Shown here: positions 1 to 64,000 of the stretch, piece after piece
How the letters are laid out: each line of letters starts with the position of its first letter
Position numbering within the stretch: the stretch's first letter is position 1
DNA from: Lyngbya sp. HA4199-MV5
GTDB lineage: Bacteria; Cyanobacteriota; Cyanobacteriia; Leptolyngbyales; Leptolyngbyaceae
Direction of reading: 5' to 3'
Length of the DNA: 64,000 nt
NCBI GenBank assembly: GCA_019359375.1
Contig: JAHHHL010000030.1
Coordinates: 14,341-78,340, forward strand
Position numbers and translations under genes: made by a program
The notes under the pieces: generated by a model
Databases searched by the model: none
What the model was told of the DNA's origin: nothing
Seen by the model: the letters and a program-made list of their open reading frames with translations, nothing else

Positions 1-102
1 GCCGTGTGTTGGGGCTTCAATTCCTGTGAAGTTCTAGCGGCGCAAAGCCCGGATGCTCTGATTCTGCAACCTACTGAGCTGGCGAATGCTACGATGCTCT
101 AG
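1..102 (+). CDS. 3' end of HAD-family hydrolase (phosphoglycolate phosphatase-like), partial at window edge
   Basis: Frame 1 reads AVCWGFNSCEVLAAQSPDALILQPTELANATML*, resembling the 'V.WGFN....L....PD.LI..P.EL' C-terminus of HAD hydrolases; not in the ORF track. Confidence 0.65.
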   Translation, partial: AVCWGFNSCEVLAAQSPDALILQPTELANATML

Positions 103-373
103 CGATGAGTTCTGTTAATTTTGGTTTGTTCAAATCACGTTTGAACTATTAGACGTTTCAGACGATTTACAGCAGAGCTGTTTCATTCTAGTGAGCAAGT
201 GTGATTGGCAACGGCTTTGTAGCGAATGAAGCGAATAAATGATCTTTGACTAGCGAAGGTAGACATCTGTTTCATCCGTTTGCCATCCGTTGCCAGCGTT
301 CTAGCAGCAGAATGAAAGCTGAGTTTAATGTTGTACTTTGGTGCATCAATCGTTTGGTTACTCAGTCTTCTGG

Positions 374-1084
374 TTACTCAATCAATCCGGGTGGTGGGGT
401 GATTTCGATGCGGCGTTGTTGGAGATCGACCACAGGCACGATCGCTTCAACAAAGGGAATCAACACTGTGGGCGCTTTCTTGTCTGCTGCTTGCCCAACG
501 CGCTGTACTTCTAAAAGATCATTGCCTGCCTGAATGATGCTGCTCACGGTGCCAACGAGCGTCTGCGTTGCCTGATCAAAAACTTCTAAGCCGATTAAAT
601 CCAAAATGTGGAATTCGCCCTCTTCTAACGGCGGTCGATCGCCTGCTTGCACCAATAAGGGACAGTCACGCAAGGCTTCTGCCTGGGTGCGATCGGACAC
701 GCCTGCAAACTGCACCACATACAAACCTTTGCCATCCAGGTAGCGCCCACGGATTAGCTCGATCGGTTCTGGAGGGGTGGAGGGCGATCGCACTAGCCAG
801 CGCGTTCCCGGTTCCAAAAAGCGTTCTGGAAAGTCCGATTCTGGGTACACGCGCACTTCGCCCTTCATGCCTTGAGCGGCGACGATTTTGCCGATGGGGA
901 GGAAGTGCAGGGTGTAGGGTGTAGGGTGTAGGGTTTGGGGTACAGACTTTTTGTCGTCGGCTTTTTGCTTTTTGCTGGCGGCTTTTTTGCTGCGGACTTT
1001 TGCCTTTTTGCGGAGGTCTCCGGTGCTGCTGGTTTCGGTTTGGCGGGTTTGGGTAGGCTCTACATCTGAGGGATGATCATTCAC
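374..1084 (-). CDS. rimM: Ribosome maturation factor RimM with Lys-rich/STRR N-terminal extension
   Basis: [44 protein letters not shown] motifs; GTG start overlaps avtA stop (GTGA). Confidence 0.93.
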
Positions 1085-2379
1085 GCTGTCACCGCTGGTT
1101 GCTGGTTACGTTCTGACAGTTGATACACGCGCTCGACAACAGTGGCTAGGCGTTTCATAGCGGTTTCAAGCTCATGAACGCTCCCTGTGAGGCTAATGCG
1201 GAGGCACTGGCGGGTATGTTCCCACTCATCGCGCAAGCCGGGGAAGAACGAGCTACCGGGGACGGCAATCACGCCAACTTGTTTCAATTCCTGGTAAAAC
1301 TCCCAATCGGTCATGGGCAAGTTTTTGAGCCACAGCCAGGTAAAAATCGCTCCCTCACCACGATGGAGAAACCAGGGCACATCGGGCATTGCCTGGTCGA
1401 GCGTGGCTTCCACAATCTGCACTTTGGCTTGATAAAAAGGACGAATGACATTTGCGGCAATATCTGCCAGCGCGCCGGAACGAATGGCACGGGCAGCGAT
1501 CGCCTGTCCATAGCGGGGCGAGTGGATGCACATGTTGGTCTGGAAGCACTCCAGCACCTGGATCAATTGCTCGTCGCCGATCGCAATGCCAATCCGTTCT
1601 CCGGGCAGCCCAGCTTTCGAGAGGCTCATGCAGTGCAGAATGTTGTCCCCAAAGAGCGGAGTCATCGCGGTGAAGTTGAGCGCTGGAAACGGTGGCGCAT
1701 AGGCAGAATCGATTAACACTGGTACATCGTAGGGTGCTGCTAAGGCGGCGATTTTCTGCACCTCGTCGTCGGTGAGCACATTACCTGTGGGGTTGCAGGG
1801 ACGAGAAAACAGGACACAGCCCGTATCTTCAGCAATTTCAAGTTGGCTAAAATCGGGACGATATTTAAACCGATGGGTAGCAGCATCAATATCTAGCGCT
1901 GGCTTATAAGCAAACAGCGATTCTGGCGTGAGCGCTACTCCTCCATACCCTGTATAGTCTGGACTGAGCGGCAAGACAACTTTTTTCAGCGTTCTGTCAG
2001 CGGTGTAGCCACCAAAAGCGTTGGCAGCGTAAAAATACAGGCTTTGGCTTCCGGGAGTGATCAGCACGTTGCGCTCCGTCAACTGCAAGCCGTACCGCTG
2101 GTTAAAGTCATCCACCACGGCATCAATCAGCGGCTGATAGCCCTGACTGGCACCATAGCGACACACCACTTCACCATATTCAGTGCTTGCCAGTAAGTCG
2201 GCGGTGCAGTCTCGCCACAGTTGTTCGACTTCAGGCAGTATCAGCGGATTGCCCGCGCTCAAGTTGATGAATTCTCGCCCTGCACCCGATCGCAGCGTTT
2301 CCACAATATCTTTCATAATCGCCCGCACTCCAGTCAGGCGAGACATATCGTTGCCAAGTTGCGTAAGGGCAGGCTTCAT
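1081..2379 (-). CDS. avtA: Valine--pyruvate aminotransferase
   Basis: PLP class I fold: [28 protein letters not shown]; N-terminus [14 protein letters not shown] typical of cyanobacterial AvtA. Confidence 0.9.
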
Positions 2380-2445
2380 AAGATGGGTTGGAGGTACGTG
2401 AGCGTTGATCTTATATCCTACCGAATTGCAGGGACGGTGTGGTAG

Positions 2446-2600
2446 AGGGATGAAGGCAGAGGGCAGGAGGCAGAAGGCAGGAGGCAGAGGGAGTTTTTAG
2501 TTTTTGGTTGTTGGTTGTTAGAAGGAGTGAGGCAAGGCTCATGCACTAACAACTAACAACTAACAACCAACAACTCTTAAGCTGACCGCTGACCGCTTCT
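2446..2600 (+). repeat. Composite STRR element copy A: (GAAGGCA/GAGGGCA)n-(GTTTTTA/GTTGTTG)n-26 bp core-(TAACAAC)n
   Basis: Core GAAGGAGTGAGGCAAGGCTCATGCAC at 2521-2546 between complementary heptamer arms. Confidence 0.85.
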
Positions 2601-2712
2601 CCCAAGTAAAGCGATGGCACGATCGCAGAAACCAACCTTGTGGAAGATGTATTGATATACTCACACCTATATCCTTTGTCGTAGGATTTCAAACTCGTAT
2701 GGAGTGTGATCG

Positions 2713-2919
2713 ATGAATATATTAATGGTTGCGGATGCTGCTAGTACAGGAATGCAGTTTCCCGTTTCTTTTACAGTTGTTTACGTGGTTGGGTTTATTG
2801 CAGCGGTATCGATCGGCTCGATCGCCTGGTATAACTCTAAGCGCCCCCCCGGTTGGGAAGGTAAGGAGCGCCCTGATGCTATACCTGAAGTGAAAAAAGA
2901 AGAAACCCCTGGTCTGTAG
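2713..2919 (+). CDS. psb35: Photosystem II assembly protein Psb35
   Basis: Single TM helix followed by GSIAWYNSKRPPGWEGKERP motif. Confidence 0.8.
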   Translation: MNILMVADAASTGMQFPVSFTVVYVVGFIAAVSIGSIAWYNSKRPPGWEGKERPDAIPEVKKEETPGL

Positions 2920-2960
2920 TGAACAAATTTAGTCTTTAATGGCTGAAATTGAACTGGCTG

Positions 2961-3000
2961 GCAGCTATCGGTCTAAGAGAGCAGGCTGATAGCTGTTTCT
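2961..3000 (+). terminator. Probable intrinsic terminator after psb35
   Basis: CAGCTATCGG...CTGATAGCTG stem followed by TTTCT. Confidence 0.55.
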
Positions 3001-3066
3001 GCGTTTTGACTGGTGAATCACGGCGAAAATAGCCCCACTGGTTGGAAAGGCTAGAAGTTGGAAAGT

Positions 3067-3198
3067 CTAGGGGCTGTCATCAATTACGACTACACATCCC
3101 TTGCAGCAAGGGTTTCAGCCCCTAGCTTGGTGTGTTAAGACGGGCGCGCTGATGCTGATAGCGCAAGGTTTCGGAGCTGAATTGATGACGCGCCCTAG
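3067..3198. mobile_element. MITE family A, copy 1 (~130 bp, CTAG-flanked, IS5/IS427-like ends)
   Basis: Ends CTAGGGCTGTCATCAATT / AATTGATGACGCGCCCTAG; homologous copy at 21920-22049 and right-end fragment at 54174-54198. Confidence 0.85.
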
Positions 3199-3337
3199 AA
3201 GCAAGACGAGATCTGCATTTCTCCTTCTGCCCTCTGCCTTCGTACTTCTGCCTTCTTTCGTACTTCTGCCTTCTGGCACTGGCATCTTTTTCAACGGCAT
3301 TGTCCTTGTTAGCAGGGCACAGTTGACACAGTTAAAC

Positions 3338-3763
3338 CTACGAATTTAGAGTTGAAACCCAGCGCTGGTAGACATTGCGAATGGCTGCTAGCACCGGGCG
3401 ATGGCTTGCTTCAGAAGCTGTGCTTGCAGGGTCTAACTGTTGCAAATTGGTGAGCATCTTTGCTTCAGCCGTATCGACAATGCCATCGCTGTAAATGAGT
3501 CCGCTGATCGCTTCAATGAGTTGTTGGCACCCTTCTGATGTGGGTCGATCGCCCAAGTAATCGTTGACCCATCCGTAGCATTCTTCTGGTTTGACTGGGC
3601 GAAATTCGTGCAGCAACGGCTGAATTTCTGGCTCACTTTCCAGTCCTTTTTCTTGTGCAATGCGATGCAAGTATTGACGCTCTTCTGGCTGAATCTGACC
3701 ATCGAGCCAAGCAACACCAATCAGAATTTTAAGCAGCATTTTTACGTCAGGGGTTGATGCCAT
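3338..3763 (-). CDS. TerB-family (tellurite resistance-like) protein
   Basis: LIGVAWLDGQIQPEERQYL and LIEAISGLIYSDG..DTAEAKML TerB-like motifs; alternative upstream start at 3799. Confidence 0.75.
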   Translation of the reverse strand: MASTPDVKMLLKILIGVAWLDGQIQPEERQYLHRIAQEKGLESEPEIQPLLHEFRPVKPEECYGWVNDYLGDRPTSEGCQQLIEAISGLIYSDGIVDTAEAKMLTNLQQLDPASTASEASHRPVLAAIRNVYQRWVSTLNS

Positions 3764-3858
3764 TGGTCTATAGAAGGTAAGGGGTAAAGTGCGGTTCACG
3801 AGTGCAGGTTATTTTCCCTACACCCTACACCCTCTACCCCACCCCCACATATCACCCC

Positions 3859-5334
3859 TTAACGCTTCTTTAAGCGCGCCATGAAAAACCCATCCATCTT
3901 GTGCTGATGTGACCACACCTTGACCCAGCCCTCAGTTGTAACGAAAGCAGCGGGAGGGGAAGTGGCTTCTGGCGGGTCGATCGCCCATTCAGAATGGCAT
4001 TCAAGAAATCTTTGCACGATCGCCTCATTTTCTTGTGGATGTAACGTGCAGGTCGCGTAAACCAGCATGCCAGAAGGTTTCACCCAGGAGGCGGCTTGCT
4101 CCAATAATTCGGCTTGCAGTTGAGTCAATTGCTGTACCGTTTCGGGCGTTTGTCGCCAACGAGCGTCGGCATGACGATGCAAGGTGCCTAACCCAGAGCA
4201 TGGCGCATCTACCAGTACCCGATCGCATTGCCCTATAAATTGCGGCAGATTGCGACTATCACCTTCACAAAGCTGAAGCGATCGCACCCCTAGGCGATCA
4301 GCATTTTGCTTGAGCTTGCGGAGACGAGAAGCCGCGCGATCGCACGCCCAGATCACACCCTGATCCTGCATCAACTCCGCCAGATGCATCGTTTTGCCAC
4401 CCGGTGCAGCGCAGGCATCCACTACGATGTCTCCCGGTTTGGGATCGACCAGATAGCCCACCAGTTGCGCGCTACTGTCTTGCACCAGCCACCATCCTTC
4501 GGCGAACCCTGGTAACTGCTGCATCGCTCCAGACGCATTAGGAAGTCTCAATGCCTGCGGCAAATGAGGCACCCGACTCACCGCAATCCCTGCACTGTGC
4601 ATGGCGGCTTCAACGGTTTCAATGGCTGCTCGTAGCGTATTCACCCGTAGATCAATGTGCGGCGGCTGGTTCATCCACTGACACAACTGCTCCGTTGCCT
4701 CAATTCCCAATTGCTCCAGCCATACATCCACAATCCAATTGGGGTAGCTGTGCAAAACACCCAGGCGATCGATCGAAGGATAAAGGCTTAAGGATAAAGG
4801 ATCAACAAAACGGTCAGAATCTTCTCGATTGTTCTCTGCTTCCTGCCTTCTGCCTTCTGCCTCCTGCCCCCTGCCCTCTGCCTTCTGCCCCCTGTCCCCT
4901 GCCCCCTGCCCCCTACCGCCACTCCCCACTCCCCTATCTTCCTCCCTCAACCGCACATACTGTCGCAACACCCCATTCACAAACCCCGTTAGCCCCGCAA
5001 ACCCATTTTGTTTCGCCAGATCAACCGTTGTATTCACAGCAGCAGAGGCAGGCACCTGATTCAAGTAGCGCAGTTGATATAACCCCAAATGCAGAATGGT
5101 ACGCAGATCAGCAGGCTGTTGCTGGGCAGGCTTCTTGGCGAGTTGGTCAATGAGGGCATCCAGGGTGCGCTGACGACGAATGCTGCCGTACACCAACTCA
5201 GTCAACAAGCGACGATCGGGCAGGCTACTCAGCTTTGCCTGATGCAGAATTTGATCCAGAGCAACATCGGCGAAGGCTCCTCGCTGTACCGATCGCAGCG
5301 CTAAAAAAGCCAACTGACGAGGATTTTGAGTCAC
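3859..5334 (-). CDS. rsmB: 16S rRNA m5C967 methyltransferase RsmB with in-frame repeat insertion
   Basis: NusB-like N-terminus, DACAAPGGKT, VLVDAPCSGLG, YATCTL motifs; ~50-aa G/E/R/Q insert at ~4780-4945. Confidence 0.95.
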   Translation of the reverse strand: MTQNPRQLAFLALRSVQRGAFADVALDQILHQAKLSSLPDRRLLTELVYGSIRRQRTLDALIDQLAKKPAQQQPADLRTILHLGLYQLRYLNQVPASAAVNTTVDLAKQNGFAGLTGFVNGVLRQYVRLREEDRGVGSGGRGQGAGDRGQKAEGRGQEAEGRRQEAENNREDSDRFVDPLSLSLYPSIDRLGVLHSYPNWIVDVWLEQLGIEATEQLCQWMNQPPHIDLRVNTLRAAIETVEAAMHSAGIAVSRVPHLPQALRLPNASGAMQQLPGFAEGWWLVQDSSAQLVGYLVDPKPGDIVVDACAAPGGKTMHLAELMQDQGVIWACDRAASRLRKLKQNADRLGVRSLQLCEGDSRNLPQFIGQCDRVLVDAPCSGLGTLHRHADARWRQTPETVQQLTQLQAELLEQAASWVKPSGMLVYATCTLHPQENEAIVQRFLECHSEWAIDPPEATSPPAAFVTTEGWVKVWSHQHKMDGFFMARLKKR

Positions 5335-5379
5335 GAAAGATGCGGAAGAACACTGTTCTCAGGATAACAGGATGGCTGA

Positions 5380-5944
5380 GAGTGAACCCATCACGCAGGC
5401 GATCGTGCTGCTACTGTCACCCTCAAAGCCTCATGCGATCGAAACATCTTTCGCTGTCGGCTTAACGCACCATTAATACAGCGTCATTAAAATGTAGCAG
5501 CTAGATCCAACACTATTGCTCAACAATACTGCACTTCGCCCGCTAGCACCTTTTACAGCAGCAAAAGCGCCAGCGCAACTGCTTCATCAGGTAGTTCAGC
5601 AAGTCAGTAAGATAGAATCAGCACAGCAGCGACAGCAGATTTCTGTTTATACGCAACTCTTAGTGGGATTACGCTTTAAGAAAGAGCTGGTGAAGCAGAT
5701 ATTGCAGGAGGACATGATGCGGGAGTCCGTCATTGACCAAGAGATTCTTCAAGAAGGACGGCAGGAAGAAGGTGTTACCCTGGTTCTGCGTCAATTAACG
5801 CGGCGATTTGGCACGCTTGATGCTGCCGTGCGATCGCAAATTGCCACCTTACCCCGACCGCTTCTAGAAGACCTGGGTGAAGACTTGCTCGACTTTACCG
5901 CACTCACAGATTTAGTTGACTGGCTGCAACGGCATCAGCCTTGA
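5380..5944 (+). pseudogene. Rpn/YhgA-like putative transposase-nuclease remnant with C-terminal DUF4351-type domain
   Basis: Frame continues upstream of ORF 5516 through TAA 5474-5476 and TAG 5495-5497 (H*YSVIKM*QLDP vs typical HRYRVIRMWEQDP); C-terminus LVLRQLTRRFG...LEDLGEDLLDF..L.DL..WL; N-terminal part missing. Confidence 0.7.
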
Positions 5945-5959
5945 TTGAGACGGCATTGC

Positions 5960-7171
5960 ATGGATGAGCCAAAACAAGACCTCTTGCTAACCGTTCACGC
6001 GATCGGTGAACAAGGCTTGCTAAAAATTGTGCAGTCGTTTTGTCCAACGGACGTGATCGGCGATGATGCGGCAGTGCTGACACCTCAGCCAGGGCGATCG
6101 CTCATCGTCACAACCGATATTTTGGTGGATGGCGTACATTTCAGCGACCAAACAACCTCGGCAGAAGATGCAGGTTGGCGAGCCGCCGCCGCAAATCTCT
6201 CTGATCTAGCAGCAATGGGTGCAACGCCTTTAGGCATCACGATCGGCTTGGGGTTACCCGGAGATGTACCAGTAGCGTGGGTTGAAGGACTCTATCGGGG
6301 CGTGTCTGCATGTTTAAGACAGTACAGGAGCACGATCGTGGGCGGTGATCTGTGTCGATCGCCCGTCATCACGATCGCCATTACAGCGTTTGGAGAAGCT
6401 GAGCCAAACCAAATTATCCGTCGTTCCGCCGCCCAACCAGGTGATGCGATCGTCGTTACAGGCTATCACGGTGCCTCTAAAGCTGGATTAGAACTGTTAC
6501 TGCATGCTGAAAACGGTCGATCGCTCAGTGAGGGCGATCGTATTCATCTGATCCAAGCGCACCAGCGTCCCAAGCCTCGACTGGATGTGGTGGCATGGCT
6601 TTGGGGGGAAGGCAGAGGGCAGAAGGCAGAGGGCAGAAGGCAGAAGGCAGGAGGGGAGGCAGAGGGGGCAAGGGAGGCTGGGGAAGCAGAGGCAGTAATG
6701 GGAGAGAGACAGCCTTGGGGCGATGAGGGACAGAATTTAACTCACCCCTTTCCCCTTCCCCCTTCCCCCTTCCCCCTCCCTGCACCCCACACCCTACGCT
6801 CTACACCCCACACCCGCATTGCTGGTATGGACAGCAGCGATGGCTTAGCCGATGCAATCATCCAAATTTGTCGTGCCAGCCATGTAGGAGCTAGCATTGA
6901 GCGCAGTCAGATTCCCATCCCTCCAGCTTTAGCGCAATGGGTCGGTGCAGAGCAAGCGTTGGCATGGGCGTTGTATGGCGGCGAGGATTTTGAGCTAGTA
7001 CTGTGTCTGCCGTTGGAGTGGGCGCAGACGTTGGTACAGAAGGTGGGTGGTAGCGCGGCGATCGTCGGCTCCATTACAGCGACTCCAGACGTTCGGCTTG
7101 TAGATACAATTGGCAACGCACCTGAGCAGCCGTTAACGCTGGAGCGGGGCTTTCAGCACTTTACCGATTAG
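5960..7171 (+). CDS. thiL: Thiamine-monophosphate kinase with in-frame repeat insertion
   Basis: IGDDAAVL, LVDGVHFS, ANLSDLAAMGA, GGDL, GMDSSDGLA, GGEDFELV motifs; ~70-aa insert at ~6603-6815. Confidence 0.95.
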   Translation: MDEPKQDLLLTVHAIGEQGLLKIVQSFCPTDVIGDDAAVLTPQPGRSLIVTTDILVDGVHFSDQTTSAEDAGWRAAAANLSDLAAMGATPLGITIGLGLPGDVPVAWVEGLYRGVSACLRQYRSTIVGGDLCRSPVITIAITAFGEAEPNQIIRRSAAQPGDAIVVTGYHGASKAGLELLLHAENGRSLSEGDRIHLIQAHQRPKPRLDVVAWLWGEGRGQKAEGRRQKAGGEAEGAREAGEAEAVMGERQPWGDEGQNLTHPFPLPPSPFPLPAPHTLRSTPHTRIAGMDSSDGLADAIIQICRASHVGASIERSQIPIPPALAQWVGAEQALAWALYGGEDFELVLCLPLEWAQTLVQKVGGSAAIVGSITATPDVRLVDTIGNAPEQPLTLERGFQHFTD

Positions 7172-7187
7172 CGTTACGCAACCATGC

Positions 7188-9920
7188 TCATCGCAGGTAG
7201 GCGATCGTCACACCCGCCCCACCATCCGCACGACCTGCTAGTTCGTATCTTTCTACTTGAGGATGGTGCTGCAAAAAGTCGTGGACTCCCTGCCGCAGCT
7301 TGCCTGTGCCATGCCCGTGAATGATCCACAGAACACCACTGTCATACGCCTTTGCGATCGCCTGTTCCATCAACGGTTCAGCATCGGCAACGCGACTACC
7401 GCGAATGTCGATCGTATTGCGATCGGTGCGAATAATCGGGGTGCCGGGTTCTGGGGATAGGGTGTCGGGCAAGTCAGTTTGAGTGCCTCCTGCCTCCTGC
7501 CTCCTGCCTTCTGCCCCTTGCGCTCTGCCTTCTGCTTTCTGCCTCTTCACCGCCTTTTCTCCATCTAACGACTCCACATCGTCGATCGGCACGGTCATCT
7601 TCATCAGCCCAAAGCGGACGGTGATTTCTTCATCGTCATTCGGAGCCGTCAGCACTTCAGCGGTTTGACCCAGACGTGGAATGCGGACACGATCGCCCAC
7701 CTGCGGACGAAACCCTGGTTTGGGTGGTTTGCGTTGCCGTGAGGGTAGACGAGTTTCGGCAAGCTGATTGAGCGAGTCGGTTGCCTGTTGTGCCGCCTGA
7801 GCCGATACAGGACCTTGCTGAAGTTGGCGGATCACCTGAGCAATTTCACTCTTTGCCTCAGCGATCGCCGCTTGCACTGCCTGTTCTTGCGCTTGTTGTA
7901 AGGACTGTTCTCGCTCCTTTAAAGATGCGGCTTTGCGAGACAGTTCTCGATGAAGACGTTCGGCACTTTCTAGTAGTGTTGCCGCTTCTTGAGACTTCGT
8001 TTCCTGACGGCGACGCTGTGCTTCCAGTCCGGCTATCACCTGGTTCACATCGTCTGATGCACCACCGACATAGGTTTGTGCCTGCTCCACAACGCTGGCA
8101 TCTAGCCCCAGGCGACGGGCGATCGTCAGCGCATTCGATCGTCCGGGGATACCCCACAGCAGGCGATAGGTCGGCGATAGCGACACATCATCAAACTCAA
8201 CGGACGCATTTTCAAACCGATCGTCCTGATACTTCAACGCCTTCAGTTCGCCAAAGTGCGTCGTGGCAATTGTCAAACCCGCATGATCTGCCAGGTGCTT
8301 GAGCAACGCGATCGCCAGCGCACTACCTTCAGAGGGATCGGTGCCAGCACCCACTTCGTCGAGAAGGACGAGGGAGTATGGGGTGTGGGGTGTGGGGTGT
8401 GGGGTGTGGGGTGCAGGGTGTGGGAGGTCTAAGTTTTGAGTTGAAGAACTAGCTTCTCCCCCTGCTCCCTCTGCTCCTACTTCCCCTGCCCCTTCTGCTT
8501 CTCCTCCTGCCTTCTGCCCTCTGCCTCCTGCCTCCTGCCCTCTGCCTTCTGCCTCCTGCCCTCCTAATGCTTCCTCAGCCTCCCCTGCCTCTTCCCCTCT
8601 GCCTCCTGCCTCCTGCCCTCTGCCTTCTGCCTCCTGCCCTCCTAATGCTTCCAAAATCCGACTAATCCGCCGAATGTGCCCCGAAAAAGTCGAAAGGCTT
8701 TGTTCCAGAGATTGTTCGTCACCAATATCGGCTAGCACCTGATCAAACCATGGCAATTCCACAGGTTCGCGGGCGGGGACGAATAGCCCAACTTTTGCCA
8801 TGAGGACGGCTAACCCAAGAGTTTTGAGGGTGACGGTTTTGCCGCCTGTGTTGGGTCCCGTAATGGCGACGACGCGAATGTGGGGTTGAATGACGAGATC
8901 GATCGGCACCACGGCTCGTCCCTGTTCGTGTTGCTGTTGCCAGAGAAGTAGGGGGTGACGGAGATGGCGAAGGACGATCGAAGTGGGTGTGGGGTGTGGG
9001 GTGTGGGGTGTGGGGTCAGATGGGATTGCAGTGTCCCGTGTGATGAAACGAGGAGGATTGGCTTCTAACCACAGACTGTAGCGGGCGCGGGCAGTGGCGA
9101 GATCCAGGGTGATGGCGATCGCCAGTAGTCGTTCTAAGTCAGGCTTGACGGTGGCAACTTGATCAGTGAGTGCTTGCCGGACGGCTTCTTCCTCGCTTTG
9201 CTCCTGGCGCTGAAGCTGGCGCAGTTGATTGTTGAGACTAACGGTGGCTTGTGGCTCAACGTACAACGTGGCACCGCTCATAGACGTATCATGCACGATG
9301 CCGGGAATCGCGTCTTTTTGGGGTGCCTTGACGGGGATGACGAAGCGCCCTTCGCGCTGGGTGATCAGGCTTTCTTGCACGGCGTTTGCTTTGCGCTGCA
9401 AGAGGTTTTGTAAGGTGCTGTAGACTCGATCGCGCAGGTGTTTTTGCTGTTCTCGAATGCCAGCTAGCTTGGGCGTTGCACGATCGGCAACCTGACCACG
9501 ATCGTCGATGCACCGGTGGATTTCTTGCTCCAGTTCAGGATACGTTCGTAGCTCCTCGATCAGCGCATTCAGCACCGTTAGATCTGGTTGGCTATCAATG
9601 ACACGCCTGAGCTGACGCATTCCAGCCAGCGTGGTGGCGATCGCCAAAAGCTCTTCACCAGACAGCAGCCCGCGCCGTTCTGCCCGCTCCAGCGATTCAC
9701 CAATATCGGTAATGCCGTCAAACTTTAGCCCCGTGCTGAGACGGCTTTCGAGCGCATAGACTTCCTGCGTTTGTGCTAGCAGGGTCAACGTTTCGGCTTG
9801 CGTGTTGGGGATGCGGAGACGACGAGCGGCAATTGCCCCTAGCTTAGTTGCCGCAAAGGTGGAGAGGTGCTGGCAAAGCCGCGACCATTCTAAAAGTTCA
9901 AGGGTTTCAGCTTGGATCAA
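7188..9920 (-). CDS. mutS2: Endonuclease MutS2 with three in-frame repeat insertions
   Basis: ITGPNTGGKT Walker A, LVLLDEVGAGTDP Walker B, C-terminal Smr domain (IIHGHGTGKLR). Confidence 0.95.
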   Translation of the reverse strand: MIQAETLELLEWSRLCQHLSTFAATKLGAIAARRLRIPNTQAETLTLLAQTQEVYALESRLSTGLKFDGITDIGESLERAERRGLLSGEELLAIATTLAGMRQLRRVIDSQPDLTVLNALIEELRTYPELEQEIHRCIDDRGQVADRATPKLAGIREQQKHLRDRVYSTLQNLLQRKANAVQESLITQREGRFVIPVKAPQKDAIPGIVHDTSMSGATLYVEPQATVSLNNQLRQLQRQEQSEEEAVRQALTDQVATVKPDLERLLAIAITLDLATARARYSLWLEANPPRFITRDTAIPSDPTPHTPHPTPTSIVLRHLRHPLLLWQQQHEQGRAVVPIDLVIQPHIRVVAITGPNTGGKTVTLKTLGLAVLMAKVGLFVPAREPVELPWFDQVLADIGDEQSLEQSLSTFSGHIRRISRILEALGGQEAEGRGQEAGGRGEEAGEAEEALGGQEAEGRGQEAGGRGQKAGGEAEGAGEVGAEGAGGEASSSTQNLDLPHPAPHTPHPTPHTPYSLVLLDEVGAGTDPSEGSALAIALLKHLADHAGLTIATTHFGELKALKYQDDRFENASVEFDDVSLSPTYRLLWGIPGRSNALTIARRLGLDASVVEQAQTYVGGASDDVNQVIAGLEAQRRRQETKSQEAATLLESAERLHRELSRKAASLKEREQSLQQAQEQAVQAAIAEAKSEIAQVIRQLQQGPVSAQAAQQATDSLNQLAETRLPSRQRKPPKPGFRPQVGDRVRIPRLGQTAEVLTAPNDDEEITVRFGLMKMTVPIDDVESLDGEKAVKRQKAEGRAQGAEGRRQEAGGTQTDLPDTLSPEPGTPIIRTDRNTIDIRGSRVADAEPLMEQAIAKAYDSGVLWIIHGHGTGKLRQGVHDFLQHHPQVERYELAGRADGGAGVTIAYLR

Positions 9921-10193
9921 GTTGTATCAACAGGTTACGCTTTCTCTATTTTAAGGAGTTCTCCGACCCAGCGACGTGCCATCCGTAAAAGAGTCGGCAG
10001 ACGATCGCGGGCTGTGCGTGAGTTGCATCACCAAGCATTTGTTGCTGTATCACTCAGCGATCGCTACAGCATCACCTGCGAGAATCCAGCGCATCACACG
10101 GCATTTACCTAAATGTCACACTACTCATGCTGTCTGAACTTCATACTAGATTCATAAAACTTAGATTCGTAAGCTTGAGAAAAGGGGTGTACG

Positions 10194-10394
10194 ATGAGTC
10201 TGGTTAATCAGGTTGTGCAAAAAGCGATTTGCCGTGGTTATCTAACCGCTGAAGCAGAGCAAACTCTGTGCAAATACATCAGCGACCATTGCAACTTACA
10301 CGATGTAACAGCACTAACGATGTTGCAACGTGCTATGTTATCGGGTCAGGTAAAACGGCTGTCACAACGACATCAGCAACCCAACCTCGCGTAG
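10194..10394 (+). CDS. Small conserved cyanobacterial hypothetical protein
   Basis: 66-aa ORF with upstream AAAGGGG; pattern V..A...GYLT.EAE..L resembles a common cyanobacterial small-protein family. Confidence 0.7.
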   Translation: MSLVNQVVQKAICRGYLTAEAEQTLCKYISDHCNLHDVTALTMLQRAMLSGQVKRLSQRHQQPNLA

Positions 10395-10418
10395 TCCTTC
10401 ATGCAACTGCTACTGAAG

Positions 10419-11192
10419 CTAAAACTGATCTTTCATACCTCTCAGTCGAGCAAAGGTTTGAATGCCGTTGCCTGACTGCACGATCGCTTGAATTTCTACA
10501 TTATCCCAGCGCAAAAACGGATTGGTGTGTTTCTCTACTCCCAAATTCGACGGTATCGTTGCCTCATTGCGGCTGCGACTAGCTTTCACCTCTGCGAAGC
10601 GCTGTTGCAAGGCTGCATTAGCACGATCCACCGTTAAAGCAAACTCAAGATTCTTTAGCGTGTATTCATGTGCACACCAAACACAGGTATTGTCTGGCAA
10701 GGCGCGAAGCTTGCTAAGAGACTGCACCATCTGTGTTGGCGTGCCTTCAAATAATCGACCACAGCCACCAGAAAAGAGCGTGTCGCCGCAAAATAGTTGC
10801 CCTGCCTCGTTTGGAGTCACAGGCGCAAAATAGTAGGCAATGTGAGCGCGGGTGTGACCGGGGACAAACAGCACCTCAGCATCACGATCGCCAAACGACA
10901 CGCGATCGCCATCCCGCAAAAACACTTGCTGTCCAGGAATGCGATCGCGATCTTCAGCCCCACCACATACCACTGCTTCGGGGAATTGCTGCAACAGTCT
11001 GGTATTTCCTCCTACGTGGTCAGCGTGATGGTGCGTGTTCAAAATAGCAACCAATTCAGCACCCAACGTTTTTAAGCAATGTAGAACAGGTACAGCATCC
11101 GCTGGATCAACCACTGCCGCGAGGTTTTGCAATGGGTCATGCAGCAGAAAGATGTAGTTATCCGATAGCGCTGGCAGCCGATAGACTTGCAT
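10419..11192 (-). CDS. gloB: Hydroxyacylglutathione hydrolase (glyoxalase II)
   Basis: [10 protein letters not shown] metallo-beta-lactamase motif, [28 protein letters not shown]. Confidence 0.95.
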
Positions 11193-11234
11193 GGCTCAGA
11201 CTTCCAAATAGTAAGGCTACCCCATCACCGTAAC

Positions 11235-11500
11235 AAACTGGGGGATGAGGGATGAGGGATGAGGGATGAAAGAGTTTTGAGTTGAACCAGTTGTTGGTTG
11301 TTGGTTGTTAGTTGTTGGTTGTTGGTTGTTAGAAAGAGGGGAATAGGGAGCAGGGAGTAGGGTTAAAGGATGGCGCTTGGAGTGCTCGCTGTCCGCTCAC
11401 TCCTGACTTCTGACTCCTTCTAATGACTCCTTCTAAAAACTAAAAACTAAAAACCTTTCTGGTATGCCCATAGGGCTTTACAACTCACCTGCCTTCTGCC
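11235..11500 (-). repeat. Composite STRR element copy E (core interrupted)
   Basis: On minus: (GTTTTTA)3-GAAGGAGTCA...-(TAACAAC/CAACAAC)n-TGGTTCAACTCAAAACTCT, the last motif identical to copy B flank. Confidence 0.75.
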
Positions 11501-11636
11501 TTCTCTCAAGCTTTACCAATTCTTCATCCATTTTGCCCCTATCGTTGCACAGTCGTTATGCAGCCCTTGCTAGAAGGTGAGGAGTGAGGGGAACAATCAA
11601 TTATCAGGTATTAAATTATGCAAGCAGGTGGGCATC

Positions 11637-11840
11637 ATGCGAGGTCTTCAAAGCAACCCAAATTCAGCAATTCATCAGATGGTCGATCGCATTCTCACGG
11701 TTGGTGAAATGTCCCGTCAAGAGCATCTCAAACTTACGTCCATTCTGCTGGCTGAGCAACAGTTGGCAGATAGCGATCGCACCAAAATTAATCGTATTTT
11801 TGACCACATTCAAACGGGTCGTTTAAAACTTATTGATTAA
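11637..11840 (+). CDS. Small conserved cyanobacterial hypothetical protein
   Basis: C-terminal INRIFDHIQTGRLKLID resembles a common cyanobacterial small-protein family; start chosen at ATG 11637. Confidence 0.7.
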   Translation: MRGLQSNPNSAIHQMVDRILTVGEMSRQEHLKLTSILLAEQQLADSDRTKINRIFDHIQTGRLKLID

Positions 11841-11868
11841 GGCACTACAAACGCTTTGGAGGTTTTGC

Positions 11869-12528
11869 TTACTGTTGGAGGTAATTTCGGGCTTCTTGAG
11901 CAACTTGCTCCACATCGTCTTGCGCCAGTGCTTCCAGGGTTGAGCGAGCCGTTGACCCATTCAAATGTGCCAGCGCTTGTACCACTCGATAGCGGATTTG
12001 CCAATCGGCATTGGTTGCAAAGGGAATGAGCGACTGAATGGCACGCGTGTCACCCAGTTCTCCCAATGACCCGATCGCAGCGGTTTGCAGCAATTCGTTA
12101 TCCGATTGCAGCGCTTCTTCAAGTAGCTCGAAGGCTCGTTGATCGCCTAACTCACCTAAAGTCGCCACAATGCTGAATTTGACCAGCCATTCAGAAGTGG
12201 TGTGATAAAGCTGCTGCAAATCATCAAAGATCTCGGTTAATTTAAGCGCACCTACAGAGTCAGCCGCCGCCGCTTGCACATCTGGGTCGTCATCTCGTAG
12301 CCGATCGCGCAGCAGTCTGGAGACATGAGGCAAATCTTGCTGCCCCAGTGTGGCTAGCTGGCTGACGGCTGCATAGCGCACGCGTGGATTCGTGTCTTGC
12401 AAGGCAATCTGAATCAGCTTAAAACCGATTGGGGGTTCCAGTTGTCGGATCTGATTTACAGCACGCAGGCGATCGCCAAAATCTGACGACTCTAATAACA
12501 CGCCAACGGATTCAGGTGTGATGCTCAT
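11869..12528 (-). CDS. nblB: Phycobilisome degradation HEAT-repeat protein NblB
   Basis: HEAT/PBS-lyase repeats; MSITPESV..LL.S.DFGDRLRAVNQ, EWLVKFSIVATLGELGD motifs. Confidence 0.85.
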   Translation of the reverse strand: MSITPESVGVLLESSDFGDRLRAVNQIRQLEPPIGFKLIQIALQDTNPRVRYAAVSQLATLGQQDLPHVSRLLRDRLRDDDPDVQAAAADSVGALKLTEIFDDLQQLYHTTSEWLVKFSIVATLGELGDQRAFELLEEALQSDNELLQTAAIGSLGELGDTRAIQSLIPFATNADWQIRYRVVQALAHLNGSTARSTLEALAQDDVEQVAQEARNYLQQ

Positions 12529-12534
12529 CGCTAG

Positions 12535-12887
12535 TCTGAAAGTGAGGGGTGAGGGGTGAGGAGGCAGAGGGCATAAGGGATGGGGGATAAGGGATGAAGG
12601 CTTGGAAAAGGCAGAAGGCAGAGGGCAGGAGGCAGAAGGCGAGAGAAGTTGTTGGTTTTTGGTTTTTAGTTGTTAGAAGAAGGCAGGTGGCAGAAGGATA
12701 AGGGGTAAAAAGCTGGCTCCTGGCTCCTGACTGTTGAAGACTCGTAGAAGGCAAAGGGAGCTTTTAGTTTTTAGAAGGAGCCAGGAAAGGCTCAAGCAGT
12801 AATAACCAACAACTAACAACCAACAACTAACAACTGGTTCAACTCAAAACTCTTGCCCCTCGCTCCTCACTCCTTACCCCTCACTCC
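12535..12887 (+). repeat. Composite STRR element copy B with extended heptamer arrays
   Basis: Core GAAGGAGCCAGGAAAGGCTCAAGCAG at 12774-12799 between (GTTTTTA)n and (TAACAAC)n arms. Confidence 0.85.
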
Positions 12888-13355
12888 TCACCCGTCTTGC
12901 TCTGCTGCCATTGCACGAATAATGTCGCCACGAGTGAGAATGCCCACTACCTGACCTTCGGCGTTGAGCACGGGCAGGCGATGAATTTTGTGCTCATGCA
13001 GGATTTGAGCCGCTTCTCGTAGGGGCTTGTCTGGGGTGACTGTAATCGGTTTCTGGCTCATGACTTCCTTAACGGTTTGCCCCAAGGCTTTGTGCAATTC
13101 GCGTTCGTAATGACCAGGGTTTTCCAGGTAAATTACACTGTCCAGGAGCATGATGTAGGGCGGCGGTGTGACTCCGGTTTCTCGCCACATCAGGTCGGTC
13201 TCAGAAATAACTCCCACTAGCTTACCTGCGTCATCCACCACGGGTAGACCGCTAATTTTTTTCTCGGCGATCGTCCGAATGACTTCTGAGAGGGGTGTCT
13301 CCGGTGTTACCGTCAACGGGTCACGGGTCATAATATCTGCAACAGTCTTGGGCAT
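12888..13355 (-). CDS. CBS-domain pair protein
   Basis: TVADIMTRDP..V, ISGLPVVD, IHRLPV, VGILTRGDIIR. Confidence 0.9.
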   Translation of the reverse strand: MPKTVADIMTRDPLTVTPETPLSEVIRTIAEKKISGLPVVDDAGKLVGVISETDLMWRETGVTPPPYIMLLDSVIYLENPGHYERELHKALGQTVKEVMSQKPITVTPDKPLREAAQILHEHKIHRLPVLNAEGQVVGILTRGDIIRAMAAEQDG

Positions 13356-13478
13356 ACTGGTCGGAACCCTTGTAGCGTTTCTGCCTTCATTGTAGGGAAC
13401 TGTGCAGAGCAACCGATCGCGATTCATAGGATGTTACAGAGGCGTTTCGTCTTTCTTACGATCAGAAACGGCTGTCAT

Positions 13479-14570
13479 CTACTGAGGGCTGGGTAACCTG
13501 ACTGTAAACGTGGTGCCATGACCAATCTGGCTCTTGACGGTGATTTCTCCACCATGAAGTGTTGCGGCGCGTTTTGCGATCGCCAACCCTAACCCGGTTC
13601 CTGGCAATCTACCGACATTTTTGCCGCGTTGAAAAGGTTCAAACAGGTGCTCCAGGTCTTCTGGCGCAATGCCAATGCCTGCGTCTTGCACCTCAATGTA
13701 AATGGCTTCGTAAGTACGATAAAGCTTGAGTAGAACTAGCTTGTCAACGGGAGAATATTTGATCGCATTGCTGATTAAATTATTCAGAAGTTGACGCAGC
13801 AATTTTTGATCAGCCTTCACAAAGATACGTTGTGTGGGATAAGAAAACGTGACCGTATGACGACTATCAGGATGGCATTGAAACGGTTTCAGCAACGTTT
13901 GGCAAAACTCTACCAGCTCGATCGTCTCAGAATGAATGAGAGTTTTACAGTGGTCTGTCTGCCCCATCGTCATAACATCATCAATTAACTGGTTCATACA
14001 GCTCGTTGAAGCCTGAATATACTGAAGTAATTGCTCTTTTTTGGCTTCACCAACGGGATAACGACTATCGCCTAACATTGCTGTTGAAAGCTGAATGGCT
14101 GCCAGCGGATTGCGGAGTTCGTGGGAGAGGATAGAGAGGTACTCGAAGGATGATTGATCGGTATTCGCTCTGGTGACACTGCTTGCCTCAGCTTCGGCTT
14201 GGTGACGAGCCACCGCCATTTCTACCGCTACCCTTAAATCGTTTTGCTTAAACGGCTTGAGGATGTAACCAGAGGGGCGCGTTCGTTTTGCACGTTCCAG
14301 GGTTTCATCATCGACATAAGCGGTGAGGTAGATAAAGGGGATTTGAAAGCGATCGCGCACTTGCTCAGCCACCGAAATGCCATCCGCCTCTCCTTGTAGC
14401 CGAATATCTAATAAGATTAAATCAGGTTGATCCGCAGCAATTTGCTGGAGTGCAGCAGTGGCTCTGGTAGCGAAACCAAGCACTTCGTAGCCTAATCGAC
14501 AGAGGCAACCTTCGATCTCTCTAGCAATCAGGATTTCATCTTCGACAACCAAAATCCTAAGCTTAGCCAT
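13479..14570 (-). CDS. Hybrid response regulator / histidine kinase (REC-HisKA-HATPase)
   Basis: ILVVEDE..PDLILLDI receiver, SHELRNPL H-box, NLISNAIKYS, DAGIGI, GTGLGL. Confidence 0.92.
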   Translation of the reverse strand: MAKLRILVVEDEILIAREIEGCLCRLGYEVLGFATRATAALQQIAADQPDLILLDIRLQGEADGISVAEQVRDRFQIPFIYLTAYVDDETLERAKRTRPSGYILKPFKQNDLRVAVEMAVARHQAEAEASSVTRANTDQSSFEYLSILSHELRNPLAAIQLSTAMLGDSRYPVGEAKKEQLLQYIQASTSCMNQLIDDVMTMGQTDHCKTLIHSETIELVEFCQTLLKPFQCHPDSRHTVTFSYPTQRIFVKADQKLLRQLLNNLISNAIKYSPVDKLVLLKLYRTYEAIYIEVQDAGIGIAPEDLEHLFEPFQRGKNVGRLPGTGLGLAIAKRAATLHGGEITVKSQIGHGTTFTVRLPSPQ

Positions 14571-14661
14571 CTGTTTTGCGCGCTCCAAGGGTGATTAAAA
14601 CGAGTGTTACTAAGAAGAGTGGATGAAACAGTTGGTGAGAGTGCATCCCAGCTTTAGATCA

Positions 14662-14688
14662 AGAGTGCGAGCGAGACGCTCGCACTCT
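14662..14688. repeat. REP-like perfect palindrome
   Basis: AGAGTGCGAGCG-AGA-CGCTCGCACTCT, 12-bp stem. Confidence 0.7.
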
Positions 14689-14904
14689 GAAAAACCTTAA
14701 CTCTGCAAAATTGGAATGCACCCGTTGGTGAGGCTTAAACAAAAATTGCAACTGGAGGCATCAATTGCCTCCCAAAAATTACTGCATAAAATTTTTCTAT
14801 TGATACAAGAATAAATCAAACCGATCGGGGTCTGGCTTAAATGCTAAAAAACTTTTCACAATCCGGCTACAACTGGCACATTCTTACTCGGTTGGATGGT
14901 GTTT

Positions 14905-17900
14905 TTACCGAAGCCCAAAGACTGGAAAGAGGAGGCGAAACAGGGTGCCATGTTTGTGTTCATGCTCGATGGTGCCATCAAGTTGCCGAGCCAGATCATA
15001 GACAATCTTCAGACCCAATGATTGCAACTTGTTAAGATTAAGGGTCTTTGGAATGCCAACGCCATTATCTTGAACCGTCAGCATATAGTGAGCGGTCGCT
15101 TGCGATGCATAGCTATGGAGTGCTGCTGTTGGTATTTTGGCTGCAAGACGAGCCGTCGGCTCAGGTTGAACGATTTGTTCTAATCTAATGTGAATTTCGC
15201 CCTGGTGACGATCAGGAAAGCCATGTTTGATCGCATTGGTAATCAATTCATTCAGGAGCAAGCCACAAGAGATAGCGGTTTCCAAATTTAAAGTGACGGG
15301 CTGTAGGTCAAAGCTCAGCTTGATTTGGTCATGGCTGGTGCTACAGGCAATCAAAATATTATTTGCCAGACGCTGAATGTAGTCATGGAAGTTAATTTGT
15401 CCTAAATCGCTGGATTGGTAAAGGATTTCGTGAATGAGGGACATCGCTTGCAGCCGATTGCGTGTGCTAAACAGTGCCCCAGAAACGATGGGATTGTTTG
15501 CCGCTTCACTCTGCAACCACAGCATGGCGGAGATCATCTGAAGATTATTTTTGACTCGATGATTTACTTCTTTAAGCAACACTTCTTTTTGCTTCAACTG
15601 CTTTTCTAGCTGCGTATAAAGGCTGGCTTTTTGGCTGGCAGTACCGACTTGCAAACCCAGTTGCTTGAGCAAATCAAGCTCAAATTGTTGCCATGCGTGG
15701 GGTGCGTCGCAGTAATGTACAATCATCAAGCCCCAAATTTGGTCGCTCTGTAAAATGCCAACTACAAAACTTGCCTGTACCTGCATCTGCGCTAACAGTG
15801 TGGCGTAGCACGGTGTGAGATGAGGATCTTGAGCATTGCCGCAGACTGTGATGTATCCCTGACGGTAGCGTTCTGCCCAACCGATACCGAAACAGGGATC
15901 TTCAATGGTTAGATTCAGCAGGGATAATTCAGGACGAGAGAGGGCTTCTCGCTCAATGACCACGTTGTAATCGGCATCGAAGCGACAGATGAGAACACGA
16001 TCGCTCCTCAAAAATTGCTGGATTTTCTCCAGGCAAGTTTCTAGAACCTGGTCTAGCCGCACTGATTGATTAATCGTTTGAGCAATGGTTGCCAACAACT
16101 GGTCGGCTTCTGCCTGCTGCTGTTGCCGCAGTTCTGCCTGTTTGCGCTCAGTAATATCCAGCACGTTGGCAAGAATGGCGGGTTTATGATCCCAAGTAAT
16201 CCGATTGAGCGTGACATTAACGTCAAAGACCTTACCCGTGTGAATTTCTTTGGCTTTCCATTCAAAATGGACAATTTCTCCAGCAAATGCCCTCATCCAG
16301 TAACCCTGGGCAAACTGGAAGGGATTATCTGCTGCTGAGTAGTCACTTAGCAGTGAAAGGCTTAATGCCTGCTCTCGTTCTAGCCCGTATCGTTCGAGTA
16401 CGCGATCGTTGACATCCAGCAGGGTGCCGTCTGCGGCATGAATAAAGAGATAACTGGTGACGTGGTTAAAGATCGTCCGGAAGTTTTGCTCTGAAATTTG
16501 GAGGGCGGTTTCGGCGGCTTTGCGATCGCTAATATCTGTGATCCGTGCCAAAATCATGCGTTGATCTGCTACTTGAATGCCCTTGAGGGCGACGCTGCCC
16601 CAGAAGGTATGCCCTTTGCGGGTGCGATACTCACACTCTTGCCGCCAAACGCCTGAACCTCTAAGGAATGTGAGAATTTCAGCCCCATGCTCTTCAGATA
16701 TGGGATGTTTGCGGAGGCTATGAGCGACTGTGCCCAGTAGCTCAACTTTGGTCTCAGCTTCAAAGAGTTCGATGGCTCGCTGATTGCAATCCCAAATCTG
16801 ACCAGAAGTCGGAGCGGTCAGCAGAATAGCATCGGTTGATTCTTGAAAAATGGCTTCAAATAAGTCTCGATTGTGGCGAATTTCTAGCTCTGCCCGTTTG
16901 CGATCGCTCATGTCTGTCACTCGCACCAGAATCATCGGTTCATTCGCTACCTGAATCTGCTTGCAAGCAATACTGCCCCAAAACGTGTTGCCCTTCCGGG
17001 TGAGATACTCATCTTCTCCCTGCCAAAACCCTTGGGTTGCCAGACTGATTCGCACCACCGCCAAGGCTTCTGGTGTAAATGGGTCTTTGGATAGGTTGCT
17101 GGGACCGTGAATCCCAATTAATTCATCCCGGCTGTTTGCCTCAAACAATTCCACTGCCCTCTGGTTGCAGGTCAGGTTTAACTTGGTCGTTGCATCCACC
17201 AGAAAAATAGCGTCTGCCGATTCTTCAAACATGGCTTCAAACAGGTCTTTGCTGCGGCGAACATCTGCCTCTGCCTGTTTGCGATCGGTCACATCCATCG
17301 AAATTCCAACCAGTTTGATGGGGTCACCTTGCTCATTGAAACCGTATGCTCCTCGACTATACCGCCAGCGGATTGAGCCGTCATGCCAAAGGATGCGGTG
17401 TTCAATTTCGTAAGGTTGATCCTGGCGTGATGTTTGCTGGATGGTGTGAAGGAGACGGTCTCGATCGTCTGGATGCACCCGCTTGAGAACGACCTCGAAC
17501 GTGGGAAACGGGCTGATTTCAACCCCCGATCGATCAAGAACACGACCCGATGGATCGGTAGAAAATCCCCACAAGCCATAGTTTTCTGCTGACCAGTATT
17601 GCCGATTAGTGAGCATATCCCATTCCCAGGTGCCCATTTTGGCGGCAGAAAGCGCCAGTTGAAGCTGGTAGGTGCGATCGCGAACTCGCTGTTCCAGGGT
17701 GGCAAACGACTCTTGCAGTTGCTTTGCCATCTGGTTAAAAGAGGCGGCTAAATCACCCAGTTCATCGCTGCGATCGATGGGTAAGCGTTGATTCCAGTGC
17801 CCGCTGGCAATTTGTTGAGAGGCTTGGTTGAGCTGGAGGATGGGATGAATGACGAGCGCTTGAGACAACCACCAGATCACCCCCAGCGTTAACACCAAAA

Positions 17901-18504
17901 CGATACAAAAAATGCTGGCGGCGATCTCACCCGCTTGCACCTCACTCTGAATAATCGAACTGGCATTCAGTGCAATGACTAACACGCCATTGGTACGTCC
18001 AAACTGATTTTTGATTGGCGCATAGCCATAGAGAACAGGGGTTCCAGCCGGGTTGTTTAGCAGATCAGGTTCTACGATCGGCTGCTTTAAATTAGCAATG
18101 CCTGCCTTAAGCATGGGTGTTAGGCGTTGTACGGGTTTGCCGACCGGGGTACTTGGGCGATCGACCGCGTAATCCAGGATAAACACAGACTGCCCATTCG
18201 GCAGTTGGCGCAGAACATAGATGTGATCGATCGAGGGTACGGCAGCTTGAATGTTTTGCAGCCGTTTCTGGTTAATTGTGTAGAACGGCAATTTCATACT
18301 GTCGGCAGTTGTTGTCAACGCCAAATAGTCGCCATCAATTTGTGGGGCAGACAACTGCAATAATTCCAACAATCGATTGCGAATTTCCTGACGTTGCACC
18401 GTGTGGGACTGCCAGTACAAGTTTGAGGTGAGCAATCCAGCCGCTAACGTCGCTAACAGCGAATAAGCCAGGATAATTTTTCGACTGAGGCTCTGTTTAC
18501 GCAT
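14905..18504 (-). CDS. Membrane sensor histidine kinase: TM-periplasmic-TM-HAMP-4xPAS-GAF(CBCR-like)-HisKA_2-HATPase
   Basis: DELGDLAASFNQM HAMP; four PAS starts; GAF with EDPCF and TPCY; KEVNHRVKNNLQ H-box; DNGVGI. Confidence 0.9.
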   Translation of the reverse strand: MRKQSLSRKIILAYSLLATLAAGLLTSNLYWQSHTVQRQEIRNRLLELLQLSAPQIDGDYLALTTTADSMKLPFYTINQKRLQNIQAAVPSIDHIYVLRQLPNGQSVFILDYAVDRPSTPVGKPVQRLTPMLKAGIANLKQPIVEPDLLNNPAGTPVLYGYAPIKNQFGRTNGVLVIALNASSIIQSEVQAGEIAASIFCIVLVLTLGVIWWLSQALVIHPILQLNQASQQIASGHWNQRLPIDRSDELGDLAASFNQMAKQLQESFATLEQRVRDRTYQLQLALSAAKMGTWEWDMLTNRQYWSAENYGLWGFSTDPSGRVLDRSGVEISPFPTFEVVLKRVHPDDRDRLLHTIQQTSRQDQPYEIEHRILWHDGSIRWRYSRGAYGFNEQGDPIKLVGISMDVTDRKQAEADVRRSKDLFEAMFEESADAIFLVDATTKLNLTCNQRAVELFEANSRDELIGIHGPSNLSKDPFTPEALAVVRISLATQGFWQGEDEYLTRKGNTFWGSIACKQIQVANEPMILVRVTDMSDRKRAELEIRHNRDLFEAIFQESTDAILLTAPTSGQIWDCNQRAIELFEAETKVELLGTVAHSLRKHPISEEHGAEILTFLRGSGVWRQECEYRTRKGHTFWGSVALKGIQVADQRMILARITDISDRKAAETALQISEQNFRTIFNHVTSYLFIHAADGTLLDVNDRVLERYGLEREQALSLSLLSDYSAADNPFQFAQGYWMRAFAGEIVHFEWKAKEIHTGKVFDVNVTLNRITWDHKPAILANVLDITERKQAELRQQQQAEADQLLATIAQTINQSVRLDQVLETCLEKIQQFLRSDRVLICRFDADYNVVIEREALSRPELSLLNLTIEDPCFGIGWAERYRQGYITVCGNAQDPHLTPCYATLLAQMQVQASFVVGILQSDQIWGLMIVHYCDAPHAWQQFELDLLKQLGLQVGTASQKASLYTQLEKQLKQKEVLLKEVNHRVKNNLQMISAMLWLQSEAANNPIVSGALFSTRNRLQAMSLIHEILYQSSDLGQINFHDYIQRLANNILIACSTSHDQIKLSFDLQPVTLNLETAISCGLLLNELITNAIKHGFPDRHQGEIHIRLEQIVQPEPTARLAAKIPTAALHSYASQATAHYMLTVQDNGVGIPKTLNLNKLQSLGLKIVYDLARQLDGTIEHEHKHGTLFRLLFPVFGLR

Positions 18505-18516
18505 TGCGGTTTTTCC

Positions 18517-20115
18517 TCAAGATGGCAATCCCAGGCTGGAGCGGTAGGCTGCTTTTTGATCTGCCCGCCCTACCCTGTCAGTAATTTGCTGCCATCGCTG
18601 TTCGATCTGCTGCATGGCTTCTTCTTGGGTCAGCTTATTCCTTAAAAAATCGGCTCGTACCGCATCCAGCACGTTCAAGAGATATTGTTGATTGTGAGGA
18701 ATGGTTAAATCTAAGACTATATTAGGACTGCTCAAACTGACCTCGATCGTGCCTAAATAGTTATTCGCCATCTCCAACGACATTCCAGCTTTAAGCCAGG
18801 GTTCCACCTCTTTAAACTGTGACACTCGGTAAGGGTTGTAGCCTGTTGCACCGACTGTAACATCAACATTGGACTGAGCCGGTTGACCCATGTAAGAAAG
18901 AAAGGCATAGGCAGCATCTTTGACTCTGGGTGCAGCTTTCGCAGCAACGACCCCAACCCAACCTCCATAGGCGGCATACGGTGCGTGATTGACTCCATTA
19001 ATTGCGTAGGGACAGGTAAATTTATTGCAAGCTATCAACTGATTTGCCTGACGATCGAGCACTTGCGTAGATCCTGGCGTGATCGAGGTGCCCACTTTGT
19101 TCATCACGTTTGAGGTCGTTGGGTAGATCGACTGAGTGCCTACATCCCCCCAGTCCAGCGTCATAGCACACCGTCCACTCAAAAATAAGCGTCTGGCTTC
19201 CGGCTGGCTCAGGTTTTTATCATCCGGTACACCGTAGTTTGTCGTTTGTTTGTAGATCTCCAGCGCCCTCGCAAAACCTGGATTATTTACTAATGGTTTC
19301 ATCGTGTCTGGGTCAAAAAAGATCCCCTGTGCTGTGCCCTGAGACTGCAAAAAAGGTGCAATAAAGGAACCCAAGATCGAAGCGCTAAACTCTTTTGGGC
19401 GCTTTTCAATACAGGAACCATAGTCAGGTTTGCCGTCGCCATTCAGGTCTTTGTCGTGAAATTGTTTGGCGATCGCCAGATAGTCATCCCAGGTTGCTGG
19501 AGGCGTTAACCCAGCTTGCTTTAACAAATCTGTGCGGTAATACAGCATGTGAAAGTCGCCATCCAACGGAATGCTGTAGGTATGACCTTTATAAACGGCA
19601 CTAAACTCTCGCCATAGGGGCGCAATATCATCCCACTGCAACGCCACATCTGCTTTCCGGCGATCGGTTAAATCTTCTAAGTAGCCAGCCTGAATAAAAT
19701 CAATCTGCCACTGCGGCAAGGCGATCGCCATCTCGTATTGGGAAGCGCCACTAGACCAGTCTCGCTGGAGTGTGTCGTAGAGGTCTTTAAAGGGAACCCC
19801 TGTCTGCTTTACCTTCGCGCCGGTCAAGTTCTCAAAGCCAGCAATATGTCGCCGTGTTACCGTTTGTTGAGCGCCATCATGGGTAATGATATGAATCGTC
19901 ACTCCGTCAAAGCGTTGAGGGGATACAGCCGCAGGAGAAGGAGTTCCTGAGGGCGGTGAGGATGAAACGGTTGGCATCCTGACTTGCAACAGGCTGCATC
20001 CAGCCACGGCAACGATCCATAGTGCCACCAGCAGCATTGTCAGATGTTGGTAAGCTTTGCTAGAGAAGCATAAGCGCCGCCAGGAAAAGGGCTTCATGAC
20101 AGAGAATCCTATCAA
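18517..20115 (-). CDS. Extracellular solute-binding lipoprotein (sugar-ABC type)
   Basis: Lipobox VAGC; YSIPLDGDFHMLYYRTDLL..AGL.PPATWDDY typical of carbohydrate SBPs; 12-bp gap to kinase gene. Confidence 0.85.
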   Translation of the reverse strand: MIGFSVMKPFSWRRLCFSSKAYQHLTMLLVALWIVAVAGCSLLQVRMPTVSSSPPSGTPSPAAVSPQRFDGVTIHIITHDGAQQTVTRRHIAGFENLTGAKVKQTGVPFKDLYDTLQRDWSSGASQYEMAIALPQWQIDFIQAGYLEDLTDRRKADVALQWDDIAPLWREFSAVYKGHTYSIPLDGDFHMLYYRTDLLKQAGLTPPATWDDYLAIAKQFHDKDLNGDGKPDYGSCIEKRPKEFSASILGSFIAPFLQSQGTAQGIFFDPDTMKPLVNNPGFARALEIYKQTTNYGVPDDKNLSQPEARRLFLSGRCAMTLDWGDVGTQSIYPTTSNVMNKVGTSITPGSTQVLDRQANQLIACNKFTCPYAINGVNHAPYAAYGGWVGVVAAKAAPRVKDAAYAFLSYMGQPAQSNVDVTVGATGYNPYRVSQFKEVEPWLKAGMSLEMANNYLGTIEVSLSSPNIVLDLTIPHNQQYLLNVLDAVRADFLRNKLTQEEAMQQIEQRWQQITDRVGRADQKAAYRSSLGLPS

Positions 20116-20273
20116 TAGTCTCTAGAAGATCTCTTAAAGGCTACAAGTCACAGCCCAAACTGTCCCACAGCCTTCAATTTCTGGGGAACCCGGCGTTCAA
20201 ACTTTCTCAAGATTAGGGATCGAGGAGCAAAAGCAGCACGTTTGAGCCTTCTCAGACAGCCTCTGACTTCCCG

Positions 20274-20307
20274 TCTGTAGGGACGTTACATGTAATGTCC
20301 CTACAGA
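20274..20307. repeat. REP-like palindrome (GTAGGG...CCCTAC class)
   Basis: TCTGTAGGGACGTTAC-AT-GTAATGTCCCTACAGA. Confidence 0.75.
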
Positions 20308-20539
20308 AAGAATTACGCCTGATTAAATTCGCGTTCCTTCGTGTGGGAGAACGTTACCAGTCAGATTGTACAGACTCCAAGCACTTGTCTTGGTACAGCT
20401 CAATGCCCTTTTCAAACAAACAGGACAGACGATTGATCAACTCAAACACGGTTTGCTTGACGATTACCTATCTCAGCAACTCCCTATTTCAACAACTCAA
20501 AGAGCCGTCTTTTACAATGGCTTCTGCGTCAGTCCTATT

Positions 20540-21742
20540 CTACTGTCTTCCGGTTTGCGACCAAACGCGAGTAGGCAGACCCCAAACGTAGATGAAGCCC
20601 TCAGCCGCTCTGTGGTCAAACGTATCGTCTGCACCATAGGTTGCCAGATCGGGGCTGTAAATTGAGTGCGCTGACTTACGCCCAACCACGATCGAGTTGC
20701 CCTTAAACAGCTTGATACGAACGGCACCCGTCACGCGCTCCTGGCTTTTTTTCACGAAGGCATCTAAAGCATCGCGGAGGGGGCTGTACCAAAGACCGTT
20801 ATAGACCAGCTTGGAGTATGTATCCTCAATGCCGCGCTTGTAATGGATAAGATCAGACGTAAGAGTCAGGCTTTCGAGATCTCGATGCGCTTGAATGAGT
20901 ACAGACAGAGCAGGCGTTTCGTACACTTCACGCGACTTGATGCCAACTAAGCGGTTCTCGATCATGTCGATGCGTCCCACGCTGTGGGCACCCACAATCT
21001 GGTTGAGTTCTGTCACGAGGGCTACTGGCTCGGTTGGTTTACCATTCAGGGTAGTGGGAATGCCTTGCTCAAAGCCAATTTCCACATACTCTGGCTGGTC
21101 GGGTGCCTCGGCGATCGCCGCCGTCATGGTGTACACATCTTCTGGCGGCTCTGTCCAGGGATCTTCTAATGGACCTGCCTCGATCGCGCGACCCAGCAAA
21201 TTCTTATCAATACTATAGGGCGAGGATTTTTTGACGGGTGATTCAATGCCAAACCGTTCCCCATAGGCGATCGTTTCTTCACGGCTCATCCCCCATTCGC
21301 GCGCTGGGGTGAGGACTTTGATGTCGGGGTTGAGGGCAGCGATCGCCACATCAAACCGCACCTGATCATTCCCCTTCCCCGTACAGCCATGCGCCACCGC
21401 ATCCGCACCATACTCCGCAGCAGCATCTACCAGGAGCTTGGCAATCAACGGGCGCGCCAGTGCAGTCGAAAGCGGGTATTGATTTTCGTACAGCGCATTC
21501 GCCTGAATGGCTGGAAAGGCGTAGTCTTTGACAAAATCTGCCGTTGCATCTGCCACCAGCGACACAGAAGCCCCCGACTTGAGTGCCTTTTCTCGCACAG
21601 GTTCCAGTTCATCCCCCTGCCCCAGATCCGCAGCAAGAGTAATGACTTCTTCCACTCCCCATTCGTGCTTCAGGTAGGGAATGCAGACGGAGGTATCGAC
21701 TCCGCCAGAGTATGCCAGCACAACTTTTTTGGCGCGACCCAT
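20540..21742 (-). CDS. argG: Argininosuccinate synthase
   Basis: [38 protein letters not shown]. Confidence 0.98.
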
Positions 21743-21919
21743 GACTGCCTCGGTTGGATAGGTTTAGTTGAATCAATTCACTGAGCCATCATTATGCAGT
21801 GAATTTTGACCAATTCATGTCAGAACAAGCACAGAACTTGGAGAACGGGTACGATAAGGGCGATCGAGGCTTAGAAGCGAGTATTACGACCGTGAATTAG
21901 ACACGTACAGCCAGTTAAA

Positions 21920-22049
21920 CTAGGGGCTGTCATCAATTCCGACTACACACCACTTGCGGCAAGGGTTCCAGCCCCTAGCTTGTTTGTTGGGACGGGCGCG
22001 ACAATGCTGATACCACAAGCTTCTGAGCTGAATTGATGACGCGCCCTAG
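21920..22049. mobile_element. MITE family A, copy 2
   Basis: CTAGGGGCTGTCATCAATT...AATTGATGACGCGCCCTAG; colinear with 3067-3198. Confidence 0.85.
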
Positions 22050-22055
22050 TTATAC

Positions 22056-22247
22056 ATGGCACCGAATGACGAGCAGGCTCAGGGACTTTACAGACTCTGC
22101 TATCGACTGACTAACACCATTTATCCAGGCTGGCAGTATCGAGCGATCGAGCTTGTCAGAATGGATGAGCAAACTGGTAATTTGTATCTGCTTGCTGGCG
22201 ATAGCCTGGACTTTGAGATCAAGCCAAGTGGAGGATATGAGCCGTGA
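22056..22247 (+). CDS. DUF6888-like small protein (putative TA component)
   Basis: P..EQ...LYRLCY.LT...IELVRMDEQTGNLYLLAG...EI.P.G pattern; overlaps next gene (GTGA). Confidence 0.7.
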   Translation: MAPNDEQAQGLYRLCYRLTNTIYPGWQYRAIELVRMDEQTGNLYLLAGDSLDFEIKPSGGYEP

Positions 22248-22456
22248 CAAACGCTAACTTTGACGCAATGAATTTAGACGAGTTACGTCGGTATGTCTTG
22301 GCTCATCGAGAAGATGTTAATGCTTTTCATGTGTACGTCGATCGCTCAAAAGCATCAGGGCGCATGATTACAATTAATCCAAACGATCCAGGCTGGGAGG
22401 ATACCCTGGAGCAGAGGATTCAGCAAGCAACGTCTGGTGACGCAGAATCGAATTAG
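22244..22456 (+). CDS. DUF6887-like small protein (putative TA component)
   Basis: NF.AM..DELRRYVLAHRED..AF..YVD pattern; homolog at 38575-38787. Confidence 0.75.
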   Translation: MTNANFDAMNLDELRRYVLAHREDVNAFHVYVDRSKASGRMITINPNDPGWEDTLEQRIQQATSGDAESN

Positions 22457-22471
22457 CCGCACTGCCTTCTC

Positions 22472-22846
22472 CTACATTGCACTACCCGGTTTACAGGTCA
22501 GCGTGCCTTGTTTCTGGTTTGGCTGCCCGCCCATCGGTTTCACATCTAAGGACGGTTGATAAGTAGGGTAGCAGCGCACAAGAATGACATCGTTAGGTTG
22601 CGTACTGTACAACACATAGACAGGCTTACCACCCAGTACGGCTGGCACCAGTTTGGGTGGTTGAGCAGCAGTGGCAACGAGTTCGGGGGCATGATCGCCC
22701 ACTGGCACTCCCGTCTGATTGATTGGCTCAGCCGTCAACCCCGCAGCTGAGAGCGCAGGAGTCGCTTGCAGAAAATGAATGCAAAAAGCTAACGCGATCG
22801 CCAGCGCCACCAGCACAACTTCATGTTTAACCGGAACTTTGATCAT
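22472..22846 (-). CDS. Hypothetical secreted protein
   Basis: Signal-peptide-like N-terminus, two Cys; no family recognised. Confidence 0.6.
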   Translation of the reverse strand: MIKVPVKHEVVLVALAIALAFCIHFLQATPALSAAGLTAEPINQTGVPVGDHAPELVATAAQPPKLVPAVLGGKPVYVLYSTQPNDVILVRCYPTYQPSLDVKPMGGQPNQKQGTLTCKPGSAM

Positions 22847-23135
22847 GGTTCAGCCTCCTCTCTATAAGTTCACCGAGATTGAATTACAGCCGTTTTCATT
22901 TGCATTCACCACACCCTACACCCTACACCCCGTACCCGCACGCGCTAGACTGTGGCTTATTCATCAGTAACCGCTGCAAGCCCTACTCTACCCCGTCCAC
23001 AGGAAAAATTAAGCGTCTTATTGCCTCACGGTTCATGCCGTCGATCTAAAGTTTGGTATCAGAGTTGCAATCACGCCACGATCGCGGAGCGTATAAGGCA
23101 GAATGGGCGATGGAGACTTCAAGGGAGAGGCAATT

Positions 23136-25130
23136 ATGCCAATGGGGATAAACTTCGGACGTGAAGTCTGCGGTGATTTTGACCAGGCACAAGCACGGGA
23201 ATGGCTGGTCACGAATGGCATCGGTGGCTATGCATCAGGCACGATCGCGGGACTACTCACCCGACGCTATCACGGGCTATTGGTGGCAGCCTTGCAGCCC
23301 CCGTTAGGGCGCACGCTCATGCTGGCAAAGCTGGACGATACGGCATTGTACGGCGATCGCTTCTATCCCCTCCATGCCAATCGGTGGTCTGACGGTACGG
23401 TTGGTCCCCACGGCTACCGTCATTTGGAACGCTTTGTTTTAGAGGGCACGATTCCCACCTGGCACTATGCCTGCGCCGATGCGTTGCTGGAAAAGCGCGT
23501 GTGGATGCAGCCCGGTGCCAATACGACCTATGTGTATTACCAACTGGTACGCGGCACCCAACCGTTAACGCTGACCATGAAAGCGATGGTGAACTACCGG
23601 GATTACCACAGCAACACGGTGGGCAATGGCTGGCGGATGACCATCGTACCTGCCGAACATGGGGTTTACATCTCTGCTTACCCGGAAGCGGCACAGCTTT
23701 ATCTCGCCAGCGATCGCGCCGATGTCACCACTGCCCACGACTGGTACTACGGATTTGAACTCACGGCTGAGCGCGATCGGGGGCTGAACGACCACGACGA
23801 TCATCTCCATGCGGCGACCTTTCAAGCCACACTACAACCAGGAGAAACACTCACATTGGTTGCCAGTACCGAGCGAAAGCCAGAACGCGATGGCGAAGCC
23901 GCGCTTAAAATCCGTCGTGCGTATGAATACAAGCTGTTAGGACTCTGGCACAGCAACCGTCCTGTAGACACCAAAGATATTCCCGCCTTTGCCGATCAAC
24001 TGGTGCTGGCAGCCGATCAATTTGTTGTGCAGCGATCGACCCCCGAAGAACCCCACGGCAAAACCATCATTGCGGGCTACCACTGGTTTAGCGATTGGGG
24101 ACGCGACACGATGGTTAGCCTGCCTGGTTTGACGCTAGCAACAGGTCGTCCCGAAATTGCGCGATCGATCCTGCGTACCTTTGCCCGTCACGTCAATCAG
24201 GGGATGCTGCCAAACCGCTTTCCCGACGCGGGCGAACTGCCCGAATACAATACAGTAGACGCGACGTTGTGGTTCTTTGAAGCTGTCCGCGCCTACTACG
24301 GCGTGACCGAAGATGATGATTTAGTGCAAGACCTCTTTCCGGTGCTGGCAGACGTTGTGGATTGGCACTGCCGGGGCACCCGCTACAACATTCACCTCGA
24401 TCCGGCTGATGGGTTGCTGTATGCAGGCGAAACGGGCGTGCAGTTGACCTGGATGGATGCCAAAGTGGGCGATTGGGTCGTCACACCGCGCATTGGCAAA
24501 CCCATTGAGGTCAATGCCCTGTGGTACAACGCGCTACGAACGATCGCCAAACTTGCCCGCACGATCGGCAAGCCCCATCAAGAATACGAAGCGATGGCCG
24601 ATCGTACCCTGGCACGCTTCTCGCGCTTCTGGCATCCCGAACTGGGCTATTGCTACGATGTGCTGGATGGCACGGATGGCGATGACGCATCCTTGCGCCC
24701 CAACCAGATCTTTGCCGTCTCGCTGCCTGAAAGTCCTCTATCAGCCGCTCAACAGAAAGGCGTAGTGGATGTTTGCGGGCGAGCGTTGTTGACCTCCCAC
24801 GGGCTGCGATCGCTCGACCCTAACCATCCCAAGTATCAGGGCACCTACGGCGGCGACCAACGTCAGCGCGACGGAGTTTACCATCAGGGCACTGTGTGGG
24901 GGTGGCTCCTTGGTCCCTTTGTATTGGCACACCTGCGCGTCTATGGCGATCCGATCAAAGCTCGTGCCTTTCTCGAACCGATGGCAAATCATTTCTACGC
25001 CCACGGAGTCGGCAGTCTCAGCGAAATTTTTGATGGTGATGCACCGATGAAACCCCAAGGCTGCATTGCTCAAGCGTGGACGGTCGCAGAGGTACTACGG
25101 GCGTGGCTGGCGACGGAGACAGAGCGATAA
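23136..25130 (+). CDS. Amylo-alpha-1,6-glucosidase (glycogen debranching enzyme family)
   Basis: EWLVTNGIGGYASGT, IIAGYHWFSDWGRDTM, YNTVDATLWF, LTWMDAK, QAWTVAE. Confidence 0.93.
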   Translation: MPMGINFGREVCGDFDQAQAREWLVTNGIGGYASGTIAGLLTRRYHGLLVAALQPPLGRTLMLAKLDDTALYGDRFYPLHANRWSDGTVGPHGYRHLERFVLEGTIPTWHYACADALLEKRVWMQPGANTTYVYYQLVRGTQPLTLTMKAMVNYRDYHSNTVGNGWRMTIVPAEHGVYISAYPEAAQLYLASDRADVTTAHDWYYGFELTAERDRGLNDHDDHLHAATFQATLQPGETLTLVASTERKPERDGEAALKIRRAYEYKLLGLWHSNRPVDTKDIPAFADQLVLAADQFVVQRSTPEEPHGKTIIAGYHWFSDWGRDTMVSLPGLTLATGRPEIARSILRTFARHVNQGMLPNRFPDAGELPEYNTVDATLWFFEAVRAYYGVTEDDDLVQDLFPVLADVVDWHCRGTRYNIHLDPADGLLYAGETGVQLTWMDAKVGDWVVTPRIGKPIEVNALWYNALRTIAKLARTIGKPHQEYEAMADRTLARFSRFWHPELGYCYDVLDGTDGDDASLRPNQIFAVSLPESPLSAAQQKGVVDVCGRALLTSHGLRSLDPNHPKYQGTYGGDQRQRDGVYHQGTVWGWLLGPFVLAHLRVYGDPIKARAFLEPMANHFYAHGVGSLSEIFDGDAPMKPQGCIAQAWTVAEVLRAWLATETER

Positions 25131-25254
25131 AATATGGTTAACGGAGGAGGAGTGCAAGCCATCGCAGCCATGGTCAAGCTTGGCTGGCACGCTCACTACC
25201 GCATCTTCGCTCCTTTTTTCCCAACTAGCTTTCGTGTCTGCTCGGTGTAGCGTT

Positions 25255-25719
25255 CTAATCAATGTAGTCTCGCAGCATATCCGGTTTTTCTTGGTTATGC
25301 GCCGTAATCGGGCGATCGCCATCGACGGGAAGCGTTTTGCGAATTTGAAGTTTACTCGTTTCAATCGGTCGTTTGCCATCTTCGTAGACAACTTCTTTCA
25401 CATCTAAATGGCTCGCCGTAATCGGGCGATCGCCATCAATGCCCAAAGTTTTGTCACTATCGATCGCACGGGCACCAATGGGGCGAGTACCATCCATCTC
25501 AAATGTGTCGCTCACATGAACGTCACTGGCAACAACTGGGCGCTTGCCATCAATGGGTAAAACATACTGGATTTGAAGCTCACTATCATCAATGGGGCGA
25601 TTGCCATCGACCTCAAGCATCCTGGTCTCTTGCCGCTCTTCGCCTGAAGGCATGATAGCGCCGTCATCCGGATGTTCCTGCTGTGTACTCACAGTGCAAA
25701 CTCCTGTTCTTGCTAGCAA
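25255..25719 (-). CDS. Hypothetical protein with six 19-aa DG.RP(I/V) repeats
   Basis: Exact 19-residue periodicity; start may be ATG 25653. Confidence 0.75.
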   Translation of the reverse strand: MLARTGVCTVSTQQEHPDDGAIMPSGEERQETRMLEVDGNRPIDDSELQIQYVLPIDGKRPVVASDVHVSDTFEMDGTRPIGARAIDSDKTLGIDGDRPITASHLDVKEVVYEDGKRPIETSKLQIRKTLPVDGDRPITAHNQEKPDMLRDYID

Positions 25720-25937
25720 CTCTCTACTTTTAACAGCTTGATGGTTGACCGATAACTGTCTAACGGTTGGTTTTGGGTGTTGAGTCGTTAAGGAATGAAA
25801 ATTAAATCACTTCGATCACCTCAGCCGTTTGATTGGACGGGCGCGACATGCGGCAGCTAACTCTGGGCGAAAGCAAAGATTTTTTACCGCATACCACGCC
25901 CCTACGCACAGAATGACACCTGATTTAATCCACGATC

Positions 25938-26645
25938 CTAAGCGATCGCCCGATCGCCCATCGCTGCCAAAATGCCTTCAAACAATGGCATCCCGTCTGT
26001 TCCACCCAACAGTGAATCAGAAGCTCGTTCTGGGTGGGGCATCATGCCGAGCACATTGCCGTTGCGGTTGCAGATGCCTGCGATGTTGTTGAGTGAACCA
26101 TTGGGATTGCTGACATCATCCACATCTCCTGCATCGGTGACGTAGCGGAAGACAATTTGACCATTCGCTTCCAGATCTGCCACCGTAGCGGCATCGGCAT
26201 AGTAGTTGCCTTCACCATGCGCGATCGGTAGCGTAATCACGGCTCCTTTCTGATAATTCTGCGTCCAGGGTAAATCGGTGCATTCGACACGGAGGGGCAC
26301 GCGATCGCAAATGAAGTGCAAATCTCGATTGCGGACTAAGGCTCCTGGCAGCAACCCCGCTTCCGTTAGCACCTGAAACCCGTTGCAGATGCCCAGGACG
26401 AGCTTTCCCTGTTTGGCATGGTTGATGGTTGCCTGCATGGCGGGAGAGAACCGCGCGATCGCCCCGCAGCGCAGGTAATCGCCATAGCTAAAGCCTCCCG
26501 GCACGACAATCACATCCAGGTCAGTCAGATCGCTTTCTTCATGCCAGACCATACGGGTGGATTGCTGCAACAGCGATTGCGTGACATACGCCACGTCGCG
26601 ATCGCAATTGGAACCTGGAAAGACAATGACACCAAATTTAACCAT
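25938..26645 (-). CDS. purQ: Phosphoribosylformylglycinamidine synthase subunit PurQ
   Basis: [36 protein letters not shown]. Confidence 0.97.
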
Positions 26646-26657
26646 GACGCTCTGTTA

Positions 26658-27230
26658 CTAACCTAACGGGATGCCTGCTTGCTGAAACACTTGCTCTGCG
26701 GTGAATGCTAACCCCTCAAAGAGCGGATCTGTCAGCAGTGTATCGCCTCTATAGGTTTGAGGTGGCGCATCAGGGTAGAAAACAGTAACGCTTCTGGCTT
26801 TACTATCAACAACCCAAACTCGCAGCACGTTGGCATTCAGATACGCCCTCGCTTTTGCCGCCAGTTCGCCAAACGTCTGCCCTGGTGAGATGATTTCGAT
26901 CGCCAGATCTGGAGGCACAGAACACGCCCCGTCCTCATCCCAATCAGCAGGCAGTCGTTCGTTGGTTATGTACAGCAGATCAGGCGTAGGCACCCAGCTT
27001 TTGCCATCACGAGTTAACGTAATCGCCAGTTCAGGACACACTTCACCGCGTCCATTGCTCCATCCGTCAATCAGGTAAAGCAACGTGCGGGTTAACTTCG
27101 AGTGATTTTTCTTAGGAGACATTTTGGGAATCGCTTGCCCATCCACTAATTCATAAGTCAAATCACCCTCACCTGGCGGGAGAGCTAAAAATTCCTCAAG
27201 CGACAGTAACCCCTTGGCTTGAACAACCAT
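26658..27230 (-). CDS. Uma2-family endonuclease
   Basis: YELVDG, PDLLY, PPDLAIEIISP, Y...VLRVWVVD. Confidence 0.9.
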   Translation of the reverse strand: MVVQAKGLLSLEEFLALPPGEGDLTYELVDGQAIPKMSPKKNHSKLTRTLLYLIDGWSNGRGEVCPELAITLTRDGKSWVPTPDLLYITNERLPADWDEDGACSVPPDLAIEIISPGQTFGELAAKARAYLNANVLRVWVVDSKARSVTVFYPDAPPQTYRGDTLLTDPLFEGLAFTAEQVFQQAGIPLG

Positions 27231-27260
27231 AGTGCGTGAACCATTACGTTAGTTCTCATT

Positions 27261-27641
27261 CTAAAGGGATTCGGCTTGATGCAAGATCAGCCAATTGCCA
27301 TCGGGATCGTAGGCATAGATTTCTCTGCCGTGAGAGGCGGTGATGATGTCGCCGGGTGGTGGATAGCCGAGTTGGGTAAGGTGGGCGATCGCACTGTCTA
27401 AATTCTCGACCTCTAGACACAGACTCATGCCTGTGGAGGAGTGGGGAGTGGGGAGTGGGGAGTGGGGAGTGGGTGTGGGGTGAAAGATGCCGAGTTTTAA
27501 TCCTGGGAGATGAAATTCGGCGTAGATGTTGGGACGCAGAACGACGGGTTGCAGGTTGAAAAGCTGGCTGTAGAACTGAGTGAGGGCAGAAAAGCGAGTC
27601 GTTGAGAGGGTGAGTAGAGCGGCGGTACAGCGAAATGACAT
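27261..27641 (-). CDS. VOC/glyoxalase-family protein with in-frame STRR insert
   Basis: FYSQLF, LCLEVENLDSAIAHL, HGREIYAYDPDGN; (CTCCCCA)n-derived TPTPHSPLPTPHS. Confidence 0.85.
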   Translation of the reverse strand: MSFRCTAALLTLSTTRFSALTQFYSQLFNLQPVVLRPNIYAEFHLPGLKLGIFHPTPTPHSPLPTPHSSTGMSLCLEVENLDSAIAHLTQLGYPPPGDIITASHGREIYAYDPDGNWLILHQAESL

Positions 27642-28375
27642 TATTTCACCAAACGATAGATCGTACTCGTCCCACCATACGAGCCATCAAAATCGGTATC
27701 AGACTCCCACCCAAACAGTGCTCTAGACGAAGAGTTAGACAGTACACGGCTGCAACCATCGTCTAACCCAATGCCAATATGTGCTTCGCCAAAGGCAACG
27801 ACGAGATCCCCAGCCTTCGCGTCTGCGGGTGAGACTTCTTTACCGCGATCGTGTTGCAGCGCTTCGTACAATGAAGGGACGTAGTTAGGATTGTCACCCA
27901 ACGGCGTAATGCCCGCTTTGCTGAGAACCCGGTTCAATGACCACGCACAGGCGTTGTTGCCACCATCGGGACCATCGGCGGTACACATGCCGCGCAAATT
28001 TTCGGCAGCCGCCAGAATCGCCGCATTCAAGTCTGCTGGTGTGGCAGTAGCGTGATTGGTGACAATTTCCTGAAAGTAAACCCCTGCTGTTTGAGCACCG
28101 ATCGCACCTTGATTTGTCCCTGTATTATTCAGGCGATGGGTTTCTTTGAATGCGCCGACTCCGGCTGTAGAAAGGTCAAAGCCCTGCTGTTGGCATAACT
28201 GAATAAAGGCTGTTAAGGTGCCGGGACCGATCGCACCCGGTTTACCCAACTTCATCAACTGCTTGAGCTGATTGAGTTGCTCGACGGGTAGATGTTTGAG
28301 AATAGCAAAGGCGTAGCTTTCCTCGATCGAAAGCTTCGTCGGATCAATATTTTCGATCGCAATAGCAGAAACCAT
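27641..28375 (-). CDS. Putative cell-wall hydrolase (N-terminal PG-binding-like, C-terminal NlpC/P60-like Cys-His domain)
   Basis: NNACAW...AGDLVV....HIGI pattern; twin G.IG..T motifs in N-terminal half. Confidence 0.55.
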   Translation of the reverse strand: MVSAIAIENIDPTKLSIEESYAFAILKHLPVEQLNQLKQLMKLGKPGAIGPGTLTAFIQLCQQQGFDLSTAGVGAFKETHRLNNTGTNQGAIGAQTAGVYFQEIVTNHATATPADLNAAILAAAENLRGMCTADGPDGGNNACAWSLNRVLSKAGITPLGDNPNYVPSLYEALQHDRGKEVSPADAKAGDLVVAFGEAHIGIGLDDGCSRVLSNSSSRALFGWESDTDFDGSYGGTSTIYRLVK

Positions 28376-28550
28376 AACGTCACCTGTAAGCTGGAACAGA
28401 GGCAATACACCCAAACCAATAATGGCTGATGTGTTACGACCATACCGCCACACCTGGATCGAGATGGATTACGTTATAGAAAAATTAATGTCTATCTTCA
28501 ACCTGCTGGATCAATGAGTCATTCTATTGATGTCACTGTGACGATCGCTC

Positions 28551-29372
28551 ATGCCTGAAGGTCCCGAAATTAAACAAGCAGCCGATGCGATTGGACGGGC
28601 GATCGTTCAGAAGCCGCTGCTCCACGTTGCGTTTGCCTTTGAACGCTTGCAGCCCTACGAAGACATGCTTGTGAAGGAACAGATCTGGGCAGTGCAGGCT
28701 AAAGGCAAAGCGCTGCTGATTCGGTTTCAAGATCAGCTCAATATCTACAGTCACAACCAGCTTTATGGCAAGTGGTACATCCAGAAAGCAAATGTTCATC
28801 CTGTCACGAACCGTCAACTGCGGTTAGCAATCCACACGCAAACGCAGGCAGCGCTCCTGTACAGTGCGTCGGAGATTGATGTCATCACAAATGAGCAGCT
28901 ATTGACCCATCCCTTTCTCAGTCGGTTGGGTCCTGATGTGTTGGATGACACGACCACGGTAGAGCAGGTGCAAGCACGCTTTTTAGACAAGCGCTTTTAT
29001 CGTCGTGGATTGATTAGTCTGCTGCTGGATCAAGGGTTTTTGTGTGGCTTGGGCAACTATCTTCGCAGTGAAGTGCTGTTTGTCGCCGGGGTGAACCCAG
29101 CGTTGCGTCCGATCGATTGCACCGCTGGACAGATTCTCAAACTGGCAGAAGGCGCGATCGCGGTGAGCCGTCAATCCTACATCACCAAAGGCATCACGAA
29201 TGATCTGGAGATTGTTGCGCAGCTCAAACAACAGGGCTATACACGCCAGCAGTACCGTCTCTACGTCTTCAACCGCGATGGCAAGCCCTGCTACATCTGC
29301 GGCACCGTTATTCTGAAAGAGATTGCGGGGGGTCGCCGTCTCTACTACTGTCCCCATTGCCAAGCGCGTTAA
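28551..29372 (+). CDS. nei: Endonuclease VIII (Fpg/Nei family)
   Basis: MPEGPE N-terminus, SHNQLYGKW, GLGNYLRSE, C-terminal CxxC...CPHCQ zinc finger. Confidence 0.92.
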   Translation: MPEGPEIKQAADAIGRAIVQKPLLHVAFAFERLQPYEDMLVKEQIWAVQAKGKALLIRFQDQLNIYSHNQLYGKWYIQKANVHPVTNRQLRLAIHTQTQAALLYSASEIDVITNEQLLTHPFLSRLGPDVLDDTTTVEQVQARFLDKRFYRRGLISLLLDQGFLCGLGNYLRSEVLFVAGVNPALRPIDCTAGQILKLAEGAIAVSRQSYITKGITNDLEIVAQLKQQGYTRQQYRLYVFNRDGKPCYICGTVILKEIAGGRRLYYCPHCQAR

Positions 29373-29377
29373 AGAGC

Positions 29378-30043
29378 ATGAATGCCTCCCCCAGTCCTCT
29401 GTGTAACGCAACCCGCTTTCAAACAGTGTGGCAACGCCTTGGTAGTAACGTTGATGGTGTGGAGTTGTTCACCCACCTGCTGGAGGCGTATCGCCAGCCC
29501 CATCGCGCTTATCACACAGTGGCTCACATTGAAGCGTGCTTATACCAGCTTGATGGATATCAGCTTGATGTCGCTCAAACCCAGGCAGAGCGACCCGCTG
29601 AGGTAGAAATGGCGCTGTGGTTTCATGATGCGGTGTATGGTCTCAAAGCAGCCGATAACGAGGCGCAAAGTGCGCTGTGGGCAGCTCAAGCACTGCATCA
29701 GAGTGGGGTGAGTGCGGTGGTGAGCGATCGCATCACGACGATGATTCTGGCAACGACGCACGATCGCCCACCGGAAACGCACGATTGCGCGTTGCTGCTC
29801 GATATCGACCTATCCATTCTGGGACAATCCCCCGAAGCGTTTGCCGTTTACGAACAACACATTCGCACTGAGTACCATTGGGTGACAGAGAAGCAATATC
29901 GCGCTGGACGGGCGGCAATTTTAGAGCAGTTTCTGGCGCGATCGACCATTTACTACACTCCATTTTTTCAAGCACGGTTGGAAGCACAGGCACGGTGGAA
30001 CCTGGAGCGGTCGATCGCCACACTGTGTGGGCAACGTTTTTAA
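29378..30043 (+). CDS. HD-superfamily predicted metal-dependent phosphohydrolase
   Basis: Y.QPHRAYHT..HI, ALWFHDAVY, LLDIDLSILG, IRTEY. Confidence 0.8.
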   Translation: MNASPSPLCNATRFQTVWQRLGSNVDGVELFTHLLEAYRQPHRAYHTVAHIEACLYQLDGYQLDVAQTQAERPAEVEMALWFHDAVYGLKAADNEAQSALWAAQALHQSGVSAVVSDRITTMILATTHDRPPETHDCALLLDIDLSILGQSPEAFAVYEQHIRTEYHWVTEKQYRAGRAAILEQFLARSTIYYTPFFQARLEAQARWNLERSIATLCGQRF

Positions 30044-30117
30044 GGCAAGAGACGGAACACCACTCTTCAGAAAAGCCTTTTTCGGTGGGCTTGATGCTAG
30101 TCGCTCACATTGAAGGA

Positions 30118-30162
30118 GCCATTATGTTTTCAGCCGTTATGTTTTTAGCCGTTATGTTTTTA
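30118..30162. repeat. Three tandem 15-bp units spanning the kinase stop codon
   Basis: GCCATTATGTTTTCA GCCGTTATGTTTTTA GCCGTTATGTTTTTA. Confidence 0.8.
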
Positions 30163-32941
30163 CAGTGGGAAGGTAGTTTTCAAGGAGCAGGCAAATTTTT
30201 TCAGCTTGAAACGCGTCTGCATACTGCCGCACGCTTTGCACAAAGGCTTTGTACTGTTCGTCGGTGTCTTCCAGGTCTTTAAGCCGCTGCTCGATCGCCA
30301 TCAAACGCCCCTGTTGAGCCAATGCGTGCAGTTGAGCGAGGATATCTTCGGGGGGTGGCACGATCGCCACTAACGTTGATGGGCTTGATAGAAGAGCCTG
30401 ATCTATCTTGGCTTCTTCATCACTGGCTGGCTGAGTGTAAAGCCATTGCAGATTGAGGTAGGTTTCTAACAGTTTGAGCAAGGCAGGTGCATCGACAGGC
30501 TTTGATAAAAAGGCATTTGCCCCAGCCGCAAGACTATCGTTCTGATTACTCTCAAAGACACTGGCAGAGGACGCGATCGCCGGAATCTCGCTCAACTCTG
30601 GCAACTGGCGCAACTGGCGTAGAAACTCATAACCATCCATTTCTGGCATCATCAGGTCGGTGATAATCAAGTCTGGATGGAAAGCTTTCACCGCCTCTAG
30701 ACCAGCTTGCCCATTGTTCACTCCTAGCATCTCAAAGCCAAGCGGCTCCAGCAGGCTGACCAGCACGGCGCGGTTTTCCCAGCGATCGTCCACGACCAGC
30801 ACTTTACGCTTCTTGCCTGCAAAACTGGTGATGGTGCCCCGCTGGTTCGATCGCTGCGCTGCTGACCAATCCGGAGCTTCAGGTAGCGTTACCTCAAACC
30901 AGAAGGTGCTGCCCCGTCCTGGTTCGCTCTCAACCAGAAGGCTGCTGTCCATCAAAGACACAATTTGCTGGCTGATTGCCAGTCCTAGCCCGGTGCCTTC
31001 AGCCTGTTTCTTCAGATCGCCCACCTGTTCAAAGGGCTGAAAGATCTTTTCTAACCCGCCTGGTGAGATGCCAGCCCCCGTATCTTCCACTTCAAAGCGA
31101 ATCTGATAGAGATCGTTTTCTAATCTGTGGGTTTTAATCCGCCAGGTGACACCGCCTTGCTCGGTAAACTTGATGGCATTGCCCAACAGGTTAATTAACA
31201 CCTGCCGCAAACGCTTTTCATCTGCCCATACTCCCATTGGCAGCGCTGCATCTACTACACAGGTAAAGTCAATACTCTTTTGCCCCGCACGAAGGCGCAT
31301 GATTTCTGCAACACCTTCAAGAAAGGCTGGAAAGCACACTGCGCTGGGATGTAACTCTAGTTTGCGGGCTTCAATTTTAGCCAGATCCAGAATGTCATTA
31401 ATCAAATTCAGCAGATGATTGCCGCACTGATAAATGACATCAATGCCTTTCTTATGCCGATCGCCTATGGATTCACTGCGCTGTAGAATTTGGGCATAGC
31501 CCAGGATGCCATTGAGCGGCGTGCGTAACTCGTGACTCATGCTGGCAAGAAACTCACTCTTCGCCTGATTAGCTACTTCAGATTTCTCTTTGGCATCTGC
31601 TAATTCGGCAGTGCGCTCCTCAACCTTTTGCTCCAGCGTTGCAAATGATGTTTGCAATTGGTTTGCCATGCTGTTAAACGAGGCACCCAGTTCTCCCAGT
31701 TCATCGTTGCGCTTGAGGTCGATCGCGCTATCCCAATGACCGATCGCAATCGCTTTGGCAGCCTGGTTGAGCTGGAAGATCGGACGAGTCACCCAGCGTG
31801 CCGTCAAAATGCCAATGATGGTAGCGATGCCCAGTGCTGCGAAACAGAGCAAAATTGTGGTGCGGGTATGGGCATTGATTTGTCCCATGAAGTCTTTTTC
31901 GGGAACCACGACGACCACTAACCAATCAAGCCCATTGTCATCTTTTAAGGGTGTAATCTGAACAAACTGGCGTGCGCCATCAATCGCAAAGTCAAGCTGT
32001 TGAATATCCTCGATCGTGCCTAAACTGCCTGATCGACCCTTCAGGTATTGAGCCGTCTGACGAATAAGTGCATTGCCACTCTCGCTTGCTTTCAAACGTT
32101 GCGGCTTACCATTGCTGCTGATGGTAATTGACGGTTGATCGGATGAGTTGGCGACGAGTAAACCAGCGCGATCGACCACAAACATCTCTCCATTTGCACT
32201 CACCTGAAAGCTGTTGAGAAACTGAGAGAGATCTGCCAGAGAAGATGTTCCTAGCAGAACGCCCACAAGCTGACGGTTTTGATCCCAGATGGGGTTGGCA
32301 AGACTCACCAGCATGTATTTTTGAGTGGCGTGTGGGAAAATAACCCAGGCGGCTTTCCCAGTTTTTGCCACTGCCTTGTAATAGGGCTTGACCTTCACAT
32401 CGTAAGGTTTACCCGTTTCCATCACGTTGGTTGGCTTCCCCTCTGCATCCACCGCATAGGAGTGAAGGAGTCCCCCACGACTGTCTACGGCAAGGAGCCG
32501 GGGATCATCTCCCTTGTACTGATGCAGCGCCCGAAATGTCTTCTGGGTGGCGATGGCGCTTGCCTGAATTGACGGATGAAACAGTCGCAGCATGTGCCAG
32601 GTTTGACGCTCCTGACTTTTGAGATCCTGCAAGCTCCACTGCCCTCGTTGCAAATCGTCCCGGTTAATTTGATTCACGAGTACCGCCGCCTTCAAATAGC
32701 GTGAGATTTGATCTTGGATGCGAGTGGATGTTTCGCGCCGCAAGTGGCTGGCAAGGTCATTCACGGCTGCCTGACCGTTACGAAAGGAAAGATACCCGAC
32801 TAAGCTCACGGCTCCAAAAATTTGCAGGATGAAGGGAACCACCAGAACGGTGCGGAGCGATCGCCCCTTAAACCGAGACAGCAGATTGGCAAGAGGCATG
32901 CGATAAACTCCAGCTAGCTGAATAGTGATGAGGAAACGCAA
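30152..32941 (-). CDS. Hybrid sensor histidine kinase (Cache-HAMP-HisKA-HATPase-REC)
   Basis: LRTVLVVPF, DELGELGASFN, FLASMSHELRTPLNGILG, GTGLGLAIS, VLVVDD, DLMMPEMDG; start may be 32899. Confidence 0.93.
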   Translation of the reverse strand: MRFLITIQLAGVYRMPLANLLSRFKGRSLRTVLVVPFILQIFGAVSLVGYLSFRNGQAAVNDLASHLRRETSTRIQDQISRYLKAAVLVNQINRDDLQRGQWSLQDLKSQERQTWHMLRLFHPSIQASAIATQKTFRALHQYKGDDPRLLAVDSRGGLLHSYAVDAEGKPTNVMETGKPYDVKVKPYYKAVAKTGKAAWVIFPHATQKYMLVSLANPIWDQNRQLVGVLLGTSSLADLSQFLNSFQVSANGEMFVVDRAGLLVANSSDQPSITISSNGKPQRLKASESGNALIRQTAQYLKGRSGSLGTIEDIQQLDFAIDGARQFVQITPLKDDNGLDWLVVVVVPEKDFMGQINAHTRTTILLCFAALGIATIIGILTARWVTRPIFQLNQAAKAIAIGHWDSAIDLKRNDELGELGASFNSMANQLQTSFATLEQKVEERTAELADAKEKSEVANQAKSEFLASMSHELRTPLNGILGYAQILQRSESIGDRHKKGIDVIYQCGNHLLNLINDILDLAKIEARKLELHPSAVCFPAFLEGVAEIMRLRAGQKSIDFTCVVDAALPMGVWADEKRLRQVLINLLGNAIKFTEQGGVTWRIKTHRLENDLYQIRFEVEDTGAGISPGGLEKIFQPFEQVGDLKKQAEGTGLGLAISQQIVSLMDSSLLVESEPGRGSTFWFEVTLPEAPDWSAAQRSNQRGTITSFAGKKRKVLVVDDRWENRAVLVSLLEPLGFEMLGVNNGQAGLEAVKAFHPDLIITDLMMPEMDGYEFLRQLRQLPELSEIPAIASSASVFESNQNDSLAAGANAFLSKPVDAPALLKLLETYLNLQWLYTQPASDEEAKIDQALLSSPSTLVAIVPPPEDILAQLHALAQQGRLMAIEQRLKDLEDTDEQYKAFVQSVRQYADAFQAEKICLLLENYLPTVKT

Positions 32942-33312
32942 CTAACCTCAACATCCCTTTAACAGCGGTTGAGCAGTCCTTCTCAGGCTCTAAAAAATGA
33001 TTTTGACCCTATAAAGACAAGGCAGTAACTTGAGACCAACCGACCTGGATTACGTCTAAAAAACAGGTTATCCACCATTCAAGCAGATTCTCGTACAGGT
33101 CGCTTTGGCTGACTGCACCTACAGTATTCCCACGCAAAACGGTAGATTCTCACAAGTTTCGGCAAGGTCAGGGGCGCACAGCGCGATCGCTCTGCACAGA
33201 TATTTATGATGGGTGGCTGGCGCGATCGCATGAGGAAGAACCGCGAGAATTGCTGGAAGAGGTCAAGCAGCAGTTAATTTTATTTAACTCTCATTTCTCA
33301 GCGAAATAAAGG

Positions 33313-33507
33313 CTAGGTTCCTCTCGGCTCTGGCACTTGTAGATCACGGCAGATCTTGCGAACAAGCAGATCATTGACTTCCCGATGGCGCGGAATCGTT
33401 GAAGACCGCTGAACAAGACGATTGACGTAAATAGTATGGTTACTGCCTTCACGCAAAAACTCACAGCCATGACTCTCAAGGTGACGCAGCAAATCCTTGC
33501 GTTTCAT
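33313..33507 (-). CDS. HicA-family toxin
   Basis: MKRKDLLRHL..HGC..LREGSNH..Y..IPRHREV. Confidence 0.9.
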   Translation of the reverse strand: MKRKDLLRHLESHGCEFLREGSNHTIYVNRLVQRSSTIPRHREVNDLLVRKICRDLQVPEPRGT

Positions 33508-33728
33508 GCTGCTAAGAAAATAACTGCCTCACGAATGACCACTTGCCCCTGGATCTGCTCCTCAGCTAAGGCACGATTTGCTTCCAAAACTAGCTCGATC
33601 GCTTCTTCCAAATGACTCCGTGCTTCTTCCAACGTATCACCCTGCGTATTGGCTCCAGGCAACTCTTCAACAAAGCCAATATAGCCTTGAGGGACTTTCT
33701 GAAACACTTTTGTCAATTTAAGCTGCAT
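33504..33728 (-). CDS. HicB-family antitoxin
   Basis: GYIGFVEELPGANTQGDTLEEAR..LEEAIELVL; 4-bp overlap with hicA. Confidence 0.9.
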   Translation of the reverse strand: MQLKLTKVFQKVPQGYIGFVEELPGANTQGDTLEEARSHLEEAIELVLEANRALAEEQIQGQVVIREAVIFLAA

Positions 33729-34096
33729 AAGGCTACTGGCGTAAAAATTACTGAAGTTGTTTGGTATTGACTAGCTTTGAGTTGATGTCGGTCAGCTTAC
33801 AGGCGATCGTAACACTCGTTAGTAGCCTTAACTAGCATTAAGAATGATGACATCTAATCAGATGAGTTAGTAGTTTAAGCATCGTTGAAAGGTAGACACA
33901 GCAAGGATTCTGAGTGATTTTGAACACCAACACCAACTCAGACTTCTAGATTCGCGATCGCTCAACAACGCAAGATGTCTGAGAAAATCGATAGGCGTTA
34001 ACGTCACGGCACACAAGCAAGAAGAGTTAGGCACTTCATCCTTACTTTTACCTTTTACCCTTTGCCCTTTACCCTTTCTCTCAACCGAGGCACTCT

Positions 34097-35623
34097 ATGA
34101 AATTGGCTTACTGGATGTATGCAGGTCCCGCCCACATTGGCACTCTTCGCGTCGCCAGTTCCTTCAAGAACGTCCACGCCATCATGCACGCGCCATTGGG
34201 TGATGACTACTTCAATGTCATGCGATCGATGCTGGAACGGGAACGGGATTTTACGCCTGTAACTACCAGTGTGGTCGATCGCAACGTGCTGGCGCGGGGT
34301 TCCCAGGAGAAGGTGGTGGACAACATCACGCGCAAAGATGGCGAAGAGCATCCCGACCTGATTGTGCTGACCCCCACCTGCACCTCCAGCATTCTGCAAG
34401 AAGACCTGCAAAACTTTGTGGAACGTGCTCAGATCGAGTCTAAAGGCGATGTCATGCTGGCGGATGTCAATCACTACCGCGTGAATGAATTACAGGCTGC
34501 CGATCGTACCCTCCAGCAAATTGTCCAGTTTTACACCGAAAAAGCGCGTCGTAAAGGCGATCTGCCCACCGACAAAACGGAGAAGCCCAGCGTCAACATT
34601 TTTGGCATCTCTACCCTTGGCTTTCACAACAACCACGACTGCACCGAGTTAAAGCGCCTGATGGCAGACCTGGGCATTGAAGTCAACGAAGTCATTCCCG
34701 AAGGTGCCTCCGTTCACAACATCAAAAATCTATCCCGCGCCTGGTTCAACCTGGTGCCTTATCGTGAACTGGGACCACTATCCGCCGCGTACCTGGAGCA
34801 AGAATTTGGCATTCCCTTTGTAGACATCACGCCAATGGGGGTCGTGGAAACAGCACGCTGCATCCGCAAAATTCAGGCAATCCTGAACGCGCAAGGTGCC
34901 AATGTGGACTACGAAGACTACATCAATGAGCAAACCCTGCACGTCTCGCAAGCTGCCTGGTTCTCGCGCTCGATCGACTGCCAGAACCTCACAGGCAAAA
35001 AAGCGGTCGTCTATGGCGATAGCACCCACGCCGCCGCGATCACCAAAATCCTGTCCCGTGAGATGGGTATTCATGTCGTCTGGGCAGGGACCTTCTGCAA
35101 GAACGACGAAGCCTGGTTCCGCGAACAGGTCAGCGAGTACTGCGACGACGTGCTGATTACGGATGATCACGGGGCTGTGGGAGACGCGATCGCCCGTGTG
35201 GAACCCTCTGCCATCTTCGGCACCCAGATGGAACGCCACGTCGGTAAGCGGCTGGATATCCCCTGCGGCGTGATTTCTGCCCCCATCCACGTCCAGAACT
35301 TTCCGATCGGCTACAAGCCATTCCTTGGCTACGAAGGCACCAATCAGCTTGTCGATCTCATCTACAACTCCTTCACCCTGGGCATGGAAGACCACCTGCT
35401 GGAAATCTTCGGCGGTCACGATACCAAAGAAGGCATCACCAAAGGCATTTCTGCTGATTCTGATCTGGCATGGAGCAAGGACGGACAGGCGGAACTCAAC
35501 AAAATCCCTGGTTTTGTACGCGGCAAAGTGAAGCGCAATACCGAGAAATTTGCGCGCGATCGCAACATCGAAGTCATCACCGCTGAAGTGCTCTATGCGG
35601 CGAAAGAGTCCGTCGGCGCATAA
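34097..35623 (+). CDS. chlB: Light-independent protochlorophyllide reductase subunit B
   Basis: [39 protein letters not shown]-terminal [17 protein letters not shown]. Confidence 0.98.
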
Positions 35624-35646
35624 GTCTGTGATAGTGAACGAAGGGC

Positions 35647-35717
35647 GCGATCGCCACCAAACCGCCTCACTGCTTGGGTTTCTTGCCGATAACCAACTGA
35701 TGGGGAAGGGCGATCGC
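35647..35717. repeat. HIP1-bounded ~70-bp direct repeat, copy 1
   Basis: GCGATCGCCACCAAACCGCCTCACTGCTTGGGTTTCTTGCCGATAACCAACTGATGG...GGCGATCGC; second copy 36730-36799. Confidence 0.9.
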
Positions 35718-35877
35718 CCCAGCGCACGAGTGATAGAAGAAAACGCCATGTTGAAGCTACGCGGTCTAATGAGAAGAGTTACTTATCTTCGTCATAGAAG
35801 GCTTGTTGAGTTGCTTCAGCTTTGAGGGAGGCGAACATCACCACATCCGCTCATCGCAACCCACATAGAACACAATG

Positions 35878-36330
35878 TCAAACTTGCTTTGGATCATCCG
35901 TTGGTGGATGTAGCCCGATTTTTAGCCAAAACCGTCTTGTTGCTCGAATAGAATCGTTCTCTGAATAACGGGTATCGTTCAGATCAAGACGAATACAAGT
36001 CGCACGACCAATTGGTGTCGTTCCCTTAACCACAACCCCTCGATCGAGCCAGACAAAATGCTCTGCCCATTTCTGCTGACGAGGATTGAAAAGCGGAACA
36101 ATCGCCTGAGTCTCTGGATCAACACCAGCCACAAAGTTGTAACGCCGCTCATTACAACGACGACAGGCAAGCGCAAGATTATCAAAGTCATCGGAACCAC
36201 CCAACGATTTGGGGATGAGGTGATCAACGGTAAAGCGATTCGCGCTCAGTCGTTTTGGAGAATGGCAATATTCACACACATAGTTAGCACGTTCTCGGAT
36301 CGCCTGCTTGAGTGCATCACTGATTGTCAT
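35878..36330 (-). CDS. HNH endonuclease
   Basis: CEYCH, VDHLIP.SLGGSD..DNLALAC..CN, LFNPR.Q.W..HF. Confidence 0.9.
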   Translation of the reverse strand: MTISDALKQAIRERANYVCEYCHSPKRLSANRFTVDHLIPKSLGGSDDFDNLALACRRCNERRYNFVAGVDPETQAIVPLFNPRQQKWAEHFVWLDRGVVVKGTTPIGRATCIRLDLNDTRYSENDSIRATRRFWLKIGLHPPTDDPKQV

Positions 36331-36559
36331 TTTGAGCAGCAAGCATCGCGTTGATATGAGTAAAAATGCGATCTAACTCTCCGATCGCACTCAGCTCAGC
36401 GATTTCATCGATCGTGATCTCATCCGCTTTCTTTTTTTCTAGAAGGCTCTCCATCCGCAATTGAAGAGACTCACTGAACTTGAATAAATTCCAGTCGCCA
36501 ACTTTCTCAAGCTGAATCTCATGTATTAGTGAAGATGGTTGATTGAGAGCTGTAACCAT
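36317..36559 (-). CDS. Small protein coupled upstream of HNH (putative antitoxin/partner)
   Basis: Overlaps HNH start; LQ.RME.LLEK.K...IT..E..EL pattern resembles small partners upstream of cyanobacterial HNH genes. Confidence 0.7.
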   Translation of the reverse strand: MVTALNQPSSLIHEIQLEKVGDWNLFKFSESLQLRMESLLEKKKADEITIDEIAELSAIGELDRIFTHINAMLAAQNDNQ

Positions 36560-36729
36560 TCTTACCTTTGTAACGCTCTTATTCCAAAGCTGTAATTTTA
36601 CGTCTGGTGAAATTATAACGCCCCTAAAATTGCACAATCGAGGGCTACCAATAGCTTTTAGCTTCCGTCTTAATAAAAGTCTTCCAATATCTTAGGGTAG
36701 AACAAACACCCTCACACCACTATCTCAAC

Positions 36730-36799
36730 CGATCGCCACCAAACCGCCTCACTGCTTGGGTTTCTTGCCGATAACCAACTGATGGCAAGGGGCGATCGC
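36730..36799. repeat. HIP1-bounded ~70-bp direct repeat, copy 2
   Basis: Identical core to 35648-35703; abuts the pentapeptide-gene stop at 36801. Confidence 0.9.
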
Positions 36800-36800
36800 T

Positions 36801-38033
36801 CTACCATTTCTTCTTCTGCCTAATCTGATCCACAACAAACCTTGCCGATATCAGGTTCTCGAACGCTTCCGGATATCGCTCTACCAATGCTTCCAGCAGG
36901 CGCTGATCGCAGTCTCGATTAGAGCTGACTGTCAATCCTTCGGGTAGAGCCACATTGCACAGTAACGGTAGCTTTTCTCCCTCTAGTTGTTGTTGAGTAA
37001 GATTTTGGGCGTTCTGAAGGTCTGTACAGAGCAAGAGTGCCTCCTGGAGATTTGCCTCATGAAGGTCTGCCCTTTGGAGATCAGCCTCTATAAGGTTTGC
37101 CCCTTGTAGCTTCGTCTTTATAAGGTGTGTCTCTTGAAGATTCGCACCACTAAGCTCTGCCTTCCGAAGATTCGCGCCACTAAGGTCTGCTAGATGAAGA
37201 ATGGCACTCGTAAGGTCTGCCTTTTCAAGCTGTGCCCCTTGGAGTTCCGCCCCCTTGAGGTCTGCCAATTGGAGATTTGATTCAACAAGGTCTACCTTCT
37301 GAAGATTCGCCCCCTGGAGATTTGCTCGTCTCAGGTCTGTTTTGTGTAAGTCGATCGGGTAGTGCTCCCAATCCGTATCCTTGTGTTTACGCCTACTCAA
37401 TACAGTTAAAGCGGCTTGGATGTCAGTTGGTAAGGAGGGGATTTCGTCGTGCTGTTCCCCAACTTCCGCTGTTGGCTGTTCGATTGGTTGTGAAGAAATC
37501 GTTGACTCTTTCTCCACCTGCTTTCGGAGTGGATAGGGTGAATTCTGCCGCACGAAGGCAGTCAGAACCTCTAAGACCTGCCTGTAATTCTCGTCAATCT
37601 TGTCATCGCTGGAGTCAAGTGCAATACTTTCCAGCGCATAAATGCCTCCTAGCCGGAGATGGATGCTTTTGTCGCTGCTCATCATGTCTACGGCTTTGCT
37701 GAACCGCTCCATCGTCAGTCGTGCCTCGGCTAACTTTGCGTCAGCTTTAGCCTTTTCTGTTTCCTGCTCCAGTTTCTTCTGGGCAAGTTCAGCGCTTCGA
37801 TTCGCGACTCTGAAATTCAGGAAAAGTACGACACCCCCAGCAATGGTGGCGATCGTCTTTACAAAGTCCAGCGAGGCATCGAATTGACGTTTCGTACCTT
37901 CTAACGGCTTTTTCTGAAGGTCTACCCAGTTCCATACGGCTGCTACTACGGAGACAAGCAACACAGTAGCTAAGACAGTTAATCCAATGAGCTTCAACTT
38001 GTTCTTGTCTTTCTTTTCCTCGGTTTCTCTCAT
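36801..38033 (-). CDS. Pentapeptide-repeat membrane protein
   Basis: Two N-terminal TM segments, ERFSKAVDM...RLGGIYALE, TDIQAALTVL, A(N/D)L.GA.L repeats. Confidence 0.9.
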   Translation of the reverse strand: MRETEEKKDKNKLKLIGLTVLATVLLVSVVAAVWNWVDLQKKPLEGTKRQFDASLDFVKTIATIAGGVVLFLNFRVANRSAELAQKKLEQETEKAKADAKLAEARLTMERFSKAVDMMSSDKSIHLRLGGIYALESIALDSSDDKIDENYRQVLEVLTAFVRQNSPYPLRKQVEKESTISSQPIEQPTAEVGEQHDEIPSLPTDIQAALTVLSRRKHKDTDWEHYPIDLHKTDLRRANLQGANLQKVDLVESNLQLADLKGAELQGAQLEKADLTSAILHLADLSGANLRKAELSGANLQETHLIKTKLQGANLIEADLQRADLHEANLQEALLLCTDLQNAQNLTQQQLEGEKLPLLCNVALPEGLTVSSNRDCDQRLLEALVERYPEAFENLISARFVVDQIRQKKKW

Positions 38034-38061
38034 ATCTTGTGTTGCTGTCTTGCATCCGTAA

Positions 38062-38200
38062 ACATTGCCAATGTGACCACATCGATCACGAATGTAAGTC
38101 CTTACATTACGATGTCACCGCGTCGATCTCGAATGGATTGTGATCGATCTCGAATGTATGCCCTTACATTGCCAATGTCACCGTGTTGATTACGATTTGA
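38062..38200. repeat. 21-bp periodic array (A/B alternating units)
   Basis: A=ACATTGCCAATGTSACC.., B=CGATCWCGAATGTA..CCTT; six to seven units. Confidence 0.75.
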
Positions 38201-38239
38201 TATCAATTTAAAGAATGACGGCTACAGATCAATCGCTGA

Positions 38240-38268
38240 GTAAGGGCAAGGCAGTGCCTTGCCCTTAC
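38240..38268. repeat. REP-like perfect palindrome
   Basis: GTAAGGGCAAGGCA-G-TGCCTTGCCCTTAC. Confidence 0.75.
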
Positions 38269-38344
38269 AGGATGTGTCGCATTTGCAATTTAAATTGCTC
38301 TGAAAATGCGGTTATTCACACCCTACACCCCACACCCCTTTCAT

Positions 38345-38430
38345 TCCTTGGGGTGCTGAAACATCAGCATGAATGATTGGTATGAGATAGTAAATCAGGC
38401 TGAGCGCCTGATTGGTCTAAGCGGAGGCAT
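38345..38430 (-). pseudogene. HicA-like toxin remnant
   Basis: MPPLRPIRRS/(shift)LIYYL.IPIIHADVS resembles HicA N-terminus MPPLGPIKRRDLIYYL; frameshifted and internally deleted. Confidence 0.45.
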
Positions 38431-38575
38431 TATGCAACCTCAGATTCAAGCGCCTGAATATAGCGTTCGCCCACACGCCCTGAAAGCCAGGGATCGAGCC
38501 AAAGAAGCCTTCGTCGTCTTCCAAGATCTCGTATGTTGCTTTGCTCATTGCGAGCTTGATGTATTCAGCAAACAT
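38417..38575 (-). pseudogene. Truncated HicB-family antitoxin
   Basis: MFAEYIKLAMSKATYEILEDDEGFFGSIPGFQGVWANA is a recognisable HicB N-terminus, then diverges; 52 aa; TAATG-coupled to upstream gene; not in ORF track. Confidence 0.7.
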
Positions 38576-38787
38576 TAGTTTCTCCGTTCTGCATCGCGGC
38601 GAAATTGTTCTAGCACTTCGGGATAATTCTCCAGATCATCAAGGGATTTTAAGGGGGGAAAGGTTACCCGATCGCCCTCAGCACTGATCTGATCCATGTA
38701 CGCATGAAAAGCTTCGTTATCGTCCCGGTGAGCCAGCACGTAGGCTCGTAGTTCGCTCTTATTCATTGCCTGGAAGTTCGGTTTCAT
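38575..38787 (-). CDS. DUF6887-like small protein
   Basis: MKPNFQAMNKSELRAYVLAHRDDNEAF; homolog of 22244-22456. Confidence 0.8.
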   Translation of the reverse strand: MKPNFQAMNKSELRAYVLAHRDDNEAFHAYMDQISAEGDRVTFPPLKSLDDLENYPEVLEQFRRDAERRN

Positions 38788-38789
38788 CG

Positions 38790-38961
38790 CTACTTGCTCC
38801 ATACACCGTTTGGTCCGATTTCAATTTCAATGTCCTCTCCTGCAAGAATGAACACCTTGTTGGTGCGCTCATCAATGCGGACAAGGTTCACTGATACGTA
38901 CATTTTTGTTAGCCAGTAACAAAGGACGAAGCTTTGGAAAAACCTGCTCTGTTGTAGGAAT
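38790..38961 (-). pseudogene. DUF6888-like gene, frameshifted
   Basis: IPTTEQV/(shift at A5 38938-38942)FQSFVLCYWLTKMYVSVNLVRIDERTNKVFILAGEDIEIEIGPNG; homolog of 22056-22247; no ATG at expected start. Confidence 0.7.
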
Positions 38962-39107
38962 AGCCCAATCTCCTTGACACACCCTTTTTATTTGAAGTTT
39001 AGCATTCTGGCAATTGTTGCGTTCTGAGATGGGCGTATCACAAGTCACCGCTTCAACGCTCACTTGTGGAATATTGGTGGAGAGAGTAACCAGACCAGAA
39101 AAACCTT

Positions 39108-40514
39108 ATGACGAACTCAGAAGCGTATCGCGTCGAGAAAGATTCGATGGGCGATCGCCAGCTCCCCAACACCGCCTACTACGGCATTCAAACGCTACGA
39201 GCGATCGAAAACTTTCCGATTAGCGGGTTGAAGCCCCTGCCAACCTATGTCGATGCCTGTGTGTTGATTAAAAAGGCAACCGCGATCGCCAATGGGGAAC
39301 TCCACTGCATCACGCCCGACATCAGTGAGGCGATCGTGCAGGCAGCGGATGAGGTGCTGAACGGAAAACTGCGCGATCAGTTTGTGGTAGATGTGTATCA
39401 AGCGGGTGCGGGCACGTCACATCATATGAATGTCAATGAGGTGCTGGCAAATCGAGCGCTCGAACTTCTGGGCGACGTGAAGGGCAATTACAAGCGGCTG
39501 AACCCCAACGACCATGTGAATTATGGGCAATCTACCAACGACGTGATCCCCACTGCAATTCGGATTGGCGGGTTGTTAGCGCTAGAGCGATCGCTGTATC
39601 CAGCTTTGACAAGCGCGATCGCGGCACTGGAGGCAAAAGCGCAGGAATTTCATGACGTGATTCGCTCTGGTAGAACCCATTTACAGGACGCAGTTCCCGT
39701 GCGGTTGGGTGACAACTTTCGCGCCTGGGCACAGATTTTGAGCGAACATTTAATCCGTATCGAAACCGCATCCAAGGATCTCATGATTCTCGGTTTGGGT
39801 GGTAGCGCGGCAGGAACGGGACTCAACACCCATCCTCAATATCGCTTTCGTGTGGCGGAGATTCTATCGGATTTGATCGATCAGCCCTTGCGGCCTGCCC
39901 CACATCTCATGGCAGCGATGCAAAGTATGGCTCCCTTTGTGAATGTCTCTGGCTCCTTACGCAACCTGGCGCAAGATTGCGTCAAAATCTCCCACGATCT
40001 ACGCCTGCTCGATTCGGGACCCAAAACAGGCTTTAAGGAAATTCAACTGCCGCCTGTCCAGCCGGGATCGTCCATCATGCCTGGAAAGTACAATCCCGTG
40101 ATGGCTGAGATGACTTCGCAGGTGTGTTTTCAGGTCATGGGCTACGATACCGCGATCGCCTTCGCCGCACAAGCCGGACAACTCGAACTCAATGTCATGA
40201 TGCCGCTCATTGCCTACGACTTGATTCACAGCATCGAGATTCTCGGCAACACGATCGCGTCTCTAGCTGAGAAAGGGATCAAAGGCATTACCGCCAACCG
40301 CGATCGATGTCTTGCCTATGCCGAAGGTAGTTTGGCATTAGTGACGGCACTCAACACCCACATTGGCTATCTCAACGCCGCTGCTGTGGCAAAAGAATCG
40401 CTAGAAACGGGTAAATCCCTGCGCGAAATCGTGCTGGAGCGGGGCTTGATGGATGCCAAAACGCTGGCAGACGTGCTGAATCTGGAACAAATGAGCCAGC
40501 TTCCAGAGGCGTAA
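39108..40514 (+). CDS. aspA: Aspartate ammonia-lyase / class II fumarase family
   Basis: YYGIQTLRA.ENF, QAGAGTSHHMN.NEV, GRTHLQDA, GSSIMPGK.NP signature; aspA vs fumC not resolved. Confidence 0.85.
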   Translation: MTNSEAYRVEKDSMGDRQLPNTAYYGIQTLRAIENFPISGLKPLPTYVDACVLIKKATAIANGELHCITPDISEAIVQAADEVLNGKLRDQFVVDVYQAGAGTSHHMNVNEVLANRALELLGDVKGNYKRLNPNDHVNYGQSTNDVIPTAIRIGGLLALERSLYPALTSAIAALEAKAQEFHDVIRSGRTHLQDAVPVRLGDNFRAWAQILSEHLIRIETASKDLMILGLGGSAAGTGLNTHPQYRFRVAEILSDLIDQPLRPAPHLMAAMQSMAPFVNVSGSLRNLAQDCVKISHDLRLLDSGPKTGFKEIQLPPVQPGSSIMPGKYNPVMAEMTSQVCFQVMGYDTAIAFAAQAGQLELNVMMPLIAYDLIHSIEILGNTIASLAEKGIKGITANRDRCLAYAEGSLALVTALNTHIGYLNAAAVAKESLETGKSLREIVLERGLMDAKTLADVLNLEQMSQLPEA

Positions 40515-40774
40515 GTTATTTTTGCCTTCTGCCTTCTGCCTCTTATCCCCCGATCACGTAAAACTCAACGTTCAAAATGCTGAACTTTTGAATGCGGTCA
40601 GTACAATGCTAGTTATGTCGTTCGTGGATAGCTTCGACGATCGGCAACCAGTCAGCCAACCGCAGTTTTCTGAAGTTGGAAACCCAGAGTCGCTATTGTG
40701 GGTGGTGCGCCAGGTGGGTAAGGTAAGGCAAACTCTTTTAAGAGGGCGTTTAGAACGACTGGGATGACAACCTC

Positions 40775-41731
40775 ATGGTCTTGACTCAAACGATGGTATT
40801 GGCTGACGTATTAGAAACCGAGTGGCGATCGCGCTTAGAGGCAGAGATTCCACATCACAGTGCTGCGACACGCGAGAGCATCGTGCGCTGGCTCATGGGC
40901 GACAATCTGGCTCGGTTTGAAGACCTGACCCCCACGTCACGGCAGGTTGCAGAGCAAGCAATGGATTACCGCTATCGGATTCTGCGTCAGCGCTACCTCG
41001 ATTTTGGTCCTGAACGCGCGTACAAAAGCTTGATTCAACGTCTCAGCAGTCTGTTTCTCATTCGTAACAAGATTCGCACCTGGATCGCCCTCTCGCGCGA
41101 TCGTCAGCGTTCTGTAGTGGATGTGCTGCAAGAAGTCATTCAAGAACTGCTGCAAACCGATAGCTACATGCAGCAGCAGATTCTGTGGATTTCCAAATGC
41201 ACTCACGATGCACGCTTGCGGAATGCTTTGCTGCTAGCGAGTACCGAAGAATACTGCCTGCGTCCCATTCGCAATCAACCCCTGCTGTCCTACCGTTTTG
41301 TGAACTATCTGCGCCGTTCTCAACGCGGTGGCATGACGCAGGTTCCAGCCCAAGAGTTTATCCGCTTAGTGTCTGAAGAAATTTCGCCAGATGAATCGGA
41401 AGGCTCTGTGAGTCTCCTGGATGCTCAAGCCGTTTCTCAATATCAGGATGCTCAGGCGGCAGAAGAACAACAAGAGCTGCGTGCTGCCGTTTGCCAACGC
41501 TTTGAAGCATATCTGCTGGATAAACTTGGTCCCACAGCGGCAGAATGGTTGCGGCTCTATCTTCAGGGACGGTCACAAGAGGCGATCGCTGAAGCGTTAG
41601 ATATGCCTGTCCGTCAGGTCTATCGCCTGCGTGAAAAGATCAACTACCATGCCGTCCGTGTTTTCGCCTCTAAAAGTCAGCAAGATCTGGTGGTTGCCTG
41701 GTTAGGGAACGCGTCAGAGCGAGACGGCTAG
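40775..41731 (+). CDS. HetZ-related DNA-binding protein
   Basis: RYRILRQRYL, W..LSRDR.R.V.DVLQEVIQE, EEYC.RPIRNQPL..YRFVNYL, C-terminal sigma-like HTH. Confidence 0.75.
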   Translation: MVLTQTMVLADVLETEWRSRLEAEIPHHSAATRESIVRWLMGDNLARFEDLTPTSRQVAEQAMDYRYRILRQRYLDFGPERAYKSLIQRLSSLFLIRNKIRTWIALSRDRQRSVVDVLQEVIQELLQTDSYMQQQILWISKCTHDARLRNALLLASTEEYCLRPIRNQPLLSYRFVNYLRRSQRGGMTQVPAQEFIRLVSEEISPDESEGSVSLLDAQAVSQYQDAQAAEEQQELRAAVCQRFEAYLLDKLGPTAAEWLRLYLQGRSQEAIAEALDMPVRQVYRLREKINYHAVRVFASKSQQDLVVAWLGNASERDG

Positions 41732-42111
41732 GCTCCTGCGATCGAACTGTGAAGTAAGTCACTAGAGCAAGAACCCATCTACCTTTTTGCAATAAGCTAG
41801 ACTTGATTGACTGCCTCATTCGATGAGCACTTCAACGGTTGCGACGGATTGCTTGCTTGTAGCTGCTGCGATCGATTGAAGTGACCCTCAGAGCAATGAG
41901 TGGTGGTTTGGCAGGTTGATTAGTGCATCTCCAGGTTCGTTTGGTTAAAGCCCTTTTGCTCCTTAGGTAAGGGTTTATTGCTTTGGTTCGTTCGCAGCGT
42001 GCCTGTGACTCCAACTCAACCGTTACGAGACTGTTAACCGCAAAGGGTGTGCTAGATACATAAAGCACTGGGGCAATCTAGAGACCAAGTACACAGGTTC
42101 AGCGCACTCCT

Positions 42112-43530
42112 ATGGTGTCTTCACCGGGCGACCAAATTGAAGCACAGATGGCAGATTCTCAAGACTTTGCGGTTTCAGCTAAGCCCAGAGCCGATTGGAC
42201 TGCCCATCTTGATACCGAACAAGTTTTTCGTCTCATTGATAGCATTCTTCCGTTTGAGGCGTGTCTTTATCACCAACTGCTGCCGCTCTCCCTGGAAGGC
42301 AGTCGTCTCAAACTGGGTATGGTTAACCTGGAAGATGCCGCCGCTCTAGACTATGTGCGCCGTATTCTGGCTTACATGAACTGCTCACTCACGCCTCAAA
42401 CGCTGGCAACCGATGTGCATCATGCAGCACTGTCGGCGTATCTAAGCTATACGGGTAGCCAACGTCAGCCCAGCCGCCCCAAACCCACTGCTGTACGCGC
42501 GATCGCCGAACACACGGGGCAACGGTTGTCCGCTCAGGATGCGGCTAAAAAGGTTACGGCAGAAAGTCCTAAGGCAGAAGCCGCTGAAGCGAAAGCCCAT
42601 CTTGATCAAAACGCTCACCCGACTTTACTCGTTGATAGCCCAGAAGACCTTAACTTCTACGATTTAGACCTTGCAACGCCTGAAGCGCTTCCGGCGATCG
42701 TGCCGTCTTCCTTGGTCGAAGCCGATGGGGCACCGGACGCGCGATCGCCAGCGCCTACCGAGCAGGAGACACAGGCTGATCACCTAACACCCGTGCCCAG
42801 TGATTTCGATCGTCTTCGGGAAACGTTCATCCTCAAAGCAGAGCGTCCGCCTACGGCAGCTAATCTACCAGAATTCCCTCCTCCTGGTGATGCTTTACCC
42901 ATTTTGCCTGTAGAGCCAAAGCATCTGACTGAACCTGTAGCCGCTCTTTCTGCCCTGCCGCCCTCAGAATTGCTGGTTGAACTGTTGGGGCGACTGCTTG
43001 TCGGTGGCATTGGGCGCTTGTATTTTGAGCGACAGGCGCAGCATGGTCGCATTTTGTGGAGCCAGAACGGTGTCTTGCAATCGGTGTTAGAAAACCTGCC
43101 GCTGGACGTGATTCAAGGTGTGGTCAATGAGCTAAAACTGCTGACTCACCTCCCTTTGATACCCATTCAAAAGCCGAAACAAGTTGAAATTGAGCGGCTG
43201 TATCAAAAGCAGCGCCTACTACTACGGTTGCGCGTCATGCCCGGTGCCAATGGCGAAGAAGCGACTGTGCAAGTGCTACGGGGTGCAGCGCTGAAGTTTT
43301 ACCAGCAGCAACAGTTGGCAAGCCTCAGCCGCGATACGCTAGCGATCGCGCAAGACCTCAAGCAAAAAGTGAACGAAATCCGCATCCGCACCCGCTTTTA
43401 CCCACTGCACAGTCCTGAGCAGTTGAGCCTTTTGCCGACGCTCGATCAAGTCATCACAAACCTTGAGCAACAGCTTGAAGCACTGAAGGCACTCAGGCTC
43501 GCTCAAACCCCAGATCAAGCAGCAGAATGA
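42112..43530 (+). CDS. PilB/GspE N-terminal-domain protein lacking the ATPase domain
   Basis: LPFEACLYHQLLPL...L.LGMVN.ED, low-complexity linker, GIGRLYFE...LLRLRV; no Walker A seen. Confidence 0.7.
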   Translation: MVSSPGDQIEAQMADSQDFAVSAKPRADWTAHLDTEQVFRLIDSILPFEACLYHQLLPLSLEGSRLKLGMVNLEDAAALDYVRRILAYMNCSLTPQTLATDVHHAALSAYLSYTGSQRQPSRPKPTAVRAIAEHTGQRLSAQDAAKKVTAESPKAEAAEAKAHLDQNAHPTLLVDSPEDLNFYDLDLATPEALPAIVPSSLVEADGAPDARSPAPTEQETQADHLTPVPSDFDRLRETFILKAERPPTAANLPEFPPPGDALPILPVEPKHLTEPVAALSALPPSELLVELLGRLLVGGIGRLYFERQAQHGRILWSQNGVLQSVLENLPLDVIQGVVNELKLLTHLPLIPIQKPKQVEIERLYQKQRLLLRLRVMPGANGEEATVQVLRGAALKFYQQQQLASLSRDTLAIAQDLKQKVNEIRIRTRFYPLHSPEQLSLLPTLDQVITNLEQQLEALKALRLAQTPDQAAE

Positions 43531-43591
43531 GGTCAACGGTAGGTGAAGGTTTAATTGACGCGCGATCGTTCCGTCCCTGCGTTGGCGACTT

Positions 43592-43906
43592 TTAGCGTCG
43601 GTGCGGCGATCGCGCTTTGCCAACCTCGCCGGATGGTGGACTCGTCTGCATTGATAGCTTGCGACGGTAGCTGTATTGACCGTACACGTTTACCAGGTAC
43701 GGCATGGCGTAAGTGGCAATCACTGAAAGCCAGCGATCGAGGGTCATTTCACCGCGTAACAGCGCCAGCCCGTGATTGATGATAAAGAGTAAAGATCCCA
43801 CAAAGATAGCGGTCTTCAAACCCGTGGCGATAAATTCTGGATCGAACAGACTGAGCAGGTAGCCTTTGACCATTCGCATCAACCCGTTTGCTCCAAATGT
43901 TGTCAA
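43592..43906 (-). CDS. nrtS: Nitrate/nitrite transporter NrtS-like small membrane protein
   Basis: A.FVGSLLF.INHG.AL......RW.S...TY..PY.V..YG pattern. Confidence 0.75.
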   Translation of the reverse strand: MTTFGANGLMRMVKGYLLSLFDPEFIATGLKTAIFVGSLLFIINHGLALLRGEMTLDRWLSVIATYAMPYLVNVYGQYSYRRKLSMQTSPPSGEVGKARSPHRR

Positions 43907-44790
43907 ACAAACTCACCTCGCGCAATCAATTGCACGCGTCCACCAACCGATACTCGAATCGTAGTCGTTGTTTGGGACGCTCTTAGTAGCAAGAGTGACG
44001 GTCTACCGATTTCATAGCCTTGCTCAACGCGCAGATCAATAGATGTATGACCAAAGTAACGGTGTTGCACAAGATACCCTGCCAGACAACCATTGGCACT
44101 ACCCGTTGCTGGATCTTCGGGAATTCCCAGTGAATCGGCAAACACGCGCACGCTCAATTGATTTTCAGGATGATACGTCTCTGGACAAAAGGCGAGGATT
44201 TCTTTTGCCTGGGCCTGTTCAATGAAGGCAAAGTAGCGATCTTTGTTGACTTTGATTTGCCTCAAAGCTTGATGAGATTTGAGCGGCATGATGATAAATG
44301 GAACACCCGTTGAAACATCTTGAATGGGAAAATTGGCATCAAGATCAGCAACATTTAGATTGAGAATTGGTGCAATCGCGTCTGCTGCAAATGTTTCTCC
44401 AAAAACAGGCGATCGCTGCTCCATCCACAGCACATCTGCCACACCATTGTTGTAAAGAATGTTAACCGGAATTTGCCCAACACCCAGATTAAGCACGATC
44501 GTTTCAACTGCTTTTTGAAGGATGTCATGCTGCAAAATAAACGCCGTTCCCAAGGTTGGATGTCCGGCAAACGGTAGTTCTTTTGCTGGGGTAAAAATGC
44601 GTACATCATACCCACCCGATCGTGGTTCGGTTGATAGAATGAACGTCGTTTCTGAGTAGTTCATCTCCTTTGCTAGCTGCTGCATCGCGCCCGTAGACAA
44701 CGAGCCAGCATCTGTGAAAACCGCTAATTGATTGCCTGCATACTTTGTTTCAGCAAACACATCCACAATATAAAACGGTAAAGCTGACAT
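43903..44790 (-). CDS. PhzF-family isomerase/epimerase
   Basis: VDVFA...YAGNQLAVF, MNYSETTF, ELPFAGHPTLG, EDPATGSA. Confidence 0.92.
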   Translation of the reverse strand: MSALPFYIVDVFAETKYAGNQLAVFTDAGSLSTGAMQQLAKEMNYSETTFILSTEPRSGGYDVRIFTPAKELPFAGHPTLGTAFILQHDILQKAVETIVLNLGVGQIPVNILYNNGVADVLWMEQRSPVFGETFAADAIAPILNLNVADLDANFPIQDVSTGVPFIIMPLKSHQALRQIKVNKDRYFAFIEQAQAKEILAFCPETYHPENQLSVRVFADSLGIPEDPATGSANGCLAGYLVQHRYFGHTSIDLRVEQGYEIGRPSLLLLRASQTTTTIRVSVGGRVQLIARGEFV

Positions 44791-44929
44791 AGTGCAATCC
44801 TTTGCGATCGATAAACATGATTTTGAACTTACAGCGTTTTCCAATTTGCTGAGGTACACCTTACTCCCTTGACTCCTTGACTCCCTGCATAGATCTGTAC
44901 TTCACTTGATTGAAGATTGCTGTAGCCAT

Positions 44930-45125
44930 CAGTCTAGGAGTTTTGAGTAGCGCTTTGCGCCGACAAGCTAGAGAGTTTTGAGTCGTTGGCTATTAGTGCA
45001 TGAGCCGTTCCTGCCTCCTTCTTAAAAACTAACAACCCCCTTGACTCCTGACTCCTGACTCCTCTCTAGTGGTTAGCAGTCAACTTTTTATCCTTTATCC
45101 TTCATCCTTTCCCCCTCCTTTTCCA
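44930..45125 (-). repeat. Composite STRR element copy C (inverted)
   Basis: Core on minus GAAGGAGGCAGGAACGGCTCATGCAC at 44996-45021; short arms and TCAAAACTC flank. Confidence 0.8.
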
Positions 45126-45247
45126 CATTAGGAAATAGCAAGTCACACATTTAGACCCAAACAATCACACAGAGAGAATGCGTAAATTATGGGGCTTTAT
45201 CTGAAGACATTTCATAGTGTAATTATCTTAGAAAAGGACCCCCCCTT

Positions 45248-45406
45248 ATGATTTCTTCACACACATCTCAACCAAACCAGAGTGCTTCGAGTGATGCCTC
45301 GATCGTCTTTCAAGCTGTACGTAAACCTAGACCCACCATGATTTGGGTGACGGAGACGGTAGGCGATCGCGCCCGTCTCGTTGCTCGGTGGACGACTCAA
45401 GACTAG
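45248..45406 (+). CDS. Small hypothetical protein (52 aa)
   Basis: ATG...TAG ORF ending MIWVTETVGDRARLVARWTTQD; below ORF-track cutoff. Confidence 0.45.
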   Translation: MISSHTSQPNQSASSDASIVFQAVRKPRPTMIWVTETVGDRARLVARWTTQD

Positions 45407-45553
45407 AAGTCCTCAGCTACAGTCAGCTCTCGACAAAAATCCTCCTGGTCATGAAGGACTCGGGAGGATTTTCCGTTTGCGAAGCTTTTGTGAACTTTAC
45501 CGAATTTTTCGTTGCCACCTGAAGAAAAGAGTAAACGTTGACGGGTAGGCAAA

Positions 45554-45685
45554 ATGGTCAGACTCATTGGCACAGGGCTGATTGCAGTTGGCGTAGTCGT
45601 TGTGTTGACTAATCCCATGCTGGTGCAAATCTGGGTTGCGGCGTTCGCGCTAGGTCTACTATCGCATTGGGTCGCGCAAAATTAG
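45554..45685 (+). CDS. Small hydrophobic membrane protein (43 aa)
   Basis: MVRLIGTGLIAVGVVVVLTNPMLVQIWVAAFALGLLSHWVAQN, helix-NP-helix hairpin. Confidence 0.45.
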   Translation: MVRLIGTGLIAVGVVVVLTNPMLVQIWVAAFALGLLSHWVAQN

Positions 45686-45835
45686 TAGAAGGCAGAGGGC
45701 AAGGGAGGTTTTTAGTTGTTAGTTTTTAGTTGTTAGAGGAAGTCAGGAACGGCTCAGGCACTAACAACGAACAACCAACAACCAACAACTGTCAAAACTC
45801 ACAGGCTGACCGCTGACTGCCAAACCTTCCTGGAC
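45686..45835 (+). repeat. Composite STRR element copy D
   Basis: Core GAGGAAGTCAGGAACGGCTCAGGCAC at 45736-45761 between (GTTGTTA/GTTTTTA)n and (TAACAAC/CAACAAC)n. Confidence 0.85.
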
Positions 45836-45875
45836 TCCTGTAAAATGACAGAAATTGCCGCGACTAGAGGAACCA

Positions 45876-46859
45876 ATGGCAGAGACACTTTTCTTTAATG
45901 CCCTGCGTGAAGCGATCGACGAAGAAATGGAGCGCGACCCCACTGTGATGGTGATGGGCGAAGACGTGGGGCATTACGGCGGTTCCTATAAGGTGACGAA
46001 GGATCTGTACAAGAAATATGGCGATCTGCGGTTGCTGGATACGCCGATCGCCGAAAATAGCTTCACCGGGATGGCTGTGGGAGCCGCGATGACCGGGCTA
46101 CGTCCCATCATTGAAGGCATGAACATGGGCTTCTTGCTTCTGGCGTTTAACCAGATTGCTAACAACGCCGGGATGCTGCGCTACACGTCCGGCGGCAATT
46201 ACAAGATTCCGATGGTGATTCGCGGTCCCGGTGGGGTGGGTCGGCAGTTGGGTGCAGAACACTCACAGCGGTTAGAAACCTACTTTCAGGCAGTACCGGG
46301 ACTCAAAATTATTGCCTGTTCCACACCCTACAACGCGAAAGGGCTGCTAAAGTCTGCCATTCGTGACAACAACCCCGTGCTGTTTTTTGAGCACGTCCTG
46401 CTCTACAACCTGAAGGAAGATTTGCCAGAAGGCGAGTATTTGCTGCCTTTGGACAAGGCAGAAGTGGTGCGATCGGGCAAGGATGTCACGATCATCACCT
46501 ATTCGAGGATGCGGCATCATGTGATGCAGGCAGTCAAAACGCTTGAAAAAGAGGGCTATGATCCCGAAGTGATTGACCTGCTGTCGCTGAAGCCGCTGGA
46601 CTTTGACACGATCGGCGCATCAATTCGCAAAACCCATCGCGTGATCATTGTGGAAGAAGCCATGCGGACGGGTGGGATTGCGGCTGAAGTGATTGCGTCG
46701 ATTAACGATCGTCTCTTTGATGAACTGGATGCTCCCGTTTTGCGGCTATCGTCTCAGGATATTCCCACCCCTTACAATGGCGGTTTGGAAAATCTGACGA
46801 TCGTCCAACCTCAGCAAATTGTGGAAGCCGTCCAAAAAATGGTGGCGCTCAAAGTCTAG
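45876..46859 (+). CDS. pdhB: Pyruvate dehydrogenase E1 beta subunit
   Basis: [29 protein letters not shown]. Confidence 0.97.
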
Positions 46860-46863
46860 ACAA

Positions 46864-46944
46864 TAGGACCTACGCAAACCTCGGAGGTTTTAACCAAGCA
46901 TTAAGCATCGTGACCAACATGGTGGCTTAAACCTCCGAGGTTTT
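46864..46944. mobile_element. MITE family B, copy 1 (right end missing)
   Basis: TAGGACCTACGCA end plus internal ACCTCGGAGG/CCTCCGAGGT inverted repeat; colinear over 81 bp with 53992-54072. Confidence 0.75.
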
Positions 46945-46974
46945 AGTCATTGTTCTGCGGCGAGGTAAAGATCG

Positions 46975-47244
46975 ATGCAAACAACCGGTACCACCCTATC
47001 CCTCGCACCAGATCGAGTGGAGGATAGCTGGAGTTTTTTAGAAGTCTGGGTTGATCCACTGCAATCGCCACCTTACGTTCTGCTACTACTGGGTGACAAA
47101 ATTGGGAGTTGGTATGTTTTTGACCCTGCGGTGGGCTATGGGCTTGTAAAAACGTTTCAGAGCTATGAGGACGCACAACTCTGGCTTTTGGAAGATGAGT
47201 ATGAGCCACTAGCAGGACGACTATCTGATGCCGAAATTCACTGA
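46975..47244 (+). CDS. Conserved cyanobacterial hypothetical protein
   Basis: EVWVDP...PPYVLLL, SYEDAQLWLLEDEYE pattern. Confidence 0.75.
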   Translation: MQTTGTTLSLAPDRVEDSWSFLEVWVDPLQSPPYVLLLLGDKIGSWYVFDPAVGYGLVKTFQSYEDAQLWLLEDEYEPLAGRLSDAEIH

Positions 47245-47374
47245 TGGGTGTAGAACTTGTCACAATCAGGTCATTACTCGACGAGAGCCAAATCGCTTTG
47301 TAGAAGTCCCCGTATATGACTATGCGACGTAATCACGATGCACTATAGTGACGCAGCCTGTCGAATTCAGCCAT

Positions 47375-47399
47375 AAAAAAAGCCTCTCCGAAGAGAGGC
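47375..47399 (-). terminator. Intrinsic terminator for 47429-50590 gene
   Basis: GCCTCTC-CGAA-GAGAGGC hairpin with A7 tract (U-tract on minus). Confidence 0.8.
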
Positions 47400-47428
47400 A
47401 TTAGGTGTGAGCCTTTTAGAAGCAGTGG

Positions 47429-50400
47429 TTAAACACCTCGAACCGCGATCGCGCCTGCTAAGGCAGCAGCACCCGCTGATACAAGAGCCGTGCCAAACAA
47501 CCACCAGGCAGCGCTGGCAGCCGCCTTCTGGGTTTCTTTCACCTGCTTCTGCGCCTGATATTTGACCTCTGCCAAGCGGTGTTGAGCGTCTGCTTGCAAA
47601 CGTTCTGCCCGACGCAACACGCTGGCACGAGCATCTTCAACCTGATCGATGATGTGGTTTGCCTGCTCTTCGGAGATGTCCTCACGCGAACTCAGGACGG
47701 CTACCAGCGTATCGCGGTTGAAGCTGCCCAGTCGATCGCGCATGGCATCAAAACCAGCCTGGGGATCGTAGAACAAGGTACGTACGTCGCGCTTGATGCC
47801 GTCGTAGTTGAGTTCGGGGCGATCGAGTGCGTTCAGGTAAGCCCGAATGCGCGCCAGAATGCTGTCGATGACAGACTGGATGCGGCTCTGGATTTTTTGG
47901 ATCTGAGCCGACACTTGATCGCGCACTGCCAACACCTGATCGACGATCCGTTCCGCTTCTGCGGTGGAAATATCTTGCCGTTGAGAGAGCAGTGCCACAA
48001 GCGTCGAGCGATCGACCTGGCTGAGGCGTTCGCCCAAACTGCTGGCTCCAGCACGGGGATCGTTCAGCAGCAGTTGCAAATCGCGCTTGATTCCGTCTGG
48101 ATTAAGTTCATCCTTGTTGGTTTGGAGCAGATAGCTTTCCACGTTGGTCTGGAAGTCCTGCACCCGCTGCTTGGTACGCGATGCCAACCGACGCGGTGAG
48201 CGGACAATGCGACGAATCGCTTCCTGCACCTGATCGATGGTCTGATTGACTTGCTCTTCGGTGAGATCATCCCGCTGGCTAAGCAGTTTGACCAGCGTTT
48301 CACGATCGACCTGAGAGAGCCGTTGCCGCAGAGCGATCGACCCCTGCTTGGGATCATCCAGTAGCGTCTTCAAGTCGTGCTGAATGCCGTCTGGGTCAAG
48401 CTCTGACAGGTTGGTGCGACGCAGATAATCGGCGATCGCCGTACTCACCTGGTCGTACTGATCCTTTGCCTTGTCCGCGACGATGCGCCGCGCGTGAATG
48501 ACGTTGTAACGCACATCTTCAAGCTGCGTGACGATGCGATCGGCTTCTTCAGGCGTGATGTCTTGGCGCTGAGCCAGCAGTTGTACCAACGTGTCTCGAT
48601 CAACCTGACTGAGGCGATCGCGGAGGGCAGATCGTCCTGCTTGCGGATCGTCCAGCAGCAGCCGGAAATCGCGCTTGATTCCGTCCGGATTGAGTTCTGA
48701 CTTGTTAGTGTTTCGCAGGTAAGTTTCAACCCGATCGCGGACTGCCAATGCTTCAGCCTTCACGCGCTCCTGAGATTCTCGCGCCGTATTGAGAACACTG
48801 TCACGAGTACCTTCAAGCTGGCTGACAATGCGATCGGCATCCTCTGGGGTTGTGTCTGGTCGTTGCGCGAGTATAGCAACCAGGGTGCTGCGGTCAAACT
48901 GACTGAGACGAGACTGCAAGGCATCAAAGCCAGCCTCACGATCGTCCAACAGAAGACGAAAATCACGCTGAATGCCATCGGGATTGAGTTCTTCTTTGTT
49001 GGTCGATCGCAGGTAATTTTCCACGCGACTGCGGACATCTTGCGATTGCTCTTGCGTTGCTGCTGCCATGACTGTGCTTAGCGTCGAAGCCCGAATGACC
49101 TCTAGCTGATCGGCAATTTCAGACACTCTAGCAGGTGTGAGATCATTGCGTCGCGTCAGCACATCCACAAAGTAAGAGCGATTCAGTTCCTCTAACTGCC
49201 GCTGTACGGTGAGTGGATCAGCTTCAGCATCGTAAATGATATCCCGGAACTCAGTCTGCAAGGTTTCGCGGTTCAGGTGCCAGGAGTAAGCATTCAGCAG
49301 GTAGTTTTCAACATCTGCCTTGATGGTGTTAAACGGCAGTCCGGGCACTTTTTGCGCCACTTGCTTGGTGGCGTCGCCCAGCTTGTCCTTCGCCGTTTGC
49401 AGTTGACCCAGAATTTTTTCTACGTTCAGGTCAGACAGATCGCCCCGCCCCATGACAGTGCCCATGAGCGTGGTAAAGCCGAACTGAAGCGCTCGATCAA
49501 CCAGGCTACTTTCTTCCTTCGATCGCACTAGCTGTCCTGACTGTGCCAATTCGCGCTGTTGACGCACTTCTTCGGTCAGACGATCGAGCTTGGTATTGAG
49601 TTCGCTGGAGTTCAGCGCTTCCGGTTGAGCAGACCGGAGGTACTCAACCAACTCTGCGGTTGGGTCCTTCTTTTGAAACTGGCTGACGACGGATTGCCAG
49701 ACCGATTCAAGCTGACCAATCACCCGCTCAGCATCCCGACGAGAAAGGTCAGTACGGCTGCTGACCAGATTTACAAACGTGCCCCGATCGATACTCCGCA
49801 GGCGATCGGCAATCTCTATAGGAGAGCCACTGCCTGCAATTTCGCGTAGCTCTGGATCATTGACCAGTCTCTCAAACTCACTGCGAATCTTAGGCATATC
49901 CAGCCCGGGCGGACGCAGTGCATCCAAATAATCTTCGATCGAATCGCGCACGCTGACTGGGTCAAGCCCAGAACCGAGTTCGCGTCGAATCGCTGCTGCT
50001 GCGGCTTCTGCGGTTGAAACGACCTGGCTGCTTGCCGCCTTGGCACCCAACGCAGCGGTTGCTGTGCCAAAAATTGCCTGAAAGCCCGATACGGCTGTGT
50101 TGACGACTGAACCCGCCAGCGAACCAACCGTCATGGAGCTAAACAACACCAAGAGGACAAAGTAAGCGCCCCAAATGACCACACCGACGATCGCGCCCAG
50201 CACCGCATTGGTAATGAGGCTTAGCTTGACTGCCAGCAGGCACGCCAGAAACAATGCCACACTCACGGTAATCAGCGTCCATAAGCCTACGGCAAACCCA
50301 ATCTTCTTCACCGTGCCGCCCAAACTGCCTGACTCGTGGTGATCGTCGTCTGAGTGTGAATCGGACGATCGCCCCAGATACGAAATGCCTGCTGCCACCG

Positions 50401-50590
50401 AAAGATTTGTTAGCAATAGTTGAAAGGCAAACGCTAACACTAGCCCTGCTATCAACGCGATGAAAAATTGTGGACCTGAGAATACTAGAGCTGCCCTCTC
50501 AGGGGTATCGACTGCCCCATCTACGGGCACTTGAGCCATCCATAACGGCAGGCTGCCCAGACCCAGCGCTATGCCAAAATTACTAACCAT
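47429..50590 (-). CDS. Large membrane-anchored helical-repeat protein, function unknown
   Basis: N-terminal TM helices, five conserved plus two degenerate YL..TNK.ELNPDGI.RD...LL.DP repeats, C-terminal TM. Confidence 0.85.
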   Translation of the reverse strand: MVSNFGIALGLGSLPLWMAQVPVDGAVDTPERAALVFSGPQFFIALIAGLVLAFAFQLLLTNLSVAAGISYLGRSSDSHSDDDHHESGSLGGTVKKIGFAVGLWTLITVSVALFLACLLAVKLSLITNAVLGAIVGVVIWGAYFVLLVLFSSMTVGSLAGSVVNTAVSGFQAIFGTATAALGAKAASSQVVSTAEAAAAAIRRELGSGLDPVSVRDSIEDYLDALRPPGLDMPKIRSEFERLVNDPELREIAGSGSPIEIADRLRSIDRGTFVNLVSSRTDLSRRDAERVIGQLESVWQSVVSQFQKKDPTAELVEYLRSAQPEALNSSELNTKLDRLTEEVRQQRELAQSGQLVRSKEESSLVDRALQFGFTTLMGTVMGRGDLSDLNVEKILGQLQTAKDKLGDATKQVAQKVPGLPFNTIKADVENYLLNAYSWHLNRETLQTEFRDIIYDAEADPLTVQRQLEELNRSYFVDVLTRRNDLTPARVSEIADQLEVIRASTLSTVMAAATQEQSQDVRSRVENYLRSTNKEELNPDGIQRDFRLLLDDREAGFDALQSRLSQFDRSTLVAILAQRPDTTPEDADRIVSQLEGTRDSVLNTARESQERVKAEALAVRDRVETYLRNTNKSELNPDGIKRDFRLLLDDPQAGRSALRDRLSQVDRDTLVQLLAQRQDITPEEADRIVTQLEDVRYNVIHARRIVADKAKDQYDQVSTAIADYLRRTNLSELDPDGIQHDLKTLLDDPKQGSIALRQRLSQVDRETLVKLLSQRDDLTEEQVNQTIDQVQEAIRRIVRSPRRLASRTKQRVQDFQTNVESYLLQTNKDELNPDGIKRDLQLLLNDPRAGASSLGERLSQVDRSTLVALLSQRQDISTAEAERIVDQVLAVRDQVSAQIQKIQSRIQSVIDSILARIRAYLNALDRPELNYDGIKRDVRTLFYDPQAGFDAMRDRLGSFNRDTLVAVLSSREDISEEQANHIIDQVEDARASVLRRAERLQADAQHRLAEVKYQAQKQVKETQKAAASAAWWLFGTALVSAGAAALAGAIAVRGV

Positions 50591-50795
50591 ACCGAAATTT
50601 CCCTCATGAAAGCCCAACTCAAGCAGCCCACCGCTTACAGAGGTTTAATACGCCTTTAGCATGGAAACATTGCTCTCGTTGTACACAGAATCGCCGAGGT
50701 TGTCGGGTTGCTTCATCTCTCTGGAGTGAGAAGCGATCGCCCCAAAGGGATGAGATACGGGGATCTGGTGGATCTTATTAACAGGAGGTAATAGT

Positions 50796-51756
50796 TATAG
50801 CTTTATTCAACTATGTTAGGACGCTGCCTGCTTCAGAACAGATTCCATCGCCTCACGTAAACTGACAGAGTCAGGTAATTGCTTGCGAATGCGGCTCTTC
50901 AACCATGTCCAGCACTTCTCAATCCGATTCAGGTCTGGTGAGTAAGGTGGTAGATAGACAATCCGGCACTCTGCGGCTTCAATCAATTGGGCAACACGAC
51001 CGCCATGATGAAACGTGGCATTATCGATAATTACCCACTGTCCGGGACGCAGTTGGGGAATCAAGCAAGTCTCTAGCCAAACCTCAAACACGGTTCGATT
51101 GCAGGCTCCTTCAACGGTGAAAGGAGCAATGAGTTCACCATCGCGATAGCCCGCAATCATATTCACGCGACCCTGCCGCCGACCCGACTTGAGGGCATAG
51201 AAGCGTTTCCCGACTGGCGCATAACCGTAGCCATAATTGTCCCGCTCATCCATGCCAGCCTCATCGACGTACACCAAGTGCGGTGCTTTCGGGTCGCCCA
51301 GTTGGACTAAGAAGGCGGCTCGTTTGGCTTCGTCTCTTTGGACATAGCCGTATGGTTTTTTTTACGGCTATGCTTAATCTTCGCGATGGCTCTCGAAATC
51401 GTCGGTTGGCTCACCTCGCCCTCCCACAGTTGGGCGAGGTCACTCTGAGTTTGATCGCCATGCTGTTTGATAAACGCGCCAAACTTCTCTAAATCGTTGA
51501 TCTTCAATCCCGATTGCGTCACTGCTCTGGCTTTCGGTTTGACATCCCCTGTCTCAGCTTTGCGCCGACACCACAGATTAATCGTATTGCGACTGATGTT
51601 GAACAGTTGGCTTACCTCACTTTTCTTGAGTCCATCCAACTCGATCGCCTGCATCACTTTTTGCCGAAAGTCATTGCTGTAAGGTTTCGCCATAATGGGA
51701 GAAAGATGCGTTGTATTTCTCCAGTTTATGTCCTAACCTCCCTGAATACAGCTATA
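50796..51756 (-). mobile_element. IS630-family insertion sequence
   Basis: TIRs TATAGCTTTATTCA / TGAATACAGCTATA (13/14 match), TA flanks; HTH ORF plus DDE ORF. Confidence 0.93.
50816..51693 (-). CDS. IS630 transposase (orfA/orfB joined by -1 frameshift)
   Basis: orfA MAKPYSNDFRQKV HTH; A8 run at 51356-51363; orfB YVDEAG, IIDNATFH, LPPYSPDLNRIEK.W. Confidence 0.9.
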
Positions 51757-52834
51757 CCAGCAGGGAGCCGATCGCTTTGGCTGGGAGAAACGCAATCCCA
51801 AGCCCGGTTCTATGCAGGATGGGAACGGCTTTCTGGTGGGTTGGGGCATGGCAACCGCTGCCTATCCCGTCTATCTCTCTCCAGCAGCGGCGCGGGTGAA
51901 AATCTTTGCCGATGGACACGCCGTCGCCCAAAGTGGTTCTCACGAAATTGGCAATGGCACCTACACCGTCATGACCCAGCTTGCAGCGAAAGGATTGGGC
52001 TTACCACCAGAAAAGGTGCAGTTTGAACTGGGCGATACCAACTTACCCAACACTCCCATTACCGGAGCGTCTCGGACGGTGGGTAGTGTGGGACCCGCTG
52101 TGCAAGCCGCTGCCAGAGCCGCCCGGAGTAAAGTGGTGCAGATGGCGATCGCTGATCCCGCCTCACCGCTCTATGGAGTGAATGAGTCAGATATTACGGC
52201 GATCGATGGACGCTTGTTTGTGGCACAACATCCAACTCAAGGCGAAACCTATCAGGAGATTTTGAATCGTCACAACTTAGACGTGATTGAAGCCTATCAG
52301 GAAACCTTTCCACGCGATGCCGATGAGAGCGATCGTAATTAGGTGTGGTCAGGCATCAATGCGTTGCGCGGTCCAGTCGATTCTCAATATGCCATGTACA
52401 ACTTTGGTGCCCATTTTGCGGAAGTAAGTGTGAATCCGGTATCGATGGAAGCCAGGGTATCTCGCTATGTGGGAGCCTTTGCCACCGGGCGTATTTTGAA
52501 TCCGAAAACCGCAGGCAGTCAAATTCTCGGCGGCATCGTGATGGGTATCGGCATGGCGTTGCAGGAAGAAACCATCACCGATCCCAACCTTGGTCGCATT
52601 GCCACTGCCAGCTTTGCCGATTATCACGTTCCAGCACACATCCACATTGCGGGTATTGATACGTTCTTTATTGAAGAATATGATCCCTTTGTGAATGCTC
52701 TGGGCACCAAAAGCGTGGGTGAAATCAGTACGGTGGGTTCATCAGCAGCGATCGCCAATGCCGTGTATCACGCCACGGGTCAGCGCATTCGAGATCTTCC
52801 CATTCGACTAGAAAAGCTATTGGAAACTCCATGA
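51755..52834 (+). pseudogene. Xanthine-dehydrogenase-family molybdopterin-binding subunit (PaoC/YagR-like), 5' half lost, internal stop
   Basis: YQQGADRFGW, HEIGNGTYT, GASRTVGSVG, FGAHFAEV, ILNPKTAGSQILGG, GTKSVGEI; TAG at 52340-52342. Confidence 0.88.
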
Positions 52835-53994
52835 ATGAAATCCAGGCTATTCTCAATGCTTATGATCAGGTGACGCGATCGGGCGAAGCTGCCGCCTTAG
52901 CGACTGTGATGAACACCAGCGGTTCCACCTATCGCCGTCCCGGTGCCCGTATATTGATTATGAATTCGGGGCAAACCGTCGGGATGATTAGCGGTGGCTG
53001 TTTGGAACAGGATGTGGTGGAACATGCTCAACAGGTAATGCAATCCGGAAAATCGATCGTTGTCACCTATGACACGACGGCTAATGAAAATATTATCTGG
53101 GGCTTAGGACTGGGCTGCAACGGGATCGTGCAAATTCTGATCGAACGGTTGGATAGGGAAAAGCCATTCAATCTTCTATTGTTAATTGCTGCTTGTCTGG
53201 CACACCAGCAGCCCGGTGTCCTGGCAACGGTCTTCAACGCCGCCGGATCAGTTGTGATCAACGTTGGAGCGCGTTTAATTTGTCATGCTGATCATACAGT
53301 TTCTCATGAGATTGAGGCTTCCACGCTGGTTTCAAATCTACTGATGGATGTACCATCCGTGCTGCATCACCAGCAGTCGATCGTGCAACAGTACCCGTGT
53401 GCATCTGGCAATGTGGAAGTCTTGCTGGAATGGCTTGCACCACCCCCCTCGATCGTCCTTTTTGGTGCCGGACAGGATGCCATTCCGGTAGCACGCTTTG
53501 CTAAAGCGCTGGGCTGGCGCGTGACGATCGTTGATTGTCGAGCAAACGAAGCCACACGAGAGCGCTTTTCAATGGTGGATACGGTTCTTCTCACTCGACG
53601 CGATCGTGTGCAGGAACAGGTGCAAATGGATGCCAATACAACGGCAGTTGTGATGACGCACAACTATCTGGACGATGCAGCCTTACTCAAAACACTGTTG
53701 CCATCGTCTGCTCGTTACATTGGCATTCTCGGACCCAAACACCGCACGGAGCGCTTGTTGCAAACCTTACAGCAAGACTATTCCATCAACATCGCTCAAG
53801 CACGGACGCGCTTACATGCTCCCATTGGTCTCGATCTGGGGGCAGAGACACCAGAAGCCATTGCCCTGGCGATCGTCGCCGAAATTCAAGCAGTTTTAGC
53901 CAATCATGCCGGTGGTTTCTTGAAACATCGCAAGGGTGGCATCCATCGTCGCCAAGAAACGTTAGCGCCTGAGAGCTTGTTGTGTCTTCGATAG
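52831..53994 (+). CDS. xdhC: XdhC/CoxF-family molybdenum cofactor insertion chaperone
   Basis: GSTYRRPGA, ISGGCLE, GLGCNG, FGAGQDA, VMTHNY, YIGILGP, APIGLDLGA.TPE.IAL. Confidence 0.9.
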   Translation: MNEIQAILNAYDQVTRSGEAAALATVMNTSGSTYRRPGARILIMNSGQTVGMISGGCLEQDVVEHAQQVMQSGKSIVVTYDTTANENIIWGLGLGCNGIVQILIERLDREKPFNLLLLIAACLAHQQPGVLATVFNAAGSVVINVGARLICHADHTVSHEIEASTLVSNLLMDVPSVLHHQQSIVQQYPCASGNVEVLLEWLAPPPSIVLFGAGQDAIPVARFAKALGWRVTIVDCRANEATRERFSMVDTVLLTRRDRVQEQVQMDANTTAVVMTHNYLDDAALLKTLLPSSARYIGILGPKHRTERLLQTLQQDYSINIAQARTRLHAPIGLDLGAETPEAIALAIVAEIQAVLANHAGGFLKHRKGGIHRRQETLAPESLLCLR

Positions 53995-54180
53995 GGCTTA
54001 CACACACCTCGGAGCTTTTGACCAAGAATCAAGCACCGTGAACAACGTAGTGGCTTAGACCTCCGAGGTTTTGATCAAATGTGTAAGTTCCATTCAATCG
54101 GAATTATCATCCTCGCAGCAGAAGCTTTCACTCGTATGGGTATGCCTAAACAACTGTTGCTCTATAGAACCCAGAGCTGA
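53982..54180 (+). pseudogene. MocA/YgfJ-like nucleotidyltransferase remnant (first ~30 codons)
   Basis: SIGIIILAAEAFTRMGMPKQLLLYRTQS* matches the ILAAG.S.RMG.PKQLL motif; interrupted by MITE B, truncated at MITE A end. Confidence 0.75.
53992..54092. mobile_element. MITE family B, copy 2 (complete), inserted in mocA 5' end
   Basis: TIRs TAGGGCTTACACA / TGTGTAAGTTCCA; flanks TTCGA / TTCAA (probable 5-bp TSD). Confidence 0.8.
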
Positions 54181-54198
54181 ATTGATGACGCGCCCTAG
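54174..54198. mobile_element. MITE family A right-end fragment
   Basis: GAGCTGAATTGATGACGCGCCCTAG identical to the ends of 3067-3198 and 21920-22049. Confidence 0.8.
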
Positions 54199-55076
54199 CC
54201 AACGATCGCTTCATTGTTCCTATCTGCATAATCCGTACTGACTGTCACCTGCTGCCAGACAGCTAACTCCGTTTTGAGCCATGCCAGTTTTTCCTGAATC
54301 AGGTTCATGGCATCGGTGCCTAATGCCAGTCGCGTCGGTGGATGAGGGCTTTCCACCGCTTGAATGATGGCTTGTGCCGCTTGCGCTGGATTGCCCGGTT
54401 GCTGACCATCCATCTGTTTGAACCACTGCAAAGAAGCCCCGCTTACGGTCGTATAGGCATCAATGGCTTGTTTGGCGGCTGCTAGAGAGCGTCCGTTGAA
54501 GTCTGTGCGAAATGCCCCTGGTTCAATTAACGTGACTTTAATGCCAAAGGATTCCACTTCTTTAGCTAAGGCTTCCGATGCGCCTTCCAGGGCAAACTTA
54601 GCACCGCAGTAGAGGCTGCTGCCAGCAAATCCTACTAATCCTGCTGTGGATGATATGTTCACAATGTGACCGCTGCCTTGCTGGCGCATTACAGGCAGGA
54701 CCGATCGCATCAAACGGAGTGCCCCAAAGAAGTTGGTTGCAAAAAATTGGTGCATTTCAACATCACTGACTTCTTCAAGAGCGGCAATGAGTCCATGCCC
54801 CGCATTGTTGACCAGTACATCAATACGACCAAAGGTGGCGATCGCGGCATCAACGGCTGTCTGGATGTCTTGGGCTACCGTCACATCCAAACGTACAGCC
54901 TTTGCAGTTTCTGGATAAGGTTCAATCAAAGCGCGAAGTTGCTCTGGTTGGCGAGCAGTCGCCAGTAGGGAATCGCCCTTTTTCAATACCGCTTCTGCGA
55001 GGGCACGTCCGAATCCGGTTGAACAGCCTGTAATCAACCAAACTTTAGGAGCGACACGATTGTTATCTGCGTTCAT
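54195..55076 (-). CDS. SDR-family oxidoreductase
   Basis: WLITGCSTGFG, DVLVNNAG, YCGAKFALEG. Confidence 0.92.
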   Translation of the reverse strand: MNADNNRVAPKVWLITGCSTGFGRALAEAVLKKGDSLLATARQPEQLRALIEPYPETAKAVRLDVTVAQDIQTAVDAAIATFGRIDVLVNNAGHGLIAALEEVSDVEMHQFFATNFFGALRLMRSVLPVMRQQGSGHIVNISSTAGLVGFAGSSLYCGAKFALEGASEALAKEVESFGIKVTLIEPGAFRTDFNGRSLAAAKQAIDAYTTVSGASLQWFKQMDGQQPGNPAQAAQAIIQAVESPHPPTRLALGTDAMNLIQEKLAWLKTELAVWQQVTVSTDYADRNNEAIVG

Positions 55077-55534
55077 TGGTTTTCTCCAATCTAAAAAGAA
55101 TGAGATCCGCCTCAATACTTTTCGGTGACAGGGCAAAGGGTAAGGGCGAAAGGAGAAGGCACCGGGCTTTTACCCTTTCCTTTTCCCCTTAACCAAGCGG
55201 TATCGAGACTTGCCTCATAGTTCTCACGATAGGAGACAGCCAGGTAAGTGTCCAATATATATATGATGAGGATTAATAGGTTAGACATATAAATGTGATG
55301 GAATTACGGCACCCGCACTACTTCATTCTTTTCTGAAAATAGTGAATCAAGTTTCAAAGAAATTGCTGAAACCACACAAGGTGAACTTGGCTTTGAGGGC
55401 ACAGCACAAGGCTGGACAATCCAGGAAGCCGTTCAGAAATGGGGACAGGAAGGCGATCGGAGAAAGCCAGAAGCCCTTTGGGATGGACACCTGGGCATGC
55501 ATCGGTGGTTGATTGGCTGAAACTATCAGACTTA

Positions 55535-56026
55535 TCACTCTTCAAATGACAGCAAAAGCTTACGAAGTAATTGCGCTAAAGCTTCCCGTTCCGGTTCTGC
55601 TAAAACGCTCAAAACACGATGTTCATTTGCCACATGGGCTGCGATCGCTGTTTCAATCACGTTAAAGCCTTGATCCGTTAACTCTATGAGCGTGCTGCGC
55701 CGATCGTTTAAATCAGGAATCCGCTGCACCAACTCGGCTTGCTCCAAGCGATCGATGCGATGGGTCATGGTGCCTGACGAAACCATCAGCATGTTGAACA
55801 ATTCAGTCGGTGAGAGCTGATAGGGTTTACCGGAGCGGCGCAGAGTCGCTAACACGTCAAACTCGCCTATGGTCAAGTCAAACTCTGAAAATACCTCCTG
55901 AACCGATCGCTCTAAATATTTTGCTAATCGTAACACCCGTCCAATAATCCCCATTGGTGAAACATCCAAATCAGGGCGCTCACGCCGCCATTGCGCCAAA
56001 ATGCGATCGACTGGATCAGCTTTCAT
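55535..56026 (-). CDS. MarR-family regulator, TamR/PecS (urate-responsive) type
   Basis: DPVDRILAQWRRERPDLD.SPM, FDVLATLRRSG, GTMTHRIDRLE, DRRS. Confidence 0.9.
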   Translation of the reverse strand: MKADPVDRILAQWRRERPDLDVSPMGIIGRVLRLAKYLERSVQEVFSEFDLTIGEFDVLATLRRSGKPYQLSPTELFNMLMVSSGTMTHRIDRLEQAELVQRIPDLNDRRSTLIELTDQGFNVIETAIAAHVANEHRVLSVLAEPEREALAQLLRKLLLSFEE

Positions 56027-56044
56027 CCCATGACCTCCTCCGCC

Positions 56045-56122
56045 AAATATCTTGACACTAAATATCTTGACATCAAAGCAACTTGCTATAATCTTGACAT
56101 CAAGTATCTTAGCATCGAGATA
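56045..56122. promoter_or_regulatory. Four tandem 18-bp MarR operator-like sites (consensus TATCTTGACATCAAGATA)
   Basis: Sites start 56048, 56063, 56090, 56105 in the divergent marR/DMT intergenic region. Confidence 0.75.
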
Positions 56123-56143
56123 AATAAAGCAGGAGGTTTCAAA

Positions 56144-56599
56144 GTGAACGCACGAACGATTTACCTGTTGGCAGCACTGGCAGGTGGGGCAATTTTGCCG
56201 ATTCAAGTTGCCCTGAACACCTTGCTAAGGGGGTATGTTGGTGAACCCATGCAGGTTACATTTATCTCCTATCTTGCGGGTACTCTGGCATCGCTAGTGA
56301 TTTGTGTTTTGGCGCGGTATCCACTTCCCGCCACAACGGCGCTTGCTCAAACTTCATGGTGGATGTGGATTGGCGGCTGTTTAGGAACGTTGTATGTTTG
56401 GTCAACGATCTTTGCCACACCCAAAATTGGAGCCTCGCTAGCGCTTGCCTTAACCATTGCAGGTCAGATGATTGCAGCACTATTTCTGGATCACTATGGG
56501 GCGATCGGGCTCACGAAGTTGGAAGCAAGTCCAACTCGAATTGCTGGAGTTGTATTGGTGGTGTTAGGCGTTTCGCTGGTGGCTTATGCAAAGCGTTAA
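56144..56599 (+). CDS. DMT-family transporter (YdcZ/DUF606-like)
   Basis: GAILPIQVALN, WWMWIGG.LG, AGQMIAALFLDHYG; GTG start after AGGAGG. Confidence 0.88.
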   Translation: MNARTIYLLAALAGGAILPIQVALNTLLRGYVGEPMQVTFISYLAGTLASLVICVLARYPLPATTALAQTSWWMWIGGCLGTLYVWSTIFATPKIGASLALALTIAGQMIAALFLDHYGAIGLTKLEASPTRIAGVVLVVLGVSLVAYAKR

Positions 56600-56651
56600 T
56601 TAAACGCTCATCTTGTCTCTATGTCGGCAGCCACGATCGCTTCAAGGCAAC

Positions 56652-57704
56652 TCAACGAATTTGCGTGTAGCGATGATTGTCGATCGCCTTGAACTGTCCA
56701 CCAAAAATGAAGGATTGTGGCATCTCCTGGTTAAAGAAGTCGTGGGGAAAACCAAGTTCAATCTGGCTGATTTGATTGAGATGAGTCAACTGCTCGTTAG
56801 ATAGCTTCACGTTCACGCAGTCGAGATTGTCTTTCACCTGTGATGCTTTTCGCGCCCCGACGATCGGAATTGCGCCCTGATGCAGCAACCAGCTTAACGC
56901 CACCTGAGCTGAACTACAGCCGCTTTGAGCCGCTACTTCATCGACAGCACGAGCGATCGCGTGGTTGCGATCATCCTGTTTAACAAAAGCGGACATGCCT
57001 TCGCTATCGAGTCGCTTGGATTCATTACTGTCGTTGCTTTTGGTGTATTTCCCCGTCAGCCAACCATTTGCTAAGGGCGACCAGGCAGTGATACCAAGAT
57101 CGAGCGATCGCGCCATTGGCAGCAGTTCCCGTTCAACCGTGCGTTGCAGCAAACTATACTCGATTTGCAACCCAATGAAGGGTGTCCAGCCGCGCAAATC
57201 GGCGATCGTGTTGCACTGTGCTACGACCCAGGCGGGAGCGTCAGAAATGCCGATGTATAGCACTTTGCCTTGTCGCACCAAATCATCGAACGATCGCATC
57301 ACTTCTTCGGGCGGTGTGGTGAAATCCCAGGAATGCACCCACAGCACATCAATGTAGTCAGTATTGAGTCGCTTAAGACTGGCTTCCACCGATTGCACCA
57401 TGCGCTTACGATGATTGCCTGCACCGTTGGGATCGCTACTAGGTGTGCCATTAGAGTATTTGGTGGCAACGACGATCGCCTCTCGTTCTGAAGCAATCAA
57501 TTCACCAACATATTTTTCACTGGTGCCGTTCGTGTAAATGTTGGCAGTGTCAATGAAGTTACCACCCGCCTCACGAAAAGCTTCGTAAATGGTTTTGCAT
57601 TCATCCAGTGAGGCACCCCAACCCCAATCTTCACCAAAGGTCATCGTGCCGAGGCACAGTTCTGAAACGCGCAAGCCGCTTTTACCTAGTAATTTGTAGC
57701 GCAT
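56652..57704 (-). CDS. Aldo/keto reductase
   Basis: LGKSGLRVSELCLGTM, FIDTANIY, ATKY, SLKRLNTDYID, WSPLA.G.LTGKY. Confidence 0.95.
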   Translation of the reverse strand: MRYKLLGKSGLRVSELCLGTMTFGEDWGWGASLDECKTIYEAFREAGGNFIDTANIYTNGTSEKYVGELIASEREAIVVATKYSNGTPSSDPNGAGNHRKRMVQSVEASLKRLNTDYIDVLWVHSWDFTTPPEEVMRSFDDLVRQGKVLYIGISDAPAWVVAQCNTIADLRGWTPFIGLQIEYSLLQRTVERELLPMARSLDLGITAWSPLANGWLTGKYTKSNDSNESKRLDSEGMSAFVKQDDRNHAIARAVDEVAAQSGCSSAQVALSWLLHQGAIPIVGARKASQVKDNLDCVNVKLSNEQLTHLNQISQIELGFPHDFFNQEMPQSFIFGGQFKAIDNHRYTQIR

Positions 57705-57866
57705 GATGGAGAACTCCTATGAATTATTTGTCAGGGCTGAAGTGAATTTAGTGAAGCCAATGCCTGAACTACCCCCTACAACCACCACAATTTGATTGCT
57801 AAATCTCATAACTTCTGTGCTTCTAACCTCTAAATTTACCTCTACACTTGAATGGGTACTGCCAAT

Positions 57867-58547
57867 CTATTTCAAAGCAGAGGGTTGTCGTCCGCCGAGA
57901 CGTTGGGTTTGAGCGAACGGTAAGGTATGGACAGAGATCGCTGCGGTCGATCCCATCTCTTGTTGAATCATTAATAGGCGAATAAAGTCTCCCGTGCCTT
58001 CAATTAAGCGGGCGTGTCGCAACTCGCCACAGTCGATCGGCTGAAAGCCAATTTCTGCTGCAAGCTGCATTACGGTTTGTTTTGCCGCCTCATCATCGCC
58101 TGCCACAAACACGGAGACGTTGTAATCTTTGAGTGGATCTGGTGCCAATTCAAACAATTCTTGTGCCATCGTGTTGAACGCTTTCACCACCCGTGCTTTG
58201 GGAGCTTCAGCAGCAAGTTTTTCAACCAGAGATTGGGTAATTGCCGGATACGCAAAGTTCTCTGGAATTTCCTGGTTATTGCAATCAATCAGGATTTTAC
58301 TATCGAGAACGCTAATGGACGAGAACACTTCAGTCGGGTTCACACCGCGTGCCGTGTACAGCAAGACTTCTCCAAACATTGCCGCTGCATCATTGGAGCC
58401 GCCTTGAGTCTGATGTCCGGCACTGGCTGCAACCGCTTCACCTTTTTCAGCCGTGCGGGCACCAAAAAATACCTCATGTCCCTGCTCTGCCCAGAGAATG
58501 CCGAGCGATCGCCCCATATTGCCACTGCCAATAATGCCAATTTTCAT
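57867..58547 (-). CDS. NADPH-dependent F420 reductase-like dinucleotide-binding oxidoreductase
   Basis: IGIIGSGNMG, ILIDCNN, VVKAFNT, AGDD..AK. Confidence 0.85.
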   Translation of the reverse strand: MKIGIIGSGNMGRSLGILWAEQGHEVFFGARTAEKGEAVAASAGHQTQGGSNDAAAMFGEVLLYTARGVNPTEVFSSISVLDSKILIDCNNQEIPENFAYPAITQSLVEKLAAEAPKARVVKAFNTMAQELFELAPDPLKDYNVSVFVAGDDEAAKQTVMQLAAEIGFQPIDCGELRHARLIEGTGDFIRLLMIQQEMGSTAAISVHTLPFAQTQRLGGRQPSALK

Positions 58548-58571
58548 GGCTTCAAAACTCCTTTTACCCTG

Positions 58572-58688
58572 CTAGTAAATTTGCCTGTAGCGACGATTAT
58601 CGATCGCCTTGAATTGTCCACCCAAAACAGACGGCTGCGGTATTTCCCGACTAGAGAAGTCATGCGGGAAGCAGAGTTCAAAGCGCCT
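58572..58688 (-). pseudogene. 3' remnant of an aldo/keto reductase paralog
   Basis: RFELCFPHDFSSREIPQPSVLGGQFKAIDNRRYRQIY* aligns with the C-terminus of 56652-57704. Confidence 0.8.
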
Positions 58689-58690
58689 AA

Positions 58691-58909
58691 TTAATTCTCC
58701 TGAATGTATTTGAGAAAGGCGTAGGCTTGCTCCAGAGACAGGCGAAAACGGTCTCCCTCGTAATCAATGATGTAAGTACCTAAGACTTCACCGCAGGCAG
58801 TACATGTAACCGCGTTTGACTTGAGTGTTTCAACACTGAGCTGCAAAATTTGTGCTTTCAGCCAGTTTTGAAAGGAATCTGTGAGCGTTGAATTAGGAAT
58901 CATTGTCAT
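58691..58909 (-). CDS. Small hypothetical protein with CxxC
   Basis: 72-aa ORF; no family recognised. Confidence 0.55.
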   Translation of the reverse strand: MTMIPNSTLTDSFQNWLKAQILQLSVETLKSNAVTCTACGEVLGTYIIDYEGDRFRLSLEQAYAFLKYIQEN

Positions 58910-58940
58910 GGAGATTAGTGGATACAGAGTTAAATATTAG

Positions 58941-59116
58941 CTAGAACGGACGGTTCTCTTCCTCCTACATCCAGGTCATCTTCATGCCGCGAACGCGCCA
59001 ACCGGACGAAGTACTGGCAAATCATGGTTGTAATGTCCTCCCAATGTCCATACTCCTTTCCATGCATCCAGAGCGACATGGCGTGCTTGAAAGTGGGAGC
59101 GGCAAGTGACAGAACT
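58941..59116 (-). pseudogene. NTF2/SnoaL-like protein C-terminal remnant
   Basis: CRSHFQARH...WTLGGHYNHDL/(shift)GWRVRGMKMTWM*E; frameshift and nonsense codon. Confidence 0.55.
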
Positions 59117-59119
59117 AAC

Positions 59120-60034
59120 TTATCCCAGTCCGCCGCCATCGACGCTGAATTGTCCACCCGATACATAAGAGGCTTGATCCGATGCTAACCACAGCACCAT
59201 TGCTGCTACTTCTTCAGGTTGTCCGACTCGTTTGATGGGGTAGGGTTGCACCAATTGTTCTTTGGTGACTTTCCAATCCCGCTCTACTCGGTCGAGCATT
59301 GCCGTGTCGATCGCTCCGGGCAAAACGGCATTAATTCGCAACTTCCCATATTCCTGCGCCGCCATCTTGGTCATGTGAATGATTGCCGCTTTACTGGCTC
59401 CATACCCGACAATGTTAGGAAACGCTCGATAGCCACCAATGCTTGCCATGTTGATGATCGCCCCTCGCCCTGCTTTGAGCATGGGAGGAATCTCATATTT
59501 CATGCCCAAAAAAACTCCCCGCGCGTTGGTGCTCATTAAGTCATCAAACTCAGTAATGGGCGTATCGGCGATCGGGTGTGGCGGAAAATCTACCCCCGCA
59601 TTGTTGAAGGCAACATCCAGGCGACCATATTTGGCAACGCAAGCATCCACAAACGCTTTCACCTGCTCCGCCTGCCGCACATCTGCCCGCATGTAGGTTC
59701 CCTCGCCACCGAAGCCTTTGATTTTAGCTTCCACCTGTTTGCCTAAGTTTTCACGCCGTCCGCAGAAGAATACTTTTGCGCCTTCATGGGCAAACGCATA
59801 GGCAGTTGCTTCACCAATGCCAGAGGTTGCCCCTGTAATCAGCACCACTTTGTTGGCAAATTTGCCCTGGGAATTGGCTTTTCCAGTTTCGGAGGCGATC
59901 GGCGTTTTCGTATTTGCCTGTACCTGTTGGGCGATCGTCGTGGCTGCAACTCCAGCGGCTCCCACTGCTCCAACTGTTAGCATCTGACGGCGAGATAAAG
60001 CAGAACGGAATAAGGTTTTGAAGCGTTGCATCAT
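59120..60034 (-). CDS. SDR-family oxidoreductase with predicted Tat signal peptide
   Basis: SRRQML + hydrophobic + VQA; TGATSGIG, FNNAG, YGASK. Confidence 0.9.
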   Translation of the reverse strand: MMQRFKTLFRSALSRRQMLTVGAVGAAGVAATTIAQQVQANTKTPIASETGKANSQGKFANKVVLITGATSGIGEATAYAFAHEGAKVFFCGRRENLGKQVEAKIKGFGGEGTYMRADVRQAEQVKAFVDACVAKYGRLDVAFNNAGVDFPPHPIADTPITEFDDLMSTNARGVFLGMKYEIPPMLKAGRGAIINMASIGGYRAFPNIVGYGASKAAIIHMTKMAAQEYGKLRINAVLPGAIDTAMLDRVERDWKVTKEQLVQPYPIKRVGQPEEVAAMVLWLASDQASYVSGGQFSVDGGGLG

Positions 60035-60149
60035 GAGTTTGTATGAATGAGTATTCAGTTAATGTTTTCACTCTAGAAAAAATCTGAGAAAACTTCACGA
60101 TCGATTCTTGCGGAAAATTATCGCAATCTTGCTCACTTCAGGTAAGGGA

Positions 60150-60974
60150 TTACACGCTGGCACGGTAGCTTCTAGGAGTCGTCCCTGTCAGCTTGCGGAA
60201 CTGCGTTGTGAAGTGGCTCTGATTTGAGAACCCAACCCGATCGCTAATCTCCGCCACCGATAACTGCGTCACCGACAAAAACACCTTGGCGCGTTCAATG
60301 CGACGCTGTGTTACATAGCGGTGAGGGCTTTCTCCCGTTGCGGCTTTGAACGATCGCGCAAAATGAAACTCACTCATCGGCACGATCGCTGCCAGAGTCG
60401 CAATGCTCAACGATTCGGCTAAATGATCATCGATATAAGTCTTGATGGAATGCAATTGCGGCAGACTCAAGCGAGTTTCAACGGTCTTAATGGATGTCGC
60501 TTGGCTGTAGTGCCGCAGCAGATGAATCAGCAGCACATTCCGTAGCGATTCCACAAACAAATCGCCCGAAAGTCCACCATTCAATACTTCGGCTTTCAGT
60601 AAGTGCGCGATGTGCAGAATTGTGGGATCGAGAAACAGCACGCGGTGATTGAGTTGAGTATCTGCTGGCAGTCCGCTTTCGACAGCAATACGGCTGATTA
60701 ACTGTGGATCAAAGGTAATATGAATCCACTCGCTGGGTTTCTCACGCTGATGCCAGACAAATTGACGTGAAGCATACAGAAATACACTGCCTGGAGGCAC
60801 GGCGGTTGTCTGGCGATCGCTGCCATCCACCGACCAAATCACACGATCGTGGGGCGCAAACGCGACGGCAATTCCCTCCTGTGGCATCGCCGCATCAAAC
60901 TCTCCTGTCTCAAACATCTGCCCATAGTCGATGGAAATGCCATTCCACTCCCGCCGCATCACGTTGAATTGCAT
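60150..60974 (-). CDS. AraC-family transcriptional regulator
   Basis: MSEFHFARSFK.ATG.SPH.YV..RRIERAK, VGFSNQSHFT..FRK.TG.TP..YR. Confidence 0.93.
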   Translation of the reverse strand: MQFNVMRREWNGISIDYGQMFETGEFDAAMPQEGIAVAFAPHDRVIWSVDGSDRQTTAVPPGSVFLYASRQFVWHQREKPSEWIHITFDPQLISRIAVESGLPADTQLNHRVLFLDPTILHIAHLLKAEVLNGGLSGDLFVESLRNVLLIHLLRHYSQATSIKTVETRLSLPQLHSIKTYIDDHLAESLSIATLAAIVPMSEFHFARSFKAATGESPHRYVTQRRIERAKVFLSVTQLSVAEISDRVGFSNQSHFTTQFRKLTGTTPRSYRASV

Positions 60975-61070
60975 CGCTCCATCCTAACTTTTCCTAAAGC
61001 TGGCTTAGTTTCAGACGATCGCCCTACTGTCAGTGATTGTAAATTCGTTAACTTAATCGTGAATGAATCC

Positions 61071-61928
61071 CTAGTGAGATGGTGCTGCGTCTGCAAAATC
61101 CGTGTTAGCGGCGATCGCTTCCCATTCATTAAGTTCCTGAGTAAGCGACTCAATTTTCTCTCGAAACTTGCTGTAGGCATACCGACCCAGCACTAATCGT
61201 AGGGGTGGATTTTCAGCATTGACGACTTGAATGATCGCCTGCGCCGCTTTATCTGGATCACCGGGTTGGCTACCTTCAATCGTGTTAAGAAATTGCAGAA
61301 ACTTACCAACGGTGGGTTGATATGCCTCCATACTGTGTTCGGCACGATCGAGCGATCGTCCAATGAAGTCTGTCCGAAAGGGACCAGGTTCCACAATGGT
61401 GACTTTGATTCCCAGGGGTGCCACTTCTCCATACACGGCTTCCGACACACCTTCCAGTGCAAATTTCGCGCCGCCATAGATGGAAAAACCCAACTCATTG
61501 GTAAAGCCTGCGATCGCCGACATATTGATAATGTGACCGCTCTGCTGTTGCCGCATGATCGGTAGCACTGCCCGCATCATGTTGATGGAACCAAAGAGAA
61601 CGGTGTCAAAGTTCCGCTGAATCTGGGCATCGCTAACCTCTTCCAGGGCACCAATCAAGCCATAGCCTGCATTGTTCACCAAAACATCAATCCGTCCAAA
61701 GGTGGCGATCGCCGCCTCCACCGCTTCACGAATACTCTGAGGTTGAGTCACATCCAGCCAAATCGCTTTCACGCGATCGGGATACTGCTTCACTAAGTCA
61801 TCGAGTTGTTCCGGTTTGCGGGCAGTGGCAATCAGGCGGCTTCCATGCTTGAGAACGGCTTCTGCTAAAGAGCGTCCAAACCCGGTAGAACTGCCTGTAA
61901 TCAACCAAACTTTTGTGCTGTCAGTCAT
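61071..61928 (-). CDS. SDR-family oxidoreductase
   Basis: WLITGSSTGFG, DVLVNNAGYG, YGGAKFALEG; paralog of 54195-55076. Confidence 0.92.
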   Translation of the reverse strand: MTDSTKVWLITGSSTGFGRSLAEAVLKHGSRLIATARKPEQLDDLVKQYPDRVKAIWLDVTQPQSIREAVEAAIATFGRIDVLVNNAGYGLIGALEEVSDAQIQRNFDTVLFGSINMMRAVLPIMRQQQSGHIINMSAIAGFTNELGFSIYGGAKFALEGVSEAVYGEVAPLGIKVTIVEPGPFRTDFIGRSLDRAEHSMEAYQPTVGKFLQFLNTIEGSQPGDPDKAAQAIIQVVNAENPPLRLVLGRYAYSKFREKIESLTQELNEWEAIAANTDFADAAPSH

Positions 61929-61990
61929 AAGAACTCCTTCTGGTAAGTAATCTGTTGACGATCGCAATCAGACAGACCGTGAGCCGAGCG

Positions 61991-62781
61991 TTAGTTAACC
62001 GTTGGCACAAAACCACCATCCACTCGGATATTGGCACCATTGATGTAGTTAGCTTTGGGACTGGCAACAAAAGCAATGGCATTGGCAATATCTTCAACCC
62101 GTCCCAGTCGCCCTGATGGATTCGGTGCCCATTCAGCCACCAATTTCTGTTCGCGCTCAATTCTATTCTGAGGAACTCCCATTTCATCGGCAAGCTTATC
62201 CACTATCTCTGTCCAAATCAAGCCCGGACTGATGGCATTGCTGGTTACACCCGTATTCGCTAGGGCATTGGCAAGCGAAACGGAGAGATTCACCACAGCA
62301 GCTTTTGATGCCGCGTAAGCACCTTGAAAGACCTGGGGTTTGCTGGCTTCACCACTGGCAATGGAAATGATGCGCCCCAACCCTGCTCTTTCATCGTTGG
62401 AGCAAAACGATTGATTAACCGGATCAAGCCAGCGACGTTAAGGTTATAAATTTCCATCCAGGTATCGGCATTGGTTTGGAACCAATCTCCCACAGGTGCG
62501 ATGCCTGCATTGTTGACCAGAATATCAATGCCACTGATCGCGCTCAAGGTCGCTTCAACTACAGCTTCTGCACCTGCATCCGTTGCTAAATCACCCACTG
62601 CGATCGCCGCTTTCCCACCTGTCGCCACGATCTCATCAGCAACTCGCTTCGCCTCGGCTTCTCTCCGACCCTGCACCACAACGATCGCTCCTTCAGTTGC
62701 CAGTGTTTTGGCGATCGCTTCCCCAAGTCCACTGGTGCTGCCCGTAATCAGTGCCCGCTTGTCGTTGAGTTGTAGATCCAT
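61991..62781 (-). pseudogene. SDR-family oxidoreductase, frameshifted
   Basis: TGSTSGLG and NNAG in ORF 62290-62781; GRII, YAASK in ORF 61991-62380; shift in G4 run (plus C4 62375-62378). Confidence 0.8.
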
Positions 62782-62801
62782 TGCTTATATTCCTCTTTTG
62801 G

Positions 62802-63508
62802 TTAATAAGAAATCTCTTGACGATCGCGAAAAAACCTGCCGTGGGTGAAGCGTCGGTTGCCAGCCAGATTGCAGTATCCGCTCCCTGTTCTGGGGTACGA
62901 GGCGCAGACGCACCCCCCATATCCGTTCGCACCCAACCAGGACACATGGCATACACCGTAATCCCTTTCGATTGCAGTGCCTCTGCCAGCATGATGGTTG
63001 CCCCGTTGAGCGCCAATTTTGATAAGCAATAGCTGGGTACATTGGCAGACAAGCCATCCAGCGCCCCATAGCCACTCGAAACGTTGATGATGCGGGCAGC
63101 AGAAGCTTTCTCTAGCAGTGGCAAAAACGCCCGGGCAGTCCGAATGGGGCCAAAGGTATTCGTACTGAATGTGCGATCGAGCAAATCGCGGTTAATGGTG
63201 AGAATGTTCACCCCTTCGTCGGGGTAAATGCCTGCATTGTTAATCAAGACATCAATGTGAGGGAAGTCATGTTGCGCTGCTGTAACGGCATGATGAATTG
63301 AATCATCATCAGCAACATCTAAAACTAAAGGATGGATTTGGGAGGACTGAAGTTTGTTGATCGCTTGTTTCGCCTTGTCGAGCGATCGAGCTGCCAGAAT
63401 TACCTCAAAACCAGCTTTCAGCAAGCCCTGACAGATAGCAAACCCAATGCCCTTATTGCCGCCCGTCACTAACGCATATTTATTTTGATCGTTAAAATTC
63501 ACGTTCAT
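62802..63508 (-). CDS. SDR-family (carbonyl-reductase-like) oxidoreductase with C-terminal frameshift
   Basis: TGGNKGIG, LINNAG, YCLSK, PGWVRTDMGG; family-type end GRFFRDRQEISY* (stop 62802) lies in another frame, the current frame reads through to 62693. Confidence 0.8.
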
Positions 63509-63916
63509 CTAGAGAGCCTTATGGTCATGATTTAAGTTGACGATGGATATTGTTGCTCCTGACAGTTTACTCAGTGAATAAGATGGTGATCGTACTCATT
63601 AACATATCTGGCTTGATCGGTTTGCACAAACAGTGATGGAAACGTCCTAACAGCGCTTTTTGATGGTTTTCGGCTCCTATATTACAAATTTTGTTTGCCG
63701 CTTTGATCGTCCCTCTTCAGGGTATGGAATTGAGGTGGCTCCTGTCTTCTCAGTTCTTGCGAAAGTTAGCGTGATGTTGTGGCACCTGGAGCGAAATTTT
63801 ATTGAATTCGCGCAAGATGTGGCTAGTTTTCGCAAGGTTTGCAAAGACAATGATTGCTCCAATCCTTAACGTTAGGTAGCTATAGAAGCAATTTGTCTTT
63901 AACCAGGAGTTTTGCG

Positions 63917-64000
63917 ATGAAAGGTTTAATCTATGGCTCTGCGTTAGCGGCAGTGGCGCTGACTTTCAGCACGTTGTCTGTACAAGCAGCAGATGTTACG
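63917..64000 (+). CDS. N-terminus of a secreted protein, partial at window edge
   Basis: AGGAG RBS then MKGLIYGSALAAVALTFSTLSVQAADVT signal peptide. Confidence 0.65.
   Translation, partial: MKGLIYGSALAAVALTFSTLSVQAADVT

Follow-up and report, generated by a model that had tools for sequence, protein, structure and literature searches.

The heptamer repeats of filamentous cyanobacteria known as STRRs are described as simple arrays, built of units (CCCCAGT, TTGGTCA and CAACAGT) other than those found here. Heptamer arrays are reportedly also the setting of the small dispersed repeats SDR1–8, which are said to be 21–27 nt long and to occur in Nostoc punctiforme and its relatives. The Nostocaceae SDR work of Elhai et al. 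2008 is cited in PMC5861425 and PMC3116915, and no SDR-like repeat was found outside the Nostocaceae (PMC5861425).

Here, we analyse a stretch of 64,000 nucleotides (the window) from a Stenomitos-like cyanobacterium of the Leptolyngbyaceae that carries composite elements in which a centre of ~26 nt (the core) lies between two inverted heptamer arrays (the arms). These elements form a real dispersed family and are not a local oddity, and they are best read as a new family or variant of an already known repeat type, lineage-restricted and non-coding. The original prediction of an 'undescribed system' was overstated, since small dispersed repeats of 21–27 nt in heptamer arrays have already been described in the Nostocaceae.

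SDR1–8 are reportedly likewise non-coding conserved units of ~21–27 nt, said to be present in tens of copies within heptamer arrays, to show predicted hairpins and nested insertions, and to be restricted to one cyanobacterial lineage. With its 26 nt, the centre described here is a dispersed unit of SDR size in heptamer repeats. It is not, as an SDR would be, a small unit itself inserted so as to interrupt a continuous array, whereas a second family of ~30 nt ('element 2') is. The lineage here is the Leptolyngbyaceae, that of the SDRs the Nostocaceae; the arrays here are mutually inverted, element-specific and form a stem; and it is the arms plus the centre that are gained or lost here and not the centre alone. 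The composites resemble REP/REPIN sequences in that they are intergenic, form a long imperfect hairpin of two inverted arms and a short spacer, reach tens to hundreds of copies (~45–77 here), lack a target-site duplication and differ sharply in number between related genomes. They differ in that their arms are variable-number tandem heptamers, where a REP is a fixed palindrome of 20–40 nt, and in that they have no GTAG or CGTC tag and no RAYT in the window. With bacterial MITEs (Nezha in cyanobacteria, IS630-derived) they share non-coding character, a size of ~70–300 bp, inverted repeats, intergenic position and presence or absence between relatives, but they do not clearly have fixed terminal inverted repeats, show no target-site duplication and have no parent IS with matching ends among the ORFs scanned; the inverted arms do bound the unit of insertion or deletion, and nested copies carry extra purine-block sequence outside the arms. 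Finally, the composite is built from arrays of STRR type, that is, intergenic tandem 7-nt units of variable copy number, with the difference that the two specific unit types seen here always face each other in inverted orientation on either side of a conserved centre.

Layout of the composite elements

A degenerate core pattern (GARGRAGNNAGGNANGGCTCANGCAS, up to three mismatches) matched the window four times against 0.03 expected, and 0/100 shuffles gave four matches. The hits are exactly the cores of copies A–D (Table 1), so that the four dispersed cores were recovered with the coordinates and strands originally predicted. Because the search patterns fixed many positions, the conservation of the core is overstated, and joints read in the source run show further variants. 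Every copy is intergenic, as had been claimed. The predicted order of purine-rich array, (GTTKTTR)n, core and (YAACAAC)n was found in A, B and D, and the tail TCAAAACTC follows the right arm in B, C and D; the array upstream of copy C is (GGAGTCA)n and not of the GAAGGCA type. A further composite combines these arms and the TGGTTCAACTCAAAACTC tail with a different centre of 102 nt, which has only its first 10 nt (GAAGGAGTCA) in common with the core and is present in ~1.5–6 copies in the source genome. This fifth, minus-strand composite had been overlooked by the original prediction, as had the nesting of copy B within an outer left arm. Copies A and C contain a two-codon ORF, ATG-CAC-TAA, which we dismissed since it is missing from B and D.

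Table 1 Positions of the composite elements and their parts in the window.
Feature	Position	Strand	Remark
Copy A, purine-rich heptamer block (TAGAGGGATGAAGGCAGAGGGCAGG...GAGGGAG)	2443..2492	+	
Copy A, left arm, GTTKTTR x4	2493..2520	+	
Copy A, core, 26 nt, GAAGGAGTGAGGCAAGGCTCATGCAC	2521..2546	+	
Copy A, right arm, YAACAAC x4	2547..2574	+	
Copy A, tail TCTTAA, then outer array (GCTGACC)n	2575..2597	+	
Fifth composite, whole	11240..11505	-	begins with (GAAGGCA)2 on minus strand
Fifth composite, 'element 2', after (GAAGGCA)2	11455-11484	-	
Fifth composite, left arm (GTTTTTA)3	11434-11454	-	
Fifth composite, 102-nt centre, start GAAGGAGTCA	11332-11433	-	
Fifth composite, right arm (YAACAAC)6	11290-11331	-	
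Fifth composite, tail TGGTTCAACTCAAAACTC, then (TCATCCC)n	11272-11289	-	
Copy B, (GAAGGCA)n block, end GAGAGAAG	12608..12647	+	
Copy B, outer left arm, GTTGTTG GTTTTTG GTTTTTA GTTGTTA	12648..12675	+	
Copy B, interior segment, 86 nt, core-like start GAAGAAGGCAGG, end TAGAAGGCAAAGGGAGC	12676..12761	+	
Copy B, inner left arm TTTTAGTTTTTA	12762..12773	+	
Copy B, core GAAGGAGCCAGGAAAGGCTCAAGCAG	12774..12799	+	
Copy B, right arm, 5 units	12800..12834	+	
Copy B, tail TGGTTCAACTCAAAACTC	12835..12852	+	~58 copies in source genome
Copy C, tail containing 'module T', TCAAAACTC-TCTAGCTTGTCGGCGCAAAGCGCTAC-TCAAAACTC	44937..44981	-	
Copy C, right arm, degenerate, TAATAGCCAACGAC	44982..44995	-	
Copy C, core GAAGGAGGCAGGAACGGCTCATGCAC	44996..45021	-	identical to core of L023, HA4199-MV5
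Copy C, left arm (GGTTGTTAGTTTTTAA), (GGAGTCA)3 before it	45022..45063	-	
Copy D, TAGAAGGCAGAGGGCAAGGGAG block	45686..45707	+	begins directly 3' of stop codon of conserved 43-aa ORF
Copy D, left arm, 4 units	45708..45735	+	
Copy D, core GAGGAAGTCAGGAACGGCTCAGGCAC	45736..45761	+	
Copy D, right arm, 4 units	45762..45789	+	
Copy D, tail TGTCAAAACTCACAG, then GCTGACCGCTGACTGCC array	45790..45821	+	array abuts conserved pdhB -10 box

Heptamer arrays occupy most spacers and some lie in frame within genes; a tandem-repeat scan of the window gave period 7 in ~60 of 90 rows, overlapping rows representing the same arrays, and a stricter count of our own gave 38 arrays. Within the window, GTTKTTR and YAACAAC arrays lie inside composites without exception, and the arm heptamers are wholly missing from 143.7 kb of relatives, which do carry other heptamer arrays. 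The arms therefore belong to the element, as had been proposed against their being background STRR arrays, and the core does not by itself make up the unit. By contrast, the proposal of the core as the real mobile or functional unit is contradicted, since no fully read copy has a core without arms; all 17 full copies have heptamer arrays on both sides of a centre of 26 nt (19 nt in one variant), and only ~2 of 31 contigs from the source run end straight past the core with the right arm missing. The loci read include no array pair that lacks a centre, and arms and tail surround other centres in the fifth composite and in the outer element of B.

The composites are modular in make-up. Between the inverted arms of a copy, units match at only ~6 of 7 bases, and the core opens, over its left half, a heptamer run of GGAGTCA/GAAGTCA type, which continues into (GAAGTCA)n in three contigs of the source genome; the 19-nt variant is the 26-nt core minus exactly one heptamer. 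Tails vary likewise, some copies having TGGTTCAAC-TCAAAACTC and others (GCTGACC)n, and nested and tandem forms occur, the nested copies bringing with them a fragment of the purine block (TAGAAGGCAAAGGGAG in B, CAAGGGGG in L020, a contig locus of HA4199-MV5). Mosaics of ~320 bp have been copied as blocks. The 86-nt interior segment of B is single-copy in the source genome and has a non-orthologous counterpart of 97% identity in HA4199-MV5; a unique stretch of 97 nt in B is 97% identical to a copy that lies at a different locus in HA4199-MV5 than in the window, as against 79–89% for orthologous genes among these relatives. 'Element 2' is inserted within arms, where it interrupts YAACAAC arrays and restores their ACAAC end.

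Occurrence in related genomes

The number of core copies per source genome was estimated at ~45–77 from summed contig depth in the only public run (summed core depth 25,000–43,000 versus a single-copy depth of ~555–575); two reference copies gave agreeing figures, summed unitig depths being approximate. Across public sequencing runs, the locus was found in one DNA run and in no RNA run. The same ordered architecture is present in Leptolyngbya sp. BL-A-14 (L003, L009), in Stenomitos rutilans (L008) and on eight contigs of 'Lyngbya' sp. HA4199-MV5, in all cases next to housekeeping genes unrelated to those flanking the window copies. Searching the genome and its relatives with the core, as the original prediction had suggested, thus revealed a dispersed family with associated arms and copies beyond the window, and the core is not confined to the few loci first seen. 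One specific 26-nt centre has been kept nearly identical in at least four genomes, and core differences are about equal within and between genomes (mean 2.8 and 3.4, respectively).

Among 185,579 genomes searched, the core pattern had no match in any Nostocaceae species representative. Six matches in non-cyanobacterial genomes, seven in metagenomes and four in viral contigs lacked arms and were set aside as chance. The interior segment of B had no match in viral contigs, and a plasmid database search returned low-complexity noise only.

Filled and empty orthologous sites

None of the orthologous spacers compared, those of the four window sites and of three HA4199-MV5 sites, contains the core or the arms, so that the empty sites that had been looked for were found at seven spacers. 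With synteny kept, copy D is absent from five related genomes at seven loci (L026/L027, L028, L029, L033, L034/L035), copy C from the four genomes inspected (L026, L029, L033, L034) and copy A from two relatives. Copy B, which lies between the CBS and HEAT genes, is absent from three relatives, in which the spacer measures 97, 94 and 207 nt versus 359 nt in the window. The three HA4199-MV5 copies are absent from S. frigidus ULC029, where the corresponding spacers measure 109, 129 and 66 nt, and the orthologous HEAT–HAGH spacer of the same genome lacks the fifth composite.

In two of the empty spacers the outer modules are joined directly, GGCAGAAG to GCTGACCGCTGACTGC in L033 and GGCGAGGGAAG to TAATTCAAAACTCAAAACTC in ULC029, which identifies the arms-plus-core hairpin as the differing unit. 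This presence and absence of the whole hairpin fits the MITE-like reading in the original prediction. The spacer between the ABC and MlaD genes has no arrays at all in ULC029 and a full composite in HA4199-MV5; a receiving site therefore needs no pre-existing array. 'Module T' of copy C also occurs in the D-orthologous spacer of BL-A-14. Target-site duplications, which had likewise been proposed as a check, did not exceed 1–2 nt in two filled/empty comparisons (window D versus L033; L020a versus ULC029), both between species and not fully clean. Orthologous spacers are otherwise unalignable, so that neither a sharp outer end nor a target-site duplication is definable, and since the relatives all have ~88–89% pdhB identity, parsimony at single sites does not separate gain in the window lineage from loss elsewhere.

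Folding, transcription signals and mobility genes

The idea that the arms can pair and present the core as a loop holds in silico for copies A, C and D, which together with copies from other genomes gave RNA fold z-scores of -2.4 to -5.6; it hardly holds for B (z -1.4), in which the left arm directly beside the core is only 12 nt long. A structured RNA, as originally suggested, was not borne out, given the lack of covariation and the systematic U.C mismatch built into the commonest pair of arm units (GTTTTTA/TAACAAC): 80.6% of cells were paired versus 79.1% in shuffles, 33 of 500 shuffles reached as high a value, and two columns were unpaired in 14 of 16 sequences. A mini-hairpin within the core (positions 5–9 with 16–20) was rejected because positions 8 and 9 vary freely, including G.G, and no pair of this mini-stem was altered on both sides by compensatory change. 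Rfam gave no match at the gathering score across the whole window; at E<1, the three element-bearing loci gave a single match, which is noise, as it scored 15 bits where the gathering score is 72. Copies A, C and D contain no terminator-like site, their stems being A/U-rich and without a T run, and the promoter scan gave no match inside the elements. Reading TTGTTA as a -35 and TAACAA as a -10 box fails on the spacing of 26 nt.

No transposase, HUH/RAYT or reverse transcriptase was linked to any copy examined, and Y1_Tnp had no match among the ORFs of the window or of L020; the expectation of a transposase or HUH/RAYT gene flanked by the core was thus disappointed in both sets. The only IS in the window, and the only one among the 53 ORFs scanned, is of the IS630 family (~50795–51757). 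It was rejected as a parent: its TIRs (TATAGCT...GTTAGGAC) bear no relation to the arms, and no inverted repeat connects the two. The inverted composite pair of L020 was rejected as a composite transposon because its members lie between housekeeping genes (TsaE, YvcK, Mla ABC, MlaD) whose order matches that in S. frigidus ULC029. The same genomes also contain a conventional MITE-like repeat with sharp TIRs (window ~25790–25936).

Origin and spread of the elements

On balance, we consider it somewhat probable that the composites are selfish or neutral, non-autonomous dispersed hairpin repeats of the REPIN/MITE/SDR kind that were copied to new intergenic sites. The variable unit would be an imperfect hairpin of (GTTKTTR)2-5, a centre of ~26 nt (consensus GAAGGAGTCAGGAACGGCTCATGCAC) and (YAACAAC)2-8, usually with a purine-rich (GAAGGCA)n-AGGGAG block on its left and a T(G)GTTCAAC-(TCAAAAC)n, (GCTGACC)n or (CTCACTC)n block on its right. 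It may be copied by a trans-acting enzyme encoded outside the window, probably through a single-stranded fold-back intermediate, and would insert without a visible target-site duplication. After insertion, the arms could gain and lose units independently by replication slippage, and recombination between heptamer arrays might then shuffle and nest whole composites; the purine-block fragments in nested copies fit such recombination between composites better than clean transposition of the hairpin. A bolder version, which we hold to be quite unlikely, is a hitherto unrecognised type of very small mobile element with expandable heptamer arrays as terminal inverted repeats. An HUH-type enzyme would move it in the form of single-stranded DNA, or a reverse transcriptase via an RNA intermediate, and the arrays would be synthesised in step with insertion. 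If this were true, the spacer and in-frame heptamer arrays of these Leptolyngbyaceae would be footprints of that machinery.

The heptamer arrays themselves might instead generate the mosaics with no dedicated mobility, an explanation that we regard as unlikely: slippage would make arrays, template switching or fold-back replication would set inverted arms around a junction sequence, and ectopic recombination or gene conversion between arrays would copy blocks among spacers. Much of the mosaic structure would follow, including the fuzzy outer limits and modular tails, the shared blocks of ~320 bp, the tandem and nested forms with purine-block fragments, the core half that begins a GGAGTCA/GAAGTCA array and runs into (GAAGTCA)n in three contigs, the variant one heptamer shorter, and the abundance of arrays in most spacers and even in frame inside genes. 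Arrays alone do not make arms, however, given the 143.7 kb of relatives with other heptamer arrays and without the arm types, and this account sits poorly with a specific 26-nt centre that is nearly identical in at least four genomes at ~45–77 copies, and with a full composite in HA4199-MV5 at the ABC–MlaD spacer that is array-free in ULC029. The strict SDR version of the original prediction, in which the 26-nt core alone is mobile and lands in pre-existing heptamer arrays, appears very improbable: the flanks are mutually inverted and are not one interrupted direct array, the arm heptamers are not independently present in relatives, no centre-less array pair occurs among the loci read, arms are found with other centres, and empty orthologous sites lack arms as well as core. 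These points stand against a core length within the 21–27 nt reported for Nostoc SDRs and the behaviour of the second ~30-nt family, which does interrupt YAACAAC arrays and restore the ACAAC end.

A host function, as an RNA hairpin that blocks exonucleases or terminates transcription in the manner of REP or BIME, or as a protein-bound double-stranded DNA site, is likewise quite improbable, since 0/7 orthologous spacers conserve the element across relatives. In 12 of 18 copies the ORF upstream is in the same orientation, which is not significant, and orientation is mixed, A and B pointing away from the neighbouring transcription units or opposing them. The purine block often starts right at the stop codon of the upstream ORF, most copies fold stably, and the core and the 97-nt stretch differ less between genomes than coding genes do, all of which would suit a function; heptamer repeats near Nostoc promoters and repeats of Beggiatoaceae have also been suggested to act in regulation (bioRxiv 10.1101/2022.06.06.494920; PMC4679880). 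Against this, B is nearly stemless, covariation is lacking, the commonest pair of arm units has its U.C mismatch, core positions 8 and 9 vary freely to the point of G.G, and the elements contain no U-tract, terminator-like or promoter-like match and belong to no Rfam family.

If the reading as a non-autonomous dispersed hairpin repeat holds, heptamer-linked small dispersed repeats are not confined to the Nostocaceae, contrary to PMC5861425. The elements would then also provide a tractable case for the origin and spread of cyanobacterial heptamer arrays, as they number ~45–77 copies, have a discrete hairpin as their unit and can be compared at orthologous sites, filled or empty, in sequenced relatives. 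The elements abut core promoters, the tail of copy D supplying the -35 region of pdhB, and fill 3' UTRs, so that they may make the expression of housekeeping genes differ from strain to strain. They also break short-read assemblies, and the Logan contig with pdhB ends inside copy C.

Architecture of the composite element

All four copies (A to D) of the 26-nt core described in the original prediction were recovered in the window, on the positions and strands given there (see table). A degenerate pattern derived from the four cores themselves, with up to three mismatches tolerated, matched A-D and nothing else in the 64 kb, and shuffled sequence gave a mean of 0.03 matches, with 0 of 100 shuffles yielding four. 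The predicted order of purine-rich heptamers, (GTTKTTR)n, core, (YAACAAC)n and short tail was likewise observed, with small departures in three copies: the upstream array of C is (GGAGTCA)n and not GAAGGCA; the place of TCAAAACTC is taken in A by TCTTAA and (GCTGACC)n; and B is nested, its complete left arm (12648-12675) being followed by an 86-nt insert before the core, with an arm of only 12 nt next to the core. Every copy is intergenic, as predicted, and its neighbours are ordinary housekeeping genes. In predicted folds, pairing of the arms leaves the core in the loop, as proposed, in A, C, D and the copies found in other genomes (RNA z -2.4 to -5.6), for which DNA folding was similar on both strands, but not in B, which hardly folds (z -1.4). 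A fifth composite has the same arms around a 102-nt centre, of which only the first 10 nt (GAAGGAGTCA) are in common with the core.

Coordinates of composites, other repeats and associated features (window positions unless a locus is named)
Feature	Position	Strand	Details
Core A	2521-2546	+	
Core B	12774-12799	+	
Core C	44996-45021	-	
Core D	45736-45761	+	
Fifth composite	about 11240-11505	-	(GAAGGCA)2, 3 GTTTTTA units, 6 YAACAAC units, then tail TGGTTCAACTCAAAACTC as in B
19-nt core	L012		exactly one heptamer shorter
Tandem or nested double	L020 8893-9023		
Core with different 3' half	L020 7495-7520		
Element 2	11455-11484; L003 4270-4320; L015; L022; L023		
Module T	44937-44981	-	
Module T	L029 about 9880-9925; L031		variant in L031
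GC-rich hairpin	L012 14760-14830		HA4199-MV5 copy
Sharp-ended repeat	about 25790-25936		about 150 nt
Sharp-ended repeat	L020 about 9505-9655		about 150 nt
Sharp-ended repeat	L030 about 7305-7425		about 120 nt
In-frame arrays, MutS2-like ORF (7188-9920)	7484-7545, 8379-8652, 8985-9016	-	
In-frame array, RsmB ORF (3859-5334)	4776-4934	-	
In-frame array, AIR-synthase-like ORF (5945-7171)	6607-6815		
IS630-family insertion sequence	about 50795-51757	-	TIRs TATAGCT...GTTAGGAC

The hairpin is present or absent at orthologous spacers

The window PdhB protein is 98-99% identical to those of Stenomitos frigidus, Leptolyngbya sp. BL-A-14, S. rutilans and Tildeniella nuda, HIP1 (GCGATCGC) sites occur in the window, and about 60 of 90 rows of a tandem-repeat scan had period 7; on these grounds the window belongs to a Stenomitos-like member of the Leptolyngbyaceae. 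Since synteny is kept in relatives around all four copies, presence and absence could be compared directly. Site D, which separates pdhB from a conserved 43-aa ORF, has neither arms nor core in all relatives examined (S. frigidus ULC18, a second S. frigidus assembly, S. frigidus ULC029, BL-A-14 and two further assemblies), and both are likewise missing from site C (upstream of a PhzF-like gene) in 4 of 4 genomes inspected (loci L026, L029, L033 and L034). At 359 nt, the CBS-HEAT spacer with B is longer in the window than in three relatives (97, 94 and 207 nt), all of which are without arms or core there, and at site A (upstream of an aminotransferase gene) ordinary sequence lies directly before the conserved promoter-proximal block in two relatives. 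Three copies in locus L020 of HA4199-MV5 occupy the YvcK-TsaE, ABC-MlaD and post-MlaD spacers; in ULC029, which has the same gene order, these spacers measure 109, 129 and 66 nt and hold neither arms nor core. The empty orthologous sites sought by the original prediction thus exist, with seven spacers differing in the presence or absence of the hairpin.

In the empty spacer of L033 (...GGCAGAGGGCAGAAG/GCTGACCGCTGACTGC...) the outer arrays of window D are in direct junction, and in the YvcK-TsaE spacer of ULC029 (...GGCAGAAGGCGAGGGAAG/TAATTCAAAACTCAAAACTC...) the purine block directly joins the tail. Because the outer blocks are joined in both, the differing part is the hairpin, that is, arms plus centre. 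All GTTKTTR and YAACAAC arrays of the window fall within the five composites and none occurs in 143.7 kb of relatives' DNA, where other heptamer arrays are common. The arms are thus an integral component of the composite, as originally proposed, and do not stem from background STRR.

Copy number and distribution

The window was found in one public run only, a DNA run labelled 'algae metagenome', whose contigs were aligned to D and B; a single copy has a depth of about 555-575. The summed core depth of 25,000-43,000 corresponds to roughly 45-77 genome equivalents, an approximate value because it sums unitig depths; by the same approximate measure, the arms and GAAGGCA block lie above the core, and the 86-nt B interior and 102-nt fifth-composite centre lie close to single copy. 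Contig joints in this run showed additional core variants, among them GGAAAAGCTCATGCAC, AGAACAGCGTATGCAC, GGAATGACTCATGCA and one of 19 nt, AGAATAGCTCATGC. The search patterns therefore capture only part of the family, and the seeming constancy of many positions in the core is partly an artefact of pattern-based copy finding.

In an exact scan of one genome from each of 185,579 species, only BL-A-14 and S. rutilans had arm-flanked matches to the core pattern, at two sites and one site respectively. The six remaining matches (Acidobacteria, Omnitrophota and others) were attributed to chance, being without arms and as numerous as expected. A metagenome scan matched eight contigs of JAESFW01, the MAG 'Lyngbya sp. 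HA4199-MV5', which is a close relative in spite of its name. The ordered architecture is identical in all BL-A-14, S. rutilans and HA4199-MV5 copies, and the core consensus is GAAGGAGTCAGGAACGGCTCATGCAC. No similarity was found between the genes flanking the foreign copies and the window flanks. The same core variant recurs in different genomes (C and L023; L008 and L017), and core differences are about equal within (mean 2.8) and between genomes (3.4).

The small dispersed repeats (SDRs) of Nostoc punctiforme (Elhai et al. 2008) are reportedly 21-27 nt long, often lie within heptamer arrays, form hairpins and nest. Compared by description, these are the closest published match to the present element, whose arrays differ in being inverted and element-specific. 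Since the core pattern was absent from Nostocaceae representatives in the species scan, the window family, which belongs to another lineage, is probably distinct from the Nostoc SDRs; according to PMC5861425, SDR-like repeats had not been seen beyond Nostocaceae. The element may work like a REPIN (PMC3116915), but it has no REP palindrome, and no RAYT gene was seen among the window or L020 ORFs. As to a MITE, the inverted arms bound the differing unit but are heptamer arrays of variable number, not repeats of fixed sequence; a target-site duplication was not seen at two filled-versus-empty junctions, nor a parent IS among the 53 ORFs scanned. Rather than the undescribed system originally envisaged, this is best read as an element of a known kind.

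The repeating unit and its structure

Five lines of evidence argue against the core alone as the unit. Every fully read core has arms (about 2 of 31 source-run contigs stop right after the core without a right arm); arms and tail also occur with other centres; the left half of the core is the start of a GGAGTCA/GAAGTCA-type heptamer run, and three source-genome contigs continue from it into (GAAGTCA)n; the arms, like the core, are missing from empty sites; and larger blocks move as one. Two neighbouring composites within L020 resemble the entire B composite: L020a shares 89% identity with it across about 320 bp, and L020b 87% across 221 bp. One unique stretch of B, 97 nt long and single copy in the source genome, matches L020a at 97% identity, above both the 92% between L020a and L020b and the 79-89% of orthologous genes among these relatives. 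That the core by itself is mobile is consequently very improbable.

No covariation appeared when 16 copies, each trimmed to the core with 14 nt of arm on either side, were aligned: arms-plus-mini-stem pairs formed in 80.6% of cells versus 79.1% with partners shuffled, and 33 of 500 shuffles scored as high. Two columns are unpaired in 14 of the 16 sequences: on the left, the innermost unit is usually GTTTTTA, and opposite TAACAAC it leaves a U.C mismatch (A.G on the other strand). Being of unequal length and not unit-by-unit mirror images, the arms each change independently. The elements matched no Rfam family and contained no promoter-like or terminator-like sites and no U tract. A same-orientation ORF lies upstream in 12 of 18 copies, which is suggestive, not significant; A and B are oppositely oriented. 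Nothing in these tests supports a selected RNA structure or host function, and we think it improbable that the element serves its host.

Mode of spread

The element is a conserved hairpin-shaped unit in tens of copies; its abundance is specific to the lineage, and at seven orthologous spacers it is present in one genome and absent from others. With modest confidence, we prefer to see it as non-autonomous and as copied in trans: the hairpin would first be copied, its two arms would then undergo slippage separately, and arrays would subsequently recombine with one another. Neither a target-site duplication (at two filled-versus-empty junctions) nor a transposase gene linked to the copies was seen, two checks that the original prediction suggested; the missing duplication, like the fold-back shape, is reminiscent of REPINs and of IS200/IS605-type single-strand transposition. 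The window's single IS (IS630 family) was rejected as parent, its ends being unrelated. Alternatively, array-driven template switching and ectopic conversion might make and spread mosaics with no dedicated enzyme, a reading favoured by the fuzzy outer limits of the composites and by nested copies that bring purine-block fragments along. This main rival appears unlikely, however, given that the arms are specific to the element and that HA4199-MV5 has a full composite at a spacer that is array-free in ULC029. Host function and a mobile core alone are less likely than either copying in trans or this rival.

Other repeats and genes

Another family of small dispersed repeats, termed 'element 2' (CTTTCTGGTATGCC..ATAGGGCTTTACAAC, about 30 nt, nested forms 52 nt), is inserted within YAACAAC arms in constant orientation relative to the array, with the ACAAC end restored; this is classical SDR-like behaviour inside arrays. 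'Module T', a 26-nt hairpin-containing insert (TCTAGCTTGTCGGCGCAAAGCGCTAC) flanked by two TCAAAACTC units, occupies different spacers in different genomes and also behaves like a classical SDR inside arrays. In L012, a GC-rich hairpin (GCCCCCGGCTTTGCCGGGGAGC) interrupts the tail between TGATTTAACT and CTCAAAAG and is a further small insert within the composite. A further repeat, about 120-165 nt long, has sharp inverted ends (GGATCGTGRATTAAAT...ATTTAATCCACGATCC) and the appearance of a conventional MITE; its window and HA4199-MV5 copies are about 80% identical at unrelated loci.

Three long ORFs contain in-frame heptamer arrays that translate into low-complexity linkers (e.g. GGQEAEGRGQEAGGRGEEAGEAEE); in the MutS2-like ORF a heptamer insert directly precedes the LLDEVG motif. 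The IS630 transposase is in two pieces (HTH ORF 51307-51693, DDE_3 ORF 50816-51277), and the element adjoins a MoCoBD_2 gene that is likewise split (51812-52342 and 52343-52834). ORFs at 35878-36342 and 26658-27230 encode a stand-alone HNH endonuclease and a Uma2-family putative restriction endonuclease. Between the PhzF-like gene and pdhB, two small ORFs at 45248-45406 (52 aa) and 45554-45685 (43 aa) are retained in several relatives within a spacer that is otherwise hypervariable. The pdhB -10 box (TAAAAT) and 5' leader (45817-45846) are conserved in all relatives, and the -35 position comes from the copy D tail in the window and from other arrays in relatives.

Follow-up and report, generated by a model that had tools for sequence, protein, structure and literature searches.

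Heptamer repeat arrays lie in frame within five intact genes of the cyanobacterium Lyngbya sp. HA4199-MV5

Heptamer tracts and their host genes

The window, as we call the whole stretch of 64,000 nucleotides from Lyngbya sp. HA4199-MV5 analysed here, contains 21 period-7 tracts in our own period scan; Tandem Repeats Finder reports tract copy numbers of 4.3-10.4. The same period scan found no tracts of periods 5, 6 and 8-11 in the window, and 50 block-wise dinucleotide shuffles of the window did not yield a single period-7 tract. Ten of the 21 tracts fall within five genes, in all of which both programs place them: rimM (374-1084, minus strand), rsmB (3859-5334, minus), thiL (5945-7171, plus), mutS2 (7188-9920, minus) and a glyoxalase/VOC gene (27261-27641, minus). 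Each of these genes has an open frame with complete Pfam domains, none of the five products contains an intein domain according to Pfam, and translation showed all insert segments to be multiples of three without stop codons. The observation of the first-pass annotation that heptamer inserts lie in frame in five intact genes was thus confirmed by Pfam, tract scans and translation. Among the coding runs, GGGTGTG (4.6 copies, 100 % identity) and GTGGGGA (5.7 copies, 97 %) are nearly perfect. The units found here, GGCAGAR, CCCCACA, CCCCTTC, ACTCAAA and GTTGTTR, differ from the canonical STRR consensus sequences, and the closest relatives of the host are Leptolyngbyales/Stenomitos without heterocysts, heterocyst formers being less near, which corrects the earlier designation of the inserts as STRR-derived. 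Heptamer repeats are abundant genome-wide, as 281 unitigs pile up on a (GGGGTGT)n stretch with a word depth of ~76,000 versus ~540 in flanking unique sequence.

In rimM, the repeats form an N-terminal extension upstream of the RimM domain (905-1012, minus), which starts with an A/G-rich GCAAAAA-type part (944-1012, 23 residues) followed by CCCTACA heptamers (905-943, 13 residues). These in-frame repeats are real, but they constitute a terminal extension instead of an internal insert, and the gene lies outside the region 3859-27641 for which it had been listed. The interdomain linker of rsmB carries an insert at 4774-4944 (minus) that starts with a purine arm of GGGGAGT, GGGGGCA and GGCAGAR units (4804-4944; EEDRGVGSGGRGQGAGDRGQKAEGRGQEAEGRRQEAE...) and continues with TATCCTT units encoding DPLSLSLYPS (4774-4803). 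The thiL insert (6608-6817, plus; 210 nt or 70 codons) consists of a GGCAGAR purine arm, a diverged middle part (...CAGAATTTAACTCAC...) and CCCCTTC and CCCCACA pyrimidine arms. Three sites are occupied in mutS2, all on the minus strand. Site 1 (8979-9026) has CCCCACA heptamers (IPSDPTPHTPHPTPTS) in a variable loop before the ATPase domain. Site 2 (8379-8642, 88 codons) separates the signature-motif helix from the Walker B strand and comprises a GGCAGAR purine arm, the spacer TCAACTCAAAACTTAGAC and a CCCCACA arm, the purine arm holding an in-frame 78-bp tandem duplication that we count as a recent event. Site 3 (7476-7544), in the linker of the SH3-like and Smr domains, is a GGCAGAR arm ending in ACTCAAACT (RQKAEGRAQGAEGRRQEAGGTQT). 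CCCCACT heptamers (HPTPTPHSPLPTPHSS) make up the VOC loop at 27435-27482 (minus), which is as long as in orthologues without an insert and thus represents a replacement and no net insertion.

Expansion of the 7-bp units in threes, suggested earlier as one way to keep the frame, is not the rule. Only one insert length, the 210 nt of thiL, is a multiple of 21, which shows that the frame is kept through total length; the range of copy numbers and the 78-bp duplication agree with this.

The placement of the inserts was judged from AlphaFold2 confidence and by comparison with the B. subtilis MutS2 structure (7QV3). The ThiL core is predicted with a pLDDT above 90, versus averages of 39-65 for roughly residues 221-290, which include the insert, and residues 138-176 of RsmB are modelled as a coil with a pLDDT below 50 that joins the two domains. 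MutS2 site 2 has 88 residues where B. subtilis MutS2 has 2, and sites 1 and 3 land in gaps or linkers relative to 7QV3. The expectation that the inserts reside in tolerant loops is hence supported, as they occupy an N-terminal tail, interdomain linkers and surface loops that AlphaFold2 predicts to be disordered or of low confidence.

Kinship with intergenic elements and turnover across cyanobacteria

Three composite elements lie between genes of the window, all given on the plus strand. The reference layout at 12542-12891 comprises purine arms (GTGAGGG, AAGGCAG), a GTTGTTR array, a loop, a YAACAAC array, GGTTCAACTCAAAACTCTT and a CCTCACT pyrimidine arm. At 11237-11504, a GGGATGA arm is followed by AGAGTTTTGAGTTGAACC, the reverse complement of the spacer, a GTTGTTR array, a loop, and ACTCCTG and CTAAAAA arrays, and the element at 2444-2597 consists of a GGCAGAR arm, a GTTGTTR/YAACAAC inverted repeat (31 nt, 84 % complementary) and GCTGACC units. 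Coding inserts and intergenic elements have in common the two-armed layout of purine-rich arm, ACTCAAA spacer and pyrimidine-rich arm. Both the purine-to-pyrimidine polarity and the flank CAACTCAAAACT, which the first-pass annotation had pointed out, proved real, and the 13-mer TCAACTCAAAACT has exactly three copies, one in the mutS2 insert and one in each of two composite elements. GGCAGAR arms recur in rsmB, thiL and mutS2, and between the thiL insert and that of mutS2 there is an inverted repeat of 88 nt with 81 % complementarity. Common arm units, polarity and spacer motif place coding inserts and intergenic elements in one repeat family, just as had been proposed. GTTGTTR/YAACAAC arrays are found only between genes in the window; this stop-containing core is absent from coding copies, and no repeat unit with stops on both strands lies within the window's genes. 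All coding copies are stop-free and in frame, in line with the earlier idea that only frame-neutral copies are kept.

Of 64 heptamer regions embedded in ORFs, 61 read through in frame and 3 are shifted. The same regularities extend to a sample of 81 loci, whose counts are not independent, as 52 of the 69 tract-bearing ORFs are mutS2 by design: units that have stops on just one strand are oriented with the open strand as sense at a ratio of 25:4, and adjacent tract pairs run from purine to pyrimidine in 16 cases in ORFs and 3 intergenic ones, with no reverse case (19:0). Heptamers of mutS2 are only 3.3-fold enriched elsewhere in their own locus, an effect seen for no more than 13 of 71 tracts, and part of the unit turnover could be explained by slippage alone.

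Orthologues of MutS2 (n=79), thiL, rsmB, rimM and the VOC gene carry variable low-complexity inserts at matching positions, in which purine-coded residues precede pyrimidine-coded ones; orthologues without an insert exist for thiL and rsmB and were also seen in the rimM comparison. None of the 79 MutS2 orthologues loses the frame at the three variable sites. At site 2, each of these 79 cyanobacterial sequences has at least ~15 residues, compared with 2 in B. subtilis, and the MutS2 length between fixed anchors ranges from 31 to 106 residues, differing widely even among close relatives. At one MutS2 site, the heptamer family differs between Nostoc species. When the window is compared with the relative L010, the MutS2 core is 94-97 % identical, the inserts only 42-63 %, with 10 gap codons at site 1 and 28 at site 2. 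This identity far below that of the core points to relaxed protein constraint on the inserts. In L010, a ~60-nt nearly identical block is common to the mutS2 and thiL inserts and includes a non-repeat core of ~35 nt read in the same frame in both genes; its thiL is frameshifted inside the pyrimidine arm, the insert measuring 217 nt (1 mod 3). Spacer and pyrimidine arm also occur together in frame in the squalene-hopene cyclase of a relative, and a contig of another genome has them at the 5' end of a TPR gene. The insert sites are repeat-filled and hypervariable in most filamentous cyanobacteria, with lineage-specific heptamers. Of the claim that the repeats have invaded five genes, the presence of the same repeat family stands, but recent independent insertions do not, because the sites are already occupied in the closest relative as well. 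From this comparison, the sites emerge as old permissive hot spots with content that turns over.

Origin and fate of the inserts

We favour, with a probability of roughly 0.7, the explanation that the inserts are tolerated, translated and fast-evolving repeat DNA, copies of a dispersed two-armed heptamer-array element that are filtered just for frame, stops and position. In such an element, a short spacer of the ACTCAAA type would follow a purine-rich arm, e.g. (GGCAGAR)n, and precede a pyrimidine-rich one such as (CCCCACA)n, (CCCCTTC)n or (CCCCACT)n; we identified neither a mobilising enzyme nor terminal repeats or a target-site duplication for it. Its copies, in frame at structurally permissive places of housekeeping proteins, would be transcribed and translated straight through, and the conservation of frame between species makes translation into floppy surface loops the most likely outcome. 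As 7 is no multiple of 3, all three frames would be used in turn along each array, giving 7-residue peptide repeats (GRRQKAE..., PHTPHPT...) and hence disordered low-complexity loops with an essentially unconstrained amino-acid sequence. Selection would act on a total length divisible by 3, on position and on the absence of stop codons, and for the last reason coding copies would be devoid of the GTTGTTR/YAACAAC core and contain ACTCAAA in the open orientation only. Their content would turn over by unit slippage, larger in-frame duplications and copying between arrays of one genome.

Folding bears on several alternatives. The window's inserts are no more stably folded than shuffles, or less so (z = +0.5, +3.9, +0.4), the same holds for MutS2 inserts of its clade (z = +1.5 to +2.8), and the arms are not complementary in either. 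Among the 79 MutS2 site-2 inserts, 21 fold better than shuffles (z < -2), many from Nostocales reaching z = -4 to -7, where the G-strand and C-strand arms are complementary. These strong Nostocales folds (z down to -7) could reflect a nucleic-acid-level role instead of neutrality, the peptide being a by-product. Candidates are transcriptional or translational pausing at a hairpin or G-quadruplex, a recombination or gene-conversion mark, and protein binding, and the exceptionless purine-first polarity, site occupancy that lasts across the phylum despite sequence turnover and the formation of G-quadruplexes in vitro by G-rich Nostoc heptamer repeats (Rehm et al. 2015, PMC4692102) speak in their favour. 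We nevertheless regard such a role as unlikely, given the non-complementary, poorly folding arms here and in the clade, the lack of any sequence or structure conserved between lineages, and the dispensability of the heptamer insert, which some thiL and rsmB orthologues do not have. Adaptive protein linkers, i.e. charged or Pro/Thr-rich disorder selected for spacing, solubility, condensates or partner binding, with the 7-nt period as a mere trace of origin, would explain the exact placement at interdomain linkers, loops and termini, the composition alike between lineages (Gly/Glu/Arg/Gln first, then Pro/Ser/Thr/His) and the minimum length at MutS2 site 2. That composition, however, results directly from purine-only and pyrimidine-only heptamers, whose units fill intergenic DNA as well, and the scatter of MutS2 lengths among close relatives, the low insert identity and the insert-free orthologues render this explanation quite unlikely.

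Arrays acting as slippage-prone contingency tracts, in which the gain or loss of one 7-nt unit switches the host gene, especially mutS2, off or on, would match the near-perfect coding runs and the L010 thiL frameshift, and phase variation through heptanucleotide repeats in coding DNA is known, as in NeuO of E. coli K1. Switching off housekeeping hosts such as thiL, rsmB and rimM would be costly, though, most arrays are imperfect, and L010 being a metagenome-assembled genome, its frameshift may stem from a homopolymer error. Independent unitigs of a ~500x DNA run moreover tile mutS2 site 1 exactly, without an alternative joint, deleted DNA form or length variant at this site, leaving a switch very improbable. 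The first-pass annotation had considered that the inserts are skipped or excised as DNA or RNA, for which DNA excision, RNA intervening sequences or ribosomal bypass would be possible routes. The two-armed layout is hairpin-like and certain orthologous inserts are strong hairpins. Excision would free the inserts from frame-keeping, yet the frame is kept in all 79 MutS2 sequences and in 61 of 64 regions. Stop-free inserts in open orientation, folds no better than shuffles, zero Rfam family matches (no intron, no ribozyme), the absence of inteins and the missing deleted form at mutS2 site 1 likewise make mature proteins without these segments barely credible. Repeats are difficult to assemble, which could favour artefacts of assembly or sequencing; the exact tiling of mutS2 site 1, homologous inserts at matching sites in dozens of independent assemblies of relatives, and a period-7 signal missing in shuffles and at other periods leave next to no room for this or for chance low-complexity sequence.

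Comparison with known repeat systems

NeuO of E. coli K1 is a phase-variable gene with heptanucleotide coding repeats, and as in such genes, the 7-nt units described here lie in an ORF whose frame is open at certain total lengths only. NeuO-type repeats serve as switches and form perfect tracts close to the 5' end, whereas ours are mostly imperfect, internal, located in housekeeping genes and fixed in frame. SDR of Nostoc punctiforme are reportedly identical units of 21-27 nt, very small repeats of filamentous cyanobacteria that are said to have mobile-DNA properties and to be associated with tandem heptamers and hairpins, a likeness to the present element; only a 13-35-nt spacer or core is defined here, a possible difference from SDR. 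[quoted passage not shown]

Rickettsia palindromic elements (RPEs) have palindromic potential and a family consensus and occur as single units of ~100-150 bp, located at surface-exposed positions of host proteins that are apparently functional. As referred to in PMC3184786, which cites Ogata et al. (2000, Science 290:347), they represent a dispersed repeat found in frame in many unrelated conserved genes that are still intact. The heptamer inserts resemble RPEs in being dispersed and in frame in unrelated conserved genes left intact, but they consist of 7-nt tandem arrays that vary in length and unit, keep a fixed order from purine to pyrimidine, form no hairpins in this genome and reuse the same protein sites over a whole group of genera.

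STRR of heterocystous cyanobacteria are reported to be dispersed tandem 7-nt units. G-rich heptameric repeats of Nostoc PCC 7120 are 68 % intergenic and otherwise intragenic, the G-strand being under-represented on the coding strand (Rehm et al. 2015, PMC4692102). The repeats described here are similarly abundant, dispersed, tandem and mainly intergenic; unlike STRR, they stem from a host related to Leptolyngbyales/Stenomitos and have units that differ from the STRR1-3 consensus sequences. Frame, protein position and the sharing of sites across species go beyond the scope of the published work on STRR and G-rich heptamers.

Heptamer tracts and reading frames of the host genes

Using Tandem Repeats Finder together with a simple period scan of the window, heptamer tracts were detected in all five host genes, namely rimM (374..1084, minus strand), rsmB (3859..5334, minus strand), thiL (5945..7171, plus strand), mutS2 (7188..9920, minus strand) and a glyoxalase/VOC gene (27261..27641, minus strand), each of which is intact according to Pfam. 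This confirms the claim of the first-pass annotation that heptamers reside inside five intact genes, while the range of 3859-27641 it assigned to them holds for rsmB, thiL, mutS2 and the VOC gene, but not for rimM. The 64 kb contain 21 period-7 tracts, 10 of them inside the five genes and 11 intergenic. As the same scan of the 64-kb window found no tract at other periods within 5-11, and 50 block-wise dinucleotide shuffles of the window yielded zero period-7 tracts, the period-7 signal is specific. Heptamer regions are clustered, with about 9 of 13 regions (17 of the 21 tracts) located within the first 13 kb, and the genes at 28 to 64 kb are heptamer-free.

Other repeats are present in the window as well. 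With 78 copies where 1.4 are expected, the HIP1 palindrome GCGATCGC shows the over-representation usual in cyanobacteria. A 154-residue ORF at 25255-25719 (minus strand) carries about six copies of a motif of about 16 residues (xDGxRP(I/V)xxxxL...), and a 410-residue ORF at 36801-38033 (minus strand) features 30-nt periodic repeats at 37038-37221, which by eye look like they encode pentapeptide-like repeats (A(D/N)LxG...) unrelated to the heptamers.

The coding inserts measure 48, 264, 69, 210, 141 and 48 nt, each a multiple of 3, and their translated segments are free of stop codons. Insertion is in frame at seven sites in the five unrelated conserved genes, all of them open and retaining their full Pfam domains. 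That the arrays grow by three units at a time, one of the two ways of keeping the frame initially considered, was ruled out, since the lengths are multiples of 3 and not of 21, only one of them being a multiple of the latter. Taken together with the non-integral copy numbers of the tracts (4.3, 4.6, 5.7, 6.6 and others) and the most recent visible event in mutS2, a 78-bp tandem duplication of 26 codons with 94% identity, these lengths show that the frame is held by total length.

We furthermore surveyed 81 loci (1.46 Mb), in which heptamer tract density amounts to 0.48/kb in intergenic DNA versus 0.09/kb in ORFs, a 5.4-fold difference. Units that are open on one strand only stand in the open orientation in 25 cases and not in 4. 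Long ORFs pass through 61 of 206 heptamer regions without loss of frame, against 3 candidate shifts, in a sample where mutS2 makes up 52 of the 69 tract-bearing ORFs because of the locus collection scheme. One of the 3 candidates comes from the related Leptolyngbya sp. BL-A-14 (locus L010), in which thiL (12678-13872, minus strand of the locus) carries a frameshift inside the pyrimidine arm, the insert of 217 nt being 1 modulo 3; the shift reflects either a genuine pseudogene or phase variant, or else a homopolymer (C-run) error of a metagenome-assembled genome.

An assembly artefact was ruled out by homologous inserts in many independent assemblies. The only sequencing run found to contain the window sequence is a DNA run, with unitigs at about 500x, and mutS2 site 1 (8979-9026, minus strand) is tiled exactly by unitigs with no alternative joint. 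No length variants of this site were found in the unitigs, where contigs hide rare variants. At the (GGGGTGT)n stretch about 270 further unitigs pile up, with a word depth of about 76,000 versus about 540 in the flanks, so this heptamer is abundant genome-wide. An exact-protein search with the thiL product gave no match.

Anatomy and dispersal of the repeat family

Three intergenic composite elements (2444-2597, 11237-11504 and 12542-12891), along with partial ones at 45040-45791, allowed the order of parts to be compared. The intergenic elements run from purine-rich heptamers (GGCAGAR, GGGATGA, GTGAGGG) through a GTTGTTR array, a loop, a YAACAAC array and GGTTCAACTCAAAACTCTT to pyrimidine-rich heptamers. 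Coding inserts match this order in their outer parts but lack the GTTGTTR/YAACAAC core; TAG or TAA occurs on both strands of these arrays, which are found in intergenic DNA only. In the large mutS2 insert (site 2, 8379-8642, minus strand) the purine arm leads via TCAACTCAAAACTTAGAC into (CCCCACA)n, and GGCAGAR arms are common to rsmB, thiL and mutS2. Exactly three copies of the 13-mer TCAACTCAAAACT are present in the window, one in the large mutS2 insert and one in each of two intergenic elements; with up to two mismatches allowed, there are 10 matches against 1.8 expected. Layout, GGCAGAR arms and 13-mer support the earlier proposal that the coding inserts belong to the same family as the intergenic element. 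Common to the copies are the arm units, the polarity and the 13-nt spacer in its three exact copies, with a full-length consensus being absent. Adjacent tract pairs run from purine to pyrimidine in 16 cases in ORFs and 3 in intergenic DNA and never in reverse (19:0 in the 81 loci), and as this order is identical on both strands, it belongs to the element itself and does not depend on gene orientation.

The thiL and mutS2 inserts form a mutual inverted repeat of 88 nt with 81% complementarity (6608-6695 versus 8462-8549), whose two halves lie in convergent genes with a spacing of about 1.8 kb. Such nearby inverted repeats in adjacent genes could promote gene conversion or inversion, and the pair possibly serves as a gene-conversion substrate or as the site of an inversion swapping the 3' parts of both genes. 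The mutS2 and thiL inserts of L010 align over 199 nt with 79% identity, and a stretch of about 60 nt is almost the same in both; it contains the non-repeat core AACTCAAAACTTAGATCGCTCAAACCCGAYAACCC (about 35 nt), read in the same frame in both genes (FSTQNLDRS and LTQNLDRS). The orthologous purine arm of thiL is about 95% identical over about 55 nt between the window and L010, which places both inserts before the split of the two. A metagenome scan with a 27-nt core pattern gave no match, and a scan with the spacer plus pyrimidine arm returned two copies on one 467-kb contig (JAESFU010000028.1). One of the two lies in a squalene-hopene cyclase gene (L082:4289-6046), where the insert is in frame and splits the C-terminal domain match, and the other at the 5' terminus of a gene (L081:10088-12565) encoding an 825-residue TPR protein, ahead of an apparent signal peptide. 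MutS2-heptamer 14-mers are 3.3-fold commoner elsewhere in their own locus than in the loci of other genomes, an enrichment that comes from only 13 of 71 tracts and weakly supports a dispersed family.

Insert sites and their turnover

Compared with Bacillus subtilis MutS2 (7QV3), site 2 adds 88 residues between positions 406 and 409, past the helix that follows the signature motif and before the Walker B strand, while site 1 coincides with a gap preceding the ATPase domain, and the linker before Smr holds site 3 (7476-7544, minus strand). An AlphaFold2 model of the thiL product has a core with pLDDT >90, and approximately residues 221-290 including the insert average 39-65. In a structure model of the rsmB product, the segment 138-176, located between the NusB-like and the central domain, is modelled as coil with pLDDT <50. 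The multiples of 3, the low pLDDT values and the gaps relative to 7QV3 agree with the previous suggestion that the element is kept where it is frame-neutral and in tolerant loops, and the thiL and rsmB segments likewise with its role as a source of disordered segments. For rsmB, thiL and mutS2 the description as in-frame inserts stands, but in rimM the repeats lie within an N-terminal extension of about 60 residues common to about 30 relatives, and the VOC gene shows a replacement instead of a net insertion, as its heptamer-coded loop of 18 residues is about as long as that of insert-free orthologues (about 17). Several VOC relatives carry inserts of 30-45 residues at the same loop. Some annotated RimM orthologues (see P0270 and P0271) begin at MGKIV (172 residues) and do not include the repeat-bearing extension; start-site calling near heptamer arrays differs between pipelines.

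We aligned 79 cyanobacterial MutS2 sequences taken from genome loci. Variable, low-complexity sequence is seen at each of the three sites in nearly every filamentous lineage, and site 2 spans 31 to 106 residues between fixed anchors, with a Gly/Glu/Arg/Gln-rich part preceding a Pro/Thr/Ser/His/Gln-rich part. Orthologues of thiL and rsmB follow the same pattern at a single site each, where insert-free relatives are about 328-338 and 440-447 residues long, respectively. As thiL adjoins mutS2 only in L010 and one further locus (L005), the rsmB, rimM and VOC orthologues were taken from protein searches. In Nostoc the heptamer pairs at the shared MutS2 site differ by species (among them GGGAATC/CCCCACT, GGGGACT/AATCCCC, GATGAGG/CCCCATG and .../CACTCAG), meaning that the sites are old and their content is lineage-specific, replaced rather than merely mutated. 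Five fresh invasions, as the original wording suggests, are therefore not what the comparison reveals; the same sites are old hot spots, variable and repeat-filled across most filamentous cyanobacteria. For MutS2 of the window versus L010, protein identity is 94-97% in the core, with third codon positions at 55-59%, whereas the inserts are 42-63% identical with 10 (site 1) and 28 (site 2) gap codons, which indicates little constraint on the peptide.

From these sequence comparisons the inserts are probably translated, tolerated and rapidly turning-over repeat DNA, a reading to which we assign a probability of roughly 0.7. The first-pass annotation had also considered hairpins that are skipped or excised at the DNA or RNA level. 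Compared with dinucleotide shuffles, the three large window inserts show no better folding (z = +0.48, +3.92 and +0.41), by which the hairpin reading was ruled out for them. Rfam and tRNA scans gave no match, and Pfam returned host domains only, with no intein-type domain. The frame is kept in 79 of 79 MutS2 orthologues and in a ratio of 61:3 overall, and because frame and stop-free state, which removal or bypass would make dispensable, are conserved throughout, removal from DNA or RNA as well as ribosomal bypass is unsupported. For the MutS2 site-2 insert, z falls below -2 in 21 of the 79 sequences, with Nostocales reaching about -4 to -7 through complementary G-strand and C-strand arms, while the window's clade lies at +1.5 to +2.8. 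In-ORF hairpins of Nostocales at L058:11237-11329, L068:5442-5519 and L079:11237-11314 score z of -3.7 to -7 against shuffles, so a role at the nucleic-acid level is possible in those lineages. A more far-reaching view would see the two-armed, G-strand-first element as self-renewing and actively maintained at the same housekeeping-gene loops, homogenised by array-to-array copying within each genome and forming true in-ORF hairpins in Nostocales, functioning in DNA or RNA as a site of recombination or gene conversion or as a replication or translation-pausing signal instead of tolerated junk, and in addition as a phylum-wide generator of disordered loops. We regard this as unlikely. The strict purine-first polarity or the Nostocales hairpin form could hint at the origin of the heptamer repeats.

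As tolerated and translated repeat DNA, the inserts would represent a natural experiment showing where conserved enzymes accept long insertions, the clearest case being an ABC-type ATPase with 88 residues added between signature helix and Walker B strand. They would likewise exemplify a non-triplet repeat able to create disordered protein segments, and a genome-wide repeat family filtered by purifying selection on frame and stop codons. On the practical side, such inserts inflate and destabilise gene models, as in the alternative starts of rimM and the frameshift of L010 thiL, and break short-read assemblies.

Comparison with known repeat systems

The STRR families of heterocyst-forming cyanobacteria have the consensus units CCCCA(A/G)T (STRR1), TT(G/T)GTCA (STRR2) and CAACAGT (STRR3). 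Vioque reportedly described STRR sequences inside rnpB in 1997, and Elhai is said to have treated small dispersed repeats in 2008. Like STRR, the repeats reported here are tandem 7-nt units dispersed at many loci; unlike STRR1-3, their main units are GGCAGAR, CCCCACA, CCCCTTC, ACTCAAA and GTTGTTR, and only CCCCACT of the VOC gene lies within one mismatch of STRR1. In contrast to the heterocyst-forming STRR hosts, the relatives here are Leptolyngbyales and Stenomitos, the nearest MutS2 loci being those of Leptolyngbya sp. BL-A-14 (L010, 86%), Stenomitos and other Leptolyngbyales.

Heptamer repeats of Nostoc PCC 7120 were found to be 68% intergenic with the rest intragenic (PMC4692102). Their G-strand is under-represented on the coding strand and forms G-quadruplexes in vitro, while protein consequences were outside that study (PMC4692102). 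A two-armed layout in coding DNA with fixed polarity and phylum-wide reuse of protein sites is undescribed in the literature we searched, which was covered incompletely. Inteins, introns and translational bypass differ from the present inserts, which have no Hint or endonuclease domain, no Rfam match and a conserved frame.

For Rickettsia, in-frame repeat elements (RPE) in conserved genes have been described (Ogata 2000, as presented in PMC3184786). Unlike the palindromic RPE, the window inserts form no hairpin, while many Nostocales orthologues do. As in RPE, the heptamer inserts are in frame in unrelated conserved genes with domains kept, to which relatives add the squalene-hopene cyclase, and their placement is similar in that they occupy loops or linkers (low pLDDT in thiL and rsmB, gaps relative to 7QV3 in MutS2) and, in rimM, the N-terminal tail.
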